Of a stretch of 41,777 nucleotides of DNA, positions 1 to 41,777 are shown in pieces. The position numbers were made by a program, and so were the translations under genes. The notes beneath the pieces were generated by a model. The model was not told where the DNA came from. It ran no database searches and saw nothing but the letters and a program-made list of their open reading frames with translations. The stretch is from a virus. Positions within the stretch are counted from its first letter, which is position 1; each line of letters opens with the position of its first letter. Location of the stretch: UHGV virus genome UHGV-0060642. One strand, written 5' to 3'.

Positions 1-49
1 TTATCAATTTGTTGCAACGAACAGGTCACTATCAGTCAAAATAAAATCA
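1..49. promoter_or_regulatory. attL: attL P' arm (partial) with Int arm-type binding sites
   Basis: Sequence ...caggtcactatcagtcaaaataaaatcattatttgatttc... matches recalled lambda P' arm with arm-type repeats (aggtcactat, cagtcaaaat); lies immediately 3' of int. Confidence 0.85.
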
Positions 50-1120
50 TTATTTGATTTCAATTTTGTCCCACTCCCTGCCTCTGTCATCACGATACTG
101 TGATGCCATGGTGTCCGACTTATGCCCGAGAAGATGTTGAGCAAACTTATCGCTTATCTGCTTCTCATAGAGTCTTGCAGACAAACTGCGCAACTCGTGA
201 AAGGTAGGCGGATCCCCTTCGAAGGAAAGACCTGATGCTTTTCGTGCGCGCATAAAATACCTTGATACTGTGCCGGATGAAAGCGGTTCACGACGAGTAG
301 ATGCAATTATGGTTTCTCCGCCAAGAATCTCTTTGCATTTATCAAGTGATTCCTTCATTGATATCCCAAGAGCATCAACATGCAATGTTGTTGGGATGGC
401 AATTTTTACGCCGGTTTTGCTTTGCTCGACATAAAGATAGCCATCTACGATATCAGACCACTTCATTTCGCATAAATCCCCAACACGCTGCCCGGTAACA
501 ACAGCCAGTTCCATTGCAAGTCTAAGCCAACATGGTGATGATTCTGCTGCTTGATAAATTTTCAGGTATTCGTCAGCCGTAAGTCTTGATCTCCTTACCT
601 CTGATTTTGCTGCGCGAGTGGCAGTGACCGGGTTTGTTGTTATATGGCCTTCAGCTATTGCCTCTCGGAATGCATCGCTCAGTGTTGATCTGATTAACTT
701 GGCTGACGCCGCCTTGCCCTCGTCTATGTATCCATTGAGCATTGCTGCAATTTCTTTTGTGGTGATGTCTTCAAGTGGAGCATCAGGCAGCCCCCTCCTT
801 ATTGCTTTAATTTTGCTCATGTAATTTATGAGTGTCTTCTGCTTGATTCCTCTGTTGGCGAGGATTTTTTCGTAGCGATCAAGCCATGAATGTAACGTAA
901 CAGAATTATCACTGTTGATTCTCGCTGTCAGAGGCTTGTGTTTGTGTCCTGAAAATAACTCAATGTTGGCCTGTATAGCTTCAGTGATTGCTATCCTCCT
1001 GTCTCGGCCTAATCCAAACTCTTTACCCGTCCTTGGGTCCCTGTAGCAGTAATATCCATTGTTTCTTATATAAAGATTAGGGGGTAAATCCCGGCGCTCA
1101 TGACTTCGCCTTCTTCCCAT
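50..1120 (-). CDS. int: Tyrosine integrase, lambda Int type
   Basis: 356 aa; N-terminus MGRRRSHERRDLPPNLYIRNNGYYCYRDPRTGKEFGLG and C-terminal catalytic region (HELRSLSARLY...HLLGH...Y) match recalled lambda Int almost residue for residue; ATG verified. Confidence 0.97.
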   Translation of the reverse strand: MGRRRSHERRDLPPNLYIRNNGYYCYRDPRTGKEFGLGRDRRIAITEAIQANIELFSGHKHKPLTARINSDNSVTLHSWLDRYEKILANRGIKQKTLINYMSKIKAIRRGLPDAPLEDITTKEIAAMLNGYIDEGKAASAKLIRSTLSDAFREAIAEGHITTNPVTATRAAKSEVRRSRLTADEYLKIYQAAESSPCWLRLAMELAVVTGQRVGDLCEMKWSDIVDGYLYVEQSKTGVKIAIPTTLHVDALGISMKESLDKCKEILGGETIIASTRREPLSSGTVSRYFMRARKASGLSFEGDPPTFHELRSLSARLYEKQISDKFAQHLLGHKSDTMASQYRDDRGREWDKIEIK

Positions 1121-1316
1121 TTTTGATCCTCTTCAAAAGGCTACCTGTTACTGGTCGATTTAAGTCAACCTTTACCGCTGATTCGTGGAACAGATACTCT
1201 CTTCCATCCTTAACCGGAGGAGGGAATATCCTGCACTCGCGTACCCATCGACGAACTGTTTCAAGGCTTCTTGGGCGTCGCTGGCGTGCGTTCCACTCCT
1301 GAAGTGTCAAGTACAT
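1098..1316 (-). CDS. xis: Excisionase Xis
   Basis: 72 aa MYLTLQEWNARQRRPRSLETVRRWVRECRIFPPPVKDGREYLFHESAVKVDLNRP matches recalled lambda Xis; overlaps int start as in lambda. Confidence 0.95.
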   Translation of the reverse strand: MYLTLQEWNARQRRPRSLETVRRWVRECRIFPPPVKDGREYLFHESAVKVDLNRPVTGSLLKRIKNGKKAKS

Positions 1317-1340
1317 CGCAAAGTCTCCGCAATTACACGC

Positions 1341-1364
1341 AAGAAAAAACCGCCATCAGGCGGC
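1341..1364 (-). terminator. Putative rho-independent terminator on the leftward transcript upstream of xis
   Basis: Minus-strand hairpin ccgcc-tgat-ggcgg followed by a run of T (approximate coordinates). Confidence 0.5.
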
Positions 1365-1406
1365 TTGGTGTTCTTTCAGTTCTTCAATTCGAATATTGGT
1401 TACGTC

Positions 1407-1718
1407 TTATTCGATGCGCACTCCTGGTATTTCGCCTTTTGATATTGCGAAGTCATAAATTTGCGCAGCACTATACCCATCTCGCATCCATGAATCTAAT
1501 GCGCGAATAGCCTCGCTACGCTTTTTATCTTCTCTCTCATTTTTGATATCAACGAGGACATCAACGCAATTAAGGCAAATGTGGATTTTGTCCTTACATT
1601 CGATCATGGCGGCTTTACCATGATTTCCGCCACACAGTGAGCATAAATCTTCAGGGTCTGGCTGGTATTTCTGTAACGTTAGATGGTTGAATGTTGAACA
1701 GGCCATAATCATCTCCAT
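1407..1718 (-). CDS. Hypothetical Cys-rich small protein
   Basis: 103-aa ORF with several Met near the N-terminus (likely start at Met5, GGAG upstream); CSLCGG...C...CLNC cysteine pattern suggests a zinc-binding fold; no family recognised. Confidence 0.6.
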   Translation of the reverse strand: MEMIMACSTFNHLTLQKYQPDPEDLCSLCGGNHGKAAMIECKDKIHICLNCVDVLVDIKNEREDKKRSEAIRALDSWMRDGYSAAQIYDFAISKGEIPGVRIE

Positions 1719-1777
1719 AAAACAAAACTCGCCGTAGCGAGTTCAGATAAAAGAAATCCCCGCGAGTTCGAGGATTG

Positions 1778-2062
1778 TTATTCATTGCCGATATTCACCT
1801 TTATCGCGAACACCTTTACCGGTTTATCGCCGAAGTGCGGATGTGTGATTGTCTTGATTTCATATCCGTCATACGGAACATCAATTCTACGGCTGGAATC
1901 GTCGCGCTTCGGATATCCCTTTGTGATAATCAGGCGATCATACTCCCGGAACATAATTCGCTTATTCCAGTAGTCATTACACAGGCGATACTCTTCCGTT
2001 TTCTCTCTGCGAATCATGGCATCGAAGTATTCACCTTTAACGGCAAGTTGTAGGTTAGCCAA
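1778..2062 (-). CDS. DUF3850/ASCH-like domain protein, probable TTG start
   Basis: N-terminal segment LQLAVKGEYFDAMIRREKTEEYR resembles the DUF3850/ASCH N-terminal motif (EYFDA...G.KT.E.R); the track ORF begins with TTG at 2101, but an in-frame TTG at 2062 is preceded by AGGAGG with a 6-nt spacer; first ATG (Met29) would remove the motif. Confidence 0.6.
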   Translation of the reverse strand: MANLQLAVKGEYFDAMIRREKTEEYRLCNDYWNKRIMFREYDRLIITKGYPKRDDSSRRIDVPYDGYEIKTITHPHFGDKPVKVFAIKVNIGNE

Positions 2063-2639
2063 GGTTAACCTCCTGCGGCGGTTCTGCTGCAAAATACGCA
2101 ATACCTTTATCCCAGATGGATTTTATGGTCGTCCATGTGACTGGTACTTTAATTTCAATCCGCCCGCTACCGTCACAGGTATCGCAATCATCATCGCCAA
2201 AGCATTCCGGGCAGCTGATAAACGTAGTTTCTGAAAATTCACCGGATAGCGCACCCTTAGCGCCGTTCTCGGCTGTTAGTCTCTTCGGCACCATGACCCA
2301 ACCATCCGGAGTTACCGGAGAGTTGCCATTTACATCGAAGTTTGGCTCTGCGTCCTGAACCAGGAGGATGTAACCATTCTTGGCTGTATCAAGTTCTAAC
2401 GCCTCGGTGACGGTGCCGAAATAGCGATTACCTAAATCAGCATCACAAGTGCTTACATCAATGGAAACTTCCATGCCCTCGATTAATTCTGGCAAGTTGT
2501 AAGTTTGGCTTACAGGTTCGGCTTCCAGCGATGCCAGTGCGATTTCATAAGCCAGGCGCTCAATATTGTCTCGCACGTCCAGGCTGCCGATTCGCTCTCT
2601 GATTTCTTTAATCAGTTCTTTGTCGGTAAAAGTAGTCAT
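2055..2639 (-). CDS. Hypothetical protein with C-terminal CxxC...CxxCxGxG zinc-ribbon motif
   Basis: 194-aa ORF, ATG verified; motif SCPECFGDDDCDTCDGSGR near the C-terminus; acidic. Confidence 0.7.
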   Translation of the reverse strand: MTTFTDKELIKEIRERIGSLDVRDNIERLAYEIALASLEAEPVSQTYNLPELIEGMEVSIDVSTCDADLGNRYFGTVTEALELDTAKNGYILLVQDAEPNFDVNGNSPVTPDGWVMVPKRLTAENGAKGALSGEFSETTFISCPECFGDDDCDTCDGSGRIEIKVPVTWTTIKSIWDKGIAYFAAEPPQEVNLG

Positions 2640-2642
2640 GTG

Positions 2643-2930
2643 TTAGTCCTCATCCACTTCAACGCCATCTTTCAGCGTGATGCCGTGCCAATCATCAGCC
2701 CAACTGGTTAGCCCTGGCGCATCAATGCTAGGCATATAGACGCTTGCAGTGTGGTAGCCCTTATCGTTATCAATGCTGGCAACGTGCTCGCCGTTGTATG
2801 CGCTCAGCGTGTCCAGGACGCTATAAAACTTTCCTCCGGCTGCCCTGAAATCCTTTACAGCCTTCACAAGGCGATTCCACGCTTTTTCCTGTTCTGGCGT
2901 CAGGTCGATTAATTCCTGCAAAGTTGCCAT
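2643..2930 (-). CDS. Hypothetical protein
   Basis: 95-aa ORF with ATG start, tightly packed in the leftward early operon. Confidence 0.65.
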   Translation of the reverse strand: MATLQELIDLTPEQEKAWNRLVKAVKDFRAAGGKFYSVLDTLSAYNGEHVASIDNDKGYHTASVYMPSIDAPGLTSWADDWHGITLKDGVEVDED

Positions 2931-2931
2931 A

Positions 2932-3375
2932 TCACTCTCCTTTGATGCGAATGCCAGCGGCGCGGATTGCAGCGATGATCTCAGAAACTTTGTATGCCAT
3001 TACCGTTTGGTAATCATCGTGAAAATCTGTTCGATGAAGCATGCTGCTACGTTCCGGGAGCAGTATTTCCCGCGCTTCCAGTTCTGCAATGCGCTTTTTT
3101 GCTGCTTCCAGTTCATCCAGTAATTCCAGCACGGTAGCTGGATTGGCTGCGGTGATGAATTCAGCATTGGCCTGCTGTTCCATTTGGAAATCTTCATCGA
3201 AACCGCTTTCAGGATGCGCTCCTTCAATTCTGCAAATGGGAAGATATCCAACAACGTCACGATGAATTAGCGCATCATCACAATCAAATCGACTCTCTCC
3301 ATATTCGAGCGACCACACCCCACACGTTGCTTTCTCTGCCTTTTCACGCAGTGCCTGATAGTCAATTTCGCTCAC
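2932..3375 (-). CDS. Ead/Ea22-like protein (GTG start)
   Basis: 147 aa; segment ANPATVLELLDELEAAKKRIAELEA is typical of the Ead/Ea22-like family of lambdoid early-left regions; start codon GTG preceded by AAGGAGG. Confidence 0.7.
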   Translation of the reverse strand: MSEIDYQALREKAEKATCGVWSLEYGESRFDCDDALIHRDVVGYLPICRIEGAHPESGFDEDFQMEQQANAEFITAANPATVLELLDELEAAKKRIAELEAREILLPERSSMLHRTDFHDDYQTVMAYKVSEIIAAIRAAGIRIKGE

Positions 3376-3899
3376 TGGTTGCCTCCTTTGCGAAGCTGGG
3401 CGGCGAACTCGTTAAGTGATATGTAGCAATCTCCAAATGTTAACGAACCGCTCGACTGCATATGCTCCATAGCCATCTCTACCCCCTGCGCCCGTACTTC
3501 AGCCAGGAAAGCATCGGTGGCTGGGGTTTCTTCAAGCGCTCGCTTAACCTTTTCCTCAGCTTCGCAAATTGACTGAACCCAGAAGTCAGCGTGAGGTGGC
3601 CTGCCTGCCTTTTTTATCTCCGCACGAAGCTCAATTTGCTGAGTTACCGCAGATTTCAGTCTCACATTCTCCGCAGCCATCGCTGAAAACTTCTCGTGTG
3701 CCAACTTAACAGCTGCATCAGCCTGCTTAATTGACTCAATCGCTTTCTGGTGGTCTTCGGACAGAGCCGAAATCTTGGCCTCCGCTTCAGCAAATTTACG
3801 CACCAGATATTCAGCGTTTGTTTCGTTAACCATTAAATCTCGTGGGATGCATTTACCTTTCAGAAATCCATCCATCTCAATTAGTGACATTTGTTTCAT
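3372..3899 (-). CDS. Hypothetical coiled-coil protein, possibly Ea22 N-terminal-like
   Basis: Track ORF 3372-3917 begins with GTG; the first ATG (Met7, [12 protein letters not shown]) is preceded by a GGAG-like site; stop overlaps the downstream GTG start. Confidence 0.6.
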
Positions 3900-4093
3900 T
3901 TCTTCCCACTCCGCCACATCGCATTCAGATATTTGTTTTGATTTACTGATGGAAAAGAATTTCTCTTAAGTAATTCCTCTCTCGATGGCATTGGCTTTAC
4001 GCGTTGGCGAATAATCATTTCTGCCGGAAGAATGCTAGGATTGTATGCAAGTCCTCTCATGGTAAATTCCTCAGTCATTACTGATAGCGCCAT
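3896..4093 (-). CDS. Possible small ORF (65 aa)
   Basis: ATG ORF overlapping both neighbours by about 22 nt; no clear RBS seen; may be spurious. Confidence 0.3.
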
Positions 4094-4367
4094 AGCGTGA
4101 GCGGTAATTACGCAGGCGCGGGTCGATATATTCAGGGAATTTGTCTATTGTCGCTTTTCGCAACGGTCTCATTGCTGTTTCGTTTGTTCGGTCCTTCTCC
4201 TGTTTTAGCGCGAGTTGTATATCGCGTCGGTACATCCGTTCTGCTTTTGTTTCTGGTGTCATAGCAAGAAACGCGTCGAAATTGTTTTTGATATTTTCCA
4301 GCACCTCCGCCTTGGAGCTACCGGAGCAGTTGCGCGCGTCGTCCGCACCATACAGAGGCGCTGGCAT
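4071..4367 (-). CDS. Hypothetical protein
   Basis: 98-aa ORF with ATG and an AAGG upstream. Confidence 0.6.
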
Positions 4368-4390
4368 AATGGGAGCCTTATTTTCAGTAA

Positions 4391-4978
4391 TCAGAAATGA
4401 GGGTAATCGTTCTGGCTGTAACCATAATCATCTGCATGATTCTGGCTTACGTTTTTAGAGCGATTGTCTTTATCTTTGAGGCTGGCAACCATGTTGGCGA
4501 TAGTTTCTGGTTGCTTGCCTTCCGCCTTTTCTTTAAGGGTTTGACCTGTTTGTGCAATAAACGGGATGCGTATTTCCATCTGGTAACTATCTGCGCCAGT
4601 CTTTTTGTTTGTGGTTAATACTTTCTGGAGCACTAACCCGATTTTCTTTCCATGAAACTCAGGAGCAACAAATTTACTGGCGGAAACCATATGTTGCGTT
4701 AACTGTCCAATCCCGGCACACCCCATCATGGCGTGAACGACATTTGCGCCAAATTTGTTTTCCGTTCCGTCATTTTTCTGAACACAGACGCTAAGATATT
4801 GGATTTTACGTCCGTCGTCGGATTCGCCAGAAAACTCAATAAATTTTGCACCTTTTTCTGATTGCTTGAGTTCTGCTTCAGTAATGGTAATGATATGAGC
4901 GCCAGTTTCATTAATAAAACCACCTTGTCCTGCGGTCAGTGCTGCTTCTTCGTTATAAGTAAAAATTACGTTGCTCAT
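4391..4978 (-). CDS. Putative ssDNA-binding protein, partner of the Sak4-like ATPase
   Basis: 195 aa; translationally coupled downstream of the Sak4-like gene; acidic/aromatic C-terminal tail ...DDYGYSQNDYPHF resembles SSB C-terminal tails; assignment by context. Confidence 0.55.
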   Translation of the reverse strand: MSNVIFTYNEEAALTAGQGGFINETGAHIITITEAELKQSEKGAKFIEFSGESDDGRKIQYLSVCVQKNDGTENKFGANVVHAMMGCAGIGQLTQHMVSASKFVAPEFHGKKIGLVLQKVLTTNKKTGADSYQMEIRIPFIAQTGQTLKEKAEGKQPETIANMVASLKDKDNRSKNVSQNHADDYGYSQNDYPHF

Positions 4979-5655
4979 GCGGCGTTTTCCTTAATTTGAT
5001 GAACATTATTGATGCCGTAGTAATCACAAACAGTGGCATCGACGAAAGAGAGATCGTTATCAATCTCATTGGAATCAAACATTCCCATTGGGGATTTAAC
5101 AGTGTCTGCACCGTTGTTTTTCGTGGTGAAAAAGAACTGGTCATCGCGGGTAAGAGTGCGAAGAACTATAGTAAACATGCCTTCGACAGTGATTTTTTCG
5201 TCCAGCATTTTGCCGATAGTCTTCATTTTCACACGCCCAACAGGGGTTTCTTCGGTATGGGCAAGAAAATAGACTCTCAGGTCATCAGGCGCATCCTGTG
5301 CAGCCTTAATGACCTCCCATGCGTGACGGCCTATCTCAGTGAATTTATCAAACGATTTTTCTTCTGAGCGGCGCATAAACTCATTACTCATCACATACTG
5401 GAAGTCATCAACAATAACGATTCTTTTCCCGTATTCGTGAGCACGCTTAATTACGGCAACTATTACGTCCCATTTGTCAGTGGTAACTACGGTTCCTTTT
5501 TTTGCTCTAGCATCCCATGCAAGCCAGTCTTTTGATTTAAATGGTAGCGGCTTGCCTATTGGTTTTATAAGTATTGCTTCCTCTGGATTGATATTTCTCA
5601 TGCTGGTTGATTTTCCGGTGCCAGACTCACCGAGTATTAATGTCGCAGTTCCCAT
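4975..5655 (-). CDS. Sak4-like RecA-fold ATPase (phage recombination protein)
   Basis: 226 aa; Walker A GESGTGKST at the N-terminus, Walker B RIVIVDDF; size and motifs typical of Sak4-family annealing ATPases that replace Red or Erf. Confidence 0.7.
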   Translation of the reverse strand: MGTATLILGESGTGKSTSMRNINPEEAILIKPIGKPLPFKSKDWLAWDARAKKGTVVTTDKWDVIVAVIKRAHEYGKRIVIVDDFQYVMSNEFMRRSEEKSFDKFTEIGRHAWEVIKAAQDAPDDLRVYFLAHTEETPVGRVKMKTIGKMLDEKITVEGMFTIVLRTLTRDDQFFFTTKNNGADTVKSPMGMFDSNEIDNDLSFVDATVCDYYGINNVHQIKENAA

Positions 5656-5663
5656 AATTTGCC

Positions 5664-5864
5664 TCAGAATGGTAATTCGGATGGGGAGGAAAGAAACTCG
5701 CGCTCATTCATGCGCTCTCTTTGCGCCTGCCATAAACAAAGTTGTTTCTTTGATTTATCTCCCGCTTTACGCCAGTAACGAGCCTCAGCAATGTGATATT
5801 CTCTTTTTAATCGACTTAACTCTGGAGTTTTCGCCAGTTCTACCGGAATCATTTTGACCTCCAT
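5664..5864 (-). CDS. Hypothetical protein
   Basis: 66-aa ORF, ATG start, overlaps the kil end by 16 nt. Confidence 0.5.
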   Translation of the reverse strand: MEVKMIPVELAKTPELSRLKREYHIAEARYWRKAGDKSKKQLCLWQAQRERMNEREFLSSPSELPF

Positions 5865-5962
5865 TTCCTGTAGGCTTCTACGGCCTCACGAAACATCTTT
5901 TCATCGCCAATAAAAGTGGCGATAGTGAATTTAGTCTGGATAGCCATAATTGTTTGATCCAT
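5849..5962 (-). CDS. kil: Host cell-division inhibitor Kil-like peptide
   Basis: MDQTIMAIQTKFTIATFIGDEKMFREAVEAYRKW matches the recalled lambda Kil N-terminus; overlaps the cIII 3' end as in lambda; start set at the internal Met of the track ORF. Confidence 0.65.
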   Translation of the reverse strand: MDQTIMAIQTKFTIATFIGDEKMFREAVEAYRKWRSK

Positions 5963-6095
5963 TTTTTGGGACTCCTGGCTGATTAAGTATGTCGATAAGG
6001 CGTTTCCATCCGTCACGTAATTTACGGGTGATTCGTTCAAGTAAAGATTCGGAAGGGCAGCCAGCAACAGGCCACCCTGCAATGGCATATTGCAT
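5931..6095 (-). CDS. cIII: CIII (protects CII from FtsH)
   Basis: MQYAIAGWPVAGCPSESLLERITRKLRDGWKRLIDILNQPGVPKNGSNNYGYPD matches recalled lambda CIII (54 aa); ATG at 6095 preceded by AAGGAG. Confidence 0.9.
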   Translation of the reverse strand: MQYAIAGWPVAGCPSESLLERITRKLRDGWKRLIDILNQPGVPKNGSNNYGYPD

Positions 6096-6154
6096 GGTGT
6101 GCTCCTTATTTATACATAACGAAAACGCCTCGAGTGAAGCGTTATTGGTATGCA

Positions 6155-6181
6155 TATAAAAAGGCCCTCACACTGGAGGGC
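6155..6181 (-). terminator. Rho-independent terminator in the leftward operon (tL-like)
   Basis: Minus-strand hairpin GCCCTC-cagtgt-GAGGGC followed by TTTTT. Confidence 0.6.
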
Positions 6182-6274
6182 AAAGAAGATTTCCAATAAT
6201 CAGAACAAGTCGGCTCCTGTTTAGTTACGAGCGACATTGCTCACATAGCAGACTCGTAAATCTGCTATAGGCGC

Positions 6275-6433
6275 TTATTCGCATCGCATGACAACATCAA
6301 ATTTTTCGAGATTACTTTGTCGCAACAATCCTTCTTCTACGCGGTCAGCTTTTCTATAATTATCAAATTCGAAATGTTTAATTACTTCTTTTGTTCCTCG
6401 CTCTATAACTTCAACAATGTATTTCTTATTCAT
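6275..6433 (-). CDS. Small ORF (52 aa) translationally coupled to the upstream gene
   Basis: Not in the ORF track (below its length cutoff); its ATG overlaps the upstream stop as TGATG; translation MNKKYIVEVIERGTKEVIKHFEFDNYRKADRVEEGLLRQSNLEKFDVVMRCE read directly from the sequence. Confidence 0.4.
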   Translation of the reverse strand: MNKKYIVEVIERGTKEVIKHFEFDNYRKADRVEEGLLRQSNLEKFDVVMRCE

Positions 6434-6729
6434 CATTCTTCACCAAGAGCTTTTCTGATTGCTGCAAGACCTTTATTAACAGCTCCATACCATTCTGGAT
6501 ATGTTGTCGTTGTTCTATTTTTGGTTTGCTTAAGTAATAACTGAAGTGCTTCGAGAAGGTCAGGTGCTGCCGCTATTAGATTGGCATCTTCAATGCATTG
6601 AACTTCCTCACAGATTGCAATATACGAACGCCAGCCTGCGCCATTTTCAAGTGAGTCAGCCTGGATGATTTTAATCTCATCGCCATCCATCATTATTTCC
6701 CACTTACCTTCAGTACCTTTAAATTCCAT
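6433..6729 (-). CDS. Hypothetical protein
   Basis: 98-aa ORF with ATG, in the position of lambda ea10; no family recognised. Confidence 0.65.
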   Translation of the reverse strand: MEFKGTEGKWEIMMDGDEIKIIQADSLENGAGWRSYIAICEEVQCIEDANLIAAAPDLLEALQLLLKQTKNRTTTTYPEWYGAVNKGLAAIRKALGEE

Positions 6730-6768
6730 GTTAGCCTCTGTTATTTATGACAAAAATAAAGGCTACCA

Positions 6769-6969
6769 TCAGGAAGCCTTGTTGTTCTGTTTACCAATTT
6801 CTCTGGCAATCATTGCCGTCGTTCGTATTGCCCATTTATCGACATATTTCCCATCCTCCATTACAGGAAGCATTTCTTCAGGCTTAACCATGCATTCCGA
6901 TTGCAGCTTGCATCCATTGCATCGCTTGAATTGTCCACACCATTGATTTTTATTAATAGTCGTAGTCAT
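6769..6969 (-). CDS. ral: Restriction alleviation protein Ral
   Basis: 66 aa MTTTINKNQWCGQFKRCNGCKLQSECMVKPEEM...DKWAIRTTAMIAREIGKQNNKAS closely matches recalled lambda Ral. Confidence 0.85.
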   Translation of the reverse strand: MTTTINKNQWCGQFKRCNGCKLQSECMVKPEEMLPVMEDGKYVDKWAIRTTAMIAREIGKQNNKAS

Positions 6970-7039
6970 AAGGATAGTCCTGGTATTGTTCCATCACATC
7001 CTGCGGATGCTCTTCGAACTCTTCAAATTCCTCTTCCAT
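6953..7039 (-). CDS. Small acidic peptide ORF (28 aa), lambda orf28-like position
   Basis: MEEEFEEFEEHPQDVMEQYQDYPYDYDY read from the sequence; ATG preceded by GAGGTGA; lies between N and ral; below the track cutoff. Confidence 0.4.
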   Translation of the reverse strand: MEEEFEEFEEHPQDVMEQYQDYPYDYDY

Positions 7040-7047
7040 ATCTCACC

Positions 7048-7347
7048 TCAAATAAGTGGTTTGCTGCCTAATTTCATTTTCTGGCGACCAACACAAGTCA
7101 CACCCATTTCACTGCGTGGCTTGCGGTAGTAAATACGATTCTGTTTACTCTCGACTTCTTCTGCCTTCTTGCAGCGAAGGCTTCCGAGTGATGCTGCTTT
7201 ATCTGCTCTGACGCAACCAGAGAGCTTTAGCGCAATTTTTCGCGCCAGTCGCTGCTCTTGCATTGCCTGTTCACGTTGAGCCTGTCTGCGTGCTCTGCGG
7301 CGATTTCTGGCGTTATCATCAGCCAGATATGTAATGACTACTGTCAT
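7048..7347 (-). CDS. N: N-family transcription antiterminator
   Basis: C-terminus ...GVTCVGRQKMKLGSKPLI resembles the lambda N C-terminus; arginine-rich motif NARNRRRARRQAQREQ near the N-terminus; start at internal ATG (7347) preceded by GGAGG. Confidence 0.8.
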   Translation of the reverse strand: MTVVITYLADDNARNRRRARRQAQREQAMQEQRLARKIALKLSGCVRADKAASLGSLRCKKAEEVESKQNRIYYRKPRSEMGVTCVGRQKMKLGSKPLI

Positions 7348-7658
7348 GTTGACCTCCGATGAAACAACTTTGGAATTGATAGTGATTGCAAAGTGGTTTC
7401 TGGCCCCTCGAACTGAGGGGCAGAAAGAGCATCTCGCCACCTAATAGGTCGATGCTCGGATCGAGAGATTTAATTAACCTCGGTTTTGAAGTTATGCATT
7501 CACATAAATCCTCCTGTTGCATGTGCAGCATTGGCTGTGTTTGGCGGCTGCATTTCGCCCATGGAATTGACTTTGGCGGTGACGCGCCGGATGCTTATCT
7601 TCCGGTTGCCGTCGTGCAGCTGCACTTCACGTCACCCCAAAGCCAACTACTCTTTGGT

Positions 7659-7699
7659 TCCCGCATTTCGGCGGGACAATCCCATCAATGTTAAAGAGC
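7659..7699 (-). promoter_or_regulatory. nutL: nutL (boxA plus boxB hairpin)
   Basis: Minus strand reads GCTCTTTAACA (boxA-like) then hairpin TCCCGC-cgaaat-GCGGGA; the same boxA and boxB occur in nutR. Confidence 0.7.
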
Positions 7700-7744
7700 C
7701 TGCCAATCTGTTCCGTTTGGCTACCAGCGTCCTGCTGATGGCTT

Positions 7745-7830
7745 AAATTTAAGATCTCTTTAATTAATGGTCAAGGGTATTTTTGAAGAAAACTTAAATT
7801 TTCTTTCGTAACTTAAGTTTGGCTTTGATT
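7745..7830 (-). promoter_or_regulatory. OL/PL region with three P22-type 18-bp operators
   Basis: ATTTAAGATCTCTTTAAT, ACTTAAATTTTCTTTCGT and ACTTAAGTTTGGCTTTGA fit the same half-site pattern as the OR operators (approximate coordinates). Confidence 0.6.
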
Positions 7831-7840
7831 TTTAAAGGAA

Positions 7841-7864
7841 ATAAAAAAAGGGGCGAATGCCCCC
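7841..7864 (-). terminator. Terminator directly after the c2 repressor gene
   Basis: Minus-strand hairpin GGGGC-attc-GCCCC followed by a long T run, next to the c2 stop codon. Confidence 0.6.
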
Positions 7865-8515
7865 TTATGGAAGGTTTGCTAGTTTTGCATCGACAACTAC
7901 GCCGATGATTTTGCAGTTTCCGTTGATCTCGATCATCGGATATTGTGGGTTAAGTGGTTTTAGAAACTTCCTGCCTGCATCAATAACTAACTTCTTGAAA
8001 GTTGCCTCGTTTTCTCCTTCGAGCTTTGCAACTACCAGTTTCCCGTTACGCGGCTCTACTTCAGGATCGACGAGTATTATCATTCCTTCAGGGATACTGA
8101 GACCGGCTGGAGCCGTCATTGAGTCTCCCTTCACGTCCAACCAAAACGAATCTTCTGAACAGTCTACGGTTGTATCGTACCAGTTATCTATTGCACGCTT
8201 ATGATATGGTTCTACAGCTTCCATCCAGCATCCTGCGCTCACCCAGCTAATCAGAGGGAATGACCCTCTTGGATTATGCCTACTGTGATAGGCAATGTTT
8301 GAAAGACTTTCCTCTCCTTTCATCAGATAGTCAGGGGAACACTTCAACGCATTAGCCAGGGCGAGAAGATTCTCTCCATTTGGCTCTGTCTCAGAGCGTT
8401 CCCACTGAGATATGGCAACATTAGACACGCCGACCATCTTTCCAAGTGCGGCCTGCCTGATCTTGAGTTCTTTTCTCCGAGCGCGAATGCGCTCTCCCAT
8501 CAATTGAGTTTTCAT
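7865..8515 (-). CDS. c2: CI-type repressor, P22 C2-like (HTH plus LexA-like autocleavage domain)
   Basis: 216 aa; MKTQLMGERIRARRKELKIRQAALGKMVGVSNVAISQWERSETEPNGENLLAL... matches recalled P22 C2; S24 peptidase-like C-terminal domain (GDSM...K). Confidence 0.95.
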   Translation of the reverse strand: MKTQLMGERIRARRKELKIRQAALGKMVGVSNVAISQWERSETEPNGENLLALANALKCSPDYLMKGEESLSNIAYHSRHNPRGSFPLISWVSAGCWMEAVEPYHKRAIDNWYDTTVDCSEDSFWLDVKGDSMTAPAGLSIPEGMIILVDPEVEPRNGKLVVAKLEGENEATFKKLVIDAGRKFLKPLNPQYPMIEINGNCKIIGVVVDAKLANLP

Positions 8516-8595
8516 AGTTAAGACATCTTAAATAAACTTGACTTAAGATTCCTTTAGTGGATAATTTAAGTGTTCTTTAATTTCGGAGCGAGTCT
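8516..8595. promoter_or_regulatory. OR/PR/PRM region with P22-type operators
   Basis: Operators ATTTAAGTGTTCTTTAAT and ACTTAAGATTCCTTTAGT plus a third weaker copy between the divergent c2 and cro starts. Confidence 0.8.
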
Positions 8596-8781
8596 ATGTA
8601 CAAGAAAGATGTTATCGACCACTTCGGAACCCAGCGTGCTGTAGCTAAAGCGTTAGGCATTAGCGACGCAGCAGTCTCTCAGTGGAAGGAAGTCATCCCA
8701 GAGAAAGACGCCTATCGACTGGAAGTCGTTACAGCTGGCGCCCTGAAGTATCAAGAAAGCGCTTACCGCAAAGCGGCATAA
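8596..8781 (+). CDS. cro: Cro repressor (P22 type)
   Basis: 61 aa MYKKDVIDHFGTQRAVAKALGISDAAVSQWKEVIPEKDAYRLEVVTAGALKYQE matches recalled P22 Cro. Confidence 0.93.
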   Translation: MYKKDVIDHFGTQRAVAKALGISDAAVSQWKEVIPEKDAYRLEVVTAGALKYQESAYRKAA

Positions 8782-8787
8782 GCAAAT

Positions 8788-8831
8788 TGCTCTTTAACAG
8801 TCATGGTCCTCATTCCCGCCGAAATGCGGGA
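8788..8831 (+). promoter_or_regulatory. nutR: nutR (boxA plus boxB hairpin)
   Basis: TGCTCTTTAACA followed 14 nt later by hairpin TCCCGC-cgaaat-GCGGGA, between cro and c1. Confidence 0.7.
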
Positions 8832-8889
8832 ATACAACGCGCATAAGTTGATGCGCATAACTTCTTATTTGTTAAGGAAATACTTACAT

Positions 8890-9183
8890 ATGGTTCGTGC
8901 AAACAAACGCAACGAGGCTCTACGAATCGAGAGTGCGTTGCTTAACAAAATCGCAATGCTTGGAACTGAGAAGACAGCGGAAGCTGTGGGCGTTGATAAG
9001 TCGCAGATCAGCAGGTGGAAGAGGGACTGGATTCCAAAGTTCTCAATGCTGCTTGCTGTTCTTGAATGGGGTGTCGTTGACGACGACATGGCTCGATTGG
9101 CACGACAAGTTGCTTCGATTCTCACCAATAAAAAACGCCCGGCGGCAACCGAGCGTTCTGATCAAATACAAATGGAATTTTAA
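8890..9183 (+). CDS. c1: CII-type lysogeny activator (P22 C1-like)
   Basis: MVRANKRNEALRIESALLNKIAMLGTEKTAEAVGVDKSQISRWKRDWIPKF... matches recalled P22 C1; start set at the internal ATG of the longer track ORF. Confidence 0.9.
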   Translation: MVRANKRNEALRIESALLNKIAMLGTEKTAEAVGVDKSQISRWKRDWIPKFSMLLAVLEWGVVDDDMARLARQVASILTNKKRPAATERSDQIQMEF

Positions 9184-9205
9184 CAACATCCAACGAGGTA
9201 ATTAT

Positions 9206-9478
9206 ATGCGAAACAAAGGCTTTAATCCACCTGATACACACAAAGAAGCTAAGCGTTTGCGCTTCCTTCGTTCCATTGATGAAAGAACTCAAATCTCTTT
9301 TGTGAAAGTTGCCAGAACTGAGCTTCTGAAGGCTGAGGCGAGGGCGTTGCTCCCGTCTCTACCAAAAGAGGAGGGATATACGTTCATTCCAAACGCATTT
9401 CTGGAAAAGCTTCTCAAAGAAGACATATCCGTAAGTCAGTTTAACGATGTTCTTAAGGTCTTTCGTCAAGGCAGGTAG
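9206..9478 (+). CDS. Hypothetical protein
   Basis: 90 aa starting MRNKGFNPPDTH at the internal ATG of track ORF 8897-9478; GAGG upstream. Confidence 0.6.
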   Translation: MRNKGFNPPDTHKEAKRLRFLRSIDERTQISFVKVARTELLKAEARALLPSLPKEEGYTFIPNAFLEKLLKEDISVSQFNDVLKVFRQGR

Positions 9479-9480
9479 TT

Positions 9481-10428
9481 ATGAGCAATACAGCAAAAAT
9501 CTACGATTTCAGCGCCGCACACGAGCGCAGGAGCAACAGGATGGAGAACCAGAAAACTGGTTACATTCCGTTGTACCGGAGCATTCTGAAACAGTCATGG
9601 GCGAAAGATGTTTATCTTCGCACCCTGTGGGAAAACCTTCTCCTGAATGCCGCCAGAAAGCCATACAAAGCGAATTTCAAAGGTCATGAATGGCATCTGC
9701 AACCCGGTCAACTGGTTGTGACAGCAGCTGATTTAGGTCTTCAGTTATGCGACAGGCATGGCAAGCCAGCAAGCCGCGATCAGGTTGAGCGGATGCTTCG
9801 GGTTTTTGTGAAAGAGGGGATGATCTCCATTGATGGAGAGAAGCAAAAAGGTCGTGTGATAACCATCACAAATTACCATGAATACGCTCAAAAAATGGAC
9901 AATTCACCCGCACATGAAGCCGCACAAACAACCGCACATCATGCCGCACATGACGAAGCCAGCAATGGCGCGGCTTTCAGAGTACATGCCGCACATGAAA
10001 GCGCACATGAAGCCGCACAAACAACCGCACATCATGAACAAGAAGGTATTAACAAGAATATAAATAATACCCCCCTACCCCCCAATGGGGGAGGCGATGG
10101 GCAGGTTAAACCTGAACGTCGCAAGGCAGAACGAATCGACTACGAATCCTTCCTGAACGCCTACAACACCGAAGTCGGTGACAGACTGCCACACGCTGTT
10201 GCGGTCAACGAGAAACGCAAACGCCGCCTGAAGAAAATCATTCCGCAACTGAAAACGCCAAACGTGGACGGTTTCAGAGCGTATGTCAGGGCGTTTGTGC
10301 ATCAGGCCAAGCCGTTTTACTTCGGAGACAACGACACTGGCTGGACGGCAGATTTTGATTACCTGCTGAGGGAAGATTCGTTAACGGGAGTTCGGGAAGG
10401 GAAGTTTGCAGACAGGGGGATTGCATGA
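9481..10428 (+). CDS. Replication initiation protein (lambda O / P22 gp18 analogue) with internal origin
   Basis: 315 aa; position directly upstream of the helicase; central His/Ala-rich repeats ([10 protein letters not shown] twice) encoded by DNA iterons; assignment by position and architecture. Confidence 0.75.
9906..10070. repeat. Putative replication origin: iterons plus AT-rich tract inside the initiator gene
   Basis: At least four copies of (g)ccgcacatga, a roughly 30-bp direct repeat catgaagccgcacaaacaaccgcacatcatg present twice, followed by AT-rich aagaaggtattaacaagaatataaataatac. Confidence 0.65.
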
Positions 10429-11801
10429 GACAGGATATCGAAGCGAGCGTTATCGGTGGCCTGCTGATTGGTGGATTAACACCAACCGCCAGTGACGTTC
10501 TGGCAACACTGGAGCCGGAAGCGTTTTCAATTCCGCTCTACCGGAAAGCCTTCGAGGTTATCCGCAAGCAGGCGAGAAACAGAAACCTAATCGATGCGCT
10601 GATGGTTGCCGAGGCGTGCGGAGAGGAGAATTTCACGTCAATCCTGATGACCAGCAAAAACTGTCCGAGTGCCGCAAACCTGAAGGGATATGCCGGAATG
10701 GTCGCGGATAACTATCACCGCCGTCTGGTGCTGGAAATCATGGATGAAATGCGTGAACCAATTCAGAGCGGAACCATCGATACATCGAGTCAGGCGATGG
10801 ACGAGCTTGTAAAGCGTCTTTCAGCTATCAGAAAGCCCCGTGACGAGGTTAAACCTGTACGGTTAGGGGAAATCATCACTGACTACACTGACACGCTTGA
10901 CAGGCGTCTGAGGAACGGAGAAGAGTCCGATACCCTGAAGACCGGAATCGAAGAACTTGATGCCATCACCGGAGGGATGAACGCAGAAGACCTGGTGATA
11001 ATCGCTGCTCGTCCTGGTATGGGGAAAACCGAACTGGCGCTGAAGATTGCCGAAGGCGTTGCAAGCCGCGTTATTCCTGGTTCTGACGTCCGGCGCGGGG
11101 TATTGATTTTCTCAATGGAAATGAGCGCATTGCAGATTGCAGAGCGAAGCATTGCCAACGCCGGGAGGATGTCGGTTAGCGTACTGCGAAATCCTGCATC
11201 GATGGATGACGAAGGCTGGGCGCGTGTTGCTAACGGCATGAGTCAGCTTGCAGATTTGGATGTATGGGTAGTCGATGCCTCGCGGTTATCGGTCGAAGAA
11301 ATACGCTCAATCGCAGAACGGCATAAACAGGAAAATCCAAACCTGTCTCTAATCATGGCGGATTATCTTGGCCTGATTGAGAAGCCGAAAGCAGACCGCA
11401 ACGACCTCGCAATTGCTTACATCTCCGGAAGCCTGAAGGCGATGGCGAAAGACCTGAAAACGCCCGTTATCTCCCTGAGTCAGCTTTCGCGCGATGTTGA
11501 GAAGCGACCAAACAAACGCCCGACAAACGCAGATTTGCGTGATTCAGGAAGCATTGAACAGGACGCAGACTCAATCATCATGCTCTATCGGGAAGCTGTA
11601 TATGACGAGAACAGTAGCGCCGCGCCATTTGCTGAAATCATTGTGACGAAAAACCGTTTTGGCTCACTTGGTACGGTTTACCAGCGGTTCTGCAACGGAC
11701 ACTTTGTTGCATGTGACCAGGATGAAGCCAGACAGATTTGCACAGCATCAAATGCACCTGCTGCGCGTGGCAGACGATATGCACAAGGGGCGGACGTATG
11801 A
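10425..11801 (+). CDS. Replicative DNA helicase, DnaB family
   Basis: 458 aa; Walker [15 protein letters not shown], DnaB-like C-terminal RecA-fold motifs; ATGA overlap with the initiator gene. Confidence 0.92.
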
Positions 11802-11873
11802 CCATCTACATCACTGAGCTAATAACAGGCTTGCTGGTAATCGCAGGCCTTTTTATTTGGGGGAGAGTAAATC

Positions 11874-12080
11874 GTGGCTGAGTTTATGCTCGTCGCATTC
11901 AAATGCGTTGGCGTTGGATGGATTCTTCTGACGTTTTTTATTGTTCTGCATAGCTACATTCGTCTTGTGAATGACGGTAAAGACCCATGGTATACGTTGT
12001 TTGGCGCTGCATTTGTCTGGGTGATTATCGGTGTTATGCCTGTCGCTGTAGCAAAAATGGCGTGGCGTTTTGTGAGTTGA
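11874..12080 (+). CDS. Hypothetical small membrane protein
   Basis: 68 aa with two hydrophobic helices; GTG at 11874 or ATG a few codons downstream. Confidence 0.5.
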   Translation: MAEFMLVAFKCVGVGWILLTFFIVLHSYIRLVNDGKDPWYTLFGAAFVWVIIGVMPVAVAKMAWRFVS

Positions 12081-12097
12081 ACTGAGGGTAAGTATCG

Positions 12098-12454
12098 ATG
12101 GACGAATCAAGAAAGCAGTTTGAGGAATACGTTGCCAAAAAATTGAGATTACCATTCGAGATGATAACCGAGGCAAGAAATGGTGATAGGTACTTCGCAT
12201 TTTCAAGCATGGATATTCGTCACTCCTTAAATGAGTGGTGGACTTTATGGCAGGCATCGCGAGCAGCTATTGCACTGGATATCGACTGGCCCGAATCGAA
12301 TGACGACTTTTGGAAAGATGGTGAAGAAGGTGCTTATGCGATGGGTTATGAGGATGGGCGTGACAAAACGGTAATTGCAGTAATGAAAGCTATCAGAGCC
12401 GCTGGAATTAAAGAGAAGAATTTCGATGAAGCAAACAATCTTCCTCCGAAGTAA
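12098..12454 (+). CDS. Hypothetical protein
   Basis: 118-aa ORF, ATG preceded by GAGGGT. Confidence 0.65.
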   Translation: MDESRKQFEEYVAKKLRLPFEMITEARNGDRYFAFSSMDIRHSLNEWWTLWQASRAAIALDIDWPESNDDFWKDGEEGAYAMGYEDGRDKTVIAVMKAIRAAGIKEKNFDEANNLPPK

Positions 12455-12836
12455 GCAACAACAGCAAGCCGCAATCAACGCCATCCTCGCAACACCACTC
12501 GATAAAGACAAGCCAGTCACCATCCGCATTACTGACTACAAGCGAAATCTTGACCAGAACGCAAAATTTCACGCGATGCTGGCGGATATCGCACGTCAGG
12601 TTCAATGGTGCGATAAATGGTTAAAACCAGAACAATGGAAGGTTTTGTTGATAAGCGGTCATGCAGTGGCAACAAAACAGGAAGCTGATGTTTTGCCCGG
12701 GCTTGAAGGCGAATACGTCAACATTCGCGAAAGTAGCGCGCAGATGAGTGTGAAGCGTATGGCAAGTCTGATTGAGTACACGACAGCATGGGCTATTGGT
12801 CAGGGTGTCAGATTTACCGACAGGAGGTACGAATGA
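12426..12836 (+). CDS. ninB: NinB-like recombination protein
   Basis: 136 aa; pattern ...[22 protein letters not shown]...W... resembles lambda NinB; position at the start of the nin region. Confidence 0.75.
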
Positions 12837-13009
12837 GACGACAGCGACGAAGTATCACCGACATCATCTGCGAAAACTGCAAATACCTTCCAACGAAACG
12901 CTCCAGAAATAAACGCAAGCCAATCCCAAAAGAATCTGACGTAAAAACCTTCAACTACACGGCTCACCTGTGGGATATCCGGTGGCTAAGACATCGTGCG
13001 AGGAAATGA
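12833..13009 (+). CDS. ninD: NinD-like zinc-finger protein
   Basis: [52 protein letters not shown] matches recalled lambda NinD; ATGA overlap with ninB. Confidence 0.8.
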
Positions 13010-13956
13010 CGATGACTGCGTATTACAACGAAATAGATCCGTATGCAGCGCAATGGCTGCGTAACTTAATTGACGCTGGAGAAATTGCCCCCGGTTATGT
13101 AGATGAAAGGAGTATTGAAGATGTCACACCAGGTGATTTGCGAGGATTTACCCAGCACCACTTTTTTGCAGGAATCGGAGTTTGGAGCTATGCACTTAGA
13201 AAAGCAGGATGGCCAGACAACAAGAGTATCTGGACAGGAAGTTGCCCATGCCAACCTTTCAGCTCGGCAGGCAAAGGAAAAGGGGTTGATGACGAGCGGC
13301 ACTTATGGCCGGCATTCTTCTGGCTTATTGAAAAATGCAATCCTGGCATCGTTATTGGCGAACAGGTTGCAAGCGCAGACGGTCTCGCTTGGCTCGACCT
13401 TGTACAAACTGACTTGGAAGGTGCGAACTACACCTCTGCAGGTACCGATATTTGCGCTGCGGGCTTCGGTTCTCCGCACATCAGGCAGCGATTGTATTGG
13501 GTGGCCTACTCCAACGACAAATATCAACTTTCAGCCAGAGACGCGCAGGGGAATTCAGAACCTATCTGGATGCGTGAGACTAGCGGGATGGCAAACTCCT
13601 TTAGCGAACGATGCAACAGGTTCAACGCATTGCTACAGCGGAAAAGACAAGAGCGGAACCCCAAGAATCTGCTTGAAACTTCCCGGGACGGTGAAGCTAT
13701 GTACCCATTACCGGTTAACGGCTTCTGGAGAGATGCAGACTGGCTTTACTGTAGAGATGAAAAATATCGTCCAGTTAGACCCGGCTCATTCCCGATGGTT
13801 AATGGCATTGCCAAAAGCTTGGGACGAGGCAAGTCCACACTGGGAAGAATGGCAAAGCGCAATCAAGATCAGCGAATTATTGGATATGGAAACGCAATCA
13901 ATGCAGAAGTAGCAACGGCATTCGTGAAAGTTTGTATGGAGGTTGTTAATGCTTAG
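13006..13956 (+). CDS. DNA cytosine-5 methyltransferase (apparent orphan)
   Basis: Motif I-like FFAGIG, motif IV PCQPFS, motif VI-like GEQV, motif [13 protein letters not shown], motif [15 protein letters not shown], all in this frame; no adjacent restriction endonuclease gene evident. Confidence 0.85.
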
Positions 13957-14125
13957 CCCATCCCAATCCATTCAATACCAGAAAGAAAGCGTCGAGCGAG
14001 CTTTAACGTGCGCTAACTGCGGTCAGAAGCTGCATGTACTGGAAGTTCACGTGTGTGAGCACTGCTGCGCAGAACTGATGAGCGATCCGAATAGCTCAAT
14101 GTACGAGGAAGAAGACGATGAGTGA
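13943..14125 (+). CDS. ninF: NinF-like protein
   Basis: [57 protein letters not shown] matches recalled lambda NinF. Confidence 0.75.
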   Translation: MLMLSPSQSIQYQKESVERALTCANCGQKLHVLEVHVCEHCCAELMSDPNSSMYEEEDDE

Positions 14126-14330
14126 TTACCTGAAATGGTATCTCTGCCACCGCTGGTTAATTAAGTTTGCTGTAAAAGACTGGATGACAGCGGATGCCAA
14201 CAAGCTTAAGCAAAGAAAAGACTATTACTACGCCAGAATGAAGGAAAACTACTGCTCAATTCGCACTCGCATATTTATTAAAAAAGACCTTCAGTCAATT
14301 CTTCAATTGCGAGGGAAGGTAAATGGCTAA
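14118..14330 (+). CDS. Hypothetical protein
   Basis: 70-aa ORF in the nin region. Confidence 0.5.
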   Translation: MSDYLKWYLCHRWLIKFAVKDWMTADANKLKQRKDYYYARMKENYCSIRTRIFIKKDLQSILQLRGKVNG

Positions 14331-14613
14331 CCTACGCAAAGAAGCGCGCGGCAGAGAATGCCAGGTACGTATTTACGGCGTATGCAATGGCAATCCTGAA
14401 ACTACAGTTCTGGCACATTACCGGATGGCTGGAATTTGCGGAACGGGAATGAAGCCTGACGACCTGATCGGCGCATGGGCTTGTAGCGCGTGTCACGATG
14501 AAATCGACCGACGCACCCATAATCTCGACAACAAAGACGCCAGACTTTACCACCTCGAAGGCGTGATCAGGACGCAGGCGATACTGCTGAAGGAGGGGAA
14601 GATTAAGTCATGA
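14323..14613 (+). CDS. YbcO-like (DUF1364) putative nuclease
   Basis: 96 aa; RGRECQVRIYGVCNGNPETTVLAHYR...CSACHDEIDRRTH resembles recalled DLP12 YbcO. Confidence 0.75.
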   Translation: MANLRKEARGRECQVRIYGVCNGNPETTVLAHYRMAGICGTGMKPDDLIGAWACSACHDEIDRRTHNLDNKDARLYHLEGVIRTQAILLKEGKIKS

Positions 14614-14972
14614 ACGAATATCAGTTTGTGCTCCCATACCCGCCGTCGGTGAATACCTACTGGCGAAGACGGGGAAGCCAATATTACATAAGCGACAAAG
14701 GCCAGAAATACCGAAAAGACGTTCAGCAAATCATCCGCCAACTCAAGTTAGACATTTTCACCAAATCACGACTCCGTATCAAAGTCATCGCAGACGTTCC
14801 GGACTCCCGCCGTCGCGACCTCGACAACATCCTGAAAGGTTTACTCGACTCCCTTATCCACGCCGGATTTGCGGAAGACGACGAGCAATTCGATGACATT
14901 CGCGTAATTCGTGGCGTGAAAGTACCAGGCGGAAGGCTTGGAATAAAAATCACCGAACTGGAGAACGCATGA
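14610..14972 (+). CDS. rusA: Holliday junction resolvase RusA
   Basis: 120 aa; PPSVNTYWRRR...DVPDSRRRDLDNILKGLLDSL...GGRLGIKITEL matches the RusA family. Confidence 0.9.
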   Translation: MNEYQFVLPYPPSVNTYWRRRGSQYYISDKGQKYRKDVQQIIRQLKLDIFTKSRLRIKVIADVPDSRRRDLDNILKGLLDSLIHAGFAEDDEQFDDIRVIRGVKVPGGRLGIKITELENA

Positions 14973-15157
14973 ACGCCACAATTCAAACGATACCAGAGCT
15001 TCTTATCCAGACACGAGGCAATCAGACCGAAGTGGCAAGGATGCTTTCCTGCGCAAGAGGAACAGTGCTCAAGTACAACCGAGACAGCAAAGGCGAGCGT
15101 CACGTAATAGTTAACGGCGTCCTGATGGTCAAACAGGGCAAAAGGGGAAGGCCATGA
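14969..15157 (+). CDS. ninH: NinH-like protein
   Basis: 62 aa; TIPELLIQTRGNQTEVARMLSCARGTVLKY resembles lambda NinH. Confidence 0.8.
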   Translation: MNATIQTIPELLIQTRGNQTEVARMLSCARGTVLKYNRDSKGERHVIVNGVLMVKQGKRGRP

Positions 15158-15777
15158 GACTCGAAAGCGTAGCTAAATTTCATTCGCCAAAAAGCCCAAT
15201 GATGAGTGACTCACCACGGGCTACGGCTTCTGACTCTCTTTCCGGTACTGATGTGATGGCTGCTATGGGGATGGCGCAATCACAAGCCGGATTCGGTATG
15301 GCTGCATTCTGCGGCAAGCACGAACTCAGCCAGAATGACAAACAAAAGGCTATCAACTATCTGATGCAATTTGCACACAAGGTATCGGGGAAATATCGTG
15401 GTGTGGCAAAGCTCGAAGGAAATACTAAGGCAAAGGTACTGCAAGTGCTCGCAACATTCGCTTATGCGGATTATTGCCGTAGTGCCGCGACGCCGGGCGC
15501 AAGATGCAGAGATTGCCACGGTACAGGCCGTGCGGTTGATATTGCCAAAACAGAGCAGTGGGGGAGAGTTGTTGAGAAAGAGTGTGGAAGATGCAAAGGC
15601 GTCGGCTATTCAAGGATGCCAGCAAGCGCCGCATATCGCGCTGTAACGATGCTAATCCCCAACCTTACCCAACCCACATGGTCACGCACTGTTAAGCCGC
15701 TGTATGACGCTCTGGTGGTGCAATGCCACAAAGAAGAGTCAATCGCAGACAACATTTTGAATGCGGTCACACGTTAG
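15154..15777 (+). CDS. Q: Late gene antiterminator Q (lambda type)
   Basis: 207 aa, essentially identical to recalled lambda Q (MRLESVAKFHSPKSPMMSDSPRATASDSLSGTDVMAAMGMAQSQAGFGMAAF...). Confidence 0.97.
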   Translation: MRLESVAKFHSPKSPMMSDSPRATASDSLSGTDVMAAMGMAQSQAGFGMAAFCGKHELSQNDKQKAINYLMQFAHKVSGKYRGVAKLEGNTKAKVLQVLATFAYADYCRSAATPGARCRDCHGTGRAVDIAKTEQWGRVVEKECGRCKGVGYSRMPASAAYRAVTMLIPNLTQPTWSRTVKPLYDALVVQCHKEESIADNILNAVTR

Positions 15778-15819
15778 CAGCATGATTGCCACGGATGGCA
15801 ACATATTAACGGCATGATA

Positions 15820-15860
15820 TTGACTTTTTGAATAAAGTTGGGTAAATTTGACCCAACAAT
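15820..15860 (+). promoter_or_regulatory. Late promoter pR' with qut site
   Basis: TTGACT, 17-bp spacer, TAAATT, then the start ATGGGTTAATTCGCTCG as in lambda pR' (approximate coordinates). Confidence 0.8.
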
Positions 15861-16048
15861 GGGTTAATTCGCTCGTTGTGGTAGTGAGATGAAAAGAGGC
15901 GGCGCTTACTACCGATTCCGCCTAGTTGGTCACTTCGACGTATCGTCTGGAACTCCAACCATCGCAGGCTGAGAGGTCTGCAAAATGCAATCCCGAAACA
16001 GTTCGCAGGTAATAGTTAGAGCCTGCATAACGGTTTCGGGATTTTTTA
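15859..16048 (+). ncRNA. 6S late leader RNA (pR' to tR')
   Basis: Region between the pR' start and the tR' terminator matches the lambda arrangement. Confidence 0.65.
15989..16048 (+). terminator. tR' rho-independent terminator
   Basis: AATCCCGAAAC ... GTTTCGGGATT followed by TTTTTT, as in lambda tR'. Confidence 0.85.
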
Positions 16049-16445
16049 TATCTGTGCAACAGGTAAGAGCATTCTCCCTTATGGGGCTTGGCTTAAATGC
16101 ACCGAGTGCTCTTTCCGTTGTGCTGAATTAAGCGAATACCGGAAGCAGAACCGGATCAACAAATGCGTACAGGCGTCATCGCCGCCCAGCAACAGCACAA
16201 CCCAAACTGAGCCGTAGCCACTGGCTATCCTGAATTCATCAGTGATAGTTACGCTGCGGCCTTCTACACATGACCTTCGTGAAAGCGGGTGGCAAGAGGC
16301 TGCGCTAACAACCTCCTGCCGTTTTGCCCGTGCATATCGGTCACGAACAAATCTGATTACTAAACACAGTAGCCTGGATTTGTTCTATCAGTAATCGACC
16401 TTATTCCTAATTAAATAGAGCAAATCCCCTTATTGGGGGTAAGAC

Positions 16446-16769
16446 ATGAAGATGCCAGAAAAACATGACCTGTTAGCCGCCATTCTCGCGGCAAAGGAAC
16501 AAGGCATCGGGGCAATCCTTGCGTTTGCAATGGCGTACCTTCGCGGCAGATATAATGGCGGTGCGTTTACAAAAACAGTAATCGACGCAACGATGTGCGC
16601 CATTATCGCCTGGTTCATTCGTGACCTTCTCGACTTCGCCGGACTAAGTAGCAATCTCGCTTATATAACGAGCGTGTTCATCGGCTACATCGGTACTGAC
16701 TCGATTGGTTCGCTTATCAAACGCTTCGCTGCTAAAAAAGCCGGAGTAGAAGATGGTGGAAATCAATAA
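16446..16769 (+). CDS. S: Holin/antiholin S (lambda S107/S105 dual start)
   Basis: 107 aa beginning [41 protein letters not shown], matching recalled lambda S. Confidence 0.97.
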
Positions 16770-17229
16770 TCAACGTAAGGCGTTCCTCGATATGCTGGCG
16801 TGGTCAGAGGGGACTGATAACGGACGACAGAAAACCAGAAATCATGGTTATGACGTCATTGTTGGCGGAGAGCTATTCACTGATTACTCCGATCACCCTC
16901 GCAAACTTGTCACGCTAAACCCAAAACTCAAATCAACAGCCGCAGGACGTTACCAGCTTCTTTCCCGTTGGTGGGATGCCTATCGTAAGCAGCTTGGCTT
17001 GAAAGATTTCTCTCCGAAAAGCCAGGACGCAGTTGCACTGCAGCAGATTAAGGAGCGTGGCGCTTTACCGATGATTGACCACGGTGATATTCGTCAGGCA
17101 ATCGACCGTTGCAGTAATATCTGGGCTTCACTTCCGGGGGCTGGTTATGGTCAGTTCGAGCATAAGGCTGACCGCCTGATTGCAAAATTCAAAGAAGCAG
17201 GCGGAACGGTCAGAGAGATTGAGGCATGA
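16753..17229 (+). CDS. R: Endolysin R (lytic transglycosylase)
   Basis: 158 aa matching recalled lambda R ([42 protein letters not shown]...). Confidence 0.97.
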
Positions 17230-17693
17230 GCAGAGTCACCGCGATTATCTCCGCTCTGGTTATCTGCGTCATCGTCTGCCTGTCATGGGCTGTTAATCAT
17301 TACCGTGATAACGCCATCGCCTACAAAGAACAGCGCGATAAAAAAGTCAGTGAGCTGAAGCAGGCGACCGCCACCATTACTGACATGCAGCAGCGCCAGC
17401 GTGATGCTGATGCACTTGATGCTAAATACACGAAGGAGTTAGCTGATGCGAAAGCTGAAAATGATGCTCTTCGGCGGAAGCTTGATAATGGTGGCAGGGT
17501 GCTCGTCAAAGGAAAATGCCCTGTGCCATCCTCAGACGAAACCTCCAGCGCCTCCGGCATGGGCAATGATGCCACCGTCGAACTCTCTCCAGTTGCTGGA
17601 CGAAACGTTCTCGGTATCCGGGACGGAATTATCCGCGACCAAACAGCACTGAGAACGCTTCAGGAATACATCAGGACGCAATGCCTTCGATGA
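17226..17693 (+). CDS. Rz: i-spanin Rz
   Basis: N-terminal 85 aa ([14 protein letters not shown]...[14 protein letters not shown]) match lambda Rz; C-terminal third diverges. Confidence 0.9.
17446..17652 (+). CDS. Rz1: o-spanin Rz1 (lipoprotein) embedded in Rz in the +1 frame
   Basis: [19 protein letters not shown] lipobox-type signal followed by a Pro-rich segment KPPAPPAW; fully nested in Rz as in lambda. Confidence 0.8.
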
Positions 17694-17867
17694 TAGCGAT
17701 AATTTTACTCATCATCCTTCACATCTGGCTCTGTAGACAGGGTGGTGATCGCTTCTGGAGTGAATCCAGATTAAACATCTCATTGCTGATGCTTGATATT
17801 GAGCATCTGGCGCGCAGTAAGGGGTTGCGTTGAGATAAGAGCCAGATCATTACAAATACCAGGATTT

Positions 17868-17893
17868 AGCCTCGCATTCGCGGGGCTTTTTTA
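17868..17893 (+). terminator. Putative rho-independent terminator downstream of Rz
   Basis: Hairpin GCCTCGC-attc-GCGGGGC followed by TTTTTT. Confidence 0.55.
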
Positions 17894-18036
17894 TATCTGA
17901 ATTTCACAGCGTATCTCACGCGCATATAAACGAGAGCCTTTCAGTAAGCGAGCCTGAGAAATGCCGTTATAGGTGGCGACCTCTCTCGGGCGGCTTTTCT
18001 GTGAGACAGGCTCACTTTCTAAAAGGTAAAGACGCC

Positions 18037-18561
18037 ATGAATAATCATTCAGTTATTCCAGCCTTCGACTTCCGAGAAATGGTGCAAGCCAAAAACGGAG
18101 AGGTCGTTACCACATCCAGAAAAATTGCCAAGTACTTCGGCAAGCGACACGGTGATGTTCTCAGGAAAATCGAGCAGGTTAAGGCTGATTGCTCGTGTGA
18201 GTTTAGCCAACGCAATTTTGCGTCGGCTGATTATATCGATGAGCAGGGCAAGGTTCGCCCGATGTACAGCCTGACGAAAGATGGCTGGATCATGGTTGTG
18301 ATGGGGTTCACCGGGAAAGCTGCTGCGGCAATCAAGGAGAGCTATATCGCGGCATTCAACTGGATGGCAGAGCAACTGAGCCGCCGCATGGCAATTGGCG
18401 AAGAAATGCAGCACCGCTACGCCATCAAAGAAACACGCTCAAAGCTGAAAGGTACGATCGGCAGTCGGTTAATGAACGAACGGAAGAAAGAGAAGCGTGT
18501 CCTGGCTGTCGAGCATGAATACATCTTGCAGGTGACGCAGCCCGAATTGCTGATTAATTGA
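18037..18561 (+). CDS. rha: Rha-family phage regulatory protein
   Basis: VVTTSRKIAKYFGKRHGDVLRKIEQ... N-terminal region typical of Rha (pRha domain); start set at the internal ATG. Confidence 0.75.
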   Translation: MNNHSVIPAFDFREMVQAKNGEVVTTSRKIAKYFGKRHGDVLRKIEQVKADCSCEFSQRNFASADYIDEQGKVRPMYSLTKDGWIMVVMGFTGKAAAAIKESYIAAFNWMAEQLSRRMAIGEEMQHRYAIKETRSKLKGTIGSRLMNERKKEKRVLAVEHEYILQVTQPELLIN

Positions 18562-18860
18562 AGATGCCATCACAAAGCCCATCTACGGGTGGGCTTGATA
18601 ATGAAACCGGAATTTATTCTAGGTCACCAGTTACGGCAGTACAGCGAAACAACCCAAGCCAGTAAGTGGGGAAATAACACTGGCAGCCACTGAAAGATGA
18701 ACCTCCTGCCTTATGGCAAAAAAGATTCTTTGTGGTGGCGGACTGATGGAAAGACATCGGTTATTGCAGAGGCCATTCAATGAATGGTCTCGACAATGGC
18801 TTATACCCTACACGGGATAACTTAACTGATATCCCTTTTAACGGATAAACGGAGCCAACA

Positions 18861-19103
18861 ATGGCAGAGATTATTCCCATGACTGAAGAACAGAAATTCC
18901 AGTTAGAGATTTACAAACTGGTCATGAACCAGAACGCAGCCGCAGAAGAAGCATTTCAATTCATTGGCACTGACGAGCTGAAGCTTGAGCTATTCAAAAT
19001 TCACTTCCAGTCAGGCGGCGCTAATTCAGATATCACGACCCGCACTATCGAAGCGGTACGTAAATCGAAGGAAGCGTTAGACCTGTTCACTACCGGAGCA
19101 TAA
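18861..19103 (+). CDS. Hypothetical protein upstream of terS
   Basis: 80-aa ORF ending 2 nt before terS. Confidence 0.55.
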   Translation: MAEIIPMTEEQKFQLEIYKLVMNQNAAAEEAFQFIGTDELKLELFKIHFQSGGANSDITTRTIEAVRKSKEALDLFTTGA

Positions 19104-19105
19104 AC

Positions 19106-19546
19106 ATGGCGCGCCCAACAAAGTATCAAGAGGCGTATGCCGAACAGGCACGCAAACTGTGCTTGCTGGGCTACACCGATGCAGAACTTGCTGATTTCTT
19201 TGAAGTCAGTGAGTCAACTATTAACAAGTGGAAGCTTGATTATCCTAAGTTTTCGGAGTCCATAAAAAAGGGTAAGGCCGTCGCTGATGCAGAAGTTAGT
19301 GATCGTCTTTATCAACGCGCTATGGGCTTCGTGGCTCCAGACATCGATATTCGTGTTATTGAAAACAGAATTGTCGAAACTCCGCTTGAGAAGTATTACC
19401 CGCCTGATACAACCGCTGCCATCTTCTGGCTTAAGAATCGACAGAAGGATAAATGGCGCGACAAGGTTGATCACGAGCTAACAGGCAAAGACGGCGGCGC
19501 AATCCAGATTGAAACATCACCGATGAGCACTCTATTCGGAAAATGA
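19106..19546 (+). CDS. Terminase small subunit
   Basis: 146 aa; N-terminal HTH-like MARPTKYQEAYAEQARKLCLLGYTDAELADFFEVSESTINKWK and ...IFWLKNRQ typical of a small-terminase family; directly upstream of terL. Confidence 0.8.
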   Translation: MARPTKYQEAYAEQARKLCLLGYTDAELADFFEVSESTINKWKLDYPKFSESIKKGKAVADAEVSDRLYQRAMGFVAPDIDIRVIENRIVETPLEKYYPPDTTAAIFWLKNRQKDKWRDKVDHELTGKDGGAIQIETSPMSTLFGK

Positions 19547-20958
19547 CCTCGATTAATCCTATCTTTGAACCGTTCATTGAGGCGCATCGCTACAAAGTCG
19601 CCAAAGGCGGTCGAGGTAGCGGTAAATCATGGGCAATTGCGAGGCTGCTTGTTGAGGCGGCACGTCGGCAGCCTGTGCGTATTCTTTGCGCTCGTGAACT
19701 GCAAAACAGTATCAGCGATTCGGTAATCCGGTTGCTTGAAGACACCATCGAGCGGGAAGGGTATTCGGCTGAGTTTGAAATTCAGCGCTCCATGATTCGT
19801 CATCTCGGAACGAATGCTGAATTCATGTTCTACGGCATAAAAAACAACCCGACGAAGATTAAATCGCTCGAAGGCATTGATATCTGCTGGGTGGAAGAAG
19901 CGGAAGCGGTAACGAAGGAATCATGGGATATCCTGATTCCAACCATCCGCAAGCCATTTTCCGAAATATGGGTGAGCTTCAACCCGAAAAACATCCTCGA
20001 CGATACCTATCAGCGATTCGTCGTAAACCCTCCCGATGATATTTGTCTGCTGACGGTGAACTACACCGACAACCCGCACTTTCCTGAAGTTCTCCGTCTA
20101 GAGATGGAAGAGTGCAAACGCAGAAATCCGACACTGTATCGTCACATCTGGCTGGGTGAGCCGGTAAGCGCAAGTGATATGGCAATCATCAAACGTGAAT
20201 GGCTTGAAGCCGCAACCGATGCGCACAAGAAACTCGGATGGAAAGCGAAAGGCGCTGTTGTCTCTGCGCATGACCCGTCAGATACAGGGCCGGATGCTAA
20301 AGGTTATGCATCGCGTCACGGTTCGGTTGTTAAGCGCATTGCCGAAGGTCTGCTGATGGACATCAACGAGGGCGCTGACTGGGCTACTTCGCTGGCGATT
20401 GAAGACGGCGCTGACCATTACCTGTGGGATGGTGATGGTGTTGGTGCCGGGCTACGCAGACAGACAACGGAAGCGTTCTCCGGCAAGAAAATCACCGCCA
20501 CGATGTTCAAAGGCAGCGAATCGCCATTCGATGAAGATGCGCCGTATCAGGCCGGAGCATGGGCTGATGAAGTCGTACAGGGTGACAACGTTCGCACTAT
20601 TGGCGATGTGTTTCGCAATAAGCGAGCGCAATTCTATTACGCGCTGGCTGACAGGCTGTATCTGACATATCGGGCGGTTGTTTACGGTGAGTATGCAGAC
20701 CCCGACGACATGCTGAGTTTCGACAAAGAAGCGATAGGCGAGAATATGCTGGAGAAGCTGTTTGCAGAACTGACGCAGATTCAGCGCAAATTCAATAACA
20801 ACGGGAAGCTGGAGCTTATGACTAAGGTCGAAATGAAGCAGAAGCTCGGTATTCCATCTCCTAACCTGGCTGATGCGCTGATGATGTGTATGCATTGCCC
20901 GGAGTCGGCTGCGCAACCCGACTATTCCAGTTACTCAATTCCTTGTGGTGTAGGTTGA
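19543..20958 (+). CDS. Terminase large subunit
   Basis: 471 aa; Walker A KGGRGSGKSW near the N-terminus, nuclease-like C-terminal half; ATGA overlap with terS. Confidence 0.92.
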   Translation: MTSINPIFEPFIEAHRYKVAKGGRGSGKSWAIARLLVEAARRQPVRILCARELQNSISDSVIRLLEDTIEREGYSAEFEIQRSMIRHLGTNAEFMFYGIKNNPTKIKSLEGIDICWVEEAEAVTKESWDILIPTIRKPFSEIWVSFNPKNILDDTYQRFVVNPPDDICLLTVNYTDNPHFPEVLRLEMEECKRRNPTLYRHIWLGEPVSASDMAIIKREWLEAATDAHKKLGWKAKGAVVSAHDPSDTGPDAKGYASRHGSVVKRIAEGLLMDINEGADWATSLAIEDGADHYLWDGDGVGAGLRRQTTEAFSGKKITATMFKGSESPFDEDAPYQAGAWADEVVQGDNVRTIGDVFRNKRAQFYYALADRLYLTYRAVVYGEYADPDDMLSFDKEAIGENMLEKLFAELTQIQRKFNNNGKLELMTKVEMKQKLGIPSPNLADALMMCMHCPESAAQPDYSSYSIPCGVG

Positions 20959-20959
20959 T

Positions 20960-23158
20960 ATGGCAGAAAAAAAGATGACTGACTGGCATCGCAAGGTGCT
21001 GTGCAACTTTGATAATGCCTGGTCAGCAACGCAGGATATGCGTGAGCAGATTATTGAGGCTCAACGTTTCGTCCGGGTATCCGGCGCACAGTGGGAAGGC
21101 AGCACAAACGCTGGTTACTCATTTGATGAAGGCAGGTTTGAGCATTACCCGCGCTTTGAACTGAATAAGATTGCCCGTGAATGTGATCGCATCATTGGCG
21201 AGTATCGACAGAATCGCATCAGCGTTAAATTCAGGCCGAAGGACGATAAGGCATCGGAAGCGTTAGCCGAAAAGATGAATGGTAAATTCCGCGCTGACTA
21301 TCAGGAAACATCCGGTGGCGAAGCGTGTGATAACGCATTTGATGATGCCGTAACGGGTGGATTCGGTTGTTTCCGCATGTGTGCCGATTACGAAGATGAA
21401 ATGGATCCGAGTAACGAGCAGCGCCGTATAAGCCTTCTCCCGGTTTACGACCCAGCGACATGCGTTTTCTTCGATCAGGACAGCAAGCAATATGACCGCT
21501 CTGATGCTATGTGGGCTATGGAAATGTTCTCCATGACGCCTAAAGCGTTCGAGGCTGAATACCCTGATTCCATCGCTGCAAGTCTTTCTCGTGATGAGAC
21601 TGGCACTCAGTATGACTGGTCAACGCCTGATGCCATCTATGTTGGACGCTACTACGAAGTTCGCATAGAGAAGGTGAAGCTCACGGCGTGGCGCAACCCT
21701 GTTAGCGGAGAAACGGCAATTTATGATGAAGAGCAAATCAAAGATATTGTCGACGAGCTGACCGATGGTGCATTCGAACTGATTGGCGAGCGAACGGTGA
21801 AGAAGCGCCGCGTTTATTGCGGTCTTCTGTCTGGCGCTGAATGGCTGGAAGAACCGAAGCGTATTCCGGGCGAACATATTCCTCTCATCCCGGTATATGG
21901 GCGTCGATCATTTGTTGATAATCAGGAGCGAATCGAAGGTCACGCAGCAAAAGCGATGGATGCACAGCGTCTTGAGAACCTGATGGTTTCCATGATTGTA
22001 GATAACGCTACTCAGGCTGGCGGTGATGGCATTCCTGTAGTTGATGTTGACATGATTCCTGGTCCTCTCGCCACTCATTGGGCGGAGCGCAACAAAAAGC
22101 GCCCGGCGTTCCTGCCGATGGTCAGTCTGAAAAACAAAAACGGAGATATTACTGCGCAGGCTCAGGTCAGCAGTTATACGCCTCCGACACAAATGCCTCC
22201 AGCTCTTGCCGGGCTATTGCAGTACACCGGAACGGCTATTCAGCAAATTACAGGTGCGTCGCAGATTGAGAACATGCCGAGCAACGTCGCCACCGATACC
22301 GTTGATAGCATCTTTAACCGGATGGATACGCAGTCCTATATCTACATGGACAACATGGCTAAATCCATGCGTCGCGCTGGCGTTGTGTGGCTTTCTATGG
22401 CGCGTGAGGTCTATGGCAGTGATACGCCGATGCGTATCGTTAATGAGGACGGCAGCGATGACGTGGCGCTGATGACTGGTGAAGTGGTTGACCGTCAGAC
22501 AGGGCAGGTTATCGCGCTTAACGACCTTTCGCAGGGTAACTATGAAGTGACTGTCGATGTCGGTCAGTCGTTCGCTACTCGCCGTGATGCAACGGTTAAG
22601 TCGTTACTTTCCATGCTAGCACTTATCCCGCCCGGAACGCCGAAACACGACCTTGTATCGTCGATGATTCTCGACAATATGGACGGCGAAGGGATGGACG
22701 ACCTTAAAGAATACAACCGCAATCAGTTGCTTCTGTCTGGCGTTATCAAGCCGAGAACGCCTGAAGAACAGCAGATGGTTGAACAGGCGAAACAACAACA
22801 GGCCAGTCAGCCAGATCCGGCTATGGTTGCTGCGCAAGGTCAGCTTCTTGCTGGTCAGGCTGAATTGCAGAAAGCGCAGAACGAGCAGGAAGCCATTCAG
22901 GTTAAAGCATTCCAGGCACAGACTGATGCTCAGGTTGCAGCGGCAAACGTTGTGAAAATCCTCGCATCTGCTGATAGCCAGCAGAAATCTGATATCCGCG
23001 AGGCTCTGAAACTGCTCGGACAGTTCCAGCAACAGCAAGGAGACAATGCCCGTGCTGATGCAGAGCTTGTCCTGAAAAGTCAGGCACAGGGCCATGCGCA
23101 GCGCATGGACATCAGCAGCATCCTGCAAAAATCAACTCAGCAACAACCACAGCAGTAA
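20960..23158 (+). CDS. Portal protein (P22 gp1-like)
   Basis: 732 aa; conserved blocks (...KRRRVYCGLLSG...GEHIPLIPVYG...) and Gln-rich C-terminal barrel region (PEEQQMVEQAKQQQASQPDPAMVAAQGQLLAGQAELQKAQN) resemble recalled P22 portal. Confidence 0.92.
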   Translation: MAEKKMTDWHRKVLCNFDNAWSATQDMREQIIEAQRFVRVSGAQWEGSTNAGYSFDEGRFEHYPRFELNKIARECDRIIGEYRQNRISVKFRPKDDKASEALAEKMNGKFRADYQETSGGEACDNAFDDAVTGGFGCFRMCADYEDEMDPSNEQRRISLLPVYDPATCVFFDQDSKQYDRSDAMWAMEMFSMTPKAFEAEYPDSIAASLSRDETGTQYDWSTPDAIYVGRYYEVRIEKVKLTAWRNPVSGETAIYDEEQIKDIVDELTDGAFELIGERTVKKRRVYCGLLSGAEWLEEPKRIPGEHIPLIPVYGRRSFVDNQERIEGHAAKAMDAQRLENLMVSMIVDNATQAGGDGIPVVDVDMIPGPLATHWAERNKKRPAFLPMVSLKNKNGDITAQAQVSSYTPPTQMPPALAGLLQYTGTAIQQITGASQIENMPSNVATDTVDSIFNRMDTQSYIYMDNMAKSMRRAGVVWLSMAREVYGSDTPMRIVNEDGSDDVALMTGEVVDRQTGQVIALNDLSQGNYEVTVDVGQSFATRRDATVKSLLSMLALIPPGTPKHDLVSSMILDNMDGEGMDDLKEYNRNQLLLSGVIKPRTPEEQQMVEQAKQQQASQPDPAMVAAQGQLLAGQAELQKAQNEQEAIQVKAFQAQTDAQVAAANVVKILASADSQQKSDIREALKLLGQFQQQQGDNARADAELVLKSQAQGHAQRMDISSILQKSTQQQPQQ

Positions 23159-23248
23159 TTAACCCATAACGTGCAATGGCTGTCTTTATGAGGCCTGGCA
23201 CCCTATTGCCTTCCGATGGGCTGAACATCGAGTAAACAGGGGTAACAA

Positions 23249-24142
23249 ATGGACCAGATGGCAGAAAACACACCAGAAGTTGAAATCGAAACCGACGCGT
23301 CAGAGCAGATTCCTGATGATGTCGAACTGGCTGAAGAAGTCGAAACAGAAGATGGCAGTGAGTCCTCCGGCAATGATGCAGAGGAAGCTACTGAAACTGA
23401 TGACGACGAATCAGAGCAGGAATTCTACTTTGGTGACGAAAAGCTGGATTCGCCAACCAGCGAAGATGGCGCAGAGCATGGACTGGTAAAACACCTGCGC
23501 AAGACGATTAAAGAGAAAGACCGCGAGCTGAAAGAGCTGATGCGTCAGTCTCAGAAACCCGTCGAGCAGCAGCCGGTAATCACTCAACCACCGCGAATGC
23601 CAAAACTGGATGATGAGGACATCGGTTTCGATGAAGAAATCTACCAGCAACGCATGGCTAAGTGGGCAGAGGATAACGGCAAGTACCAGCAACAGGAGAT
23701 GGCTCGCAAGCAGAAGGAGCAGGAGCTTCAGGCTGCCTATTCAGAGCGATTATCCAAATATCAGCAACGTGTTAAGGCTCTCAAAGTTCCTGGCTATCAG
23801 GAAGCTGAGCAGGCCGTACTCGAGGAAATCCCCATCGAGACACAAAACGCGATCCTGTTTGAGTCAGAGAAGCCGGAAATCGTTGTTCTGGCACTCGGTC
23901 GCAACGCTGAACTGCGCAAGCAACTGGCAGAAGCTACCAACCCCGTAGCAATTGGTCGTCTGCTGGAACGTATCGAATCGAAGGCCAGAATCATGCCAAA
24001 AGCAAAAACCACGGCAGCCACAACCCCGACAGTTAAGGGGAGCAACGGCGCAGTAATCAACAACCTCGACAAACTGAAAGCCAAGGCGCTGGAAACTGGT
24101 GACTGGACGCCGTATTTCGCCGCTAAAAAGGCAAAAAAATAA
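23249..24142 (+). CDS. Scaffolding protein
   Basis: 297 aa, highly acidic N-terminus, coiled-coil-rich, between portal and coat as P22 gp8. Confidence 0.8.
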   Translation: MDQMAENTPEVEIETDASEQIPDDVELAEEVETEDGSESSGNDAEEATETDDDESEQEFYFGDEKLDSPTSEDGAEHGLVKHLRKTIKEKDRELKELMRQSQKPVEQQPVITQPPRMPKLDDEDIGFDEEIYQQRMAKWAEDNGKYQQQEMARKQKEQELQAAYSERLSKYQQRVKALKVPGYQEAEQAVLEEIPIETQNAILFESEKPEIVVLALGRNAELRKQLAEATNPVAIGRLLERIESKARIMPKAKTTAATTPTVKGSNGAVINNLDKLKAKALETGDWTPYFAAKKAKK

Positions 24143-24160
24143 CCTATCGGAGCATTAAGC

Positions 24161-25414
24161 ATGGCTAACCAATTAGCAAAAGACCTTGAAATCATGTTCG
24201 AAAACTACGTTGAAGGCTTTGAGGCCGCCTGCGTAGTTTCCCGTAACGCTAAAAAATTCCGTCCCGGTGATACCGCAATGCAGCGAGCAGGTGATGTTCT
24301 GTATCGTCCGCAGCATTACCACATGAACATTGAAGAAGGCCTCGATCTCAGCGGCAAAACGCCTACAGCACTGGTTCAGCGCCTTGTTCCTTCTGTGTTC
24401 AAGGAGCCGAAAAACATTCTGTACACTCTGGATGCGCGTGAAATGCGTGACCCGGAACATAAAACTGAAGCTGGTCGAGCCGCAGGTATGCGCCTTGCTG
24501 CACAGATTGACTCTGACCTGATTTCCATGGTCACGCAGCGTGCTACTAACGTGATCACGATGGCTGACTCAACCACAGGTTCACAGGGCCGTGATTTGTG
24601 GAACTGTGCGGCAGGTATTGATGCCACCATGACGGCGATTGGTGTACCTCAGGGTATCAATCGTCGCTCTTTCTGGAACCCCTTCAACTACAAAGACCTT
24701 GCTGGCGAGCTTGGTCACCGTGCCTACGCTCAGGGCGCAACCCTGACAGCATACGAAAAAGCGCAGATCCCTCCGGTTGCTTCCTTTGATAGCTACAAGA
24801 CCGATATTTCTGGTCGATTACCGAAAGGAAGCGCTGAATCCTTGACAGTATCAGGCCAACCTGAACACAAGGTTGAAGCGAAAGATTCAAATGGTATGCC
24901 AGTTGATAACCGACAGGGGACTATTACGGTATCTGCATCTGGCTTGCAGGTTGGTGATGCGTTCACCATTGCCGGTGTGAATTCCGTACACCAGATCACA
25001 AAAGATACCACCGGGCAACCGCAGGTATTCCGTGTTCTGGCTGTTAGCGGAACTACCGTAACAATCTCTCCAAAGATTCTCCCTGTTGAAAATACCGATG
25101 TTGCGAGTCGTCCATATGCAAACGTCGATGCCAAACCGGCAGAATCAGCAGCAATCACCATTCTCAACAAGAACGCAGCACCTGCTAACCTGTTCTGGGC
25201 TGATGGTTCTGTTGAGCTGATGTACGGCAAACTAGCGTTCCCGACTGGTCAGGGTCCACAGGTAATGACAGCAACCACCGAGCAGGGCGCTACGCTGATC
25301 ATGTCTTACGCCTTCGACCACATCAAAGGCGTAACCACTGCTCGTTTCACCACTCTGTACGGTTGCTCTGTACTTGTTCCTGAATATACGGGCATCGTTA
25401 TTGCCGGGCAGTAA
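24161..25414 (+). CDS. Major capsid (coat) protein, P22 gp5-like
   Basis: 417 aa; position after scaffold; segments ...RPYANVDAKPAESAAITILN...NLFWADGSVEL... resemble P22 coat; followed by a strong terminator. Confidence 0.88.
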   Translation: MANQLAKDLEIMFENYVEGFEAACVVSRNAKKFRPGDTAMQRAGDVLYRPQHYHMNIEEGLDLSGKTPTALVQRLVPSVFKEPKNILYTLDAREMRDPEHKTEAGRAAGMRLAAQIDSDLISMVTQRATNVITMADSTTGSQGRDLWNCAAGIDATMTAIGVPQGINRRSFWNPFNYKDLAGELGHRAYAQGATLTAYEKAQIPPVASFDSYKTDISGRLPKGSAESLTVSGQPEHKVEAKDSNGMPVDNRQGTITVSASGLQVGDAFTIAGVNSVHQITKDTTGQPQVFRVLAVSGTTVTISPKILPVENTDVASRPYANVDAKPAESAAITILNKNAAPANLFWADGSVELMYGKLAFPTGQGPQVMTATTEQGATLIMSYAFDHIKGVTTARFTTLYGCSVLVPEYTGIVIAGQ

Positions 25415-25420
25415 TTTTGG

Positions 25421-25443
25421 TGGGGCTTCGGCCCCATTTTTAT
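25421..25443 (+). terminator. Rho-independent terminator after the coat gene
   Basis: TGGGGC-ttcg-GCCCCA hairpin (UUCG tetraloop) followed by TTTTTATT. Confidence 0.75.
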
Positions 25444-25455
25444 TGGGAGAAGACA

Positions 25456-25644
25456 ATGGCACGAACAATGCTCTATAAGCCTGGCAACATGATCACCTGT
25501 GGTCAGTTTGCTGTCGATTACATCATTGTTGATGACGAAGAAGTTAAATCTCACCTGAAAAAAGGTTGGGTAAAAACTCCTGAAGAAACCGCAACGAAGC
25601 AAAAAGTGGCTAAGGCGGAAGAAGATGGCGAAAACGAAGGGTGA
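25456..25644 (+). CDS. Hypothetical small protein
   Basis: 62 aa MARTMLYKPGNMITCGQF...; ATG preceded by GGGAGAAG; start set at the internal ATG of the track ORF. Confidence 0.55.
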   Translation: MARTMLYKPGNMITCGQFAVDYIIVDDEEVKSHLKKGWVKTPEETATKQKVAKAEEDGENEG

Positions 25645-26086
25645 TCTCGTTCTAAAGGCTTTACGAAAAGCCGGGCTGTATTCCAATGCCACGTTGACAG
25701 ATGCTGACCCTCAGGCAATTGAAGATGCCATTAATGACCTCGAAGACATGATGGCAGCATGGCAGGCGAAAGGTATCGAGCTTGGGTATCAGTTTGCTGA
25801 TACAGAAAACGGCATCATGCCGTTACCTGACGATGATTCAGGTATCCCTGCATGGGCAAATGATGGCGTCGCTTTGAAACTCGCTGTGCAAGTGTGCATG
25901 GATAACGTCATTCAGCCGTCAGACGCTCTCCTTACCGCTGCTGACAGTGCATATCAAACAATCTGTATCGCTTTAACCAAAATACCACCACTTGAGCGGC
26001 GAAATGACATGCCTCGCGGTAGTGGTAACAAAAGCGCGTTTACGTGGAATCGGTTTTACATCGAGAAAGATGATCCGAGTACGTGA
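25625..26086 (+). CDS. Head-tail adaptor, P22 gp4-like
   Basis: 153 aa; MAKTKGDLVLKALRKAG...TLTDADPQAIEDAINDLEDMMAAW resembles the P22 gp4 N-terminus; synteny. Confidence 0.8.
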   Translation: MAKTKGDLVLKALRKAGLYSNATLTDADPQAIEDAINDLEDMMAAWQAKGIELGYQFADTENGIMPLPDDDSGIPAWANDGVALKLAVQVCMDNVIQPSDALLTAADSAYQTICIALTKIPPLERRNDMPRGSGNKSAFTWNRFYIEKDDPST

Positions 26087-26095
26087 GGTGAATAA

Positions 26096-27514
26096 ATGCC
26101 GATTCAGCAACTTCCGCTTATGAAAGGTGTCGGCAAAGACTTCCGAAACGCCGACTATATCGACTATCTGCCAGTGAATATGTTGGCTACACCCAAAGAA
26201 ATCCTCAACAGCAGCGGATATCTTCGCTCATTCCCGGGCATTGCCAAACGCTCTGATGTAAACGGCGTATCGCGCGGCGTCGAGTACAACATGGCGCAGA
26301 ATGCTGTTTATCGTGTGTGTGGCGGCAAGCTCTACAAAGGCGAAAGCGAAGTCGGTGATGTCGCCGGAAGTGGTCGTGTATCAATGGCGCATGGTCGGAC
26401 ATCTCAGGCGGTAGGCGTTAATGGTCAACTGGTCGAGTATCGCTATGATGGCACGGTTAAAACAGTCTCAAACTGGCCTACAGACAGCGGATTCACGCAG
26501 TATGAGTTAGGTTCGGTTCGTGACATTACTCGCTTACGTGGCCGTTATGCGTGGTCAAAAGACGGCACTGATTCATGGTTTATCACTGACCTTGGAGACG
26601 AATCGCATCCTGACCGCTACAGCGCACAATATCGCGCAGAATCGCAGCCGGACGGAATCATCGGCATCGGAACATGGCGAGACTTCATCGTATGCTTTGG
26701 TTCATCAACGATTGAATATTTCTCCCTGACTGGTGCAACCACCGTTGGTGCTGCTTTGTATGTCGCACAGCCATCGCTGATGGTGCAGAAAGGCATTGCC
26801 GGGACTTACTGCAAAACGCCATTCGCTGATTCTTATGCGTTCATCAGCAATCCGGCAACTGGTGCGCCGTCTGTGTATATCATCGGCTCCGGTCAGGTAT
26901 CACCAATCGCCAGCGCGAGCATTGAGAAAATTCTCCGCTCCTACACTGCTGATGAACTGGCTGATGGCGTGATGGAATCGCTGCGATTTGATGCGCATGA
27001 GTTGCTGATTATCCACCTTCCGCGCCATGTTCTAGTATACGACGCATCTTCAAGCGCCAATGGTCCGCAATGGTGTGTACTGAAAACAGGCCTGTATGAC
27101 GATGTGTACCGCGCTATCGACTTCATTTACGAAGGCAACCAAATTACGTGCGGCGATAAGCTTGAATCGATGACAGGGAAATTGCAGTTCGATATCAGCA
27201 GCCAGTACGACAAGCAACAGGAACACCTGCTGTTTACTCCGTTGTTCAAAGCGGATAACGCCAGAGTTTTCGACCTTGAAGTTGAATCGTCAACTGGCGT
27301 TGCGCAGTACGCTGACCGCCTGTTCCTCTCTGCAACCACTGACGGCATAAATTACGGTCGTGAGCAGATGATTGAGCAGAATGAACCGTTCGTTTACGAC
27401 AAACGCGTTTTGTGGAAGCGGGTCGGACGCATCAGGAAAAATGTCGGATTCAAATTGCGCGTTATCACGAAGTCACCTGTCACTCTTTCTGGCTGCCAGA
27501 TAAGGATTGAGTAA
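26096..27514 (+). CDS. Tail hub protein, P22 gp10-like
   Basis: 472 aa; [49 protein letters not shown] closely matches recalled P22 gp10. Confidence 0.9.
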
Positions 27515-28362
27515 TGGCGGATTCATCACTGAATAATCCTGTCGCGGTTCAGGCTACGCGCCTTGATGCTTCAATTTTGCCACGCAATATATTCAGCCAG
27601 TCTTACCTGCTGTATGTCATAAATCAGGGTGCTGATGTTGGTAACGTGGCTAACAAGGCCAACGAGGCCGGACAGGGCGCTTATGATGCACAGGTCAGGA
27701 ACGATGAGCAGGATGTGATTCTCGCTGACCATGAGCAGCGAATTTCTGCTGCGGAAGCAACGCTTGTTAATCATGAGGAGCGAATCAGCCAGGCAGAATC
27801 AACTCTTCAGGAACATGAAACACGAATAGCTCAGAATGAAAGCGATATTGCGTCGCTTGATACCAGAGTTCAGTCGCTGGAATCGCAGGTTTCAGACCAT
27901 GAAACGCGCATCGATGCTCTGGAGTATGCCACTACTCGCAAGAAGTCAGAGGTTGTTTACTCTGGCGTATCTGTAACCATCCCGACAGCGCCGACCAACC
28001 TTGTTAGCCTGCTGAAAACGCTAACGCCGTCATCCGGCACGTTGGCACCATTCTTCGACACCGTTAACAACAAGATGGTTGTGTTCAACGAGAACAAAAC
28101 CTTGTTCTTCAAGCTGTCGATCGTCGGGACGTGGCCCAGCGGAACCGCCAACAGGTCAATGCAGCTAACCTTTTCCGGCTCTGTTCCTGACACACTTGTG
28201 AGCAGTCGTAATGCGGCGACAACAACCGATAACATCCTGTTAGCTACGTTCTTCAGCGTGGATAAAGACGGCTTTCTTGCCACAAATGGCAGCACGTTAA
28301 CCATTCAGTCGAATGGTGCGTCGTTTACTGCCACAACCATCAAAATCATTGCGGAGCAGTGA
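27514..28362 (+). CDS. Tail needle, P22 gp26-like, with extended C-terminal knob domain
   Basis: N-terminal 60 aa ([36 protein letters not shown]...) match P22 gp26; heptad coiled coil; about 120-aa C-terminal extension not present in P22. Confidence 0.85.
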
Positions 28363-28841
28363 TGGAAATAAAGCTCATCGATAATCCAGTGAAGCTTGCA
28401 GAATTCCTCAACAACCCGGCAAACACAGGAAATATCGTAGACAGTGGAGATAAATACTACATCAAGCCTGATGCGGTATACCTCGGCATCTACGAAGGAT
28501 TAGTGCTGGCTGGCGTTCATGAAGTGCGTAACTTCTGGCATAGCGTTGTTGAATGCCATGCGGTGTATGACCCCGGATTCCGTGGTGAATATGCACTGCA
28601 AGGGCATCGATTATTCTGCAAATGGCTTCTCGAAAACTCACCATTCCTTAACAGCATCACCATGGTTCCTGACACAACGAAATACGGACGGTCAATTATC
28701 CGTTTGCTTGGCGCTACCCGTGTTGGTCACCTTGATGATGCTTATACCAGCAATGGAAAGCCTGTGGGCATCACGATTTATCAGTTACCGCGCTCAAAAT
28801 ACGAGGAGCTAACGAATGTTAATTTTCCAGATTGCCAATAA
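28362..28841 (+). CDS. gp14-like protein (position of P22 gene 14)
   Basis: 159 aa from ATG at 28362 (GTG at 28359 in the track); synteny between the tail needle and ejection genes. Confidence 0.6.
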   Translation: MEIKLIDNPVKLAEFLNNPANTGNIVDSGDKYYIKPDAVYLGIYEGLVLAGVHEVRNFWHSVVECHAVYDPGFRGEYALQGHRLFCKWLLENSPFLNSITMVPDTTKYGRSIIRLLGATRVGHLDDAYTSNGKPVGITIYQLPRSKYEELTNVNFPDCQ

Positions 28842-29490
28842 GCACCTCAGCAAAGCTGTTTACTGCAAAGGTGGCAGTGATGGCGGTTCAAAGGCACAGG
28901 CTCGCGCAACTGAAAAGGGCATCGAACTGCAGCGTGAAATGTGGCAGACGAACATGCAAAACCTTGCACCGTTCACGCCACTCGCTCAGCAGTACGTATC
29001 ACAGTTGCAGAATCTTTCCTCTCTTCAGGGGCAAGGTCAGGCACTTAACCAGTATTACAACTCTCAGCAGTATAAAGACCTTGCAGGGCAGGCTCGCTAT
29101 CAGAGTCTGGCAGCAGCAGAGGCAACGGGTGGATTAGGCTCTACAGCAACAGGAAACCAGTTAGCAGCAATCGCACCTACACTCGGTCAAAACTGGCTGT
29201 CAGGTCAGATGAACAACTACAACAATCTGGCAAATATCGGCCTTGGTGCTCTTACAGGTCAGGCAAATGCCGGACAGAACTACGCTAACAACGTCAGCCA
29301 GTTGTACCAACAGCAGGCGGCAGCAGCGGCAGCAAATGCGAATAAGCCTTCAGGCCTACAGAGTTTTGCTACAGGTGCCATTGGTGGGGCCGCATCAGGT
29401 GCAATGATTGGTAGTGCAGTTCCTGTTATTGGGACTGGTATTGGTGCCCTTGCTGGCGGTGTTATCGGTGGTCTTGGATCATTGTTTTAA
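28816..29490 (+). CDS. Ejection/internal virion protein, gp7-like
   Basis: 224 aa, Gln/Asn/Gly/Ala-rich with hydrophobic Gly-rich C-terminus; GAGGAG RBS; assignment mainly by synteny. Confidence 0.7.
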   Translation: MLIFQIANKHLSKAVYCKGGSDGGSKAQARATEKGIELQREMWQTNMQNLAPFTPLAQQYVSQLQNLSSLQGQGQALNQYYNSQQYKDLAGQARYQSLAAAEATGGLGSTATGNQLAAIAPTLGQNWLSGQMNNYNNLANIGLGALTGQANAGQNYANNVSQLYQQQAAAAAANANKPSGLQSFATGAIGGAASGAMIGSAVPVIGTGIGALAGGVIGGLGSLF

Positions 29491-29499
29491 GGTGGGAAT

Positions 29500-30831
29500 A
29501 TGGCTACTTGGCAACAAGGAATCAACTCAGGCGGCTTTCTTGCTGGTATCGGTGGGCAAAACTCAAATGCGCCAAAGGCAAGTGATGTAAGTGAGGCGTT
29601 GGCCTATATTCGCCAGAACAACGAAATGGAGCGCTCAGGTCGCAATAACATCGGCCTTCAGGCGTTGCAGGGGCTTGGTAGTGTCGCTCAAACATATCAA
29701 GCCGCAAAGCAACAGGAAGCGGATGCTGCATTCCAAAAAGAATATGCGGCAGCCATCCAGTCAGGTGATCGACAGCAGGTTCGAGATCTGATGACCAAAT
29801 ATCCTGGTCAATTAGAGAAGATTCAGTCTGGTATGAAGTGGGCAGACGAAGACCAGCGTGATGAAATTGGCAATCTAGCGGCAGGCGGTCAAATTGCCTC
29901 CATGATGGGTGGTGATGCATTTAGCAAGTGGATTGGCAACAATGCAACCAGATTGTCTAATCAGGGGGTAGACCCACAACAACTCCTCAGTATGTATCAA
30001 AAAGACCCACAAGCAACATCACAACTTATCGGACAATATGGTCAGTTTGCATTAGGCCATGAAAAGTATTGGGATTTGCAGGACAAGATGGTTGGTCGCC
30101 AACTTGAGAAAGGGCGATTGGATGAAAGCATCCGTCAGGCTGATATGGAGAATGCGAGAGGATGGGCAAATATCCAAAACGCTCAACTAGACAGGGCTCA
30201 GCGGGCACAAATGCATAATGATAACGTAGCCCTGAAGTTGCAGGAATTAGGGATGAAACAACAGGAAAGCGGAAAGATTGACCCAAAACTTGTTCGAGAT
30301 CTGAATAGTGATATTAATGGGTTCTCAAAGAATTATTCTGCAATGCGCAGTGCTTCTGACAACCTACAAGCCCTTGGAAAGCGCAACACTCCAGCCGCGC
30401 AGTTGGGAATGATTTTCAACTATATGAAATCGCTGGATCCGCAATCTGTGGTACGCGAAGGTGAGCAAGTGCAGGTAAAACGCACTGATGGAATATTCGG
30501 CACACTTGGTAACTATGTTAGCCAATTATCTAACGGCAAGATGCTGAATAATGAGCAAGTCCAGGACTTAATCAACACCTCAAAACTGATGGCAAATACT
30601 GAAGGCGAAAAGTTTAACCAGCAAATGGATGATTATCTTTCAACGTATGGAGATTCTCTCCCCAGCGGACTAACTAAGCAATTGCAATCCAGAAAAGCCA
30701 AGCTGTATGAAGATATTCAGCAGCCTGCGCAACAACAGAGCAATAACCAACAACCGACAAATACCCAACAGCAGCAGAGTCAATCCGGATCATATACCTC
30801 AAAATCAGGCATTCAATTTACGGTGGAATGA
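29500..30831 (+). CDS. Ejection protein, gp20-like
   Basis: 443 aa, Gln-rich; assignment by synteny and composition. Confidence 0.7.
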
Positions 30832-32963
30832 TGAAAGTAACTGCAAACGGAAAGACATTTACCTTCCCTGATGGTACGAGCACGGAAGATATTGGCACCG
30901 CCATTGATGAGTATTTTGCTGGTCAGGCTGTTCAGCAACAAACAGTTAATCAGGCCAATAATGAACCAGCACGTGAAGAACCATCATTGATGCAACAAGC
31001 TGGCGATTGGCTCACTGGTGGTCAAAGTGCAGGGCAAATTGCAGAACAGGCTGGTCGTGGTCTGGTAAACATACCATTTGACGTATTGCAGGGTGGCGCA
31101 AGTCTGATTAATGCAATCAGTCAGGGGCTTGGTGGGCCAAAAGTATTGGATGATGTCTATCGTCCAGTAGACAGACCGACAGACCCCTACGCTCAAGCTG
31201 GAGAAACAATTGGTGGGTATCTCCTGCCAATTGGCACAGCGGCAAAAGCTGCTGGAGCGCCAGCAAAGCTCGCTGAAGATATCGGTTCCGCAGGAAACAT
31301 GATTGCAGGTTCTCTTGCTGATGCTGCAAATCAGGAGGGCGACTTTGCACAAAATGCTGCCATTAACGGTGGTATCAATATTGGTGCTCAAGGCGTTCTT
31401 TCAGGTGTCGGGCGCGTTATTGCGCCAAGGGTTTCACAGGCTCTTGGTGGTGCAGCACTGAATTCTGCTAATGATGTTTCGAAAATGGCAAAGTCTGGTA
31501 CAGGAAGAGAGATTATTGCCAGACAGTCAGCTAACGTGTCAGACGAAATAGCAAAAGCAGCAGATACTGCTGGAATAGATATCAACGCATTAACTCCTGG
31601 CATGAGATCAGGTAGTCGTGGTCTTGCTCAGGCGGAGGGGATTCTGGCGTCAAAGCCCGGAATTACACAGGATGCACACACCAAAGCATTCAGTGAAATA
31701 GAGTCGAAATTTAACTCAGCATTGGATGAGTTTGGGGCTGAAGCAGGAACTGCATCAGAAAAAAGTGCAGCCATAAAACAGAGGGTTTTGGCAAGCATTG
31801 ATAAAATGAAAAATTCAGAAAAGGCCGCATGGGATAGCGTCCGCTCCACGATGCCTGACGCAAAGGCCAGAATGTCAAACCTGAACGCTACAATTCAGGG
31901 TGATATTTTGGCTGGCATGCCGCTAACTCCTGAGATGAAACAATTCGCATCTGCTTATGCTAAAACTGGTAAAAAAGGAATCACGTTTGATGCCATGAAG
32001 GCATGGCGAAGTAAACTTGCTGACGCAGAGCAGAAGTATATAAGGTCTGGTGAGGCAAATACGGCAAGGCGCATGGCTGAGCTTCGTGATGCAGCAACGG
32101 AAGATATGCGCATAATGGCTCAAAATGGCGGTTTTCTTGATGACTGGCAAAAAGCTAATGACCTGTCAAAGGCAAGATTTACAGCACAAGAACAGGCTGA
32201 AGCAGCGTTTGGCAGAGACCTTGCAACTGATCAGTTGGTAAATAATGGCTCTAAGGCGTTACAGGGCTCAGCAAAAAGTGGAACAGGTCAGTTCCATAAA
32301 ATAATAAGCGCCCTACCTGAGTCGGAACGCGCGCCAGCAATTGCATCAATATTACAAGATGCAATGTCGCAAGGGGTACGCGGAGGTAAGTCTGAAGAGG
32401 CTGGAATTAAGCATATCGCGACTATTCTTACCCCACAAAACGTGAAGGCAATTAGTCGATATTCTCCAGAACTTGGCAGGATTACAAGTTCATACGGAGA
32501 ACTTGCAAGAGCAGCAACAAAGCCACTTCGATATGTTGAACAGACAGGGCGATCTATGCCAGCCATTAGCACTCTTGAGAATGGCCTTCATCCAGTTTTA
32601 GAGAGCGCATTGTCTGGCGCTTTTAGAACTACTGGCACTATCGCAGGGTTCTCTGGAGGAGGCGTTATTGGAGCAATAGCGGGTGGCGCTGCAGGTGGAG
32701 CAATTGATGCAATGGCAAAAGGAGCGATAGCGAAATTATCCGCAACTAGAAGCGGTCGTTACGCTATTGAAAAGGCTGTTCAAGAGGCAACAAAGGCAGT
32801 TAAGGTTGGGGCAAGTGATGGTGCATTAGCGGCGGCGGAACGCAGATTTATGGCAAATAAGGCCGCCGTAAAAGCAATACGCGAGGCACTAGGAAACGAA
32901 GAGTTCCAGCGTTTAGCAAGGGCTGGAATTGTGGCATCGCTAAGCGGAATGGCACAGGAGTAA
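30828..32963 (+). CDS. Ejection/DNA transfer protein, gp16-like
   Basis: 711 aa, Ala/Gly-rich with hydrophobic C-terminal segments; last gene of the rightward virion operon; by synteny. Confidence 0.7.
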
Positions 32964-33293
32964 TTAGTCATCCATGGATGGATTGAGCTTATCTCGTGTT
33001 GATGTGGCAATTTTCCCAACATTTTTCAACCAAGATTTTAAGAAGGATATGTCGTCCTTAATATCATGAATATCCTCATTCTTTATACGATCAACCTTAT
33101 CCTCTAGGCTCTCTATAGAACGCTCAATGCTAGACAGAGAGATTTTTAAGTCTCCTTGATCACGTTCCAGTGAGGATTTGAGAGCACAATATTCGTTTTC
33201 TAGAATTCCTATTTTTTTTGTTAGAGAGTGCATTCGATACTCATACACCAAACCAGAAACGACTAATGCAGCCAACAGAAACCATTCAAGCAC
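32964..33293 (-). CDS. Uncharacterized single-pass membrane protein with coiled coil (cassette gene C)
   Basis: 109 aa; GTG start preceded by AAGGGGG with about 5-nt spacing; N-terminal hydrophobic helix LEWFLLAALVVSGLVY, remainder predicted coiled coil. Confidence 0.65.
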   Translation of the reverse strand: MLEWFLLAALVVSGLVYEYRMHSLTKKIGILENEYCALKSSLERDQGDLKISLSSIERSIESLEDKVDRIKNEDIHDIKDDISFLKSWLKNVGKIATSTRDKLNPSMDD

Positions 33294-33315
33294 ACTAACC
33301 CCCTTAGTTGATATT

Positions 33316-33735
33316 TTATTTGTATGAAATCAACGAGTTAAGCTCCCTCTCATTTAGAGATTGGAATCTTTTTTCAGTTATATCAATGATGGCTGGCAAT
33401 AGTTTTTTTACCTTCTCATGACCATCAGGTTTAATGATAGCAATGATCTGGATATGAATTGGATATGTGTTGTGTACCGCAAATATCAAAAAGTTATCGC
33501 TAACTCTACGATGTATTGGCGTTGTTTTTAACCAAGGATCATCTACTCCAGGGATCCTGATGTGCGACTTGTAAATTCCCGATAAGACGGCGTGATGGTT
33601 TCTCTCAAACCCACCAATCTTACCAAGATAAGCTGAAACGGTGCCTCTGTTTTTGTAGTTTGCAAGAGCCTTCGCAAAGTATTGTTCTAATGGTCCAGCC
33701 GCTGCATCTACAACAATGCTTATGCGGTTTTCCAT
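33316..33735 (-). CDS. Uncharacterized protein, possibly YafO-like toxin fold (cassette gene B)
   Basis: 139 aa, ATG; segment SDNFLIFAVHNTYPIHIQIIAIIKPDGHEK resembles the recalled YafO C-terminal region (...HLVYCQG...LLIAILKPEPHK); weak and unverified. Confidence 0.65.
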   Translation of the reverse strand: MENRISIVVDAAAGPLEQYFAKALANYKNRGTVSAYLGKIGGFERNHHAVLSGIYKSHIRIPGVDDPWLKTTPIHRRVSDNFLIFAVHNTYPIHIQIIAIIKPDGHEKVKKLLPAIIDITEKRFQSLNERELNSLISYK

Positions 33736-34319
33736 TTTGGTGCTTCCATGCCAAATCTTTTATGTGAATCTTCAACTGATTTCTTGAATGAAGCCAACTC
33801 TTCTTCAGTGAACTCTTCAGGTTCAGCATATGATAGTGGTATGTGCTGCATTGCTAGCGTCACAAGCCCCATAGTTAGCCTTTTGTATTCTATAAAAGTA
33901 TTTATTGAGTGGTTTTTCATTGTTGTAAGAGTTGACATATGGGGCTTCCACGCATCGCTGTTCTCAGCGATGAAGAAGGTATACAACAGTTTCGCGATAC
34001 CATAATCAAGCTTAGATATTTGATCGTTCAACATATCTACATCGTCATGTTGAATATCAAGTGAGGAAATATCTTCTTCCGTACCATTACTTAATAGGTC
34101 AATGAATGTAATGTACTTTTTGCAAACTTCCTCTACAGGTGACATAACGCAGTAGATCTTGCTAAGAGCTTCAGAAGCCTGTTTTTTAGACAAAGAGCCG
34201 CTATGACTGCGATCAAAGTCTGAAATTGAACGCTCGATAGATGTTGATATGTCAGAAAAAACGTTTTCAATTTTTCCTGGCTCTTGATTCAGGATGGCCA
34301 TAACGCCTATCTCAATCAC
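33720..34319 (-). CDS. Uncharacterized acidic protein (cassette gene A)
   Basis: 199 aa from GTG at 34319 (AAGGT upstream) or 193 aa from ATG at 34301; overlaps gene B by 16 nt; about 42 bp downstream of mnt on the same strand. Confidence 0.6.
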   Translation of the reverse strand: MIEIGVMAILNQEPGKIENVFSDISTSIERSISDFDRSHSGSLSKKQASEALSKIYCVMSPVEEVCKKYITFIDLLSNGTEEDISSLDIQHDDVDMLNDQISKLDYGIAKLLYTFFIAENSDAWKPHMSTLTTMKNHSINTFIEYKRLTMGLVTLAMQHIPLSYAEPEEFTEEELASFKKSVEDSHKRFGMEAPKWKTA

Positions 34320-34361
34320 AATGTATACCTTGTTATTTTATATCAACGAACAAACATTGAC

Positions 34362-34610
34362 CTATCTGGTCTCGTACATTTTTTTCAGGGTTTCAAACAC
34401 CATCTTCTTAACAATTTCTGCTTGCTGATCAGCCAAGCGTTCAGCTTCGTCTCGATAGCCTGCAATCGGTGATGGCTTTGAGAGAGCATCCTGAACGATT
34501 TGTAATAACTCAGAGTTCATTGACCTTCCGTTAGCCTCTGCTCTTAATTTCAATTTTTCTCTTACTTCCAAAGGCATACGGAAGTTAAAGTGCGGATCGT
34601 CTCTAGCCAT
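34362..34610 (-). CDS. mnt: Mnt repressor (ribbon-helix-helix)
   Basis: MARDDPHFNFRMPLEVREKLKLRAEANGRSMNSELLQIVQDALSKPSP... matches recalled P22 Mnt. Confidence 0.93.
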   Translation of the reverse strand: MARDDPHFNFRMPLEVREKLKLRAEANGRSMNSELLQIVQDALSKPSPIAGYRDEAERLADQQAEIVKKMVFETLKKMYETR

Positions 34611-34700
34611 GCCATCACCCCAAGTTAGTGTATTGACATGATAGAAGCACTCTACTATATTCTCAATAGGTCCACGGTGGACCTATATTGTGAGGTGAAT
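34611..34700. promoter_or_regulatory. Divergent Pant/Pmnt region with Oarc and Omnt operators
   Basis: TTGACA, 17 bp, TATATT; Oarc-like ATGATAGAAGCACTCTACTAT; palindromic Omnt-like AGGTCCACGGTGGACCT (approximate coordinates). Confidence 0.85.
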
Positions 34701-34859
34701 ATGAAAGGAATGAGCAAAATGCCGCAGTTCAATTTGCGGTGGCCTAAAGAAGTATTGGATTTGGTGCGTAAGGTGGCGGAAGAGAACGGGCGATCTGTTA
34801 ACTCTGAGATTTACAAGCGAGTGATGGACAGCCTGAAGAGAGAGGGGATTACGGTATGA
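34701..34859 (+). CDS. arc: Arc repressor
   Basis: MKGMSKMPQFNLRWPKEVLDLVRKVAEENGRSVNSEIYKRVMDSLKREG matches recalled P22 Arc; GAGGTGA RBS. Confidence 0.93.
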   Translation: MKGMSKMPQFNLRWPKEVLDLVRKVAEENGRSVNSEIYKRVMDSLKREGITV

Positions 34860-35125
34860 AGGTGTCATTGCTTGATCGTTCTTTACAATTTTTGTCTGGC
34901 GCAATCATTGTAGTTTGCTTGCTCGTGATTTTTACATCGTTAATCAATATGTATCAATCAGGGGAACGATTGACAAAGACGATAGAGGAAAAAAAATCAG
35001 TCTCAAATTACGAAGTATCACATGCACATAACGATTTAGTAGAAAGCCTTGACCGTATTAACAAGAGGCTTGACGAGACAAATATGCTACTTAAGCAAAT
35101 TCAAAATGAAGTGGAAAAACGTTGA
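34856..35125 (+). CDS. Uncharacterized single-pass membrane/coiled-coil protein coupled to arc
   Basis: 89 aa; ATGA overlap with the arc stop; hydrophobic helix GAIIVVCLLVIFTSLINMY then coiled coil; not present between arc and ant in P22 as recalled. Confidence 0.65.
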   Translation: MKVSLLDRSLQFLSGAIIVVCLLVIFTSLINMYQSGERLTKTIEEKKSVSNYEVSHAHNDLVESLDRINKRLDETNMLLKQIQNEVEKR

Positions 35126-35155
35126 AGCCCCAACTGCTGTAACAGTCAGGGCTTC
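35112..35155 (-). terminator. Possible terminator of a sar-like antisense RNA (opposite the ant 5' region)
   Basis: Extended hairpin GAAGCCCcaACTG...CAGTcaGGGCTTC; on the minus strand it is followed by AACGTTTTT (approximate coordinates). Confidence 0.4.
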
Positions 35156-35187
35156 GGTATCAACAAAACTTACGAGGTATTATTGAT

Positions 35188-36078
35188 ATGTCAAGCTTAG
35201 CAAAGTCAACTGTAAATTGCACTAATAGCATCATCATTTCTGACGTCAAGATTCATATGGATTCAGAGGGGCGTTACTCGCTTAATGACCTTCATGTAGC
35301 GTCTGGAAAGGAGGAAAAACATCAGCCAGCTTTCTTCATGCGTAGAAATGAAACTATTGAATTGATTAATGAAATTTTTAATTCTGCGGATATGCAGAAT
35401 AAGAATCCCGTCCTTTCTAAGAAAGGTAGATATGGTGGAACCTACGTGTGCAAGGAGCTTGTTTACTCCTACGCCATGTGGATTAGCGCAGCCTTTGCGC
35501 TGAAGGTTATCCGTGCATATGACGCAATGGTTACTACCACACAAGAAAGGAGGGCTATTGGCGGTAAAACTTCAGTAGCTGAACGCACACCGCTACGCGA
35601 TGCAGTAAACATGCTGGTAGGAAAGAAAGGACTTCGCTATGACGATGCATACAATATGGTTCATCAGCGTTTTGGTATTGACAGCATTGATGAACTTTCA
35701 ATTGAACAAATCCCGCTGGCCGTAGAGTACATCCACAGGGTAGTGCTTGAAGGCGAGTTCATCGGCAAACAAGAGAAGAAAGCAAACGAGCTTTCTGCAA
35801 AAGAAGCAAACAGCCTTGTATGGTTATGGGATTATGCCAACCGCTCACAGGCATTATTCCGCGAACTGTATCCGGCGCTAAAACAAATTCAATCGAACTA
35901 TTCCGGCAGATGCTACGACTACGGTCATGAATTCTCGTATGTTATCGGAATGGCGAGAGACGTTTTAATCAATCACACACGAGATGTTGATATCAATGAG
36001 CCAGACGGACCAACGAATCTTTCCGCATGGATGAGACTTAAGAATAAAGAATTGCCTCCTTCAGTACATAACTACTGA
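35188..36078 (+). CDS. ant: Antirepressor Ant (KilA-N domain)
   Basis: 296 aa; N-terminal KilA-N-like region ([31 protein letters not shown]); position after arc as in P22 immI. Confidence 0.85.
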
Positions 36079-36095
36079 CAGATAACCAACGCAAC

Positions 36096-36121
36096 GACCC
36101 GGCTTCGGCTGGGTTTTTTTA
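36096..36121 (+). terminator. Rho-independent terminator after ant
   Basis: CCCGGC-ttcg-GCTGGG hairpin followed by TTTTTTT. Confidence 0.75.
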
Positions 36122-36188
36122 TGCCCAAAATTCACCGTAGCCATGCTGCGGCGATTCCTTGTATCTGGAGCAAATTAAATGACAGACA

Positions 36189-36689
36189 TTACCTACTCAA
36201 CAGATGGTCAGCAACCATGTTTGCTGCCTTATAAGCTATAGCCGCTTCATCAATGGTGTTGAATCTCCCAAGGGTTATGTTTTTACCTGAGACATTTATC
36301 TGAGCTTGCCATTGATTTCTGGCTTGACAGAAAGTTACCCCCTTGATTCCAGCATTGCTATTTCGAGGTCCGACATTTAATGCATTTACGACTCTGCTAA
36401 CATCCCTAAGGTTTGAGATTGCGTTATTTCTTCTGTTTCTATCAATGTGGTCAATCTCTTGTTTGGGCCATTCGCCATATACATACAGCCAGGCAAGTCT
36501 ATGTGCAAAATATCTTACGCCATCAATATTAATTGCGTTATATCCATAAGAAATTGTGCCAGCAACTTTCCCAACAGCACCTCTGGCGCTTAATTTCTTT
36601 TTCCAAGTGAAAATTCCTGTTTCTTTATTGTAATCGAGAACCTCCATAAGGCGCTCCCGAGTTACTACCTCGTGACGTCTCTTACTCAT
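36189..36689 (-). CDS. HNH endonuclease with AP2-type DNA-binding domain (homing-endonuclease-like)
   Basis: HNH signature [26 protein letters not shown]2-like [40 protein letters not shown]; start at internal ATG 36689 preceded by GGAG. Confidence 0.8.
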
Positions 36690-36702
36690 TATTTTCTCCG
36701 GA

Positions 36703-39417
36703 ATGTTTATTATGCCAGAACAATTATACAACGTAGTTGTTTCACAACCAAGTCAGTTATTTACTTTAGCTCGCTCGTTTAAAGCAAATGCCAATGGCAA
36801 AATTTATATCGGTAAAATTGACACTGACCCGGTAAATCCTGAAAACCAGATTCAAGTTTATGTAGAGAACGAAGATGGCTCTCACGTTCCTGTTGCACAG
36901 CCAATCGTCATCAATGCCGCTGGGTATCCAGTATATAACGGACAGATTGCCAAATTCGTAACCGTGCAAGGCCATTCTATGGCTGTTTACGATGCTTATG
37001 GCACTCAGCAGTTTTATTTTCCAAATGTATTAAAATACGATCCAGATCAGTTTGGCCCAGACTTCAAAGAGCAGTTATCTCAATCAGGAGCATACATTAA
37101 TGATGATTCAAAAGGTGATGCATTAATTGGGGTAAGGCAGCCATTTACCGGGGCTGTAACTATAACTCAGCATGAAAACAATGCTCTTTTCTTAAATGTA
37201 AAACAATTCGGAGCAATTGGGGATGGGAAATATCATCCATTATCTGAGAGGTTTTCTTCAATTTCTGAAGCAAAATCCTTATATCCTTTTGTTGACTCAT
37301 TATCTCAGTCAATAGACTGGGCCGCGTGGCAAGCTGCCCTTAACACAGGAAAGGTTATTTATGGTACTGATAATGCGTATGTAATAACGGATACGTTAAC
37401 ACCTGTTTCTGGTGGTGGGATAATTGGTCTTGGTGTGGGCAAATGGGTCTCCGGATATACTGCAACATTTGCTCCTGATATTACCACAGGGACCACATTC
37501 CTGATGTACGGGGTAGGAAATAAAAAATATACTGTAGATTGTGTTTCTAATATGGATGTTAGTGGTGGTGTGGTTTCTAATCCATCTTCCGAAGACCCGT
37601 ATACAACAACAGCACCTGCGTCATCATATGATTTATTGGATTTTACTAACGGTGATGCTAATGGGACTACAAGAGCCACGCTTAAACCATTCTCTGCCGC
37701 AATATTGATGCCTGAGACAGGATGTGTTCGCCTTGAGAACTTTCGTGTTGTTCCATATTTCAATGGGCTGGATGGTTATAAAGACATTGCAAATACCGGT
37801 CTTGGCGATGAGTGGGATGTAGGTATTTGGTCACGTGCGTCTTTTGGCAATGAATACCGCAATTTGCAGGTGGTTGGATACTGGCGCAAGACGGCACTTT
37901 TAAAAACGAACATTCCTGTATCTGGCACGCTGGCTGCTCAGGGCGAGGATGAAAACTATTATCACTGTAGATTCCAGGGATTCAAGGGTGTTTCGATCCG
38001 CGCCAATGATGTATTCCGAATTACAGCGGTAACGTCCAGCACTATCGAAATCCCATGGTCAGCAAGCCACACCTTCGAAACGTCCGGAGTTTTAAGATCT
38101 GGAGGCAGGAATTTCACTTATTCAGGATTATCCGTATCCGGTGATAAGTTAGTATTTACTGGAGTGTCTAACGCTTCTGAGGCAACAGTAGGTTCTACTA
38201 TACGGCGAAATGACATAGATAACTTTGGTATGGCGGGAACGCAATTTTTCGATTGCTACATTACCAGCCTGTATCACCACACACATCTGCTTGCCACATC
38301 GCAATACCTGTCTCAACCATTCAGCCGACCATCAGAGTGTATGGAGGTTTCAGGGGAACCAGTTCGCGGTGTACAGGTACATGCAGGAACCATTCAGGGA
38401 TGGGATGATGTTCTTATTCATCTGCATGACTGTGGAAATATGAACTTTTACAGTACATATTTCGAAAGCCAGCAAGCATATGTAACTATAAATGGTGGTA
38501 ATGCTATTGGTTATGGAGCACGTATGATAGCTTCCCGGCAATCAACAAGCTCATTACCATATGCAGCAGGGAATACACGAGTGCTTAGAATGGTCGGGTG
38601 CTCTGAAGGCAATGGCGTTGACTGGGGTCCTGTATTTAACAACTATACAGGAGGAAGATATAATTCTGGAGACGGTGTATTTAACCCCCGCGATGCATTT
38701 ATAGACCATAAATCTCTTCCTGAGCAGTCAGGAGGTGAGTCAAGACTCGTATCACAAAAAGGAAATGCCAGAGTAGTATGTGGTGTTGGTAAAACTGTAC
38801 TGCTTGGACCAACGTCAGGAGATTGTAATTTACAGAGTAATACCGGAAGTTTAAATATTAGAAGTGGGATAAGAGTAAGAGTCGGTCACGCTGATGGAAC
38901 AGACTGGTGGTTGGCAGATGCTAATAAAATAGCTCCTGTTGATGATAATGTTAAAGCTATTGGACAGCCATCAAACAGATGCTCTGTTATCTATGCAGGA
39001 ACCGGGTCAATCAATACATCAGATGAAACTCTTAAAACAAGATATGATATTCTTAATGCAGAGCGTGATGCCGCTATTGAAATAAAGTCAGTCATCTATA
39101 AATTTAAATTTAATGACTCAATTAATCACAAAGGAATTGAGTCGTCCAGGTATCATTTTGGCGTTGGCGCTCAAACTGTAGGGGATATTCTTAGAAAGCA
39201 TGGTTTAAATCCTGAGCAATATGCTTTTTGGTGTTACGATGAATGGCCTGACGTATGGGATGAAGAGGTGATAACTGAAGAGAGCACAGATCCTGATACA
39301 GGTGAGAAAATTTATTCTCAATATAAAACAGGAGATATGATTCTTGTAAAAAAAGCAGGAGGACGCTACGGAATTCGTTATGACGAATTGGCTATGTTTA
39401 TATTAATGGCAATGTAG
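36703..39417 (+). CDS. Tailspike: P22-type head-binding domain, central beta-helix domain, C-terminal intramolecular-chaperone (S74-like) domain
   Basis: N-terminus ...[49 protein letters not shown]...[15 protein letters not shown]...NVLKYDPDQ matches the P22 gp9 head-binding domain; C-terminus ...[11 protein letters not shown]...[23 protein letters not shown] resembles auto-cleaving chaperone domains of T5 pb1 and K1F endosialidase; alternative ATG at 36712. Confidence 0.88.
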
Positions 39418-39435
39418 TTGCAATAAATGCAGTAT

Positions 39436-39465
39436 ATCCCGCATAAAAATGCGGGATTGTTTTTA
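39436..39465 (+). terminator. Rho-independent terminator after the tailspike
   Basis: ATCCCGC-ataaaaat-GCGGGAT followed by TGTTTTT. Confidence 0.75.
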
Positions 39466-39725
39466 TCTGGTGTATTTATGAATTTTAAGTAAATTTTAGT
39501 ATTGATTACTGCATCGCAGTTAAAGCCTCATTACCTATGAGGCAAAACTGAGACACACAAGGCTTTGCACTGGATTGCAAGGCTTTGTGCTATCTGAGAT
39601 ATAGCAATGTTGGTTGCTCCACCTTTTCATCAAGCCAGTCCGCCCACCACTGCATCATTTCTCTGCGCTTATCGAGATACTGAGCATGGTTGTAAATTCA
39701 ACTAACCCAGTGAGTTGACAAAAAA

Positions 39726-39760
39726 TTAGCGCAAGAAGAAAAAAAATCACCTTGCGCTAA
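39726..39760 (-). promoter_or_regulatory. sib: sib/tI-like retroregulatory hairpin
   Basis: 10-bp stem TTAGCGCAAG ... CTTGCGCTAA around an A-rich loop, just left of the P arm as in lambda. Confidence 0.55.
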
Positions 39761-39930
39761 TGCTCTGTTACAGGTCACTAATACCATCTAAGTAGTTGAT
39801 TCATAGTGACTGCACATGCTGTGTTTTGCAGTATTATGTAGTCTATTATTTAGATCAAAACCATCATAACACATTGATATTGATGATTTTTCTTGTTTCT
39901 CATTCAGCTTTTTTATACTAACTTGAGCGA
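39761..39930. promoter_or_regulatory. attR: attR (lambda P arm, core GCTTTTTTATACTAA near 39907-39921, host B' arm)
   Basis: ctgttacaggtcactaataccatctaagtagttgattcatagtgactgca... matches recalled lambda attP P arm; core followed by CTTGAGCGAAACGGGAAGGTAAAAAG, recalled as E. coli attB right-side sequence. Confidence 0.9.
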
Positions 39931-40011
39931 AACGGGAAGGTAAAAAGACAAAAAGTTGTTTTTAATACCTTTAAGTGATACCAGATGGCATTGCGCCATC
40001 TGGCAGAGTGA

Positions 40012-40488
40012 TTAACTAAACATCGCAGTAATCGAGGCACTCGCCAGAGAGTGAAAATGAACGTTAAACCCGACCATCGCGCCGCTGGCACCTTCATCGA
40101 CATCAATACGTTCTACATCCAGCGCGTGAACGGTAAAAATGTAGCGATGGGTTTCGCCTTTCGGCGGCGCTGCGCCATCGTACCCGGTTTTACCAAAGTC
40201 GGTACGCGTCTGCAAAACGCCGTCTGGCATAGCTACCAGACCAGAGCCAAACCCTTGCGGTAATACGCGGGTATCAGCGGGTAAATTAACAACTACCCAG
40301 TGCCACCAGCCGGAGCCGGTTGGCGCATCCGGGTCATAGCAGGTGACAACAAAACTTTTCGTTCCCACAGGAACATCATCCCACGCCAGATGCGGTGAAA
40401 TATTATCGCCATCGTAACCCATGCCGTTAAAGACATGACGATGCGGCAGCTTATCGCCATCGCGCAGATCGTTACTGATGAGTTTCAT
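40012..40488 (-). CDS. ybhB: Host YbhB (PEBP/RKIP-family protein)
   Basis: 158 aa MKLISNDLRDGDKLPHRHVFNGMGYDGDNISPHLAWDDVP...; PEBP-family motifs; located next to attB-lambda in E. coli. Confidence 0.9.
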   Translation of the reverse strand: MKLISNDLRDGDKLPHRHVFNGMGYDGDNISPHLAWDDVPVGTKSFVVTCYDPDAPTGSGWWHWVVVNLPADTRVLPQGFGSGLVAMPDGVLQTRTDFGKTGYDGAAPPKGETHRYIFTVHALDVERIDVDEGASGAMVGFNVHFHSLASASITAMFS

Positions 40489-40499
40489 TAGAATGCCTC

Positions 40500-41777
40500 C
40501 GGGAAACCTCGGCCTTCAGACCGGGGAGGAAAGGAGGCGGTTTTCCGACTAACTGTACTTTGCATAATCACATTTTCCTCTTTAGTATGTGAACACATGA
40601 AACGCGCATATAAATACCGGTTTTACCCGACAACTGAGCAGGCTGAGCTTTTAGCTCAGACGTTTGGCTGTGTGCGCTTCGTCTACAATTCCATCCTTCG
40701 TTGGCGTACCGATGCGTACTACGAGCGAAAAGAAAAGATCGGTTATCTACAGGCCAACGCTCGCCTTACGGCGCTCAAAAAAGAGCCTGAATACATATGG
40801 CTGAATGATGTTTCCTGCGTTCCCCTCCAGCAGTCGTTGCGCCACCAACAAGCCGCCTTTGCTAACTTCTTTGCCGGACGAGCTGCATATCCGGCTTTCA
40901 AAAGCAAACGGCACAAACAGGTGGCTGAGTTCACTGCCAGCGCGTTTAAACACCGTGACGGCGAGTTGTATATAGCAAAGAGCAAGTCGCCGCTGGATGT
41001 TCGCTGGAGTCGAGAATTACCATCTGCGCCGTCAACCGTTACCATTTCCAGAGATAGCGCTGGCAGGTACTTTGTTTCCTGCCTGTGTGAGTTTGAACCT
41101 GTATCAATGCCTGTTACCGCTAAAACGGTCGGCATTGATGTGGGCTTAAAAGATTTATTCGTCACCGATACCGGATTCAAAACCGACAATCCCCGCCACA
41201 CCGCTAAATATGCGAAGCGATTAACGCTGCTACAGCGACGTTTAAGCAGGAAGCAAAAAGGCTCAAGAAACCGTATTAAAGCCCGCTTAAAGGTCGCCCG
41301 ACTCCACGCGAAAATCGCCGATTGCCGGATGGACAATCTGCACAAGTTGTCCCGCAAACTGATTAACGAAAACCAAGTTGTTTGCGTCGAATCCCTCAAG
41401 GTGAAAAACATGATCCGCAACCCGAAGCTGTCTAAAGCAATAGCTGACGCAGGCTGGAGCGAACTTGTTCGCCAGCTCCAGTACAAAGGCAAATGGGCCG
41501 GGCGGTCAGTGGTCGCCATTGACCAGTATTTACCGTCCTCAAAATGCTGTAGTTGCTGCGGTTTCACCATGCAAAAAATGCCTCTTAATGTTCGTAAATG
41601 GCACTGCCCTGAATGCGGCGCAGACCATGATCGCGACATTAACGCGGCACGTAATATTAAAGCTGCCGGGCTGGCAGTGTTAGCCCACGGAGAGCCTGTA
41701 AACCCTGAATCGCAGCACGCGGCTTAGGTTCGGCTCGTTGAAGTGGGAATCCCCGTCATTCAGGGCGGGGAGCCGTC
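40500..41777 (+). mobile_element. Probable TnpB-only IS200/IS605-type element (ends not defined; may extend beyond the window)
   Basis: tnpB inserted upstream of ybhB; hairpin-capable sequence after the tnpB stop (tccccg...cgggga) could belong to the right end/omega-RNA region; no tnpA present. Confidence 0.45.
40597..41727 (+). CDS. tnpB: IS200/IS605-family TnpB (OrfB) RNA-guided-nuclease-like protein
   Basis: 376 aa; N-terminal hallmark KRAYKYRFYPTTEQ; C-terminal zinc finger CCSCCG...CPECG; RuvC-like segments (GIDVGL..., ...DRDINAARNI). Confidence 0.85.
   Translation: MKRAYKYRFYPTTEQAELLAQTFGCVRFVYNSILRWRTDAYYERKEKIGYLQANARLTALKKEPEYIWLNDVSCVPLQQSLRHQQAAFANFFAGRAAYPAFKSKRHKQVAEFTASAFKHRDGELYIAKSKSPLDVRWSRELPSAPSTVTISRDSAGRYFVSCLCEFEPVSMPVTAKTVGIDVGLKDLFVTDTGFKTDNPRHTAKYAKRLTLLQRRLSRKQKGSRNRIKARLKVARLHAKIADCRMDNLHKLSRKLINENQVVCVESLKVKNMIRNPKLSKAIADAGWSELVRQLQYKGKWAGRSVVAIDQYLPSSKCCSCCGFTMQKMPLNVRKWHCPECGADHDRDINAARNIKAAGLAVLAHGEPVNPESQHAA

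Follow-up and report, generated by a model that had tools for sequence, protein, structure and literature searches.

The window (the whole stretch of DNA that was analysed, 41,777 nucleotides) was found to carry at positions 1-39921 what is very probably (roughly 90%) a single, apparently intact temperate prophage of approximately 39.95 kb, belonging to the P22-like lambdoid phages (Lederbergvirus sensu lato, CUS-3 virion-gene subtype) and located at attB-lambda of E. coli. It lies between ybhC and ybhB/bio, in the orientation of the lambda prophage. Judged from its sequence, the prophage is a novel combination of already known modules (lambda, P22, CUS-3, HK620, Sf6 and Kapi1) and not a new kind of phage.

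Integration module and host flank

Window positions 1-1407 aligned with lambda 27763-29169 at 97.7% nucleotide identity (blastn), with lambda homology stopping at 1407. The following features were identified at the two ends of the prophage:

1-49: right part of the attL P' arm (lambda 27763-27811, inside the 97.7% HSP)
50-1120, minus strand: Int, lambda-type tyrosine integrase, 356 aa (98% amino acid identity over 100% of lambda Int)
1098-1316, minus strand: Xis, lambda-type excisionase, 72 aa (97% amino acid identity to lambda Xis)
1329-1342, minus strand: pI CII-binding repeat, TTGCGTGTAATTGC (same letters as lambda 29091-29104)
1336-1407: boundary stretch common to lambda and all P22-like references (1340-1403 at least 90% identical in all ten references)
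39548-39590, minus strand: hairpin, counterpart of lambda 27473-27511 (read from sequence; RNA fold -17.9 kcal/mol, z = -3.1)
39566-39697, minus strand: 3'-terminal relic of an HK620/Sf6-type integrase gene, with downstream DNA (88% nucleotide identity to HK620 1-133)
39716-39921, plus strand: attR, lambda-type P arm and 15-bp core (both arm-type Int sites conserved)
39922-41777: host flank with attB B' arm, ybhB (40012-40488, minus) and IS200/IS605-type TnpB (40597-41727, plus), 97.8% identical to the MS20659 chromosome

The exact lambda att core, GCTTTTTTATACTAA, occupies 39907-39921, and beyond it come attB B' and ybhB; the P arm (39716-39925) was 87% identical to that of lambda. Because the core, B' arm and ybhB are all present, the element is placed at attB-lambda, as the initial annotation had proposed along with the lambda-like nature of int, xis and att. 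The attL core lies outside the window, approximately 25 bp to the left of base 1 (in the MS20659 alignment the core ends 25 bp before the equivalent of base 1), and the left end is thus presumed complete from the alignments to lambda and MS20659. On these alignments, the int module has its left recombination junction at 1336-1407. The integrase relic includes the last 27 codons of the gene (39617-39697), whose translation, IYNHAQYLDKRREMMQWWADWLDEKVE, is the same as the C-terminus of HK620 Int; the hairpin at 39548-39590 corresponds to the position of lambda sib/tI. In MS20659 the flank is annotated as ybhB and InsQ/TnpB ahead of bioA, and the TnpB of the window was matched by NCBIfam guided_TnpB (2.3e-110).

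Early genes, immunity and late control

The features identified in these regions were as follows:

1407-4367, minus strand: patchwork of early-left accessory (ea) genes, best matches mixed (Kapi1, Sf6, CUS-3, HK620, 720R6), including ORF o95, a phrog_2821 member
2932-3375, minus strand: Ead/Ea22-like gene (Pfam Ead_Ea22)
4071-4367, minus strand: Abc2-like anti-RecBCD gene
4391-5864, minus strand: HK620-type recombination module hkaK, hkaL (Sak4-like ATPase), hkaM (98-99% amino acid identity to HK620; Pfam AAA_24)
5849-5962, minus strand: kil (95% to lambda, 91% to HK620)
5931-6108, minus strand: lambda-type cIII with 5' RNA thermometer (98% amino acid identity to lambda CIII)
6769-6969, minus strand: ral, restriction alleviation, lambda/CUS-3/Sf6-type (93% amino acid identity to lambda, 92% to CUS-3 and Sf6)
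7048-7347, minus strand: early antiterminator N, CUS-3/HK620-type (100% to CUS-3 N; lambda N only 51% over 28%)
7743-8581, minus strand: P22-type immC with OL/pL (7743-7824), c2 repressor (7865-8515; C2 92% to P22) and OR/pRM/pR (8516-8581), from operator alignments
8596-8781, plus strand: P22-type cro (95% to P22 Cro)
About 8788-8833, plus strand: HK620-type nutR, 3' of cro (8789-8892 is 100% identical to HK620 9424-9527)
8890-9183, plus strand: lambda-type cII
8899-8912, within cII: pRE CII site (same as lambda 38369-38382)
9481-11801, plus strand: replication genes O (CUS-3/Kapi1-type, 98% to CUS-3; Pfam Phage_rep_O) and DnaB-type helicase, P (P22 gp12-type; 99% to CUS-3, 90% to P22 gp12)
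11874-15157, plus strand: mosaic nin region (ninB, ninE, C5 cytosine methyltransferase, ninF, phrog_3973 gene, HkbD-like gene, rusA, ninH)
12970-13956, plus strand: the C5 cytosine methyltransferase (Pfam DNA_methylase 6.6e-14; PADLOC methylase models)
15154-15889, plus strand: lambda-type Q with pR'-qut-tR' (Q 100% amino acid, 97.4% nucleotide identity to lambda)
15441-15454, in the Q region: paQ CII site (identical to lambda's)
16446-17693, plus strand: lysis cassette, S and R lambda-type (99% and 97% amino acid identity), Rz/Rz1 HK620/Kapi1-type
18001-18561, plus strand: Rha-family regulator (Pfam Phage_pRha 4.8e-28)
34362-36078: P22-type immI, in the order mnt (minus; 84% to P22), Pant/Pmnt/Oarc/Omnt, arc, extra ORF, sar, chimeric ant
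34698-34859: arc (93% to P22)
34856-35125: extra immI ORF (phrog_27312; occurs in Salmonella phage Emek too)
35120-35186, minus strand: sar RNA (Rfam sar)
35188-36078: chimeric ant

Much of what had been read as lambda-like here was borne out by the comparison, namely cIII, with its thermometer (Rfam Lambda_thermo RF01804 at 6050-6108, minus strand, 88.5 bits), ral, Q, S and R, and the 111 bp after Q that contain pR'/qut/tR' (96.4% identity to lambda). The Rz protein was 62% identical to that of lambda versus 97% to that of Kapi1. For kil the reading holds for the N-terminal two-thirds only, lambda homology beginning at 5860 (lambda 33228) and the C-terminus being of HK620 type. Lambda-type early control had also been claimed, but N and the nut sites are of HK620/CUS-3 type, nutL (approximately 7659-7700) lying in a segment (7566-7746) that matches, at 97.8% identity, the stretch of HK620 in which nutL is annotated (7660-7840). 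Similarly, no ninD was found in the window, the lambda-like nin patches being ninE (92%) and ninF (88% to lambda; 95% to P22), and NinH is 56% identical to that of lambda but 100% identical to that of HK620/CUS-3.

The P22-type assignment of c2, cro and their operators proved sound, with the N-terminal DNA-binding part of C2 being nearly identical to that of P22 and OR and OL differing from the P22 operators by just a few bases. The gene described as a P22-type c1, however, is lambda cII (98% to lambda CII versus 48% to P22 C1). In immI, mnt, arc and the Pant/Pmnt/Oarc/Omnt control region (99% identity) are of P22 type as stated, but ant is a KilA-N/P22 chimera, in which a KilA-N N-domain replaces P22_AR_N.

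By analogy with their homologues, lambda-type Int and Xis would act on the lambda-type attP in integration and excision, with lysogeny being set up by lambda-type CII (through its three exact target sites, pRE, pI and paQ) and CIII, and kept by a P22-type C2/Cro switch on P22-type operators, backed by the P22-type immI (Mnt, Arc, sar and Ant). Early antitermination would depend on the HK620/CUS-3-type N acting on matching nut sites, and the late operon would be switched on by lambda-type Q at pR'/qut/tR'.

Packaging and virion genes

A complete, syntenic P22-type virion cluster was found at 19106-39417, together with accessory genes:

19106-20958, plus strand: terminase, CUS-3-type TerS (99% to CUS-3) and TerL (Pfam Terminase_3 family)
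20960-26086, plus strand: CUS-3-type portal, scaffold, coat, small ORF and gp4 (97-100% to CUS-3, 95-99% to Kapi1)
26096-32963, plus strand: gp10, gp26 needle, gp14, ejection proteins gp7, gp20 and gp16
32964-34319, minus strand: sieA-slot accessory genes, namely an hkcB-like gene, a YafO-like toxin and a 199-aa partner upstream of the toxin (97% to HK620, 98-99% to CUS-3)
33316-33735, minus strand: the YafO-like toxin (Pfam YafO_toxin 1.1e-11)
36189-36689, minus strand: HNH (AP2-domain) endonuclease, as in Kapi1 (99%; Pfam HNH_3 2.5e-16)
36703-39417, plus strand: tailspike with P22-type head-binding domain (Pfam Head_binding 8e-64), central domain and C-terminal intramolecular chaperone domain (Peptidase_S74)

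The short-tailed phage predicted by the initial annotation is supported by this cluster and by the head-binding domain of the tailspike, the morphology being predicted from the genes. The small terminase subunit had been assigned to a family other than that of P22, and blastp found no match between TerS and P22 gp3; the account was incomplete, as TerL likewise lacks significant similarity to P22 gp2 (best E-value 0.14). The C-terminal 37 residues of TerS are common to Sf6 gp1, and its PDB matches (3HEF/4DYC) span residues 110-146 only. Portal, coat and gp4 are P22-like at the family level (35%, 30% and 41% identity to P22, with no match to P22 for the scaffold), but are much closer to CUS-3 (99-100%). 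The P22 likeness of gp10 was upheld (93% to P22, 99% to the other references), whereas for gp26 it was imprecise, the needle being of the Sf6 knobbed type (96% to Sf6; Pfam Phage_tail_NK). Both gp14 and gp7 are of Kapi1 type, gp16 is 94% identical to that of HK620, and gp20 shares at most 55% identity with any of the six main reference phages. The sieA-slot genes gave no match with PADLOC.

The central domain of the tailspike is without a close characterised relative, with PDB matches confined to both ends of the protein and residues 164-248. Going by homologues, the late operon would supply holin and endolysin of lambda type, machinery of CUS-3 type for headful packaging and for the T=7 head, the ejection proteins, a knobbed needle and a tailspike that degrades glycans.

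Mosaic structure, alternative readings and relatives

A module map was compiled using blastn against lambda, P22, CUS-3, Kapi1, HK620, Sf6, JEP4, Huey and 720R6, with per-gene protein identities. Greedy tiling with these nine phages at an identity of at least 93% gave 23 pieces covering 32,380 of 39,921 bp (81%) and 10 unmatched stretches; for the remaining approximately 19% the panel gave no such match, and gp20, the methylase and the receptor-binding domain of the tailspike fall in this part. Boundary stretches present in all or most references were located at 1340-1403, 6165-6242, 11798-11867, 12843-13006, 13983-14120, 18625-19101, 26086-27716 and 36132-36186. The mosaic very probably arose by the usual lambdoid module exchange, in which modules with no other relationship recombine homologously at short conserved linkers or boundaries and are now and then joined illegitimately; one illegitimate join left the integrase relic beside the lambda-type attP.

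Among the E. coli relatives, many show obvious damage: IS100 has inserted into the MS20659 prophage, whose helicase gene is also split, and the tailspike of strain 702/18 contains an IS3 element. Together with the diverged P arm and the attL core outside the window, this could point to a defective (cryptic) P22-like prophage, without excision or particle production, whose mosaic stems partly from decay. Such a reading is considered unlikely, since equivalents of all essential P22 genes were found as unbroken ORFs, none of them with an IS element, frameshift or truncation, and the genes compared to reference annotations have the lengths of their homologues in functional phages (including CUS-3, Kapi1, lambda and P22). 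Regulatory DNA (operators, CII sites, Pant, sar, qut and att core) was also conserved. Gene-inactivating point mutations may be present.

An assembly chimera, joining reads of lambda-like and P22-like prophages from one strain, is far less probable: repeats that could mislead an assembler do exist (a median of three places per E. coli genome match the left half of the window), but the lambda-like DNA is scattered over ten patches (70-2339 bp) that keep the correct lambdoid gene order, the junctions seen here recur in finished genomes and isolated phages of independent origin (JEP4, Huey, 720R6, MS20659 and UPEC_U013), and the junction of integrase relic, P arm, core and ybhB is present in 687 complete genomes. 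Least credible of all is a long-tailed lambda-like phage with P22 immunity (compare the laboratory lambda-P22 hybrids), a reading that would accommodate the lambda-type int/xis/att, cII, cIII, Q, S and R beside a P22-type immC; lambda head and tail genes have no similarity here, lambda matches being confined to lambda 27534-46213, and the P22-type virion cluster is complete. The element is best read as a normal P22-like (Lederbergvirus) lambdoid prophage among those of E. coli, and its mosaic, as initially proposed, is real.

The exact mosaic was carried by none of the phage records and complete E. coli genomes searched, so that no single record among them duplicates it; the organisation itself is known, however, and is less unusual than had been implied, every lambda module being already present in some described P22-like phage. 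Q, S and R of this type occur in HK620 and Kapi1, and S and R in CUS-3 and Sf6; P22 gp23 is 98% identical to Q of this prophage; CUS-3 carries cII, ral is present in both CUS-3 and Sf6, and HK620 has cIII and kil. Three phages (JEP4, Huey and vB_EcoP-720R6) and the prophages of E. coli MS20659 and UPEC_U013 already show this layout, with a lambda-type int at attB-lambda, and the layout is also that of phiHS3; in MS20659, UPEC_U013 and 720R6 both architecture and site match. The literature regards such mosaicism as normal in these phages (PMC2629481; PMC11990801). For the P22-like phiHS3, integration upstream of ybhC has been shown experimentally, and the phage is inducible with mitomycin C (bioRxiv 10.64898/2026.05.19.726188). 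DNA for the tailspike receptor-binding domain was found in 15 of 5426 complete E. coli genomes, with the UPEC_U013 copy being 100% identical.

Relationship to known phages

Comparison of the prophage to lambda, P22, CUS-3, Kapi1, HK620 and Sf6 using blastn, and gene by gene using tblastn, showed lambda-like DNA to be present as ten separate patches of 70-2339 bp each, amounting to 5.4 kb in total. Greedy tiling with nine reference phages (these six together with JEP4, Huey and 720R6; at least 93% identity) covered 32,380 of 39,921 bp, with 23 matched pieces and 10 unmatched stretches. Several of the switches between modules were located in short stretches shared by all or most of the references (1340-1403, 6165-6242, 11798-11867, 18625-19101 and 36132-36186), with further shared switch stretches found in ninE (12843-13006), ninF (13983-14120) and gp10 (26086-27716; virion genes are given their P22 gene-product names). 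This pattern is as would be expected if modules had been exchanged via homologous recombination at conserved boundary sequences, a process described for HK620, Sf6, CUS-3 and epsilon34 (PMC2629481). Features labelled "bsq" are annotated in reference phage records.

Megablast searches with both halves of the window, covering 50,697 phage records along with 5,426 complete E. coli genomes, found none that covered 80% of either half, the best matches being CUS-3, Kapi1 and E. coli strain UPEC_U013. An exact 30-mer of the tailspike gene matched two contigs of IMG/VR, which over the approximately 10-13 kb around the match shared mainly the tailspike and the host flank with the window.

CUS-3 (CP000711), a K1-specific P22-like phage of E. 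coli RS218, shares 97% nucleotide identity with the prophage over 6741-11829 (ral, N, the C2/Cro immunity region immC, cII, O and P) and over 18624-27734 (terS to gp10). TerS, TerL, portal, scaffold, coat and gp4 are 99-100% identical at the amino acid level, and mnt is 98-99% identical. However, the CUS-3 integrase is of argW type and its Q of phage 21 type (no match), its recombinase is Erf, its tailspike is an endosialidase, its needle, gp14 and gp20 are different, arc is lacking, and only 41% of the prophage is matched at an identity of at least 90%.

Among the panel phages, vB_EcoP_Kapi1 (MT813197) was found to have the most DNA in common. It shares the replication genes, ninB, the region from an hkbD-like gene to Q (including rusA and ninH), S/R/Rz, terL to gp7, an HNH endonuclease and the tailspike head-binding domain, but differs in its integrase and att site, RecT recombinase, CII (43%), the N-terminal domain of TerS, tRNA genes after Q, gp16, the Mnt/Arc/Ant immunity region immI and the tailspike receptor domain. 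The shared DNA at an identity of at least 90% comes to 20.5 of 39.9 kb, roughly 50%, while the ICTV genus criterion is a nucleotide similarity to a member of at least 70% across the genome; accepted members of Lederbergvirus also fall pairwise below 70% (bioRxiv 10.64898/2026.05.19.726188).

Gene order is the same as that of P22 (NC_002371) throughout, with 90% amino acid identity for the gp12 helicase and 98% for gp23/Q. Dissimilarities are that both terminase subunits are unrelated, that P22 has C1 where the prophage has lambda CII, and that int/att (thrW in P22), erf, gp24, the gtr genes and the tailspike receptor domain differ. Patches shared with lambda (NC_001416) are 87-98% identical at the nucleotide level and comprise int-xis-attP, kil'/cIII, ral, cII, the tR2 region, ninE, ninF and Q to Rz', with the att core and three CII sites identical, but N, cI/cro, O/P, Red and all head and tail genes of lambda are missing.

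The initial annotation had regarded this mosaic as unusual, unless a single well-known phage proved to have exactly this organisation. No such record was found, but the organisation itself is already known and the unusualness was not borne out, as each lambda-type module occurs in described P22-like phages: HK620 and Kapi1 carry Q, S and R, CUS-3 and Sf6 both carry S, R and ral, CUS-3 carries cII, and HK620 carries cIII and kil. The mosaic that had been observed is real, and was partly mis-assigned. The exact combination of modules is in no record, and the prophage joins a well-known and highly mosaic P22-like group; high mosaicism is stressed in reviews of the genus (PMC11990801). The prophage adds one more case to the extensively documented mosaicism of modules in lambdoid and P22-like phages and challenges nothing in current understanding, its practical value being limited to annotation of the strain as a lysogen with attB-lambda occupied.

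Attachment site and host flank

Phage DNA was found to occupy 1-39921 and E. coli chromosome 39922-41777. The lambda att core (GCTTTTTTATACTAA) is exact and occurs once, at 39907-39921. Features at this end of the prophage are as follows.

39548-39590: hairpin, counterpart of lambda 27473-27511
39566-39697, minus strand: relic, int gene of HK620/Sf6 type (3' end), between the hairpin and the P arm
39716-39925: lambda-type P arm, 87% identity to lambda 27534-27742
40012-40488, minus strand: ybhB, host flank
40597-41727, plus strand: lone gene after ybhB in the host flank, for a TnpB of IS200/IS605 type (RNA-guided endonuclease family)

Both arm-type Int sites (P1- and P2-like) are kept in the P arm. 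On the 3' side of the core are the attB B' sequence, ybhB and the TnpB gene, matching the chromosome of E. coli strain MS20659, in which bioA follows; the B' arm is identical to that of MS20659. At the other end, the first base of the window falls at lambda 27763, within the P' arm, and the attL core of MS20659 ends 25 bp ahead of the position aligning with that base, so that the attL core lies just beyond the window. The orientation is that of a lambda lysogen (ybhC side, int, early genes, late genes, tailspike, bio side). With Int and Xis being full length and sharing 98% and 97% amino acid identity with those of lambda, the proposed integration module at attB-lambda, comprising Int/Xis orthologues, an exact core, arm sites and a B' arm next to ybhB/bio, was confirmed. 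The TnpB gene is also situated between ybhB and bioA in MS20659 and UPEC_U013, and is missing in strain 134 and in the flank of 720R6.

A lambda-type int at a nucleotide identity of at least 90% was identified in JEP4 (MT740315), Huey (PQ850609), vB_EcoP-720R6 (ON470605) and MS20659. Location beside ybhB/bio was found for 720R6, the deposited record of which includes the bio operon, for UPEC_U013 and for MS20659, where the prophage lies between ybhC and ybhB. These phages and prophages, along with phiHS3, possess CUS-3-type heads, and P22-type immC is also present in MS20659 and JEP4. Each differs from the prophage in many modules, examples being the Q type (JEP4, Huey and 720R6), the repressor (Huey and 720R6) and the tailspikes. 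The P22-like phage phiHS3, grouped with CUS-3, JEP4 and 720R6, was shown experimentally to integrate upstream of ybhC and to be inducible with mitomycin C (bioRxiv 10.64898/2026.05.19.726188, 2026 preprint). By analogy with P22 and phiHS3, lateral transduction of the neighbouring chromosome by the prophage could occur.

Translation of the int relic (IYNHAQYLDKRREMMQWWADWLDEKVE) gives the final 27 residues of HK620 Int. The adjacent hairpin is at what we take to be the position of lambda sib/tI, and the junction holding the relic looks like an illegitimate join. The relic is common to MS20659, JEP4 and Huey, while the junction of relic, P arm, core and ybhB was present in 687 of 5,426 complete E. 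coli genomes (at least 80% coverage). Use of the relic as a marker of P22-like prophages at attB-lambda was rejected, as in strain 134 the junction adjoins a long-tailed, effector-bearing prophage.

Immunity, early and late control

The regulatory region was found to contain the following features.

1329-1342, 8899-8912 and 15441-15454, minus strand: CII-binding repeats of pI, pRE and paQ, base-for-base as in lambda
6050-6108, minus strand: lambda cIII thermoregulator (Rfam)
12970-13956, plus strand: C5 cytosine methyltransferase (328 aa), between ninE and ninF
34856-35125, plus strand: extra ORF (89 aa, phrog_27312), between arc and the sar/ant junction
35120-35186, minus strand: sar antisense RNA (Rfam, 63.6 bits)
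35188-36078, plus strand: chimeric ant, a KilA-N N-terminal domain replacing P22_AR_N and joined to P22_AR_C

C2 shares 92% amino acid identity with that of P22, its DNA-binding N-terminus being almost unchanged, and Cro shares 95%. Alignment of the OR region with that of P22 over 111 bases showed 5 differences, with OL similarly close. The immC region is therefore of P22 type as had been claimed, with C2 and Cro orthologues and P22-type OL/OR operators, and the prophage is probably homoimmune with P22, CUS-3 and Kapi1-type phages. The assignment of immI to P22 held for mnt and arc (Mnt 84%, Arc 93% amino acid identity), for sar and for the control DNA (Pant/Pmnt/Oarc/Omnt, 99% identical), but only in part for ant, where the P22_AR_C domain is 85% identical to that of P22 Ant and the N-terminal domain is KilA-N. 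The extra ORF overlaps the arc stop codon, and Salmonella phage Emek has the same arrangement of a phrog_27312 ORF between arc and sar.

A gene annotated as P22 c1 (8890-9183) was found to be lambda cII instead, its product being 98% identical to lambda CII versus 48% to P22 C1. CIII and Ral share 98% and 93% amino acid identity with lambda, and kil is lambda-like, as had been stated, as far as lambda coordinate 33228, while its end resembles HK620 kil. Early antitermination is not of lambda type: N matches that of CUS-3 at 100%, and the stretches holding nutL and nutR match HK620 at 98-100%, so that the P22-type immC cassette is flanked by HK620-type nut sites. Although each of the three CII repeats lies in a lambda-type patch of its own, all are kept, and the CII regulon has remained complete, in that a lambda-type CII would keep its full target set though the repressor it induces is P22-type.

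No ninD gene was identified, the lambda-like nin patches being ninE and ninF, of which ninF shows higher identity to P22 (95%) than to lambda (88%). Similarly, ninH was described as near-identical to lambda but is only 56% identical, and is 100% identical to HK620/CUS-3. The C5 cytosine methyltransferase was absent from all nine reference phages compared. A 269-codon ORF (13103-13912) overlaps its gene on the same strand in another frame, has no Pfam match and is probably a chance ORF.

Lambda-type late control and lysis were both substantiated. Q is 100% identical to lambda Q at the amino acid level, the 111 bp after it (pR', qut, tR') are identical at 107 bases (96.4%), and S and R share 99% and 97% amino acid identity with lambda. 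As Q of the window is matched at 98-100% by P22 gp23 and by the Q proteins of HK620 and Kapi1, the lambda Q type is standard in the P22-like group. A search for tRNA genes downstream of Q, where Sf6, Kapi1 and 720R6 have them, found none.

Regulators appear to be paired with their own sites (N with nut, Q with the qut region, C2/Cro and Mnt/Arc with their operators). Each P22-essential gene has an uninterrupted equivalent in the prophage, and the genes checked were equal in length to those in lambda, P22, CUS-3 and other annotated references. Because of these uninterrupted genes and paired regulators, the prophage is probably inducible, as judged from its sequence.

Virion and accessory genes

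The virion cluster is present in the order 3-2-1-8-5-(orf)-4-10-26-14-7-20-16 ... 9 (ORFs at 19106-32963 and 36703-39417), its ORFs having homologues in P22, CUS-3, Kapi1, HK620 or Sf6, and a podoviral virion is predicted. Features of this region are listed below.

19106-19546, plus strand: mosaic TerS, residues 1-109 CUS-3-type, last 37 matching Sf6 gp1 (PDB 3HEF/4DYC)
33316-33735, minus strand: YafO-like toxin (Pfam, 1.1e-11), in the P22 sieA slot
33720-34319, minus strand: 199-aa protein, upstream of and overlapping the toxin gene, in the P22 sieA slot
36189-36689, minus strand: HNH/AP2-domain endonuclease, between ant and the tailspike
36703-39417, plus strand: tailspike (904 aa)

Description of the virion as P22-like was upheld for gene order and for gp10, which at 93% is the only one of portal, coat, gp4 and gp10 close to P22. 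Portal (35%), coat (30%) and gp4 (41%) are distant from P22 and 99-100% identical to CUS-3, and are of the CUS-3 subtype of P22-like heads. The gp26 called P22-like is actually an Sf6-type knobbed needle. TerS was correctly placed in another family, a cutoff as loose as E <= 10 yielding no match to P22 gp3; TerL (Pfam Terminase_3) likewise has no sequence relationship to P22 gp2 (best E = 0.14). DNA homology to Sf6, HK620 and Kapi1 starts at 19458, inside the TerS gene.

The HNH endonuclease gene is 99% identical to one of Kapi1 and is absent from P22, CUS-3, HK620 and Sf6. The YafO-like toxin and its 199-aa partner are 98-99% identical to CUS-3 genes. The partner had no significant match in Pfam, NCBIfam, PADLOC or PDB sequence searches, and PADLOC has no model for either protein. 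It is conceivable, though rather unlikely, that the pair constitutes an uncatalogued toxin-based superinfection-exclusion or abortive-infection module of CUS-3-type phages. Small unmatched ORFs considered as potential novelties (2643-2930, 6275-6436, 6433-6729, 14118-14330 and 34856-35125) all belong to existing PHROG families.

Residues 4-116 of the tailspike form a P22 gp9-type head-binding domain (Pfam Head_binding, E = 8e-64) that matches the N-terminal domains of the P22 and Sf6 tailspikes in the PDB, and the C-terminus carries an endosialidase-type intramolecular chaperone domain (Peptidase_S74). No close characterised relative of the central region was found among PDB matches. The receptor domain is uncommon, its DNA being present in 15 of 5,426 complete E. 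coli genomes and one phage record, and could yield a glycan depolymerase; in UPEC_U013 this DNA is 100% identical.

Follow-up and report, generated by a model that had tools for sequence, protein, structure and literature searches.

ClpX carries an N-terminal zinc domain that dimerizes and serves as a docking site for adaptors and substrates, among them the SspB tail, lambda O, and MuA. Among phage proteins, lambda CIII acts on FtsH and T4 PinA acts on Lon. Proteins with an ASCH domain carry an octapeptide, GxKxxExR or GxKxxTxR, at the alpha1/beta2 junction, in which roles have been described for the Lys and the Glu (bioRxiv 10.64898/2026.02.27.708502). The same study dealt with residues K21, T24, R26, and E74 of YqfB and with its activity on ac4C, and it reported that some ASCH proteins of the GKER type are active on tRNA ac4C (bioRxiv 10.64898/2026.02.27.708502). 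In some prokaryotes, ASCH domains are found with restriction-modification and toxin-antitoxin systems (PMC7641849).

Here, we analyzed three neighboring genes, designated A, B, and C, at positions 1407 to 2639 of a 41,777-nucleotide stretch of viral DNA (UHGV-0060642; the whole stretch is referred to as the window). To our knowledge, no experiment on the function of any of them has been published, and a literature search covering ASCH proteins in lambdoid phages, DUF3850, ClpX-type fingers, and phage ClpX inhibitors gave nothing specific to these genes. Taken as a whole, the explanation that we favor, and consider likely, is that all three are genuine protein-coding accessory genes and that they lie at the far end of the leftward early operon, toward the integrase gene, in a lambda/P22-like Escherichia coli prophage.

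RESULTS

Genomic context of genes A, B, and C

All three genes are on the minus strand, between xis and Ead/Ea22-like genes (Table 1). They were found upstream of xis-int; kil, a gene for an AAA_24 ATPase, abc2, and the Ead/Ea22-like genes all precede them. This order agrees with an earlier note on this DNA, which had described the region as conserved early-left accessory genes and whose statements about the letters of positions 1407 to 2639 held when the window was read again. The note had also counted three ORFs between xis and Ead/Ea22. Those three ORFs are real, but the count is four up to the gene that Pfam recognizes as Ead/Ea22.

Judged by their sequences, genes A, B, and C are not chance ORFs, as seen from the homologues and low dN/dS ratio of gene B, the pN and pS values of gene A, and an identical public protein for gene C (all given below). 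A 44-aa ORF at positions 1651 to 1785 was discarded as spurious; it spans hairpins and had neither a PHROG nor a Pfam match. In positions 1 to 6000 of the window, no Rfam family reached its gathering score. None of the three genes is essential to the phage.

Table 1. Positions of the features discussed in the text, numbered from the first letter of the window
Feature	Position	Strand	Remarks
Terminator-like hairpin with T-run	1347..1366	-	Intrinsic-terminator-like; between gene A and xis
Noncoding remnant	1356..1406	-	Last 16 codons and stop of an alternative 55-aa ORF that fills the gene A slot in other prophages
Gene A, predicted stand-alone ClpX-type C4 zinc-finger protein, 99 aa	1407..1706	-	phrog_3680; ATG 1706
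Putative zinc-finger core of gene A, C22-x2-C25-x18-C44-x2-C47	1566..1643	-	Four residues, the sole whole-family invariants
Shine-Dalgarno sequence of gene A, GGAG	1714..1717	-	6 nt before ATG 1706; common to loci with a different ORF here
Two tandem terminator-like hairpins (1776-1755 and 1744-1725)	1725..1776	-	Between genes B and A
Gene B, predicted ASCH/PUA-like protein, 94 aa	1778..2062	-	phrog_625; TTG start 2062-2060
ASCH octapeptide of gene B, residues 19 to 26	1985..2008	-	Family consensus G-E-K-T-E-E-Y-R (GxKxxExR, "GKER" type)
Shine-Dalgarno sequence of gene B, AGGAGG	2069..2074	-	Lies within the final codons of gene C; 6-nt spacer to TTG 2062
Spurious 13-codon N-terminal extension of gene B	2063..2101	-	Another reading frame of the 3' end of gene C
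Gene C, mosaic protein of the EaA/Ea22 group, 194 aa	2055..2639	-	phrog_60
DnaJ-type knuckle of gene C, C143-x2-C146-x5-C152-x2-C155-x-G-x-G159	2163..2213	-	Four Cys invariant in homologues
Fourth ORF, 95 aa	2643-2930		phrog_2821; just outside the three-gene interval

Comparative evidence for the start codon of gene B

The longest ORF of gene B (1778 to 2101) starts with TTG, encodes 107 aa, and overlaps the ORF of gene C by 47 nt. The earlier note had preferred the in-frame TTG at 2062. Between this codon and the AGGAGG sequence lies the 6-nt spacer TTAACC (2068 to 2063), and the start overlaps the stop codon of gene C (TAA, 2057 to 2055) by 8 nt: TTGGCTAA. Such a geometry suggests that the translation of gene B is probably coupled to that of gene C.

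The preference for 2062 agreed with a comparison of 89 related loci, most of them from a viral scan (the genome-collection scan gave only 13 loci). The codon equivalent to 2062 was GTG in 67 loci, ATG in 18, and TTG in 4, and AGGAGG with a 6-nt spacer was conserved ahead of it in 74 of the 89. The family shares the N terminus "MANLQLAV," with few substitutions at positions 2 and 3, from Escherichia to Brenneria and Pectobacterium. Its RefSeq relatives are 285-nt genes for 94-aa products named "ASCH domain-containing protein."

Some database entries for gene B homologues are N-terminally extended (108 to 138 aa), in line with a 107-aa protein made from TTG 2101. Such a protein is nevertheless barely credible. 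An in-frame extension was absent from 37 of the 89 loci and was conserved in neither sequence nor length in the others, and TTG 2101 is not preceded by a Shine-Dalgarno sequence. Moreover, when loci with different upstream genes were compared, homology began only about 25 nt before 2062, the sequence farther upstream being an unrelated mosaic with unrelated genes, and the 94-aa form is the one chosen in RefSeq. By these comparisons, the 107-aa form is effectively refuted and appears to be an artifact. At the other end, the first in-frame ATG (2017 to 2015) is codon 16 of the 94-aa protein. As the earlier note had foreseen, starting there would remove the conserved N-terminal motif, at the cost of strand beta-1 and eight invariant residues (L4, Q5, A7, V8, E11, Y12, F13, and D14). 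ATG-initiated homologues without the motif were looked for and were absent; in the 18 loci with ATG, this codon is at the position of TTG 2062 and the motif is kept.

The comparative data therefore strongly back TTG 2062 as the start of gene B. The 94-aa start is already in RefSeq, so the call itself is not new. The TTG was found only in the window and in three near-identical IMG/VR contigs, and it appears to be a rare allele of a start codon that is normally GTG. Gene B illustrates clearly how a ribosome-binding cassette can stay fixed while its start codon varies among ATG, GTG, and TTG and the upstream genes are swapped.

Predicted fold and conserved motif of the gene B product

Gene B homologues (n = 671) were numerous, and its dN/dS ratio against other genera was 0.08 to 0.19, indicating purifying selection. 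The window protein had no Pfam match at an E value of ≤0.1, and direct assignment by sequence against Pfam, NCBIfam, and the PDB was rejected, the matches being none or due to chance (beta-xylosidase, E = 0.043; BirA, E = 1.2). Of 32 family members, 16 matched Pfam ASCH (PF04266) weakly, below the gathering threshold (best E = 0.029). The ASCH assignment was based on the predicted fold and the motif. The AlphaFold model (pLDDT of 82.4) has a beta1-alpha1-beta2 topology and a barrel, with a strand at residues 2 to 8, a helix at 10 to 17, a strand at 23 to 27, and the elements that follow. Its top PDB neighbors in Foldseek were 3iuw (probability of 0.99), 2z0t, 1xne, 1s04, ZmASCH (5gus), and YqfB (9kyh); YTH and SRA domains came after the ASCH proteins. 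The E values were modest (0.018 at best, with a range of 0.018 to 0.4), and the TM scores were 0.5 to 0.6. In BFVD, the named matches after the close homologues included phage "ASCH" and "DUF3850" proteins.

Gene B had been described as "DUF3850/ASCH-like." The fold and the octapeptide support the second half of this label. The first half had no sequence support: Pfam DUF3850 (PF12961) matched none of the 32 family members at an E value of ≤10. The structural neighbors labeled DUF3850 in BFVD were weak (E = 0.05 to 0.9). The PDB neighbor 3iuw may be a structure of the DUF3850 family.

Within the octapeptide, K21, E24, and R26 are invariant in the family and G19 is found in at least 90% of its members; the window copy reads R-E-K-T-E-E-Y-R (G19R). 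The numbering is the same as that of K21, T24, and R26 in YqfB. When compared with the residues of YqfB-type N4-acetylcytidine amidohydrolases, K21 and R26 are present, and position 24 is Glu, not Thr. From the predicted fold and the motif, we conclude that gene B encodes a 94-aa ASCH/PUA-like beta-barrel protein. By analogy with GKER-type ASCH proteins, which act on ac4C, and because K21, E24, and R26 are kept, the protein would most likely bind, and possibly hydrolyze, a cytosine nucleotide in RNA that is modified or acylated. Were it to remove ac4C from RNA, the phage would encode an editor of host tRNA.

The loss of a glycine that is otherwise nearly always kept, together with a change from GTG to a TTG restricted to 4 of the 89 loci, could also mean that the window copy is a weakened or decaying allele, perhaps drifting in a resident prophage. 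We consider this unlikely. TTG is a functional start codon in E. coli, the ORF is intact and otherwise 96 to 98% identical to its closest homologues, and R19 also occurs in one Citrobacter homologue (P0078). K21, E24, and R26, whose importance has been shown in other ASCH proteins (bioRxiv 10.64898/2026.02.27.708502), are intact as well. With R19 and a weak start codon, the copy in the window may be a hypomorph of the ASCH/PUA-like protein.

Modular composition of the gene C product

The gene C product has an N-terminal helical module (residues ~1 to 40), a middle module (~41 to 105), and a C-terminal Cys-knuckle module (~105 to 187). The middle module is common to P22-type EaA/Eaa2 and HK620 hkaE, and the Cys-knuckle module is otherwise found in Klebsiella phages and behind Ead/Ea22 N termini. 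In the window, the knuckle motif reads C143-P-E-C146 ... C152-D-T-C155-D-G-S-G159. The protein had been said to end with a CxxC...CxxCxGxG zinc ribbon; the motif is real and invariant, but it is not at the very end, since 35 residues follow it. No family match for gene C was found in Pfam, NCBIfam, or the PDB, and the Pfam search gave no match to Ead/Ea22-like (PF13935) or DUF551 (PF04448). Its relatives carry PF13935 or PF04448 domains that replace the gene C modules or stand ahead of them. From its sequence relationships, the gene C product is a mosaic of three modules that belongs to the EaA/Ea22 group and has one DnaJ-type Cys knuckle, and it may act as a modular binding protein.

A public protein 100% identical to the gene C product exists, and NCBI names this protein and near-identical ones "molecular chaperone DnaJ." Gene C does have one CxxCxGxG and one CxxCxG motif, as might be expected of a DnaJ-type co-chaperone. 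Almost everything else speaks against such an identity, to which we give next to no probability. Gene C has two Cys motifs where DnaJ has four, lacks the HPD tripeptide, and contains no histidine at all. It had no DnaJ match in Pfam or NCBIfam (E ≤ 0.1 or 1), and the comparison with the DnaJ Cys-rich domain 1exk was not significant (E = 2.3). On these sequence criteria, DnaJ membership is effectively refuted, and the NCBI name appears to be an overannotation. The label in public databases is misleading for what is better read as a mosaic protein of the EaA/Ea22 group.

Gene A and a ClpX-type zinc finger

The Cys-rich ORF pointed out in the earlier note proved to be real, with a different start. 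Its longest form reaches ATG 1718; the N termini of homologues align at 1706, and the RefSeq relatives are 99 aa long. The start of gene A thus seems better placed at ATG 1706 than at 1718. The pN was 0.29, versus a saturated pS of 0.85.

C22, C25, C44, and C47 were invariant across all 24 to 26 aligned relatives, and when the core was aligned to residues 13 to 49 of ClpX, the Cys spacing was the same. The window protein by itself scored below the threshold of Pfam zf-C4_ClpX (PF06689; 15.7 bits, with a cutoff of 27), and when it was searched alone against the PDB, the ClpX-type matches had an E value of 0.049. Weak zf-C4_ClpX matches were found in 20 of 22 close members, and relatives of the same architecture were above the Pfam cutoff (P0287, 43.3 bits; P0288, 31.7; P0292, 29.5; P0283, 28.4). 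With a profile of the extended family, the zinc-binding domain of ClpX (1ovx) was matched at an E value of 4.4e-7, and the top seven PDB matches were all ClpX. An exhaustive profile search of 1.84 billion representatives found only 36 proteins, which graded into canonical ClpX-type fingers. The AlphaFold model was poor over the zinc finger (residues 13 to 44, pLDDT of 56 to 59, predicted as helical), with a helix starting at residue 45, and Foldseek with this model, in which the finger has low confidence, gave no meaningful structural match. The fold was therefore deduced from the sequence only. Lambda Ea8.5, from the same xis-adjacent slot, was considered as an identity for gene A and rejected, the PDB search having given only ClpX-type matches. 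At 99 aa and without an AAA+ region, the protein is not a ClpX unfoldase. Its N-terminal half is best described as a ClpX-type C4 zinc finger of divergent sequence; a long helix comes next, and the protein ends in a short tail that is conserved. This finger is the one new point of the analysis; the protein is otherwise annotated as "hypothetical" everywhere.

Gene A as an exchangeable cassette

Of 96 loci, only 16 had gene A next to gene B, and it is missing from prophages that have the same xis/int. Its exchange boundaries were exactly the start codon and the stop codon. The tandem hairpins upstream (RNA fold of -21.6 kcal/mol; z = -4.15) were conserved in loci with or without gene A, and the fold of positions 1335 to 1375, around the hairpin downstream, was -15.4 kcal/mol (z = -2.9). 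A moron, or autonomous prophage cassette, would be a facultative gene flanked by its own promoter and terminator. Gene A is facultative, and a hairpin resembling a terminator lies beyond it; the hairpins on its flanks are a property of the slot rather than of gene A. No sigma-70-like promoter, including one for gene A itself, was found in positions 1000 to 4500. Together, these comparisons show gene A to be a cassette that can be exchanged, with conserved hairpins at its borders, and one that is integrase proximal in different prophage types.

Gene A and its distant relatives were found ~0.1 to 1.3 kb from xis/int in four different prophage backgrounds. A zinc-finger accessory protein or regulator of xis/int, controlling integration or excision and not related to ClpX, would account for this position. 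We regard this as very unlikely: gene A is facultative and absent from prophages with the same xis/int and is therefore not required for recombination, and accessory cassettes in general tend to cluster at the end near int. By analogy with ClpX itself, the zinc module would most likely be a surface for protein-protein interaction or dimerization. A more specific proposal is that the phage uses gene A to make a mimic of the zinc-binding domain at the ClpX N terminus, one that shields phage or host proteins from ClpXP in the lysis-lysogeny decision. The free protein could pair with ClpX N domains or soak up their ligands, and a role in the timing of excision or establishment would be in keeping with the repeated occurrence of the gene beside int/xis in unrelated prophages. 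We put this forward as a speculative and rather improbable reading.

A possible role in counteracting host defense

The earlier note had remarked that this region commonly carries anti-defense or host takeover genes. In favor of such a role, genes A, B, and C belong to the accessory genes of the early-left region and have the anti-RecBCD gene abc2 2 kb away, and in some prokaryotes, restriction-modification and toxin-antitoxin systems come with ASCH domains (PMC7641849). In addition, one structural neighbor of gene B in BFVD (26% identity) is labeled "Restriction alleviation protein"; the name was assigned automatically, to a metagenomic protein that has an additional domain. Position in the genome is by itself weak evidence, the literature search found nothing on these genes, and PADLOC gave nothing significant for any of the three, its one match (gene C, over the Cys motif) being insignificant at an E value of 0.023. 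That the genes encode anti-defense or host takeover factors, such as anti-restriction proteins or inhibitors of abortive infection, is accordingly improbable. Nothing here supports such a role, and the remark remains a generality.

DISCUSSION

Genes A, B, and C are ordinary and mostly already annotated accessory genes of a prophage early-left region. RefSeq and 933W-type phage genomes already contain the genes, with the ASCH gene correctly started at 94 aa, and the locus matters little as it stands. Stand-alone ClpX-type zinc-finger proteins of temperate phages form a very small family, of which the gene A product is a member and for which interaction with ClpX or its adaptors is a concrete hypothesis.

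The gene C product resembles the EaA/Eaa2/Ea22 group (P22-type EaA, HK620 hkaE, and 933W L0065) in its slot in the early-left operon, in its N-terminal (residues 1 to 47) and middle (~41 to 125) modules, which are 78 to 93% identical, and in the same C-terminal tail, which bears the Shine-Dalgarno sequence of the ASCH gene. It differs in that the DUF551 C-terminal module of that group is replaced by the Cys-knuckle module. With the DnaJ Cys-rich domain (1exk), it shares CxxCxGxG and CxxCxG motifs 5 residues apart, with all Cys invariant, but it has two motifs instead of four, no J domain, and no significant sequence match.

The gene B product is similar in size (94 aa, versus 79 to 143 aa) to members of the ASCH superfamily such as YqfB, Thermus TthASCH, Zymomonas ZmASCH, and the Enterococcus faecalis protein 3iuw, and its model has their beta1-alpha1-beta2 start and barrel, with K21, E24, and R26 of the GKER subgroup. 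In contrast to these proteins, its similarity is below the Pfam threshold, its TM scores are only 0.5 to 0.6, and the Gly of the motif is Arg. YqfB is a housekeeping protein, whereas gene B lies in a phage early operon.

For gene A, the likeness is to the zinc-binding domain of ClpX (1ovx and 2ds5 to 2ds8). The spacing C-x2-C-x18-C-x2-C is identical, the "ICxxCVDL" context is shared, and the second CxxC opens a helix in the model. Unlike ClpX, gene A encodes a stand-alone protein of 99 aa that has no AAA+ module but has an additional long helix and ends in a conserved tail, "GKIPxIRI(D/E)," and its family is tiny, at 36 among 1.84 billion representatives. If it were a mimic of that domain, it would be for ClpX the counterpart of what lambda CIII is for FtsH and T4 PinA is for Lon.

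Gene order at the left end of the prophage

The window starts at the left end of a lambda/P22-like Escherichia coli prophage, and the genes relevant here all lie on the minus strand. When the ORFs and signals were rechecked on the DNA, the sequence readings of the earlier note were all correct, and its placement of three ORFs (here genes A, B, and C) at the distal end of the leftward early operon agreed with the gene order.

Features at the left end of the prophage and modules of the gene C product
Feature	Position	Strand	Remarks
int	50-1120	-	ORF; named from its position overlapping xis
xis	1098-1316	-	Pfam Exc, E 8e-41
Gene A	1407-1706	-	Cys-rich, 99 aa; phrog_3680
Gene B	1778-2062	-	ASCH-like, 94 aa; phrog_625
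Gene C	2055-2639	-	194 aa with a Cys motif; phrog_60
95-aa ORF	2643-2930	-	phrog_2821; fourth ORF without a family, between gene C and the Ead/Ea22 gene
Ead/Ea22-type gene	2932-3375	-	Pfam PF13935 match (this one of the two only)
Ead/Ea22-type gene	3372-3917	-	
DUF2737	3896-4093	-	
abc2	4071-4367	-	Anti-RecBCD, P22-type Abc2
195-aa ORF	4391-4978	-	No Pfam match
AAA_24 ATPase	4975-5655	-	
kil	5849-6088	-	
Gene C, N terminus	residues 1 to ~40		Variable, helical; relatives swap in others, including Ead/Ea22 (PF13935) N termini
Gene C, middle module	residues ~41-125		78-93% identity to P22-type EaA/Eaa2 and HK620 hkaE
Gene C, Cys module	residues ~105-187		Invariant C143-x2-C146-x5-C152-x2-C155-x-G-x-G

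The 95-aa ORF is 99 to 100% identical to copies in 933W and E. coli T309.Ta3, and the recombination module upstream (3896 to 6088) is P22-like, not lambda-like. A simple scan of both strands found no sigma-70 promoter-like site in 1000 to 4500, versus 4.5 ± 1.6 in dinucleotide shuffles; internal promoters may be depleted from the early-left operon. A 44-aa ORF at 1651 to 1785 (minus strand) begins with an ATG overlapping the gene B stop codon (ATGAATAA) and runs through two hairpins (see below) into gene A. It matched nothing in PHROG or Pfam and is unlikely to be a gene.

Gene A and the ClpX-type zinc finger

The start of gene A is supported as ATG 1706 because a GGAG lies 6 nt upstream, the homologues begin there, and the RefSeq relatives are 99 aa long. 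A word-indexed search of 5.8 billion proteins gave 36 relatives, and a profile searched exhaustively against 1.84 billion gave 36 representatives (E ≤ 0.001). The only invariant residues of the family are four Cys, and their spacing in gene A, C-x2-C-x18-C-x2-C, is the same as in the N-terminal zinc-binding domain of ClpX. Taken alone, the window's gene A gave subthreshold ClpX matches (15.7 versus 27 bits in Pfam; E 0.049 for PDB 2ds7). The profile search recovered a graded series that begins with A-like proteins of 100 aa and ends with proteins in which the ClpX-type fingers are canonical and sometimes repeated; 20 of 26 matched zf-C4_ClpX (best E, 2.7e-39). Above the Pfam cutoff were homologous proteins with the same size and architecture as A, namely, P0287 (43.3 bits), P0288 (31.7 bits), P0292 (29.5 bits), and P0283 (28.4 bits); P0288 and gene A have the C-terminal GKIPGVRVE in common. 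A profile of the 100-aa family matched the E. coli ClpX domain 1ovx with an E value of 4.4e-7, and the top seven PDB matches were all ClpX. The AlphaFold model was confident only in the long helix that follows the second CxxC, and a Foldseek search with this model returned no structural match. From the sequence comparisons, we conclude that gene A encodes a putative divergent, stand-alone ClpX-type zinc-finger protein. Our literature search found no paper on such proteins of phages.

The slot occupied by gene A

Gene A follows gene B in only 16 of the 96 loci collected for comparison. Loci L020 and L029, which have the same B, xis, and int without A, match the window exactly as far as the GGAG and start codon, and the identity resumes from 1406 downward. 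Their slot holds a 55-aa ORF (MHFRVTGEWNGEPF...DVTNIRIEELKEHQAA; 3397 to 3564 in L020), the last 16 codons of which are found in the window as a noncoding remnant at 1356 to 1406 on the minus strand (3′ end DVTNIRIEELKEHQAA and stop). The exchange breakpoints are exact, one at the shared GGAG/start codon and the other directly after the gene A stop codon. Two stable tandem terminator-like hairpins (1725 to 1776, minus strand; −21.6 kcal/mol, z −4.15) lie upstream of the slot, and another terminator-like hairpin (1347 to 1366, minus strand) lies downstream, just before xis; these hairpins are conserved whichever ORF occupies the slot. The integrase-proximal position recurs among gene A homologues: P0140 is found two genes before xis in Enterobacter prophages that have another xis and int, and the distant relatives P0287 and P0283 are found about 0.7 to 1.1 kb from the integrase gene in other prophage types.

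Modules of gene C

NCBI holds a protein 100% identical to the gene C product under the name "molecular chaperone DnaJ," which rests on one CxxCxGxG motif. Gene C has no J domain, no histidine, and two Cys pairs only; Pfam and NCBIfam gave no match, and similarity to the Cys-rich domain of DnaJ was insignificant (E 2.3). The DnaJ name is unjustified. Mapped against 120 homologues and phage genomes, gene C is made up of three modules (see the table), the middle one having weaker matches as far as Acidovorax and Xanthomonas phages. Residues ~48 to 101 (window 2340 to 2500) are 56% identical to a hypothetical protein of Acidovorax phage ACP17 and 50% identical to one of Xanthomonas phage PhiXhv-16 (229-kb genome), both far outside the enterobacterial lambdoid phages.

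Start codon of gene B

Two TTG codons, at 2062 and at 2101 (a 107-aa product), were the candidate starts of gene B. Across Enterobacterales, 671 members of the family could be detected, with N termini that read MANLQLAV with a few substitutions at positions 2 and 3; longer database versions carry unrelated extensions. The DNA was read in the 89 of the 96 loci in which the motif could be located. The codon homologous to 2062 was GTG in 67, ATG in 18, and TTG in 4 (the window and three near-identical relatives), AGGAGG with a 6-nt spacer was present in 74, and an in-frame N-terminal extension was absent altogether in 37. RefSeq has a 285-nt (94-aa) gene, "ASCH domain-containing protein." The locus comparison, the AGGAGG, and the RefSeq gene identify TTG 2062 as the start, as the earlier note had preferred, and mark TTG 2101 as an artefact of an overlapping frame; the correct start is already in public annotation.

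Homology is lost about 25 nt upstream of this start, where different upstream genes end. The start codon begins at the middle base of the next-to-last codon of the upstream gene, which therefore ends in QEVN-L/R/H-G, the A/G/T polymorphism of the start giving H/R/L as the penultimate residue. In the window (2055 to 2085) and across L001 to L096, PEPPQEVN-(R/H/L)-G-stop is the common end of unrelated upstream genes (DUF551 proteins, the C core, and others), whose codons for it carry the AGGAGG and the gene B start codon. The last ~10 codons of gene C are functionally part of this ribosome-binding cassette. Genes B and C overlap by 8 nt (TTGGCTAA), with the Shine-Dalgarno sequence of B inside gene C, which suggests that B is translationally coupled to C. 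With dN/dS values of 0.08 to 0.19 versus other genera, gene B is under purifying selection.

Placement of gene B in the ASCH superfamily

The window's gene B protein had no Pfam or NCBIfam match. Of 32 homologues, 16 had weak Pfam ASCH matches (best E, 0.029) and none matched DUF3850, and PDB sequence searches gave chance matches only; sequence methods alone did not place gene B. The AlphaFold model (52 homologues) was confident (pLDDT 82.4), with a strand-helix-strand followed by a barrel. Its best PDB neighbours were all ASCH (3iuw [E 0.018, prob 0.99], 2z0t, 1xne, 1s04, ZmASCH, and YqfB); YTH and SRA domains, also of the PUA-like superfamily, came next, and TM-scores were 0.5 to 0.6. Among viral models (BFVD), the named matches beyond close homologues include phage ASCH and DUF3850 proteins. 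The ASCH octapeptide GxKxxExR lies at residues 19 to 26 of the family (G19, K21, E24, and R26), in the same register as K21/T24/R26 of YqfB, the family having the GKER version. Because of the modeled fold and the octapeptide, gene B can be filed under the ASCH superfamily; by score, it is a member of neither Pfam ASCH nor DUF3850. The ASCH part of the label "DUF3850/ASCH-like" in the earlier note is thus supported by fold and motif, and the DUF3850 part is not supported by sequence.

One BFVD protein, A0A8S5UN54 (168 aa, from a metagenomic myovirus), is labeled "Restriction alleviation protein" and may be a fusion; it has a domain structurally near gene B (E 2.6e-5, TM 0.74, 26% identity).

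In GKER-type ASCH proteins, the Lys and Glu have been reported to be essential for N4-acetylcytidine removal from tRNA (bioRxiv 10.64898/2026.02.27.708502). As the most likely mechanism, we infer that gene B would bind, and possibly deacylate, a modified cytosine nucleotide in RNA. At codon 19 of the window's copy (2006 to 2008), Arg replaces the near-invariant Gly19 of the octapeptide; the few contigs with a TTG start share Arg19, which one Citrobacter homologue (P0078) has as well. Arg19 and the TTG start together suggest that the window copy may be a weaker allele.

Function and comparison with known phages

Genes A, B, and C are real, conserved, nonessential accessory genes. PADLOC gave nothing significant for the anti-defence role raised in the earlier note, the literature searched was silent on the function of the three genes, and nothing supports such a role for any of them. 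It is improbable that gene A acts as a mimic of the ClpX N-domain, disturbing the docking of ClpXP substrates or adaptors, a reading that would be cheap to test. RefSeq names are already on two of the three genes; the new information is limited to the domain assignment of gene A and the correction of the gene C name.

In DNA searches, the interval was a mosaic of very common pieces: 439 phage records matched parts of it, as did 3,919 of the 5,426 complete E. coli genomes. In neither of the two sets searched does any record span 1300 to 2950 in one piece, owing to differences in the 3′ half of gene C. The IMG/VR contigs L018 and L019 have 100% protein identity to the window over the C core, B, A, xis, and int; another contig, L017, matched B and the C core, with no A, xis, or int match reported. 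Phage 933W has the same order, with xis, L0063 (gene A), L0064 (gene B), and L0065, a C-like gene. The Cys module of gene C is also present in Klebsiella phages, whereas 933W has a DUF551 end in its place.

What the first reader, a model, noticed from the sequence alone, without database searches (positions are those of the whole stretch)
4391..5655. Sak4-type ATPase plus SSB-like partner replace the lambda Red recombination genes
Downstream of cIII and kil, where lambda carries gam, bet and exo, this phage has a 226-aa Walker A/B ATPase of Sak4 type followed by a coupled 195-aa protein with an SSB-like acidic/aromatic C-terminal tail. No exonuclease or Gam-like gene was recognised. The 66-aa ORF (5664-5864) between kil and the ATPase is unassigned.
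Basis: partly seen in the sequence, partly recalled or inferred. Interest (0 to 1): 0.4.

Follow-up and report, generated by a model that had tools for sequence, protein, structure and literature searches.

The report
HK620-type Sak4–SSB phage recombination module
This is an ordinary, already characterised phage recombination cassette (hkaM–sak4–ssb–abc2), with Sak4 and SSB about 99% identical to the phage HK620 proteins whose biochemistry was published in 2018.

Summary
Both ORFs exist exactly as described: 4975-5655(-) encodes 226 aa and 4391-4978(-) encodes 195 aa, joined by an ATGA overlap. The ATPase is a Sak4 (PHROG 2872, E 1e-107). Its model best matches a solved Sak4 and then RAD51/RadA. 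It is 224/226 identical to HK620 HkaL, the Sak4 shown to be an ATP-dependent single-strand annealing protein. The 195-aa protein is 193/195 identical to HK620 HkaK, a biochemically proven SSB whose last six residues recruit and stimulate Sak4.

The "unassigned" 66-aa ORF is HkaM (61/62 identical; function unknown, and not tested on its own in the published assays). The next gene, 4071-4367(-), is a full-length P22-type Abc2 anti-RecBCD protein (Pfam E 3e-34; PDB 8b1t E 1e-30). There is indeed no exonuclease, as in P22 and HK620.

The window is a P22-like E. coli phage, and the sak4-ssb DNA matches in 303 of 5,426 complete E. coli genomes. The only unusual point is a private P194H change in the SSB tail (NDYPHF instead of NDYPPF). 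That position varies across the family, so the change is probably tolerated. Verdict: correct call, already known, low interest.

The parts
5664..5852 (-). hkaM homolog, 62 aa from the second ATG (the mechanical ORF runs to 5864, 66 aa). Small basic protein of unknown function and first gene of the module.
   Evidence: 61/62 identical to HK620 HkaM. PHROG 1723, E 2e-33. GGAGG lies 5 nt upstream of the ATG at 5850-5852, and that ATG overlaps the kil stop as ATGA. No Pfam or NCBIfam hit.
4975..5655 (-). sak4: a 226-aa RecA-core-only ATPase and single-strand annealing protein.
   Evidence: PHROG 2872 E 1e-107. Pfam AAA_24 30.2 bits against cut-off 27. 224/226 identical to HK620 HkaL/Sak4. Model pLDDT 88.6. 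Top PDB fold hit is 8rc5 Sak4, E 1.6e-7, followed by RAD51/RadA.
5608..5631 (-). Walker A (P-loop) codons of Sak4, residues 9-16, GESGTGKS.
   Evidence: Read from the translation. G9, S11, G12, G14 and K15 are invariant and S16 is at least 90% conserved in 51 homologs.
5404..5421 (-). Walker B codons of Sak4, residues 79-84, IVIVDD.
   Evidence: Read from the translation. D83 and D84 are invariant in 51 homologs.
4391..4978 (-). ssb: 195-aa HK620-type (DUF669-named) single-stranded-DNA-binding protein, the cognate partner of Sak4.
   Evidence: PHROG 743 E 3e-66. 193/195 identical to HK620 HkaK/SSB. ATGA overlap with sak4. Model pLDDT 80.7 with a beta-rich core and a disordered tail at 177-195. 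Top fold hits are the OB-fold protein PrgE (E 8.8e-4) and then bacterial SSBs.
4394..4411 (-). Codons of the C-terminal hexapeptide NDYPHF of the SSB. The HK620 equivalent, NDYPPF, is the Sak4-recruiting tail. The His194 codon CAT is at 4397-4399.
   Evidence: Sequence. The requirement for the last six residues is reported in PMC5928155. The His allele was not found elsewhere, whereas the Pro allele is in 165 E. coli genomes.
4071..4367 (-). abc2: 98-aa anti-RecBCD protein, the functional counterpart of lambda Gam in P22-like phages.
   Evidence: Pfam PF11043 E 3e-34. PHROG 656 E 2e-44. Full-length match to the P22 Abc2 chain of PDB 8b1t, E 1e-30. 59% identical to HK620 Abc2 and 98% identical to the Stx-phage allele.
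5849..5962 (-). kil (37 aa from M43 of the 79-aa ORF). Upstream neighbour, and its stop overlaps the hkaM start.
   Evidence: Pfam Lambda_Kil E 1e-19 on residues 44-74. Same coordinates as HK620 kil after the constant 90-nt offset.
5931..6095 (-). cIII (54 aa from the internal ATG of ORF 5931-6155). It marks the upstream border of the recombination slot.
   Evidence: Translation MQYAIAGWPVAGCPSESLLERITRKLRDGWKRL.... 95.8% nt identity to the HK620 cIII region.

Best explanation
Positions 4071-5852(-) hold the four-gene homologous-recombination module of HK620-type P22-like phages: hkaM-sak4-ssb-abc2. It is transcribed from pL after N, ral, cIII and kil.

Proposed mechanism:
1. After infection or induction, Abc2 binds host RecBCD through the RecC subunit. 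It stops RecBCD from destroying phage DNA ends and from responding to Chi, and redirects it to produce resected ends. This is why the phage carries no exonuclease of its own.
2. The phage SSB coats the exposed single strands. Once it is bound to DNA, its acidic/aromatic C-terminal tail is exposed.
3. Sak4, a RecA-core-only P-loop ATPase, is recruited by that tail onto SSB-coated ssDNA. With ATP it anneals complementary single strands, for example at replication forks or resected ends. This gives RecA-independent recombination and probably helps the switch to concatemer-forming replication.

What is shown here: the identity of the genes, their order, their translational coupling, the conserved ATPase motifs and both folds.

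What was shown by others on proteins 99% identical: ATP-dependent ssDNA binding and annealing by Sak4, stimulation by the SSB, dependence on the last six SSB residues, and absence of strand exchange in vitro.

What is inferred: that this works the same way in this phage in vivo, the Abc2 step, and any role for HkaM.
For: - Identity to the characterised proteins: Sak4 224/226, SSB 193/195, HkaM 61/62.
- Same gene order, and a constant 90-nt coordinate offset relative to HK620.
- Family scans: PHROG 2872, 743 and 656; Pfam AAA_24 and PF11043.
- Folds: the Sak4 model matches solved Sak4 8rc5 and RAD51/RadA. The SSB model matches the OB-fold protein PrgE and bacterial SSBs.
- Walker A and B residues are invariant in 51 homologs.
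- Tight packing: ATGA overlaps at kil/hkaM and sak4/ssb, and gaps of 8 and 23 nt with Shine-Dalgarno-like sequences.
- The Sak4-SSB pair keeps the same 4-nt overlap in a Providencia contig whose SSB is 58% identical.
- Biochemistry and genetics of the HK620 proteins: PMC5928155.
- Abc2 function and the lack of nucleases in the P22 and HK620 Rec modules: PMC5928155 section 7 and PMC12315714.
- Abc2 aligns over its full length to the PDB 8b1t chain.
Against: - Nothing contradicts the assignment.
- Caveat 1: the SSB tail here is NDYPHF and not the tested NDYPPF, and this allele was not seen in any other collection.
- Caveat 2: Abc2 is a divergent allele, only 59% identical to the P22 and HK620 proteins, so its exact effect on RecBCD is extrapolated.
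- Caveat 3: Pfam DUF669 was not hit by hmmscan, although NCBI gives close relatives that name.
- Caveat 4: the Foldseek TM-scores for the SSB are modest (0.42 and 0.60).
- Caveat 5: no experiment was done on this phage.
Confidence: 0.93

Rival explanations
1. The genes are the HK620-type module, but the module is attenuated in this particular genome. The private P194H substitution in the SSB C-terminal hexapeptide weakens recruitment of Sak4 or of host partners. The pair would then anneal only at the low level of Sak4 alone, for example as drift in a resident prophage.
For: - The last six residues of the HK620 SSB are needed for Sak4 binding to SSB-coated ssDNA. Deleting them lowered recombineering about 10-fold relative to the wild-type pair (PMC5928155).
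- The His allele is absent from 5,426 E. coli genomes, 50,697 phage records and the viral contig collection. The Pro allele occurs in 165 genomes.
- From my own knowledge: the penultimate Pro of E. coli SSB is the residue changed in ssb-113.
Against: - Across 117 full-length family members the penultimate residue is Pro in only 65. Asp, Gln, Ser, Thr, Ala and one His also occur there.
- The terminal Phe is kept in 107 of 117 members and is intact here.
- All four ORFs are intact, and the rest of the SSB differs from HK620 only at residue 153, where phage JEP4 also has Glu.
Confidence: 0.08
2. The ATPase is an unrelated P-loop protein, such as a DnaC-like helicase loader, a packaging ATPase or a defence-type ATPase. 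The 195-aa protein would then be no SSB, and the resemblance to a recombination module would be only positional.
For: Generic AAA Pfam families (AAA_22, AAA_16) also score weakly. Neither protein has a sequence relative in the PDB.
Against: - PHROG 2872 Sak4, E 1e-107, over the full length.
- 99% identity to the biochemically characterised HK620 Sak4 and SSB.
- The top fold hits are Sak4, RAD51, RadA and RAD51 paralogs, with no DnaC or terminase listed among the top 50.
- The replication initiator-like and helicase-sized ORFs lie elsewhere, at 9481-10428 and 10425-11801 (compare the JEP4 annotation).
Confidence: 0.01
3. The main in vivo job of the pair is to support phage DNA replication (fork restart, priming of rolling-circle replication). 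Genetic recombination would be a by-product of that job.
For: - Rec-module genes are implicated in the theta-to-sigma switch of lambda (PMC12315714).
- Sak4 with its SSB gives only low crossover recombination and no strand exchange in vitro (PMC5928155).
- SSBs are core replication proteins (general knowledge).
Against: This is not exclusive of the best explanation. The same annealing chemistry underlies both roles, and no data in this window tell them apart.
Confidence: 0.2

Closest known systems
Phage HK620 recombination module hkaM-hkaL(sak4)-hkaK(ssb)-hkaJ(abc2) (Clark 2001; Lopes 2010; Hutinet 2018, PMC5928155)
   Same: Same four genes in the same order, with the same lengths (62, 226, 195 and 98 aa), the same overlaps, and the same position after cIII-kil. 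Sak4, SSB and HkaM are 98-99% identical in protein. DNA identity is 96-99% outside abc2.
   Different: Abc2 is a different allele: 59% aa and 71% nt identity, falling to about 51% nt in its central 100 nt. The SSB tail is NDYPHF against NDYPPF, and residue 153 is E against V. Sak4 has D43 against E and V139 against M.
Phage P22 arf-erf-abc1-abc2
   Same: Same slot in the pL operon of a P22-like phage. Both have a homologous Abc2 and no phage exonuclease, and both rely on a hijacked RecBCD.
   Different: The P22 annealing protein Erf is Rad52-like and has no ATPase activity. P22 Abc1 and Arf are unrelated to the SSB and HkaM found here (PMC5928155 section 7).
Lambda Red (gam-bet-exo)
   Same: Same genomic slot downstream of cIII-kil and the same overall task: protect ends from RecBCD and anneal single strands. 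Both support oligonucleotide recombineering.
   Different: No Beta, Exo or Gam homolog is present. Annealing is ATP-dependent, is carried out by a RecA-fold protein and needs a dedicated SSB. RecBCD is modified by Abc2 and not blocked by Gam.
Staphylococcal phage Sak4 (PDB 8rc5, complex with the SaPI2 Stl repressor), RAD51 paralogs, RadA and RadB
   Same: Same RecA-core fold. Foldseek E 1.6e-7 to 8rc5 and about 1e-6 to RAD51, RadA and the XRCC3/RAD51C/D paralogs.
   Different: Only 10-16% sequence identity in the structural alignments, and TM-scores of about 0.5. Sak4 lacks the extra N- and C-terminal domains of RAD51 and RecA, and HK620 Sak4 performs no strand exchange in vitro.
T4 UvsY/gp32, RecO/SSB and Rad52/RPA annealing on SSB-coated DNA
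   Same: [quoted passage not shown]
   Different: Those annealing proteins are not RecA-fold ATPases, and they act as mediators for a separate strand-exchange protein. Sak4 does not stimulate RecA.

Membership tests
Sak4 (RecA-core-only phage SSAP) | Significant full-length match to a Sak4 family profile | tested here: met
   PHROG 2872 E 1.2e-107, residues 1-220 on profile positions 1-218 of 219. Also PHROG 124. Pfam AAA_24 30.2 bits against cut-off 27.
Sak4 (RecA-core-only phage SSAP) | RecA/Rad51 core fold without the extra N- or C-terminal domains | tested here: met
   226 aa. Model pLDDT 88.6, pTM 0.88. Best PDB matches are 8rc5 Sak4 (219 aa), RAD51, RadA and RAD51 paralogs, all with probability 1.00.
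Sak4 (RecA-core-only phage SSAP) | Conserved Walker A and Walker B motifs | tested here: met
   G9xSGxGK15 and D83-D84 are invariant in 51 homologs at 54-99% identity.
Sak4 (RecA-core-only phage SSAP) | Adjacent cognate ssb gene | tested here: met
   ATGA overlap with ssb. Same arrangement in HK620, JEP4 and Providencia locus L003. About 80% of sak4 genes are next to an ssb gene according to PMC5928155.
Sak4 (RecA-core-only phage SSAP) | ATP-dependent ssDNA binding and single-strand annealing | not testable with these tools
   Shown for the HK620 protein, which differs at 2 of 226 residues.
HK620-type phage SSB (PHROG 743; named DUF669 by NCBI) | Significant match to the family profile | tested here: met
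   PHROG 743 'single strand DNA binding protein' E 3.2e-66. 193/195 identical to SSB-HK620.
HK620-type phage SSB (PHROG 743; named DUF669 by NCBI) | Pfam DUF669 HMM hit | tested here: inconclusive
   hmmscan against this Pfam-A copy gave no hit even at E <= 10. However, NCBI names the 98%-identical cluster and many relatives 'DUF669 domain-containing protein', and PMC5928155 equates HkaK with DUF669.
HK620-type phage SSB (PHROG 743; named DUF669 by NCBI) | OB-fold-like DNA-binding core | tested here: met
   Model pLDDT 80.7 with a beta-rich core. Foldseek top hits are PrgE with and without DNA (8s4s, 8s4t; E 9e-4 to 3e-3; TM 0.42 by query and 0.60 by target), followed by many bacterial SSBs at E about 1e-2. 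The match is modest, as expected for a distant homolog.
HK620-type phage SSB (PHROG 743; named DUF669 by NCBI) | Disordered acidic/aromatic C-terminal tail ending in Phe | tested here: met
   Tail HADDYGYSQNDYPHF. pLDDT is below 50 for residues 177-195. The terminal residue is F in 107 of 117 homologs. The penultimate residue is His here and Pro in HK620.
HK620-type phage SSB (PHROG 743; named DUF669 by NCBI) | ssDNA binding, and tail-dependent stimulation of Sak4 | not testable with these tools
   Shown for the HK620 protein. The NDYPHF allele has not been tested.
Abc2 anti-RecBCD (P22 type) | Pfam PF11043 match above the gathering score, over the full length | tested here: met
   117.5 bits against cut-off 25, residues 1-98 on profile positions 1-97 of 97. 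PDB 8b1t chain A E 1e-30, end to end.
Abc2 anti-RecBCD (P22 type) | Binds RecC and modifies RecBCD activity | not testable with these tools
   Known for P22 Abc2 (PMC12315714). The window allele is 59% identical to it.
Lambda Red (Beta / Exo / Gam) | Homologs of Red-beta, lambda exonuclease or Gam in the early-left operon | tested here: not met
   Pfam and PHROG scans of the main ORFs between 1407 and 7440 gave no such hit. A few small ORFs (1098-1316, 1778-2101, 6275-6436) were not scanned.
   No such family appears in the Pfam, PHROG or NCBIfam output or in the top 50 fold matches.

The most novel reading that the evidence does not exclude
The private P194H change in the SSB C-terminal hexapeptide (NDYPHF) is a functional retuning and not a neutral change. 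It would alter which partners the tail recruits (Sak4 against host SSB-interacting proteins) or weaken the coupling. That would make this allele a natural separation-of-function variant of the Sak4-SSB handshake. A second open point is that HkaM, which travels with the module at 98% identity, could be an accessory factor that oligonucleotide recombineering assays do not detect.
Probability: 0.08. Interest if true: 0.25.

Novelty: already known. Interest (0 to 1): 0.08.

Why it matters
It matters little beyond correct annotation. The module is the textbook alternative to lambda Red and P22 Erf in lambdoid phages, and its mechanism was published in 2018 for proteins that differ from these at two residues each.

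Correct naming is still useful. RefSeq and GenBank records call these genes 'ATP-binding protein', 'DNA binding ATPase', 'hypothetical protein' or 'DUF669'.

The module also shows that this phage has a complete RecA-independent annealing system together with a RecBCD hijacker. That bears on mosaicism among Stx-converting and P22-like prophages, where the same cassette circulates.

Tried and rejected
- Pfam DUF669 test of the SSB: no hit even at E <= 10. I therefore relied on the PHROG hit, the fold and the identity to HK620.
- NCBIfam: only noise for Sak4 (E > 0.01, far below the cut-offs) and nothing for SSB, HkaM or Abc2.
- Sequence search of the PDB: nothing for Sak4 and only noise for SSB. 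A fold search was needed to find 8rc5 and PrgE.
- Concern that P194H mimics E. coli ssb-113 and inactivates the tail: weakened by the family survey, which shows the penultimate position is variable. I kept it as a low-probability rival.
- Search for the source of the His allele in E. coli genomes, phage records and viral contigs: no match. The exact source genome is in none of these collections.
- Hidden exonuclease in the early-left operon: none found.
- Chi-site enrichment as a sign of a RecBCD-dependent strategy: only one Chi octamer in the whole window. Not pursued.
- The PHROG 1723 label 'recombinase' for HkaM: there is no supporting Pfam or NCBIfam hit, and PMC5928155 calls HkaM an orphan of unknown function. 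I suspect the label comes from the old positional 'arf' naming (my inference), so I did not treat it as evidence of function.

Full report
**Observation.**
- The stop of the first ORF overlaps the start of the second as ATGA.
- The 226-aa protein has a P-loop, GESGTGKS, at residues 9-16 and a Walker B, IVIVDD, at residues 79-84.
- The 195-aa protein ends in HADDYGYSQNDYPHF.
- Upstream in the transcript lie kil (Pfam Lambda_Kil, E 1e-19) and cIII (MQYAIAGWPVAG...).
- The 66-aa ORF 5664-5864 sits between kil and the ATPase.

**What the two proteins are.**
- *The ATPase.* PHROG scans give 'Sak4-like ssDNA annealing protein' (PHROG 2872, E 1.2e-107, full length). Pfam gives AAA_24 just above its gathering score.
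- *The 195-aa protein.* PHROG gives 'single strand DNA binding protein' (PHROG 743, E 3.2e-66).
- *Identity to HK620.* The annotated HK620 genome (AF335538) carries hkaM, hkaL, hkaK and hkaJ at the same relative coordinates, offset by exactly 90 nt. Protein comparisons give 224/226 for HkaL (Sak4), 193/195 for HkaK (SSB), 61/62 for HkaM and 58/98 for HkaJ (Abc2).
- *Published biochemistry.* HK620 HkaL and HkaK are the proteins characterised by Hutinet et al. 2018 (PMC5928155). Sak4 binds ssDNA and anneals complementary strands only with ATP. It is a poor annealing protein alone (15-fold over background in recombineering) and is stimulated to 210-fold by its SSB. Deleting the last six SSB residues (NDYPPF) abolishes Sak4 binding to SSB-coated ssDNA and lowers recombineering about 10-fold. 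Neither protein promotes strand exchange in vitro.

**Independent checks.**
- *Conserved motifs.* In 51 Sak4 homologs at 54-99% identity, G9, S11, G12, G14, K15, D83 and D84 are invariant.
- *Sak4 fold.* The AlphaFold model (pLDDT 88.6) best matches PDB 8rc5, deposited as a 'RecA-like Sak4 SSAP' bound to the SaPI2 Stl repressor. The next matches are RAD51, RadA and the RAD51 paralogs, all with probability 1.0.
- *SSB fold.* The SSB model (pLDDT 80.7, with a disordered tail at 177-195) best matches the plasmid OB-fold protein PrgE, then bacterial SSBs. TM-scores are modest, which fits the 'distant SSB homolog' of the paper.
- *Searches with no result.* Sequence searches of the PDB find nothing for either protein. 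Pfam DUF669 was not hit, although NCBI names close relatives DUF669.
- *Conserved pairing.* In a Providencia contig whose SSB is 58% identical, a 226-aa AAA_24 protein again precedes the SSB with a 4-nt overlap.

- *Abc2.* The ORF immediately downstream, 4071-4367(-), is a full-length Abc2 anti-RecBCD protein. Support: Pfam PF11043 E 3e-34, PHROG 656, and an end-to-end match to the P22 Abc2 chain of PDB 8b1t at E 1e-30. 'No Gam-like gene' is therefore wrong in functional terms.
- *No exonuclease.* This part is right, and it is the known design of the P22 and HK620 Rec modules. They use the hijacked RecBCD for resection (PMC5928155 section 7; PMC12315714).
- *HkaM.* The 66-aa ORF is HkaM. Its real start is probably the second ATG (5850-5852). 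That ATG has GGAGG 5 nt upstream and overlaps the kil stop. Its function is unknown. In the published assay, sak4 plus ssb reproduced the activity of the whole module.

**Context.**
- *Type of phage.* The window is a P22-like (Lederbergvirus) E. coli phage or prophage. The early-left region is 97.5% identical to phage JEP4 and about 97% identical to many Stx-converting phages. The late genes resemble CUS-3 and Kapi1.
- *Gene map.* It has an integrase at 50-1120, an N-like gene at 7048-7440, ral at 6769-6969 and a repressor-sized ORF at 7865-8515. NinB/Orf is at 12426-12836 and RusA at 14610-14972.
- *Prevalence.* The sak4-ssb DNA matches in 303 of 5,426 complete E. coli genomes (179 at 80% coverage or more), always on the chromosome. 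The 90%-identity protein clusters hold more than 1,000 member sequences each.

**Small peculiarities.**
1. The SSB tail is NDYPHF, whereas HK620 and JEP4 have NDYPPF. A 40-mer centred on the variant base finds no match for the His allele in E. coli genomes or phage records, and an exact 24-mer finds none in the viral contig collection. The Pro allele is in 165 genomes. Across 117 full-length family members the penultimate residue is Pro in only 65, and one member has His. The terminal Phe is kept in 107. The change is therefore probably tolerated, but it has not been tested.
2. abc2 is a replaced allele. It has 71% nt identity to HK620, falling to 51% in its centre, between flanks of 96-99% identity. 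It is 98% identical in protein to the allele in Stx phages.

**Mechanism and verdict.** The best explanation (confidence 0.93) is the published HK620 mechanism.
1. Abc2 redirects RecBCD.
2. The phage SSB coats ssDNA and exposes its tail.
3. Sak4 is recruited by the tail and anneals complementary strands with ATP.

Gene identity, gene order, coupling, motifs and folds are shown here. The biochemistry was shown by others on proteins about 99% identical. The in vivo role in this phage, the behaviour of this Abc2 allele and any role for HkaM are inferred. The finding is already known and of low interest.

Noticed in passing
window 4397-4399 (-), codon 194 of ssb: The SSB C-terminal hexapeptide is NDYPHF, whereas HK620 and JEP4 have NDYPPF. 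The His allele was found in none of 5,426 E. coli genomes, 50,697 phage records or the viral contig collection. The Pro allele is in 165 E. coli genomes. The position varies across the wider family (Pro in 65 of 117), so the change is probably neutral. It could also be a sequencing error.
   Followed up: yes
window 4071-4367 (-): abc2 is an allele-replacement patch. It has 71% nt identity to HK620 (51% over 4186-4285) between flanks of 96-99% identity. The protein is 59% identical to P22 and HK620 Abc2 but 98% identical to the Abc2 of Stx2a-converting phages and TL-2011a. The N- and C-terminal ends of the protein are conserved.
   Followed up: partly
window 5849-5864 (-): The mechanical ORFs overstate two genes. 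hkaM probably starts at the ATG at 5850-5852 (62 aa), which overlaps the kil stop as ATGA and has GGAGG upstream. kil is probably the 37-aa product starting at M43 of the 79-aa ORF (5849-5962), as annotated in HK620.
   Followed up: partly
L003 2649-4588 (Providencia-derived Logan contig): In this distant relative, the Sak4-SSB pair (same lengths, same 4-nt overlap) is preceded by a 222-aa RNase_T/ExoX-like exonuclease instead of HkaM. No Abc2 Pfam hit is recorded downstream. Some versions of the module therefore carry their own nuclease.
   Followed up: no
window 12426-12836 (+) and 14610-14972 (+): The nin region encodes a NinB/Orf recombination mediator (PHROG 72, E 3e-53) and a RusA Holliday-junction resolvase (PHROG 34, E 5e-54). 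The phage therefore has further recombination functions outside the pL module.
   Followed up: partly
window 40303 (- strand): There is only one Chi octamer (GCTGGTGG) in the whole 41.8-kb window, near the right end and on the minus strand. I did not compare this with expectation or with the Chi-rich lambdoid phages described in PMC12315714.
   Followed up: no
window 5664-5864 (-): PHROG 1723, which HkaM matches at E 2e-33, is labelled 'recombinase'. No Pfam or NCBIfam family supports this, and PMC5928155 describes HkaM as an orphan of unknown function. I suspect the label is a legacy of the old positional 'arf' naming, but that is my inference.
   Followed up: partly
window 13103-13912 (+) and 14323-14613 (+): The nin region also carries a DNA methyltransferase-like ORF (PHROG 1008, E 3e-23) and an ORF matching PHROG 131, 'HNH endonuclease' (E 1e-49).
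   Followed up: no
window 2932-3375 (-), 3372-3917 (-), 3896-4093 (-): Downstream of abc2 lie a DUF2737 protein, a 181-aa protein of unknown function (PHROG 614) and an Ead/Ea22-like protein. This is the typical variable 'ea' region of P22-like phages. None shows nuclease or recombinase similarity.
   Followed up: partly

What the first reader, a model, noticed from the sequence alone, without database searches (positions are those of the whole stretch)
7347..7700. N-family antiterminator with nut sites unlike lambda or P22 as recalled, and a long structured N leader
nutL and nutR share the same boxA (GCTCTTTAACA) and the same boxB hairpin (TCCCGC-cgaaat-GCGGGA). From memory this differs from lambda boxB (GCCCT-gaaaa-AGGGC) and from P22 boxB. 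The N protein has a lambda-like C-terminus but its own arginine-rich motif (NARNRRRARRQAQREQ), suggesting a distinct N/boxB specificity pair. The roughly 310-nt leader between nutL and the N start contains a further GC hairpin around 7403-7421 (minus strand GCCCCTC-agttc-GAGGGGC) with no T-run, perhaps an RNase III or translational control element.
Basis: partly seen in the sequence, partly recalled or inferred. Interest (0 to 1): 0.35.

Follow-up and report, generated by a model that had tools for sequence, protein, structure and literature searches.

The report
HK620-type N antiterminator with leader cassette
This is the ordinary early-gene switch of a lambda-like phage, whose protein/RNA recognition pair was already annotated in phage HK620 in 2001; its messenger leader also carries an optional, apparently undescribed 204-base insert with a tiny reading frame and two conserved hairpins.

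Summary
nutL (7659-7699, minus) and nutR (8789-8831, plus) share boxA GCTCTTTAACA and boxB TCCCGC-cgaaat-GCGGGA. N (7347-7048) has its own arginine-rich motif, and the GC hairpin lies at 7403-7421.

It is not a new specificity pair. nutL, nutR and N residues 1-60 match phage HK620, where the nut sites were annotated in 2001, and also HK140, CUS-3 and many prophages. N residues 34-99 are phage 21-type. In 109 sampled lambdoid leaders, each arginine-rich motif class goes with one boxB; the HK620 type is about 10%.

The leader follows the lambda plan. After boxB comes a 16-bp bulged long stem (7570-7643) that covaries across 11 leader types. It corresponds to the lambda N-leader stem, which I recall as the RNase III site.

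The cassette holds a strong Shine-Dalgarno, AUG-UGA, a 9-codon mini-ORF and tandem hairpins with compensatory changes. It occurs in leaders of at least five N types, in 158 of 5426 E. coli genomes and in 11 conjugative plasmids. It matches no Rfam family. Its function is unknown; post-transcriptional tuning of N is my inference.

The parts
7746..7774 (-). pL promoter: -35 TTGACC (7769-7774), 17-nt spacer, -10 TAAATT (7746-7751). The transcript start is inferred at the A of ATCAGCAGGACGC (7739).
   Evidence: Promoter scan, 9 of 12 matches. The motif CATCAGCAGGACGC at 7727-7740 is shared with lambda, P22, phage 21 and HK620. The P22 record marks the corresponding base as the 5' nucleotide of the pL RNA.
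7689..7699 (-). nutL boxA, GCTCTTTAACA
   Evidence: Identical in HK620, HK140, CUS-3 and phage 21. Annotated as nutL or boxA in HK620 and HK140.
7659..7676 (-). nutL boxB hairpin UCCCGC-CGAAAU-GCGGGA (6-bp stem, 6-nt loop)
   Evidence: It goes with the HK620-type arginine-rich motif in all loci examined. Variant L263 keeps the loop with stem CUCCGC/GCGGGG.
7637..7657 (-). Small hairpin CCAAAG-agtagttgg-CUUUGG. It overlaps the 5' arm of the long stem, so it is a possible alternative pairing. Lambda has the equivalent CAAAGC-agaag-GCUUUG.
7570..7643 (-). Long N-leader stem-loop. The 5' arm is GCUUUGGGGUGACGUG (7628-7643) and the 3' arm is CGCGUCACCGCCAAAGU (7570-7586): 16 bp with one bulged G. 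It corresponds in position and sequence to the long stem of the lambda N leader, which I recall as the RNase III site.
   Evidence: 11 leader types keep a 13-19 bp closing stem with a conserved lower stem and a covarying upper stem. The structured lambda leader and its RNase III link are cited in PMC5725501; the exact cleavage positions are from memory.
7363..7566 (-). Optional 204-nt leader cassette. It is absent from HK620, lambda, P22 and phage 21.
   Evidence: Alignments. Distribution. No Rfam match.
7524..7552 (-). Cassette hairpin H1, UGCAGC ... GCUGCA
   Evidence: RNAalifold and pair counts. The stem is invariant among phage copies, so it gives no covariation evidence.
7500..7515 (-). 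Cassette Shine-Dalgarno AGGAGG (7510-7515) followed by the AUG-UGA start-stop (7500-7505)
   Evidence: All 64 true cassette copies found with a motif that does not include the Shine-Dalgarno keep it: 63 have the exact GGAGGATTTATGTRAAT motif and the one variant, L179, has GGAGGGTTTATGTGA. The plasmid and L370 copies have ATG-TAA.
7470..7499 (-). 9-codon mini-ORF, MHNFKTEVN, ending in the multi-frame stop cluster UAAUUAA
   Evidence: Alleles in 8 lineages. It is destroyed in the CUS-3 type.
7427..7457 (-). Cassette hairpin A, GAGCAUC ... GAUGCUC. It contains the boxA-like TGCTCTTT, which is not conserved.
   Evidence: Compensatory variants: GAACAUC/GAUGUUC, GAGCCUC/GAGGCUC, GGCCAC/GUGGCC.
7397..7426 (-). 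An outer extension, UUUCU/AGAAA, has one bulged C.
   Evidence: Variants: CCCCGUC/GGCGGGG, CCCCUCC/GGAGGGG, CCCCGG/CCGGGG. The loop sequence varies freely. No U-tract follows it.
7048..7357 (-). N gene: Shine-Dalgarno GGAGG at 7353-7357, ATG at 7347, stop at 7048-7050, 99 aa. The arginine-rich motif is roughly residues 10-27 (DDNARNRRRARRQAQREQ).
   Evidence: Residues 1-60 match HK620 N at 59 of 60. Residues 34-99 match phage 21 N at 63 of 66.
8789..8831 (+). nutR: boxA 8789-8799, 14-nt spacer, boxB 8814-8831. It lies between cro (8596-8781) and cII (8869-9183).
   Evidence: HK620 annotates nutR at the same position.

Best explanation
This is the pL-proximal early control module of a P22-like (lambdoid) phage. 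It most likely works as in lambda.

Transcription from pL (7746-7774) makes a 392-nt leader and then N. N is a mosaic lambda-family antiterminator. Its N-terminal arginine-rich motif is the HK620 type. Its remaining two thirds are the phage 21/lambda type, which includes the part that contacts RNA polymerase.

The arginine-rich motif binds the boxB hairpin UCCCGC-CGAAAU-GCGGGA. That hairpin sits next to a boxA in each early transcript (nutL 7659-7699, nutR 8789-8831). Together with host NusA, NusB/NusE and NusG, the complex makes the polymerase read through the early terminators. These steps are inferred from homology and anatomy.

Downstream of nutL the leader keeps the lambda design: a small hairpin, then a 16-bp bulged long stem (7570-7643). 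I infer that this stem is the RNase III processing and N-autoregulation element, as in lambda.

Between that stem and the N ribosome-binding site this phage carries an optional 204-nt cassette (7363-7566).

My inferred, low-confidence mechanism is that the cassette tunes N expression after transcription. Ribosome loading at the start-stop plus the folded hairpins would stabilise or insulate the N mRNA downstream of the processing stem, and would separate the N ribosome-binding site from nutL-bound N. The cassette is neither an intrinsic terminator nor a second nut site.
For: - Both nut sites are exact and non-random.
- N matches phrog_271 at E = 1e-36. Its C-terminus aligns to lambda N residues 75-110 in PDB 6GOV at E = 9e-4.
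- The chimera boundaries were measured: residues 1-60 match HK620 N at 59 of 60; residues 34-99 match phage 21 N at 63 of 66; residues 1-33 match phage 21 at only 6 of 33.
- The genomic setting is canonical: c2-like repressor, cro, cII, ral and cIII.
- HK620 annotates the same nutL and nutR.
- Arginine-rich motif class and boxB type co-occur: lambda 29 of 29, P22 11 of 11, phage 21 3 of 3, HK620-type 6 of 7 parsed, plus wobble variants with the same loop.
- The long stem is conserved with covariation in 11 leader types, including lambda.
- Lambda N autoregulation through nutL and the structured leader is cited in PMC5725501.
- The cassette Shine-Dalgarno plus start-stop is kept in all 64 copies found through an independent motif.
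- Tandem hairpins A and B are predicted in every variant. 98.1% of cells pair, and 7 pairs change on both sides versus 3.3 in shuffles (0 of 500 shuffles reach it); slid controls give 36-50% paired.
- The cassette occurs in leaders of at least 5 N/nut types and in plasmids.
Against: - Nothing here was tested biochemically.
- Pfam N_peptide scores below its gathering threshold (18 vs 27.9 bits), and NCBIfam has no model.
- RNase III cleavage of the long stem is inferred from correspondence with lambda, and the lambda cleavage positions are from my memory.
- The cassette is dispensable. It is absent from HK620, lambda, P22 and phage 21, and present in only 1 of 117 randomly sampled leaders and 2.9% of E. 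coli genomes.
- Its mini-ORF is destroyed in the CUS-3-type allele, the one carried by most of the E. coli genomes that have the cassette.
- The covariation rests on few independent lineages.
- Predicted accessibility of the N ribosome-binding site with and without the cassette was inconsistent.
Confidence: 0.8

Rival explanations
1. The cassette, and so the GC hairpin, is functionless mosaic debris. It would be a relic left by recombination at a hot spot between the long stem and the N ribosome-binding site, for example a fossil translation start plus leftover hairpins.
For: It is optional and rare. Unrelated inserts occupy the same site in other leaders: L229 has a 39-aa ORF and L286 a 46-aa ORF. 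Short direct repeats flank it: TCAATTCCA here and CAAAGCCATTTCAC in L133. The mini-ORF is lost in the CUS-3 type. L155 keeps a remnant N start after the cassette.
Against: Two alleles that are about 70% identical keep both hairpins through compensatory changes, including a paired insertion in hairpin B. The Shine-Dalgarno plus start-stop is kept in all 64 copies. The same core is kept in conjugative plasmids at 72% identity.
Confidence: 0.3
2. The GC hairpin at 7403-7421 is itself the RNase III site of the N leader.
For: It extends to about 12 bp with one bulge and abuts hairpin A, so the two might stack into a longer helix.
Against: The stem that corresponds in position and sequence to the lambda N-leader stem is at 7570-7643 and is present in every leader type. 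The hairpin is absent from HK620, lambda, P22 and phage 21, which still have that stem. From general knowledge, 12 bp is short for an RNase III substrate.
Confidence: 0.1
3. The cassette is an attenuator placed between nutL and N. It would be Rho-dependent and controlled by translation of the mini-ORF. N-modified polymerase would read through it, giving N positive autoregulation.
For: It has the layout of a leader peptide plus stop cluster plus hairpins. A G-poor unstructured stretch (7363-7396) precedes the N ribosome-binding site. nutL lies upstream, so N could suppress termination there. This is inference only.
Against: No U-tract follows hairpin B in any variant. The C-over-G bias is weak and is replaced by an A-run in the CUS-3 type. 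The mini-ORF is dispensable in that type.
Confidence: 0.1
4. TGCTCTTT plus the GC hairpin is a second nut-like site for another antiterminator. I considered this hypothesis during the analysis.
For: TGCTCTTT (7424-7431) resembles boxA and lies 1 nt before the hairpin.
Against: The motif is the 3' arm of hairpin A. It changes to TGTTCTTT, GGCTCCTT and GGCCTTT together with compensating changes in the 5' arm. The spacing to the hairpin is far shorter than in real nut sites. TGCTCTTY occurs 9 times in the window against 4.4 expected.
Confidence: 0.03
5. The leader encodes a protein: either the 41-aa ORF annotated in HK140 (HK140_048), or the 118-129-aa antisense ORFs that RefSeq annotates in UTI89-like prophages.
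For: These ORFs exist in single genomes and are annotated as hypothetical proteins.
Against: No ORF of 25 aa or more is shared by the cassette types on either strand. 2-nt indels and an in-frame TAG break them in the CUS-3 type.
Confidence: 0.05

Closest known systems
Phage HK620 N with its nutL and nutR (AF335538; also HK140, HK630, CUS-3, N7, IME10 and others)
   Same: boxA, spacer and boxB of nutL are identical, and so is boxB of nutR. N residues 1-60 are 59 of 60 identical. The pL leader is the same up to the long stem. CUS-3 has the same 99-aa chimeric N and also carries a cassette.
   Different: HK620 lacks the 204-nt cassette, and its N has a different C-terminus (ending YAAGYRKSKQLTAR), which the HK620 record likens to H-19B N. 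In HK620 the nut sites are annotated only as putative.
Phage lambda N, nutL/nutR, and the N leader with its RNase III-sensitive stem and N autoregulation
   Same: Same gene order and same transcript start motif. The order boxA, boxB, small hairpin, long bulged stem (GCUUUGG/CCAAAG base), Shine-Dalgarno, N is the same. The C-terminal region of N is homologous. The arginine-rich motif shares RRRxRR and QAQ, and the boxB loop contains GAAA.
   Different: boxB is a 6-bp stem with the 6-nt loop CGAAAU, against a 5-bp stem with the GAAGA/GAAAA pentaloop. The motif lacks the tryptophan position of lambda N. The upper stem sequence differs. Lambda has no cassette, and its Shine-Dalgarno follows the stem directly.
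Phage 21 N and its leader
   Same: N residues 34-99 are 95% identical. The leader is near-identical from the transcript start through boxA and similar in the long stem.
   Different: boxB (TCTCAAC-ctaacc-GTTGAGA) and the arginine-rich motif (GTAKSRYKARRAE) are unrelated. Both specificity elements are swapped while the sequence between them stays homologous.
Start-stop sites and short regulatory upstream ORFs in E. coli (Ribo-RET study, bioRxiv 10.1101/520783; AUGUG initiation, PMC9841429)
   Same: A Shine-Dalgarno plus AUG followed at once by a stop codon. The sequence AUGUGA also offers an overlapping GUG start.
   Different: The described E. coli start-stops lie inside genes. Here the site lies in an untranslated phage leader, next to a 9-codon ORF and two conserved hairpins, and nothing is known about whether it is translated.

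Membership tests
Lambda-family N antitermination protein | Small basic protein encoded as the first gene downstream of pL, next to the immunity region | tested here: met
   99 aa, directly downstream of pL and the c2-like repressor. cro and cII lie on the other side, and ral and cIII downstream.
Lambda-family N antitermination protein | Sequence homology to known N proteins, including the C-terminal polymerase-binding part | tested here: met
   phrog_271 at E = 1e-36. Lambda N (6GOV chain N) residues 75-110 at E = 9e-4. 95% identity to phage 21 N over residues 34-99.
Lambda-family N antitermination protein | Passes the curated Pfam or NCBIfam model | tested here: inconclusive
   PF25694 N_peptide scores 18 bits against a cut-off of 27.9. 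NCBIfam has no hit. These models appear not to cover this subfamily; RefSeq calls such proteins hypothetical.
Lambda-family N antitermination protein | N-terminal arginine-rich motif paired with boxA + boxB nut sites in both early transcripts | tested here: met
   NARNRRRARRQAQ at residues 12-24. nutL and nutR are exact copies at the canonical positions.
Lambda-family N antitermination protein | Nus-dependent antitermination activity | not testable with these tools
   Needs reporter or in vitro transcription assays.
HK620-type N/nut specificity group | Same arginine-rich motif and same boxB as HK620 | tested here: met
   59 of 60 identity over N residues 1-60. nutL and boxB are identical. The type makes up about 10% of 109 sampled leaders.
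Lambda-type N-leader long stem (RNase III site in lambda) | Long bulged stem between nutL and the N ribosome-binding site, with conserved base GCUUUGG/CCAAAG and a covarying upper stem | tested here: met
   16 bp at 7570-7643. The same geometry appears in 11 leader types, including lambda.
Lambda-type N-leader long stem (RNase III site in lambda) | Cleavage by RNase III | not testable with these tools
   Needs rnc+ versus rnc- end mapping.
Intrinsic terminator (for the hairpin at 7403-7421) | GC-rich stem followed by a U-tract | tested here: not met
   The stem is present, but no T-run follows it in any of the variants.
nut site (for TGCTCTTT + hairpin at 7403-7431) | Conserved boxA at a proper distance from the hairpin | tested here: not met
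   The motif varies together with its pairing partner in hairpin A and lies 1 nt from the hairpin.
Any Rfam family (for the leader and cassette) | Covariance-model match | tested here: not met
   No match at gathering thresholds. Only chance-level hits with E > 6 in 7250-7850.
Regulatory upstream ORF / leader peptide (for 7470-7515) | Ribosome-binding site plus short ORF conserved across lineages | tested here: inconclusive
   The Shine-Dalgarno plus start-stop is invariant in all 64 copies. An 8-9-codon ORF is kept in 8 lineages, with variable sites at codon positions 1/2/3 of 3/2/6 out of 8 (p = 0.13), but it is destroyed in the CUS-3 type. Translation was not tested.

The most novel reading that the evidence does not exclude
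The 204-nt segment (7363-7566) is a functional, mobile cis-regulatory RNA module that has not been described. It consists of a ribosome-loading start-stop, an 8-9-codon leader peptide (consensus MHNFK[TS]E) and two stacked hairpins. Recombination would have spread it among the N leaders of lambdoid phages of at least five antiterminator specificities. A relative sits in what looks like the leading region (the stretch downstream of mobI) of conjugative plasmids. Both locations hold genes expressed first on entry into a cell. The module would control how much of the first early regulator is made.
Probability: 0.35. Interest if true: 0.55.

Novelty: new variant of a known kind. Interest (0 to 1): 0.3.

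Why it matters
The N/nut pair itself adds nothing new, because it is the HK620 type. The survey made here does show how cleanly arginine-rich motif classes and boxB hairpins co-vary in natural phages. At least nine motif classes appear in 109 leaders, and most, including this one, seem never to have been tested biochemically. That gives a ready set of orthogonal peptide-RNA pairs for tethering tools.

The leader comparison shows that the long stem of the lambda N leader is a conserved, covarying feature across lambdoid phages. It also shows that the site just downstream of the stem is an insertion hot spot.

If the cassette is functional, it would add a translational layer to one of the best-studied genetic switches. 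It would also link phage early control with plasmid leading-region expression.

Tried and rejected
- Second nut site at the GC hairpin: rejected, because the boxA-like motif covaries as the 3' arm of hairpin A.
- Intrinsic terminator: rejected, no U-tract.
- Protein-coding reading of the leader on either strand: rejected, no ORF is shared between cassette types.
- H-19B as the source of the arginine-rich motif, as the HK620 note might suggest: rejected. The H-19B motif is RSRRRER (PMC3526286). The HK620 resemblance to H-19B therefore cannot lie in the arginine-rich motif.
- Rfam search: nothing.
- Antisense partner for the cassette elsewhere in the window: only chance 11-mers.
- Long-range pairing of the nutL spacer with 7377-7389 seen in the MFE fold: not conserved in the CUS-3 type, so not relied on.
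- Effect of the cassette on predicted accessibility of the N ribosome-binding site: inconsistent between alleles.
- Literature searches for the motif, the boxB sequence, HK620 nut sites and CUS-3 boundary sequences found nothing specific. The Cocozaki 2008 and Wilson 2002 papers are not held.
- The genome-collection scan with the Shine-Dalgarno motif returned mostly chance hits. Only Serratia, Citrobacter and Kluyvera contigs were relevant, and their gene context was uninformative.
- Codon-position test on the mini-ORF: suggestive only (p = 0.13).
Full report
**What is there.** The window carries the immunity region of a P22-like lambdoid phage. The features are:
- a c2-like repressor (7865-8515, minus strand; Peptidase_S24 + HTH);
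- a P22-type cro (8596-8781, plus);
- a lambda-type cII (8869-9183);
- ral, and a cIII thermoregulator RNA, downstream of N.

The pL promoter lies at 7746-7774 on the minus strand. The motif CATCAGCAGGACGC (7727-7740) is the conserved start of the pL transcript in lambda, P22, phage 21 and HK620.

The nut pattern GCTCTTTAACA-N-TCCCGCCGAAATGCGGGA occurs exactly twice. nutL is at 7659-7699 (minus) and nutR is at 8789-8831 (plus), between cro and cII. None of 100 shuffles contains it.

N starts at the ATG at 7347, behind GGAGG, and ends at 7048 (99 aa). The hairpin GCCCCTC-agttc-GAGGGGC is at 7403-7421 and has no T-run after it. Only nutL and the leader fall inside the stated coordinates.

**What the N/nut pair is.** A megablast of 7040-7780 finds 341 phage records. 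Phage HK620 (AF335538) has the same pL start, boxA, spacer, boxB and N 5' half. Its record annotates 'nutL; putative N-utilization leftward' and 'nutR' at the corresponding places. HK140 and CUS-3 match over the whole leader.

At the protein level N is a clean chimera:
- residues 1-60 are 59 of 60 identical to HK620 N;
- residues 34-99 are 63 of 66 identical to phage 21 N;
- residues 1-33 share only 6 of 33 with phage 21.

N matches phrog_271 'anti-termination protein N-like' at E = 1e-36. Its C-terminus aligns to lambda N residues 75-110 in PDB 6GOV. The Pfam N_peptide model scores below threshold and NCBIfam has no model. That is probably why RefSeq calls these proteins 'hypothetical'.

The H-19B arginine-rich motif is RSRRRER (PMC3526286). 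So the similarity to H-19B noted in the HK620 record cannot lie in the arginine-rich motif.

**Is it a specificity unit?** In about 70 loci with this arginine-rich motif, nutL always has (T)CCCGC-cgaaat-GCGGG(A). The C-terminal part of N comes in at least four types among them.

I also took a sample of 109 pL leaders from IMG/VR, found only through the conserved transcript start. Motif class and boxB were tightly coupled:
- lambda type with GCCCT-gaaga-AGGGC, 29 of 29 parsed;
- P22 type with GCGCT-gacaa-AGCGC, 11 of 11;
- phage 21 type with TCTCAAC-ctaacc-GTTGAGA, 3 of 3;
- HK620 type with CCCGC-cgaaat-GCGGG, 6 of 7.

A further 4 HK620-type leaders were left unparsed by a parser that accepts only perfect Watson-Crick stems. 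I read one of them, L263: it has CTCCGC-cgaaat-GCGGGG, the same loop with a compensated outer pair.

The HK620 type makes up about 10% of the sample, and at least nine motif classes are present. Compared with phage 21, boxB and the arginine-rich motif are both swapped while the leader between them stays homologous.

I found no paper that tests it biochemically. Two papers that might list it are not in the held library.

From the sequence alone, the loop contains GAAA flanked by C and U, and the motif shares RRRxRR and QAQ with lambda N. A lambda-like GNRA-type recognition is a reasonable inference, not a result.

**The leader.** The leaders of lambda, P22, phage 21, HK620 and this phage share one plan: transcript start, boxA, boxB, a small hairpin (CCAAAG...CUUUGG), and then a long stem closed by GCUUUGG/CCAAAG.

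In 11 leader types the closing stem is 13-19 bp with a single bulge. Its upper part covaries, for example GUGACGUG/CGCGUCAC here, GUGUGUG/CACACAC in lambda, AUGCGGUG/CACCGCAU, and AUUGGAUG/CAUCCAAU. The enclosed loop ranges from about 40 to about 200 nt.

In this window the stem is 7570-7643. In lambda the structured N leader is tied to RNase III and to translational autorepression by N bound at nutL (PMC5725501, citing Wilson 1997 and 2002). That RNase III cuts in this particular stem is from my memory.

**The cassette.** In HK620, lambda, P22 and phage 21 the N Shine-Dalgarno follows the stem within about 10 nt. Here 204 nt (7363-7566) are inserted. Their distribution:
- among 50,697 phage records, only HK140 (99% identical) and CUS-3 (70%) have them;
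- 158 of 5426 complete E. coli genomes have them, in allelic forms about 100%, 92% and 70% identical;
- 1 of 117 randomly sampled leaders has them.

The anatomy, from 5' to 3', is as follows:
- hairpin H1 (7524-7552);
- AGGAGG-AUUU-AUG-UGA (7500-7515);
- directly abutting, AUG CAU AAC UUC AAA ACC GAG GUU AAU UAA (7470-7499);
- the UAAUUAA stop cluster;
- hairpin A (7427-7457);
- hairpin B (7397-7426, core 7403-7421).

A scan with a 5' motif that does not include the Shine-Dalgarno found 64 true copies in IMG/VR. Sixty-three have the exact Shine-Dalgarno/start-stop sequence and the other (L179) has GGAGGG-UUU-AUG-UGA.

Hairpins A and B are predicted in every allele. On a 27-sequence alignment, 98.1% of cells pair. 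Seven pairs change on both sides against 3.3 in shuffles (0 of 500 shuffles reach it). Slid controls give 36-50% paired.

Stem variants of A: GAGCAUC/GAUGCUC, GAACAUC/GAUGUUC, GAGCCUC/GAGGCUC, GGCCAC/GUGGCC. Stem variants of B: GCCCCUC/GAGGGGC, CCCCGUC/GGCGGGG (with a paired insertion), CCCCUCC/GGAGGGG. The loops vary freely. The number of independent lineages is small, so this is moderate support rather than proof.

The cassette sits in leaders with at least five different N/nut types:
- HK620 type;
- P22 type (L133, L156, L098, L172);
- a 933W/H-19B-like type (L155);
- MNNKQRKKLQRAVEH (L197);
- SKTRRYRQRGE (L370).

A 72%-identical core (123 nt) lies in 11 conjugative plasmids. In pECTOK-001_1 it lies downstream of mobI, next to a hok locus. 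Covariance model R1 also gives weak full-length matches in Serratia, Citrobacter and Kluyvera contigs.

The mini-ORF is kept at 8-9 codons in eight lineages: MHNFKTEVN..IN, MHNFKSEEK, MHNLKTEVK, MHKFKSESK, MPTFNFEIN, MHNFKNEN. Most variation is at third codon positions (3/2/6 of 8 sites; p = 0.13). The mini-ORF is destroyed in the CUS-3 allele, which keeps only the start-stop.

No Rfam family matches. Existing annotation calls the region a 'hypothetical protein' (HK140_048), a 'boundary sequence' (CUS-3) or an antisense hypothetical protein (UTI89). No ORF of 25 aa or more is shared between alleles.

**How it most likely works.**
- Shown here: the anatomy, the identity to HK620-type elements, the coupling of motif class with boxB type, the conservation of the long stem, and the conservation of the cassette's start-stop and hairpins.
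- Inferred from the lambda paradigm: N binds boxB through its arginine-rich motif, and with Nus factors at boxA converts the polymerase to a termination-resistant form. The long stem is processed by RNase III and mediates N autoregulation.
- Inferred with low confidence: the cassette tunes N output after transcription. Ribosome loading at the start-stop, next to stable hairpins, would protect or insulate the mRNA downstream of the processing stem and would distance the N ribosome-binding site from nutL-bound N.

Functional start-stop sites are documented in E. coli (bioRxiv 10.1101/520783). The rivals are listed with their evidence: debris at an insertion hot spot, an RNase III site, a Rho attenuator giving positive autoregulation, a second nut site, and a small protein.

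**Verdict.** The finding is real and mostly ordinary. It is a known (HK620-type) N/nut module joined to a phage 21-type N body, with a lambda-like leader. It raises the interest modestly. Interest 0.3.

Noticed in passing
window 6050-6108 (-) and 35120-35186 (-): Rfam finds the lambda cIII thermoregulator element (88.5 bits) and a sar antisense RNA (63.6 bits). The phage therefore has a P22-type immI region in addition to the immC region studied here.
   Followed up: no
window 6953-7039 (-): A 28-codon, extremely acidic ORF (MEEEFEEFEEHPQDVMEQYQDYPYDYDY) lies between N and ral and overlaps the ral start at 6969. Its function is unknown.
   Followed up: partly
L178 (phage mEp213, JQ182733) 821-1153 and 2306-2578: mEp213 carries two N genes in its pL operon. 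One is lambda-type, behind a lambda nutL. The second is HK620-type, 1.1 kb downstream, behind a degenerate boxB (CCCTCCGAAATGCGGG) with no recognisable boxA.
   Followed up: partly
L229 and L286 (IMG/VR), between the long stem and the N ribosome-binding site: Other leaders carry different inserts at the same site as the cassette: a 39-aa hydrophobic ORF (L229), and a 46-aa ORF followed by a GC hairpin (L286). The site behaves as an insertion hot spot.
   Followed up: no
L263 (IMG/VR), directly after boxB: Another strong Shine-Dalgarno with an immediate start-stop (AGGAGG-CTAT-ATG-TAG) occurs in an unrelated part of an HK620-type N leader. This hints that ribosome loading in N leaders may recur.
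   Followed up: no
L012/L175 (plasmid pECTOK-001_1, NZ_AP018396.1 68038-68168); L065, L084, L090: A homologue of the cassette core (Shine-Dalgarno, ATG-TAA, MHKFKSESK mini-ORF, hairpins A and B) lies downstream of mobI on a conjugative plasmid, about 220 nt from a convergent hok/flmC locus. That stretch is possibly the leading region. Serratia, Citrobacter and Kluyvera contigs have two tandem weaker units followed by a terminator-like hairpin.
   Followed up: partly
L008 (UTI89) 1021-1410, L006, L011: RefSeq annotates a 129-138-aa 'hypothetical protein' antisense across the whole N leader, and it annotates N itself as 'hypothetical protein'. The antisense ORF is not conserved between cassette alleles and is probably spurious.
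   Followed up: partly
window 7377-7389 with 7677-7688 (-): In the minimum-energy fold, the nutL spacer UUGAUGGGAUUG pairs over 12 bp with CAAUCACUAUCAA at the 3' end of the cassette, enclosing boxB, the long stem and the cassette. The partner sequence is absent from the CUS-3-type allele, so its significance is unclear.
   Followed up: partly

What the first reader, a model, noticed from the sequence alone, without database searches (positions are those of the whole stretch)
9890..10075. Iteron array and AT-rich tract inside the replication initiator gene, encoding a His/Ala-rich repeat
At least four (g)ccgcacatga units and a duplicated 30-mer are followed by an AT-rich stretch, the classic layout of ori-lambda inside O. 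In-frame, the repeats encode [10 protein letters not shown] twice, so the protein linker is constrained by DNA-level origin function.
Basis: partly seen in the sequence, partly recalled or inferred. Interest (0 to 1): 0.35.

Follow-up and report, generated by a model that had tools for sequence, protein, structure and literature searches.

The report
Phage replication origin inside initiator gene
The repeats are real and are very probably the replication origin of a P22-like E. coli phage, sitting inside its own initiator gene as in phage lambda; this is textbook in kind, but the binding-site repeats here are of an undescribed type and visibly dictate the protein's linker sequence.

Summary
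There are eight 12-nt units with core CGCACA(T), in two clusters of four (9908-9955 and 9989-10036). They include a 35-nt exact duplication and are followed by the most AT-rich 33 nt of the gene (10037-10069).

The array lies in a predicted disordered linker (aa 139-215) of a lambda-O-like initiator (9481-10428), just upstream of a DnaB-type helicase gene.

Evidence for an origin:
- Ten homologs with 60-82% identical N-terminal domains keep the units in the same register.
- Conservation follows a 6-8 nt DNA block that includes two third-codon positions. The flanking amino acids vary.
- The mosaic joint lies inside the AT-rich tract (10052-10064). The N-domain travels with the repeats, and the C-domain with the helicase or loader partner.
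- P22's annotated origin occupies the same position in gene 18.
- A second class has core CG(C/A)GCAT, a mostly synonymous and concerted change, and always pairs with His instead of Asp at residue 100.

Unlike lambda, P22 and HK97 (four palindromic sites of about 18-20 bp), the units are short, direct and 12-nt phased.

Origin activity and initiator binding are inferred, not shown. Verdict: new member of a known kind, modest interest.

The parts
9481..10428 (+). Replication initiator gene (lambda O / P22 gene 18 type), 315 aa. The real start may be ATG 9541 (M21).
   Evidence: ORF. Pfam Phage_rep_O at aa 20-132, E = 5e-15. PHROG 'replication initiation O-like' matches both halves. The gene is 98% identical to the annotated O genes of CUS-3, JEP4 and many Stx2a phages.
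9541..9894 (+). N-terminal winged-helix-like domain (aa 21-138), the presumed iteron-binding domain. The class-diagnostic residues A82 and D100 lie here.
   Evidence: AlphaFold block-mean pLDDT is 63-81 over aa 41-140, with a helix / beta-hairpin pattern. Structure search gave only weak winged-helix matches. Residues 82 and 100 co-vary with core base 5.
9908..9955 (+). Iteron cluster 1: four 12-nt units (CCGCACATGAAG, CCGCACAAACAA, CCGCACATCATG, CCGCACATGACG).
   Evidence: The register and core are conserved in ten diverged homologs.
9956..9988 (+). 33-nt spacer between the clusters, encoding (D)[11 protein letters not shown](A). The 45-nt start-to-start distance from the last unit of cluster 1 to the first unit of cluster 2 is constant in all homologs.
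   Evidence: Unit offsets 24->69 or 36->81 in every homolog. S161, N162, G163 and A164 are invariant in alignment A2 and at least 90% conserved in A3.
9989..10036 (+). Iteron cluster 2: four 12-nt units (CCGCACATGAAA, GCGCACATGAAG, CCGCACAAACAA, CCGCACATCATG). The last unit abuts the AT-rich tract.
   Evidence: The 35-nt exact duplicate of 9909-9943 lies at 10002-10036.
10037..10069 (+). AT-rich tract, A-rich on the top strand (18% GC), the presumed DNA-unwinding element. It contains the mosaic joint at 10052-10064.
   Evidence: Composition. Matches of the Klebsiella and Yersinia type end at query 584 (= window 10064). Matches of the HK97 / ST104 type start at query 572 (= window 10052). The tract is conserved in all homologs.
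10070..10094 (+). G+C-rich element to the right of the AT tract: TACCCCCC occurs twice, followed by the inverted repeat CCCCC-AAT-GGGGG. It encodes PLPPNGGG.
   Evidence: Tandem repeat, sequence. The same element follows the AT tract in HK97 and lies inside the annotated P22 rep_origin.
10095..10425 (+). C-terminal domain of the initiator, the presumed partner-interaction domain. It is shared with HK97 gp54 and P22 gp18.
   Evidence: 96-97% nucleotide identity to HK97, ST104 and related phages from query 572 onward. 60.5% amino-acid identity to P22 gp18 over aa 190-312. Homologs with other C-termini have a lambda-P-type partner instead.
10425..11801 (+). DnaB-type replicative helicase gene (P22 gene 12 type), overlapping the initiator's stop codon.
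   Evidence: Pfam DnaB_C at 1.6e-77 and DnaB N-terminal domain at 2.7e-13. PHROG 19.

Best explanation
The region 9908-10094 is the phage's origin of replication, embedded in the linker-coding part of its own initiator gene.

Proposed mechanism, all steps inferred:
1. The initiator's N-terminal winged-helix-like domain binds the eight CGCACAT units. Because the units are direct and 12-nt phased, binding is probably one domain per unit in head-to-tail arrays on two clusters.
2. The resulting nucleoprotein complex destabilises the adjacent A-rich tract at 10037-10069.
3. The C-terminal domain brings in the phage's own DnaB-type helicase, encoded immediately downstream, as in P22 genes 18 and 12.

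Because the same bases encode a disordered linker, the peptide (AH-x-x repeats, [10 protein letters not shown] twice) is largely a read-out of the DNA sites. The array can expand or shrink in 12-nt or 93-nt in-frame steps.
For: SHOWN BY THE SEQUENCE AND COMPARISONS

(1) Clustering. Eight in-phase units occur, far beyond chance.

(2) Gene identity and context. The ORF is a Phage_rep_O initiator followed by a DnaB helicase gene, in a cI-cro-cII-O-helicase early-right operon of a CUS-3/Kapi1/HK620-like phage.

(3) DNA-level constraint. In ten homologs anchored independently of the cores, unit phases 3-8 are invariant or nearly so, including third-codon positions. Phases 1 and 10-12 vary, including codon positions 1 and 2. 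In the eight homologs with the CGCACA core, 14 of 18 core third positions are invariant, against 16 of 69 synonymous third positions in the N-domain (Fisher p = 3e-5). The Ala codon in the cores is GCA in 53 of 69 core codons (65 of them Ala), against 48 of 234 Ala codons elsewhere in these genes.

(4) Concerted change. A second class has G at core position 5 in all units. This is mostly a synonymous GCA to GCG change, and A and E alternate freely at the preceding base. It always pairs with H100 and S/T82 instead of D100 and A82. In the D class 459 of 461 units have A. In the H class found by protein similarity 356 of 359 units have G.

(5) Mosaic structure. Klebsiella and Yersinia phages share the N-domain, repeats and AT tract, but have a different C-domain and a lambda-P-type partner. 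HK97, ST104 and P22-type phages share only the region from 10052 onward plus the helicase, and carry their own repeats upstream.

(6) Positional equivalence. The rep_origin annotated in a P22 record spans its four repeats, AT tract and CCCCC/GGGGG element in mid-gene 18. Ori-lambda is described the same way in PMC3349717 and PMC7466680.

(7) The coding segment is predicted disordered, with pLDDT below 50 for aa 139-215.

(8) Array size varies in frame among homologs, from 3 to about 12 units. This parallels lambda's four iterons versus the six in Stx phages, which add 13 residues to their O proteins.
Against: - No experiment shows origin firing or initiator binding for this repeat type. No paper describing it was found.
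- The units lack the dyad symmetry and roughly 20-bp size of lambda, P22 and HK97 iterons, so the lambda binding mode cannot simply be transferred.
- The residue-100 / base-5 association corresponds to a single split in the tree of aa 81-138. That segment is physically adjacent to the array, so linkage alone could produce the association.
- The structural model is of moderate quality only (mean pLDDT 54.5).
- Recent duplication within the array inflates within-genome repeat identity.
Confidence: 0.8

Rival explanations
1. The repeats are initiator-binding sites, but they act mainly in control rather than in initiation, for example by titrating or handcuffing the initiator or by autoregulation. 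The site of unwinding would lie elsewhere.
For: Iterons have such dual roles in plasmid replicons (general knowledge; reviews listed). In lambda, plasmid-borne iterons without the AT tract still inhibit phage replication (PMC3349717). Two separate clusters could serve different roles.
Against: The last unit abuts the most AT-rich tract of the gene in every homolog. The tract and the G+C element to its right are the same as in the annotated P22 origin. No other repeat cluster of this core exists in the window.
Confidence: 0.1
2. The repeats are a protein-level feature: a His/Ala-rich low-complexity linker generated by slippage and kept for protein reasons such as flexibility or metal binding. 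The DNA repeats would be a by-product.
For: The segment is rich in A and H (15 A and 9 H in 44 residues) and predicted disordered. Copy number varies.
Against: - Conservation ignores codon structure. Third positions inside the core are invariant while first and second positions outside it vary.
- His is replaced by Gln or Leu while the CA dinucleotide (core positions 6-7) is kept, so the full CGCACA core survives in the Gln units.
- Ala alternates with Glu in the second class.
- All units of a genome carry the same synonymous variant, GCA or GCG.
Confidence: 0.04
3. The region is mainly a recombination joint between modules. Its conserved sequences persist because they mediate module exchange, not because they function as an origin.
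For: The mosaic breakpoint lies at 10052-10064 inside the AT tract. Intragenic recombination is visible between aa 21-80 and aa 81-138.
Against: This explains the shared AT tract but not the in-phase 12-nt units with an invariant core. It also does not explain their class-wide concerted change together with N-domain residues. A joint at an origin is what lambda biology predicts in any case.
Confidence: 0.05

Closest known systems
ori-lambda inside gene O (phage lambda; Stx phages 933W and P27)
   Same: - The origin lies in the middle of the initiator gene, between the DNA-binding N-domain and the partner-binding C-domain.
- Repeated sites are followed on the right by an AT-rich tract of about 35-40 bp.
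- Repeat number affects protein length (PMC3349717; PMC7466680).
- The N-domain belongs to the same Pfam family, Phage_rep_O.
   Different: - Lambda has four (Stx phages six) sites of 18-19 bp spaced about 20-24 bp apart. That they have internal dyad symmetry and are bound by O dimers is my own knowledge.
- Here there are eight units of 12 nt with a 7-8 nt core, all direct, in two clusters.
- The partner is a phage DnaB-type helicase, not a lambda-P loader of host DnaB.
P22 gene 18 / HK97 gp54 origins (P22 genes 18 and 12 module)
   Same: - The right half is the same: part of the AT tract, the CCCCC/GGGGG element, the C-domain and the DnaB-type helicase. Identity is 96-97% at nucleotide level to HK97 and 60.5% at amino-acid level to P22 gp18.
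- The annotated P22 rep_origin occupies the equivalent position.
   Different: P22 and HK97 have four palindromic sites of about 18-20 bp (TTTACC..GGTAAA and TTAGCC..GGCTAA) at spacings of 20, 24 and 23 nt, and a different N-domain sequence.
Phage L gene 18 (P22-like)
   Same: The authors note six imprecise direct repeats of an 11-bp sequence inside gene 18 as the likely origin. This shows that short direct-repeat arrays occur in this gene family (PMC8022706).
   Different: The repeat sequence differs (TGTCCAACGGA), and the initiator is only distantly related. That origin is likewise inferred only.
Iteron-type plasmid replicons (Rep winged-helix initiators on direct repeats)
   Same: Direct, same-orientation repeats lie next to an AT-rich unwinding element. 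A winged-helix initiator is presumed to bind one unit each.
   Different: Plasmid iterons are about 17-22 bp and lie outside the rep gene (my own knowledge). No plasmid Rep family matched; only Phage_rep_O did.

Membership tests
Lambdoid origin embedded in the O / gene 18 initiator gene | Located inside the initiator ORF, between the N-terminal DNA-binding domain and the C-terminal domain. | tested here: met
   The array spans aa 143-186. Pfam Phage_rep_O covers aa 20-132. aa 139-215 are predicted disordered and the C-domain is folded from about aa 216.
Lambdoid origin embedded in the O / gene 18 initiator gene | A cluster of repeated sites followed on the 3' side by an AT-rich tract. | tested here: met
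   Eight units at 9908-10036, then a tract of 18% GC at 10037-10069.
Lambdoid origin embedded in the O / gene 18 initiator gene | Repeats are inherited with the N-domain, and the C-domain with the helicase or loader partner. | tested here: met
   Mosaic pattern. Two repeat classes track residues 82 and 100 of the N-domain.
Lambdoid origin embedded in the O / gene 18 initiator gene | Four to six sites of about 18-20 bp with internal dyad symmetry, spaced about 20-24 bp apart (lambda, P22, HK97 architecture). | tested here: not met
   12-nt period, 7-8 nt core, and no inverted repeat within the array. P22 and HK97 do show this architecture.
Lambdoid origin embedded in the O / gene 18 initiator gene | The initiator binds the repeats and replication starts there. 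| not testable with these tools
   Needs EMSA or footprinting and a replication assay. No literature was found for this repeat type.
Pfam PF04492 Phage_rep_O (initiator N-domain) | Score above the family's gathering threshold. | tested here: met
   56.2 bits against a cut-off of 28.7, covering profile positions 1-95 of 95.
P22 gene 18 / gene 12 replication module | C-domain homologous to gp18 and an adjacent DnaB-type helicase gene. | tested here: met
   60.5% identity to P22 gp18 over aa 190-312. DnaB_C at 1.6e-77 in the next gene.
Plasmid iteron replicons (Rep-family initiators) | Initiator of a plasmid Rep family, with iterons outside the rep gene. | tested here: not met
   Only Phage_rep_O matched in Pfam, and the repeats lie inside the gene. 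Matches in the plasmid collection are circular phage genomes or fragments.

The most novel reading that the evidence does not exclude
This is a distinct origin architecture within the lambdoid O family. Winged-helix domains would bind head-to-tail, one per 12-nt unit, rather than as dimers on palindromes. There would also be a simple recognition rule: Asp100 with Ala82 reads A at core position 5, and His100 with Ser/Thr82 reads G. That rule would define two non-cross-reacting origin specificities that circulate in enterobacterial prophages and could be re-engineered.
Probability: 0.3. Interest if true: 0.5.

Novelty: new member of a known kind. Interest (0 to 1): 0.33.

Why it matters
This replication module is common. 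It occurs in about 5% of complete E. coli genomes (280 of 5426), in CUS-3/Kapi1-type phages and in dozens of Stx2a-converting phages. No phage record inspected here that carries this module annotates an origin in it, although a P22 record annotates the origin of its related module.

Marking the origin helps in reading prophage induction and Shiga-toxin phage replication.

The region is also a clean natural example of dual coding. A DNA-binding-site array dictates a protein linker, including in-frame copy-number changes. The residue-100 / base-5 pairing gives a directly testable specificity hypothesis.

Tried and rejected
- Literature searches for this repeat or for origins in CUS-3, HK620 or Sf6 found only general lambda, Stx and phage L descriptions. 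The search for the decamer itself returned only unrelated papers.
- No solved structure is related by sequence. The structure search gave only weak winged-helix matches with E above 0.04, so no DNA-bound template was available to place residue 100 on the DNA.
- The pattern CGCGCAT(N5)CGCGCAT(N5)CG scanned in viral contigs was too unspecific. Only 25 of 120 loci encoded a homolog. I therefore repeated the class test on a set found by protein similarity.
- The whole-domain tree suggested several independent Asp/His switches. Splitting the domain showed this is intragenic recombination, and aa 81-138 give a single split. I therefore do not claim independent co-variation events.
- No promoter-like site was found in 9100-10500. 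No convincing DnaA box or IHF site lies near the array.
- Hits in the plasmid collection did not provide a natural mini-replicon that could serve as functional evidence.
- The single genome-contig scan gave only nine loci, one of them truncated.

Full report
CONTEXT

The window is a P22-like (Lederbergvirus-type) E. coli phage or prophage. Its first 25 kb match Kapi1, CUS-3, phiv205-1 and HK620 at 95-97% in mosaic pieces.

Around the finding lies a standard lambdoid early-right region:
- cI-type repressor, 7865-8515 on the minus strand
- cro, 8596-8781
- cII, 8803-9183
- an O-type initiator, 9481-10428
- a DnaB-type helicase, 10425-11801

The initiator's N-terminal part matches Pfam Phage_rep_O (aa 20-132, 56 bits against a cut-off of 28.7). 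PHROG 'replication initiation O-like' matches both halves. The gene is 98% identical to the annotated O genes of CUS-3, JEP4, Gally and about 50 Stx2a-converting phages. The region occurs in 280 of 5426 complete E. coli genomes.

THE OBSERVATION

It is correct and somewhat understated.
- Eight units with core CGCACA lie on the + strand at strict 12-nt phase, in two clusters of four: 9908-9955 and 9989-10036. A 33-nt spacer separates them.
- Outside the array the hexamer occurs 12 times on both strands of 41.8 kb. Eight in 130 nt has a corrected probability of about 2e-16.
- The duplicated block is 35 nt and exact: 9909-9943 = 10002-10036.
- Directly after the last unit comes AACAAGAAGGTATTAACAAGAATATAAATAATA (10037-10069). 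At 18% GC it is the lowest 33-nt window in the gene and in the lowest 0.2% of the window. It is A-rich on the top strand.
- In frame the array encodes [17 protein letters not shown]...[20 protein letters not shown], with [10 protein letters not shown] at aa 145-154 and 176-185.
- No inverted repeats occur within the array.

IS THE CONSTRAINT ON DNA OR ON PROTEIN?

I collected diverged relatives of the N-terminal domain:
- Klebsiella phage ST16-OXA48phi5.2 and Yersinia phage vB_YenM_29.18
- prophages in Trabulsiella, Enterobacter, Siccibacter, Superficieibacter and Sodalis

Their N-domains are 60-82% identical to the window's, and all carry the array. The unit offsets are 0, 12, 24 (and sometimes 36), then a constant 45 nt to the second cluster, whose last unit abuts CAT GAA CAA GAA GG and the AT tract.

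I then aligned units by anchors that do not involve the cores.
- Phases 3-8 of the 12-nt unit (C G C A C A) are invariant or nearly so. This includes phases 3 and 6, which are third-codon positions.
- Phases 1 and 10-12 vary, although they include first and second codon positions.
- In the eight homologs with the CGCACA core, 14 of 18 core third positions are invariant. In the N-domain, 16 of 69 synonymous third positions are invariant (Fisher p = 3e-5).
- The codon before each core encodes P, A, T, S, C, G or R but always ends in C.
- The Ala codon in the cores is GCA in 53 of 69 core codons (65 of them Ala), against 48 of 234 Ala codons elsewhere in these genes.
- His is sometimes replaced by Gln or Leu. 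The CA dinucleotide (core positions 6-7) is kept in these units, and the full CGCACA core is kept in the Gln units.

This pattern is what a DNA site predicts and what a peptide motif does not predict. AlphaFold gives pLDDT below 50 for aa 139-215, so the segment is a disordered linker that can tolerate such dictation.

A SECOND SPECIFICITY CLASS

The Siccibacter and one Sodalis homolog have G instead of A at core position 5 in all their units (CGCGCAT or CGAGCAT). Exactly these two have His instead of Asp at residue 100 (SRDxV becomes SRHAV, at the start of the predicted helix 99-111), and Ser instead of Ala at residue 82.
- Among sequences collected up to, 58 distinct Asp-100 sequences have A in 459 of 461 units.
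- A set of 52 distinct His-100 sequences retrieved purely by protein similarity has G in 356 of 359 units.
- In the His class, core position 4 alternates between C and A, which gives Ala or Glu, again showing indifference to the peptide.

For Ala units the class difference is synonymous, yet it is shared by all units of a genome. That requires selection or homogenisation at the DNA level.

One caution applies. Trees of the whole domain and of aa 21-80 interleave the classes, but the tree of aa 81-138 separates the Asp class as one clade. The data therefore show intragenic recombination, with aa 81-138 and the array inherited as a block. They amount to one evolutionary split, not several independent co-variations. 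Physical adjacency alone could contribute to this pattern.

MOSAIC STRUCTURE

BLAST against phage records shows two kinds of partial relatives.
- Klebsiella and Yersinia phages match query 25/48-584. That is the N-domain, the repeats and the AT tract up to window 10064. Beyond that they diverge into a different C-domain, followed by a lambda-P-type gene.
- HK97, ST104, HK446, several Stx phages and many Salmonella P22-like phages match only query 572-948 (from window 10052) plus the DnaB-type helicase, at 95-97%.

The joint is therefore a 13-nt stretch inside the AT tract.

Upstream of the joint, HK97 and P22 have their own repeats. Each has four palindromic 18-20-nt sites (TTAGCC..GGCTAA and TTTACC..GGTAAA) at spacings of 20, 24 and 23 nt. 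These are followed by the same kind of A-rich tract and the same CCCCC(N3-4)GGGGG element.

A P22 record annotates exactly that stretch, in mid-gene 18, as a 'bi-directional replication origin similar to phage lambda'. Ori-lambda is described as four 18-bp iterons joined to a 38-bp AT-rich sequence within gene O (PMC3349717). Stx phages have six iterons and correspondingly 13 extra residues in O (PMC7466680). For P22-like phages, Casjens and colleagues note four repeats of about 20 bp in P22 gene 18 and six 11-bp direct repeats in phage L gene 18 as likely origins (PMC8022706).

COPY-NUMBER VARIATION

Database homologs of the window protein differ in the array, always in frame.
- One cluster of three units ([12 protein letters not shown]; proteins of 284 or 264 aa).
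- Two clusters, the window type. This is the commonest by cluster size, for example P0049 with 1458 members.
- Three clusters, with an extra 31-residue block (proteins of 346 or 326 aa).
- Odd intermediates.

The His class has 4-8 units. Whether the smallest arrays still function is unknown.

MECHANISM

Shown:
- the anatomy
- the DNA-level constraint
- the co-inheritance of repeats with the N-domain, and of the right half with the helicase
- positional equivalence to annotated lambdoid origins

Inferred:
- The N-domain binds the CGCACAT units. Given direct orientation and 12-nt phase, it probably binds one domain per unit, unlike lambda O dimers on palindromic sites.
- The complex opens the A-rich tract.
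- The C-domain recruits the phage helicase, as for P22 gp18 and gp12. The P22 functions are my own knowledge and are not tested here.

I put 0.8 on the origin reading. The rivals each fail to explain part of the evidence. They are control-only binding sites, a purely protein-level repeat, and a mere recombination joint (see the rival entries).

COMPARISON AND NOVELTY

In kind this is the textbook lambdoid arrangement, and membership in that kind is met on position, repeat-plus-AT layout and modular co-inheritance. It fails the lambda / P22 / HK97 site architecture (about 18-20 bp, dyad-symmetric, four to six copies). In this respect it resembles the short direct repeats noted in phage L.

I found no description of this particular repeat family or of its two classes in the searchable literature. 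That library is incomplete, and the original CUS-3, HK620 and Sf6 papers are not in it.

I therefore rate it a new member of a known kind, of modest interest. The dual-coding signature and the residue-100 / base-5 pairing are the parts worth an experiment.

Noticed in passing
window 9132-9159 (minus strand): A strong terminator-like hairpin (12 pairs followed by a T run) lies on the minus strand, overlapping the 3' end of cII. Its position matches the oop RNA terminator annotated in P22 and described for lambda.
   Followed up: partly
window 9481-9543: The initiator's true start may be ATG 9541 (M21). M21 is invariant, residues 1-20 are poorly conserved, and an invariant AGGAG lies 7 nt upstream. 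Many database homologs are annotated from that start, giving 295 aa instead of 315.
   Followed up: partly
window 10070-10094: TACCCCCC occurs twice, followed by the inverted repeat CCCCC-AAT-GGGGG, just right of the AT tract. It is encoded with rare CCC and GGG codons. Synonymous differences in HK97 and P22 keep the inverted repeat, and the element lies inside the annotated P22 origin.
   Followed up: partly
window 9956-9988: The spacer between the two clusters keeps a constant length, and its residues S161, N162, G163 and A164 are invariant or nearly so (GCCAGYAAYGGCGCGG) in both specificity classes. This could be a further DNA site, such as a host-factor site, or a protein feature.
   Followed up: no
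proteins P0001-P0120 (homologs of window 9481-10080): The array shows in-frame copy-number polymorphism in E. coli and Salmonella prophages. There are 3, 4, 5, 8 and about 12 units, including a 93-nt block triplication.
   Followed up: partly
L214 = NZ_CP148879.1 (5555-bp circular Salmonella Infantis record): A small circular 'plasmid' record carries cI, cro, cII and the initiator's N-domain plus repeats, ending at the record start. It could be a lambda-dv-like mini-circle or an assembly artefact.
   Followed up: partly
OR850084.1 (hits H62, H136): A 2692-bp record named 'Staphylococcus phage SA 1298 Kay' matches this enterobacterial initiator gene. Identity is 94% over the C-terminal 393 nt and 62.5% at protein level over the full length. 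It looks like a mislabelled or contaminant sequence.
   Followed up: no
window 9515-9524 and 13474-13483: Two isolated one-mismatch copies of the unit occur: CCGCACACGA near the 5' end of the initiator gene and CCGCACATCA at 13474. The first is not conserved in the Klebsiella and Yersinia homologs, so it is probably chance.
   Followed up: partly
N-domain alignment of loci L001-L187 (aa 21-138): Intragenic recombination occurs within the initiator's N-domain. The tree of aa 21-80 interleaves the two origin-specificity classes, while the tree of aa 81-138 separates them.
   Followed up: partly
window 9190-9478: An open frame of about 95 codons fills the gap between cII and the initiator. It forms the 3' part of ORF 8897-9478. 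It sits where P22 orf48 and HK97 gp53 lie, and its identity was not checked.
   Followed up: no

What the first reader, a model, noticed from the sequence alone, without database searches (positions are those of the whole stretch)
13103..13912. 269-codon stop-free alternate reading frame nested inside the cytosine methyltransferase gene
The methyltransferase frame (13006-13956) carries motifs I, IV, VI, VIII and X, yet the +1 frame is open for 810 nt (track ORF 13103-13912). Under a simple 61/64-per-codon null such a run has a probability of order 1e-6. The alternate frame contains two similar segments (GWPTPTTN and [14 protein letters not shown]) and ends with [13 protein letters not shown], loosely reminiscent of methyltransferase motif IX; I cannot confirm that from memory. 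Possibilities are an overprinted gene, a relic or alternative frame for the target-recognition region, or compositional chance.
Basis: partly seen in the sequence, partly recalled or inferred. Interest (0 to 1): 0.55.

Follow-up and report, generated by a model that had tools for sequence, protein, structure and literature searches.

The report
Nested second subunit gene inside methyltransferase
The long open alternate frame is a real, strongly conserved gene nested inside a prophage cytosine methyltransferase gene; it encodes the DNA-recognition part (repeat modules plus motif IX) that the annotated protein lacks, as in the two-subunit enzyme M.EcoHK31I, and genome annotation usually calls only one of the two genes.

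Summary
Observation confirmed. ORF 13103-13912 is open in the +1 frame of the C5-methyltransferase gene (13006-13956). It is not chance. In 84 of 85 homologous genes (80 of them chosen by the methyltransferase frame only) the +1 frame is open for about 87% of the gene, against 15% for +2. Its protein is as conserved as the methyltransferase (~50% vs ~53% identity), 6-20 SD above a synonymous-shuffle null. The conserved start is ATG 13121, 8 nt after AAGGAG, kept by synonymous codon choice in 46/49 homologs. The 263-aa product has a conserved N-terminal block, 'W-x-T-P' repeats and '[19 protein letters not shown]'. Profile-profile comparison aligns these colinearly with the variable region and motif IX of single-frame actinophage methyltransferases (score 48 vs 11-19 in controls). 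The annotated protein has motifs I-VIII and X but no motif IX, and its residues 172-296 are not confidently modelled. This is the architecture shown experimentally for M.EcoHK31I: beta nested in another frame of alpha, beta carries motif IX, both required. Best reading: an orphan prophage two-subunit C5 methyltransferase. Subunit assembly and requirement are inferred, not shown. The nested protein family is very large (8866 clusters at 50% identity) and inconsistently annotated. New member of a known kind.

The parts
13006..13956 (+). alpha-like gene: C5 cytosine methyltransferase large (catalytic) subunit, 316 aa (PGAP starts it at ATG 13012)
   Evidence: PF00145 52.6 bits against a cut-off of 22, and phrog_363 9e-92 end to end. 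AF2 is confident for residues 1-171 and 297-316. Foldseek matches M.HhaI, HaeIII and DNMT over about 170 columns. Annotated 'DNA cytosine methyltransferase' in E. coli genomes.
   Evidence: Open and conserved in 84/85 homologous loci. Identity is far above the synonymous-shuffle null. phrog_1008 3e-23 and phrog_31772 7e-19. 2779 called proteins and 8866 clusters at 50% identity.
13107..13112 (+). Shine-Dalgarno AAGGAG for the nested gene, 8 nt upstream of ATG 13121, embedded in alpha codons Glu34-Arg35-Ser36
   Evidence: ATG plus an SD core is present in 46/49 non-redundant homologs. Arg35 is AGG or CGG in 46/49 (gene-wide 37%) and Ser36 is AGY in 47/49 (gene-wide 48%). A Vibrio phage has the same 115-nt offset.
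13162..13188 (+). alpha motif I (FFAGIGVWS, AdoMet binding)
   Evidence: Direct reading; invariant columns in A2.
13237..13263 (+). alpha motif IV (GSCPCQPFS, catalytic Cys)
   Evidence: The pattern PC[QT].[FW]S occurs in 49/49 alpha and 0/49 beta sequences.
13357..13368 (+). alpha motif VI (GEQV, ENV-type)
   Evidence: Direct reading; invariant G118 E119 Q120 V121.
13477..13506 (+). alpha motif VIII ([10 protein letters not shown])
   Evidence: Direct reading; hhalign to the canonical family.
13519..13893 (+). alpha residues 172-296: connector occupying the position of the TRD and motif IX. It is poorly conserved at residues ~168-235 and contains the conserved [20 protein letters not shown] element (238-257).
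   Evidence: AF2 pLDDT is below 50 throughout. At residues 165-225 the codon-position identities are pos1 ~0.5 < pos2 ~0.75 < pos3 ~0.8, so the +1 frame dominates the constraint there. No motif IX pattern in 0/49 alpha sequences.
13882..13914 (+). alpha motif X ([11 protein letters not shown])
   Evidence: Motif X pattern in 49/49 alpha sequences. Aligned to the canonical 'RIIGNGVVPQQA'. Confident C-terminal helix.
13250..13483 (+). beta N-terminal conserved block (residues 44-121: [18 protein letters not shown]...[10 protein letters not shown]...LRASVLRTS), overlapping alpha motifs IV-VIII
   Evidence: Invariant and near-invariant columns in A1. Dual constraint here: codon-position identities 0.81 / 0.88 / 0.79. 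No counterpart in the canonical enzymes.
13499..13522 (+). beta TP repeat 1 (GWPTPTTN)
   Evidence: W-x-T-P occurs in 1-4 copies in 49/49 beta sequences and 0 copies in alpha. Aligned to the canonical 'LLPTP'.
13583..13693 (+). beta TP repeat 2 ([37 protein letters not shown])
   Evidence: Resembles the canonical 'LLPTPSVADGMGGHLARSGTRGDELLLPGVA'; aligned in hhalign.
13772..13828 (+). beta motif IX ([19 protein letters not shown])
   Evidence: The pattern W[LM][MQ][GA][LFYW]P..W occurs in 49/49 beta and 0/49 alpha sequences. Aligned to the canonical 'RLAPAFSEWMMGWPAGWVT'.

Best explanation
The segment encodes two proteins from one stretch of DNA. Frame 1 gives an alpha-like large catalytic subunit with motifs I, IV, VI, VIII and X. 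The +1 frame, starting at its own ribosome-binding site (AAGGAG 13107-13112, ATG 13121), gives a 263-aa beta-like subunit. That subunit consists of a family-specific N-terminal block, two 'W-x-T-P-x-x-x-D' target-recognition-type repeats and motif IX. The two most likely assemble into an active heterodimeric C5 cytosine methyltransferase, as shown experimentally for M.EcoHK31I. There the beta gene lies wholly inside alpha in another frame, beta carries motif IX, both chains are required, and the beta N-terminus mediates association. Here the enzyme is an orphan in the nin region of a lambdoid E. coli prophage, so it presumably methylates phage DNA to escape restriction. Shown: both ORFs, selection on both frames, a conserved internal start, homology of beta to the canonical variable region plus motif IX, and absence of these elements from alpha. 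Inferred: co-translation from one mRNA, heterodimer formation, the need for beta, and the biological role.
For: The +1 frame is open in 84/85 homologous genes, 80 of them chosen by frame-1 similarity alone. Median coverage is 87% of the gene, against 15% for +2. Beta identity is ~50% where alpha identity is ~53%, with z = 6-20 over the synonymous-shuffle null. Codon position 3 identity rises from 0.56 before the overlap to 0.76 inside it, and the order inverts at alpha residues 165-225. The SD and ATG are conserved in 46/49 homologs through synonymous codon choice. Nesting was verified in phages of Salmonella, Klebsiella-type, Pseudomonas, Xanthomonas, Burkholderia, Vibrio, Rhodobacter and Acidobacteria hosts. 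Frame-1 and +1 tblastn hit counts per host genus are nearly identical. Single-frame actinophage enzymes carry TP repeats, motif IX and motif X in one frame. hhalign of beta against these scores 48.2 (E 1.7e-5), with controls at 11-19; alpha against these gives E 1.7e-21 over the core and motif X. Motif IX is present in 49/49 beta and 0/49 alpha sequences. AF2 models alpha confidently only at residues 1-171 and 297-316, and Foldseek aligns only about 170 columns to M.HhaI. Precedent: PMC2836561 and PMC3404938.
Against: There is no expression, interaction or activity data for this gene pair. AF2 gives no confident fold for beta alone (pLDDT 43), so the claim that it forms the small domain rests on sequence homology at moderate probability (hhalign 68-79%). 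Pfam, NCBIfam and PDB sequence searches do not recognise beta. Alpha keeps a highly conserved element ([21 protein letters not shown]) inside the poorly modelled region, which could be an unconventional recognition element that lets alpha act alone. Sequence homology to M.EcoHK31I itself could not be tested. In that enzyme the TRD was assigned to alpha and beta is only 176 aa.
Confidence: 0.78

Rival explanations
1. The nested gene is real and expressed, but its product is an independent accessory protein (for example a regulator, a DNA-binding factor or a specificity modulator). The frame-1 protein would then be a complete methyltransferase on its own, using its conserved FWRDADW...CRDGKWRPVEPG element as an unconventional recognition domain.
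For: Alpha residues 238-265 are highly conserved in frame 1 itself, with codon positions 0.91 / 0.96 / 0.86. Paenibacillus phage Fitz has a single-frame enzyme with a similar '...RV..RIKALGNAV' tail and no canonical motif IX. Beta is not confidently folded by AF2.
Against: Beta carries exactly the elements alpha lacks, namely the TP repeats and motif IX, colinear with the canonical enzymes. Alpha residues 172-296 are unmodelled. In the one tested enzyme with this architecture, alpha alone is inactive.
Confidence: 0.13
2. A single-chain methyltransferase is made by two programmed ribosomal frameshifts: frame 1 to +1 after motif VIII, then back to frame 1 before motif X. This would reconstitute the canonical order I-VIII, TRD, IX, X.
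For: The canonical order of the elements is preserved across the two frames. Beta's WDE at 13820-13828 is followed 10 codons later by alpha's [14 protein letters not shown].
Against: Beta has its own conserved SD and ATG 130 codons upstream of the putative shift site. The beta N-block is under purifying selection although it overlaps motifs IV-VIII. Frame 1 stays open through the whole TRD/IX region in all homologs. TP repeat 1 overlaps motif VIII on the same nucleotides, leaving no linker. No slippery site was noted. M.EcoHK31I works from two separately expressed genes.
Confidence: 0.03
3. The open frame is a compositional accident, or a silent relic of an ancestral frame, and is not translated.
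For: The synonymous-shuffle null shows that +1 frames of this gene are fairly stop-poor (about 10 stops per 316 codons). A 269-codon run occurs in about 1 of 2000 shuffles, far more often than the naive 2.5e-6.
Against: 84/85 homologs at 35-100% identity keep the frame open. The +1 protein is about as conserved as the host protein and far above the null. Synonymous sites are suppressed specifically in the overlap. The internal SD and ATG are conserved.
Confidence: 0.02

Closest known systems
M.EcoHK31I (E. coli HK31, YGGCCR; Lee, Kam and Shaw 1995, as described in PMC2836561 and PMC3404938)
   Same: It is a heterodimeric C5 methyltransferase. [quoted passage not shown] The alpha lengths are similar (309 vs 316 aa). 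In EcoHK31I, beta starts removed by mutations silent in alpha abolish activity, and the beta N-terminus mediates association.
   Different: This one is an orphan in a prophage nin region with no restriction enzyme nearby. Beta is longer (263 aa, and 204-476 aa across the family, against 176 aa) and spans 83% of alpha. Beta also carries the TP repeats homologous to the canonical variable region, whereas the TRD of EcoHK31I was assigned to alpha. Sequence homology to EcoHK31I could not be tested here. No biochemistry exists for this family.
M.AquI (alpha/beta split C5 methyltransferase; PMC3404938)
   Same: It is a natural two-polypeptide C5 methyltransferase with the recognition and catalytic functions divided between the chains.
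   Different: In M.AquI, beta carries motifs IX and X, and alpha carries I-VIII plus part of the variable region. Here motif X stays in alpha and beta is fully nested.
Single-frame actinophage C5 methyltransferases (e.g. Mycobacterium phages Phasih gp65 and prophiGD91-2 gp27)
   Same: They have the same elements in the same order: the core I-VIII, 'LLPTPxAxDGxGG' repeats, 'LxPAFxEWMMGWPAGWVT' (IX) and 'RIIGNGVVPQQA' (X) (hhalign).
   Different: All elements lie in one reading frame and one polypeptide. These enzymes have no counterpart of the beta N-terminal block.
Out-of-frame 'hidden' HNH endonuclease insertions in phage methylases (ShiLan domain; PMC11855218)
   Same: Both are overlapping reading frames inside phage DNA methylase genes. 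One family member here (L175) has an HNH domain in the non-methylase frame.
   Different: The ShiLan element is a mobile insertion in a single-frame enzyme, not a subunit of the enzyme. The window has no HNH.
Classical phage nested genes (lambda Rz/Rz1, phiX174 overlapping genes; from general knowledge)
   Same: They are same-strand genes embedded in another frame of a host gene with their own start sites.
   Different: Those are short de novo overprints with unrelated functions. Here the nested product is about 790 nt long and is largely an ancestral part of the same enzyme.

Membership tests
M.EcoHK31I-type heterodimeric C5 methyltransferase (beta nested in alpha) | The alpha ORF carries motifs I-VIII and X but lacks motif IX | tested here: met
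   Direct reading. Motif IV and motif X patterns occur in 49/49 alpha sequences and the motif IX pattern in 0/49. hhalign of alpha against the canonical family covers the core and motif X. AF2 is confident only for residues 1-171 and 297-316.
M.EcoHK31I-type heterodimeric C5 methyltransferase (beta nested in alpha) | The beta ORF lies entirely within the alpha gene in a different reading frame | tested here: met
   Beta 13121-13912 lies inside alpha 13006-13956 in the +1 frame. The same holds in 84/85 homologs and in distant phages.
M.EcoHK31I-type heterodimeric C5 methyltransferase (beta nested in alpha) | Beta carries conserved motif IX | tested here: met
   [19 protein letters not shown] aligns to the canonical RLAPAFSEWMMGWPAGWVT. 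The pattern is present in 49/49 beta sequences.
M.EcoHK31I-type heterodimeric C5 methyltransferase (beta nested in alpha) | Both polypeptides are made, associate and are required for methylation | not testable with these tools
   Only indirect support: a conserved internal SD and ATG and purifying selection on both frames.
M.EcoHK31I-type heterodimeric C5 methyltransferase (beta nested in alpha) | Sequence homology to M.EcoHK31I alpha and beta | not tested
No source name pointing to EcoHK31I appeared among the listed hits.
M.EcoHK31I-type heterodimeric C5 methyltransferase (beta nested in alpha) | Part of a type II restriction-modification system with a cognate endonuclease | tested here: not met
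   The neighbours are NinB, NinE, NinF, RusA, NinH and Q of a lambdoid prophage, with no endonuclease gene. This feature describes the EcoHK31I system, not the subunit architecture.
C5 cytosine DNA methyltransferase (Pfam PF00145) | Profile match above the gathering threshold, with the catalytic motifs | tested here: met
   PF00145 scores 52.6 bits against a cut-off of 22 for frame 1. PCQ, FxGxG and ENV-type (GEQV) motifs are read directly. Foldseek top hits are M.HhaI, HaeIII and DNMT.
M.AquI-type split C5 methyltransferase | The small subunit carries motifs IX and X | tested here: not met
   Motif X (GYGNAI) is in frame 1 (alpha), and beta ends at 13912 without it.
De novo overprinted viral accessory gene | The nested product has no homology to pre-existing protein domains | tested here: not met
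   The beta C-terminal two-thirds is homologous to the canonical variable region plus motif IX. Only the N-terminal block (residues ~1-121) has no detectable counterpart.
Programmed ribosomal frameshift product | The alternate frame is reached by slippage and lacks its own initiation site, and the zero frame ends soon after the shift | tested here: not met
   Beta's own SD and ATG are conserved in 46/49 homologs. Frame 1 stays open to motif X in all homologs.

The most novel reading that the evidence does not exclude
The nested beta gene is not a one-off like M.EcoHK31I. It is the rule for a very large, apparently undescribed family of phage and prophage orphan C5 methyltransferases in Proteobacteria and beyond (thousands of sequence clusters). 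In this reading the DNA-recognition subunit, with a variable number (0-6) of TP-repeat modules, is encoded entirely in the +1 frame of the catalytic subunit. The arrangement would have arisen by splitting the frame of an ancestral single-chain enzyme rather than by de novo overprinting. It would be one of the longest and most widespread same-strand dual-coding regions known in prokaryotic viruses, and each annotation usually calls only one of the two genes, PGAP only alpha.
Probability: 0.5. Interest if true: 0.72.

Novelty: new member of a known kind. Interest (0 to 1): 0.6.

Why it matters
1. Annotation. PGAP annotates only the catalytic ORF. Several phage records annotate only the nested ORF, sometimes calling it the methyltransferase, and only a few annotate both. 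A probably essential subunit is therefore missed or mislabelled in many genomes.
2. Experiments. Cloning or expressing 'the methyltransferase', or recoding it (codon optimisation would destroy the +1 gene), could give inactive enzyme if beta is required.
3. Overlapping-gene evolution. About 790 nt are under purifying selection in two frames across thousands of lineages. The nested frame is largely the ancestral coding frame of part of the same enzyme. This gives a clean natural system for studying dual-coding constraints.
4. Phage-host conflict. A separate recognition subunit with a variable number of repeat modules suggests a route to changing methylation specificity without touching the catalytic subunit.

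Tried and rejected
- Pfam and NCBIfam scans of the +1 product and of 41 family members found nothing meaningful.
- A PDB sequence-profile search with the beta alignment gave no hit.
- AlphaFold of beta with 41 sequences gave mean pLDDT 43. I ran no fold search on it because the result would be meaningless.
- I scanned a virtual chimera (alpha core + beta TRD/IX + alpha motif X) against Pfam. This was uninformative, because PF00145 does not reach the C-terminal half even of a canonical single-frame enzyme.
- An HMM of the 41-sequence beta alignment against four canonical proteins plus 10,000 shuffles was only marginal (11.9 bits vs a best shuffle of 9.9). It was superseded by profile-profile comparison with proper controls.
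- Long +2-frame open stretches seen in some loci turned out to be upstream genes. Inside the gene, +2 never exceeds 24%.
- 'Mte8-like', the label on the nested ORF in phage K1G, led to no literature beyond the annotation.
- The original M.EcoHK31I paper and the supplement of PMC2836561 were not held, so direct sequence comparison with EcoHK31I was impossible.
- A plasmid search for members linked to restriction enzymes found only orphan-looking 'DNA cytosine methyltransferase' features.
- Literature searches for a description of this arrangement in phage methyltransferases found none in the held library. This is absence of evidence only.

Full report
**1. The observation**

The window has an ORF at 13103..13912 (+, 269 aa). 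It lies in the +1 frame of a 316-aa ORF (ATG 13006, stop at 13954-13956). The 316-aa protein is a C5 cytosine methyltransferase. It scores 52.6 bits on PF00145 (cut-off 22) and matches phrog_363 end to end at 9e-92.

A stricter null permutes synonymous codons within the gene, keeping the methyltransferase protein and its codon usage.
- Under that null the +1 frame has about 10 stops.
- The mean longest open run is 105 codons.
- A run of at least 269 codons occurs in 0.05% of 2000 shuffles.

The +2 frame has 21 stops. The open frame is therefore unusual in this one sequence, but a single sequence is not decisive.

**2. Comparative test**

The +1 translation matched two PHROG families labelled 'DNA methyltransferase' (phrog_1008 at 3e-23, phrog_31772 at 7e-19) and had no Pfam or NCBIfam hit.

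By tblastn it matched 242 phage records. In 170 of them the match covers at least 80% of its length, with hosts ranging from Salmonella to Pseudomonas, Xanthomonas, Burkholderia, Vibrio and Rhodobacter. In each record inspected, the match lies in the +1 frame of the annotated methylase. Phage K1G even annotates the nested ORF separately, as 'Mte8-like protein'.

To avoid ascertainment bias I collected 80 viral loci using only the frame-1 protein, at 51-100% identity.
- In all of them, plus four phage records, the +1 frame is open for roughly 770-1040 nt, and its translation matches the window's +1 protein.
- Inside the gene the longest +1 run covers a median 87% of the length. The +2 run covers a median 15% and at most 24%.
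- Only one of 85 loci (L062) has an internal stop, a single TGA.
- Where the methyltransferase is ~53% identical, the +1 protein is ~50% identical. A synonymous-shuffle null gives ~28%, so z is 6-20 depending on the pair.

Per-host counts of frame-1 and +1 hits in the phage collection are almost the same: Escherichia 74/71, Klebsiella 51/50, Salmonella 23/23, Rhodobacter 23/23, Burkholderia 19/19, Xanthomonas 13/13, Pseudomonas 9/8.

I verified the nesting directly in phages of Rhodobacter, Burkholderia, Vibrio, Xanthomonas and Acidobacteria, and in a 137-kb Vequintavirus.

Gene callers have produced this protein thousands of times: 2779 hits in the 90%-clustered collection, and 8866 representatives at 50% identity, of which 6034 have E <= 1e-10.

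**3. Selection signature**

I measured mean pairwise nucleotide identity at methyltransferase codon positions 1, 2 and 3 in a codon alignment of 49 non-redundant genes.

| Region | pos 1 | pos 2 | pos 3 | Reading |
|---|---|---|---|---|
| Before the overlap | 0.89 | 0.89 | 0.56 | normal single-coding pattern |
| Within the overlap | 0.75 | 0.87 | 0.76 | position 3 constrained |
| Residues ~90-165 | 0.81 | 0.88 | 0.79 | both frames constrained |
| Residues ~165-225 | ~0.5 | ~0.75 | ~0.8 | order inverted |
| Residues ~234-278 | 0.91 | 0.96 | 0.86 | both frames constrained |

The inverted order at residues 165-225 is the pattern of a gene read in the +1 frame. There the nested frame is the dominant constraint, and the methyltransferase frame is merely kept open.

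**4. Its own start site**

The ATG at 13103 is not conserved. The ATG at 13121 is, and it sits 8 nt downstream of AAGGAG (13107-13112). An ATG plus an SD core is present at the homologous position in 46/49 genes.

The SD is built from methyltransferase codons Arg35 and Ser36.
- Arg35 is AGG or CGG in 46/49 genes, against 37% gene-wide.
- Ser36 is AGY in 47/49 genes, against 48% gene-wide.

So synonymous choice preserves GGAG. A Vibrio phage has its nested start at exactly the same 115-nt offset. The product is 263 aa, as in called protein P0001.

**5. What the nested protein is**

Its family alignment shows three features:
- a conserved N-terminal block ([17 protein letters not shown]...[10 protein letters not shown]...LRASVRRTS);
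- a variable number of W-x-T-P-x-x-x-D repeats, 1-4 copies in 49 sequences and 0-6 among 151 diverse representatives, and none in the methyltransferase frame;
- a C-terminal 'RLT..GE..TG...[16 protein letters not shown]'.

Single-frame actinophage methyltransferases (Phasih, prophiGD91-2) carry, in one frame, the core I-VIII, then 'LLPTPSxADGxGGH..SG..LLLPGVA' repeats, then 'RLxPAFxEWMMGWPAGWVT' (motif IX), then 'RIIGNGVVPQQA' (motif X).

Profile-profile comparison gave these results.
- The nested family aligns colinearly with the repeat plus motif IX segment of 20 such enzymes. With 49 nested sequences E is 5e-5. With 151 it is E 1.7e-5, score 48.2 and probability 79%. A reversed template scores 11.4 and 20 column-shuffled templates score 11.8-18.7.
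- The frame-1 family aligns with the core and motif X at E 1.7e-21.

The motif IX pattern occurs in 49/49 nested proteins and 0/49 frame-1 proteins. Motifs IV and X occur in 49/49 frame-1 proteins.

The Acidobacteria phage Tunturi_1 has an intermediate motif IX, 'LHPEFAGWEMGYPPEW'.

AlphaFold models the frame-1 protein confidently at residues 1-171 and 297-316 only. All of 172-296, where a canonical enzyme has its small domain, is below pLDDT 50. Foldseek aligns about 170 columns to M.HhaI, HaeIII and DNMT structures. AlphaFold gives no confident fold for the nested protein on its own (pLDDT 43).

**6. Comparison with the known**

The literature describes this architecture once. [quoted passage not shown] Removing beta's start codons with mutations silent in alpha abolishes methylation in vivo, and beta supplied in trans restores it. 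The beta N-terminus is needed for association with alpha (PMC2836561; PMC3404938). M.AquI is split differently, with its beta carrying motifs IX and X.

The window's pair meets the three sequence-level defining features: alpha without motif IX, beta fully nested in another frame, and beta with motif IX.

It differs in four ways.
- It is an orphan in a lambdoid prophage nin region, between ninE and ninF, with no endonuclease nearby.
- Its beta is longer, 263 aa against 176 aa.
- Beta also carries the repeats homologous to the canonical variable region.
- Homology to EcoHK31I itself is untested, because the sequence and the original paper were unavailable.

I found no paper in the held library describing this arrangement for phage methyltransferases.

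**7. Mechanism, and what is shown versus inferred**

Shown:
- two overlapping ORFs under purifying selection;
- a conserved internal ribosome-binding site;
- complementary motif content in the two products;
- homology of beta's C-terminal two-thirds to the canonical variable region plus motif IX.

Inferred:
- both proteins are translated from the nin-region transcript;
- beta's N-terminal block docks onto alpha;
- the heterodimer is the active enzyme;
- it protects phage DNA from restriction.

An evolutionary inference follows. Because beta's recognition region is homologous to the in-frame region of single-chain enzymes, the nested arrangement most simply arose by frame-splitting of a single-chain ancestor. 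On that view, alpha's read-through connector and beta's N-terminal block are the newly 'overprinted' parts. The direction of the change is not established.

**8. Rivals**
- Alpha is a complete enzyme and beta is an independent accessory protein (0.13). The conserved FWRDADW...RPVEPG element in alpha and the Fitz-type single-frame enzymes keep this open.
- Double programmed frameshifting makes one chain (0.03). The conserved internal start, selection on beta's N-block and the fully open frame 1 argue against it.
- Chance or a silent relic (0.02). The comparative data refute it.

**9. Verdict**

The feature is a nested gene for a beta-like recognition/motif IX subunit of a two-subunit C5 methyltransferase. 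It is a new member of the kind known from M.EcoHK31I, here in an orphan prophage enzyme. It belongs to a very large family in which each annotation usually calls only one of the two genes.

Noticed in passing
L175 1329-2957 (ENA metagenome contig reached through P0229): This is a longer family member. Alpha is 542 aa and beta 476-493 aa, still nested. After motif IX the beta frame continues into an HNH-endonuclease-like domain (HVHHVDENPLNNDPSNLRTLCISCHCRSH). Alpha has a matching ~190-aa stop-free insertion between CRDGKWRPV and FPLVDG. It resembles the 'hidden out-of-frame HNH' insertions reported in single-frame actinophage methylases (PMC11855218), but here the HNH rides on the beta frame, which would explain how it is translated.
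   Followed up: partly
L168 (Tunturi_1), L173 (PhiXhv-7), L171 (vB_PR2a), L003 (K1G), L169 (E. coli K56-43-un): Annotation of the gene pair is inconsistent. Three phage records annotate only the nested beta ORF, calling it 'DNA methyltransferase', 'hypothetical protein' or 'putative metabolic enzyme', and leave the catalytic ORF unannotated. K1G annotates both, with beta as 'Mte8-like'. PGAP in E. coli annotates only alpha.
   Followed up: yes
L062 gene coordinates ~625-627: This is the only one of 85 loci with an internal stop in the nested frame (THCYSG becomes TH*YSG, a TGA). It could be a sequencing error, a natural beta knock-out or read-through.
   Followed up: no
window 13949-13956: The alpha stop codon TAG (13954-13956) overlaps the ninF start (ATG 13949). 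In strain K56-43-un, TAG is TAT, which extends alpha by 13 residues into ninF. PGAP starts alpha at ATG 13012, which has better SD spacing (GAGG 12999-13002) than ATG 13006.
   Followed up: partly
beta family alignments (A1; 151 representatives): The number of W-x-T-P repeat modules varies from 0 to 6 between homologs, and the alpha connector length varies with it. This suggests modular gain and loss of recognition units. The window has a minimal two-repeat version.
   Followed up: partly
window 13383: Among near-identical E. coli copies, a T/C difference is synonymous in alpha (Gly) but changes beta Val to Ala (QTVSL/QTASL). This illustrates that every alpha third-position change is non-synonymous in beta.
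   Followed up: no
window 12426-14613: The methyltransferase module sits between ninE (ends 13009) and ninF in an otherwise typical lambdoid nin region (NinB 12426-12836, NinE, NinF, DUF1364 at 14323-14613). The full-length gene is present in only 11 of 5426 complete E. coli genomes, while its flanks occur in more than 1200. It therefore behaves as a moron-like insertion.
   Followed up: partly
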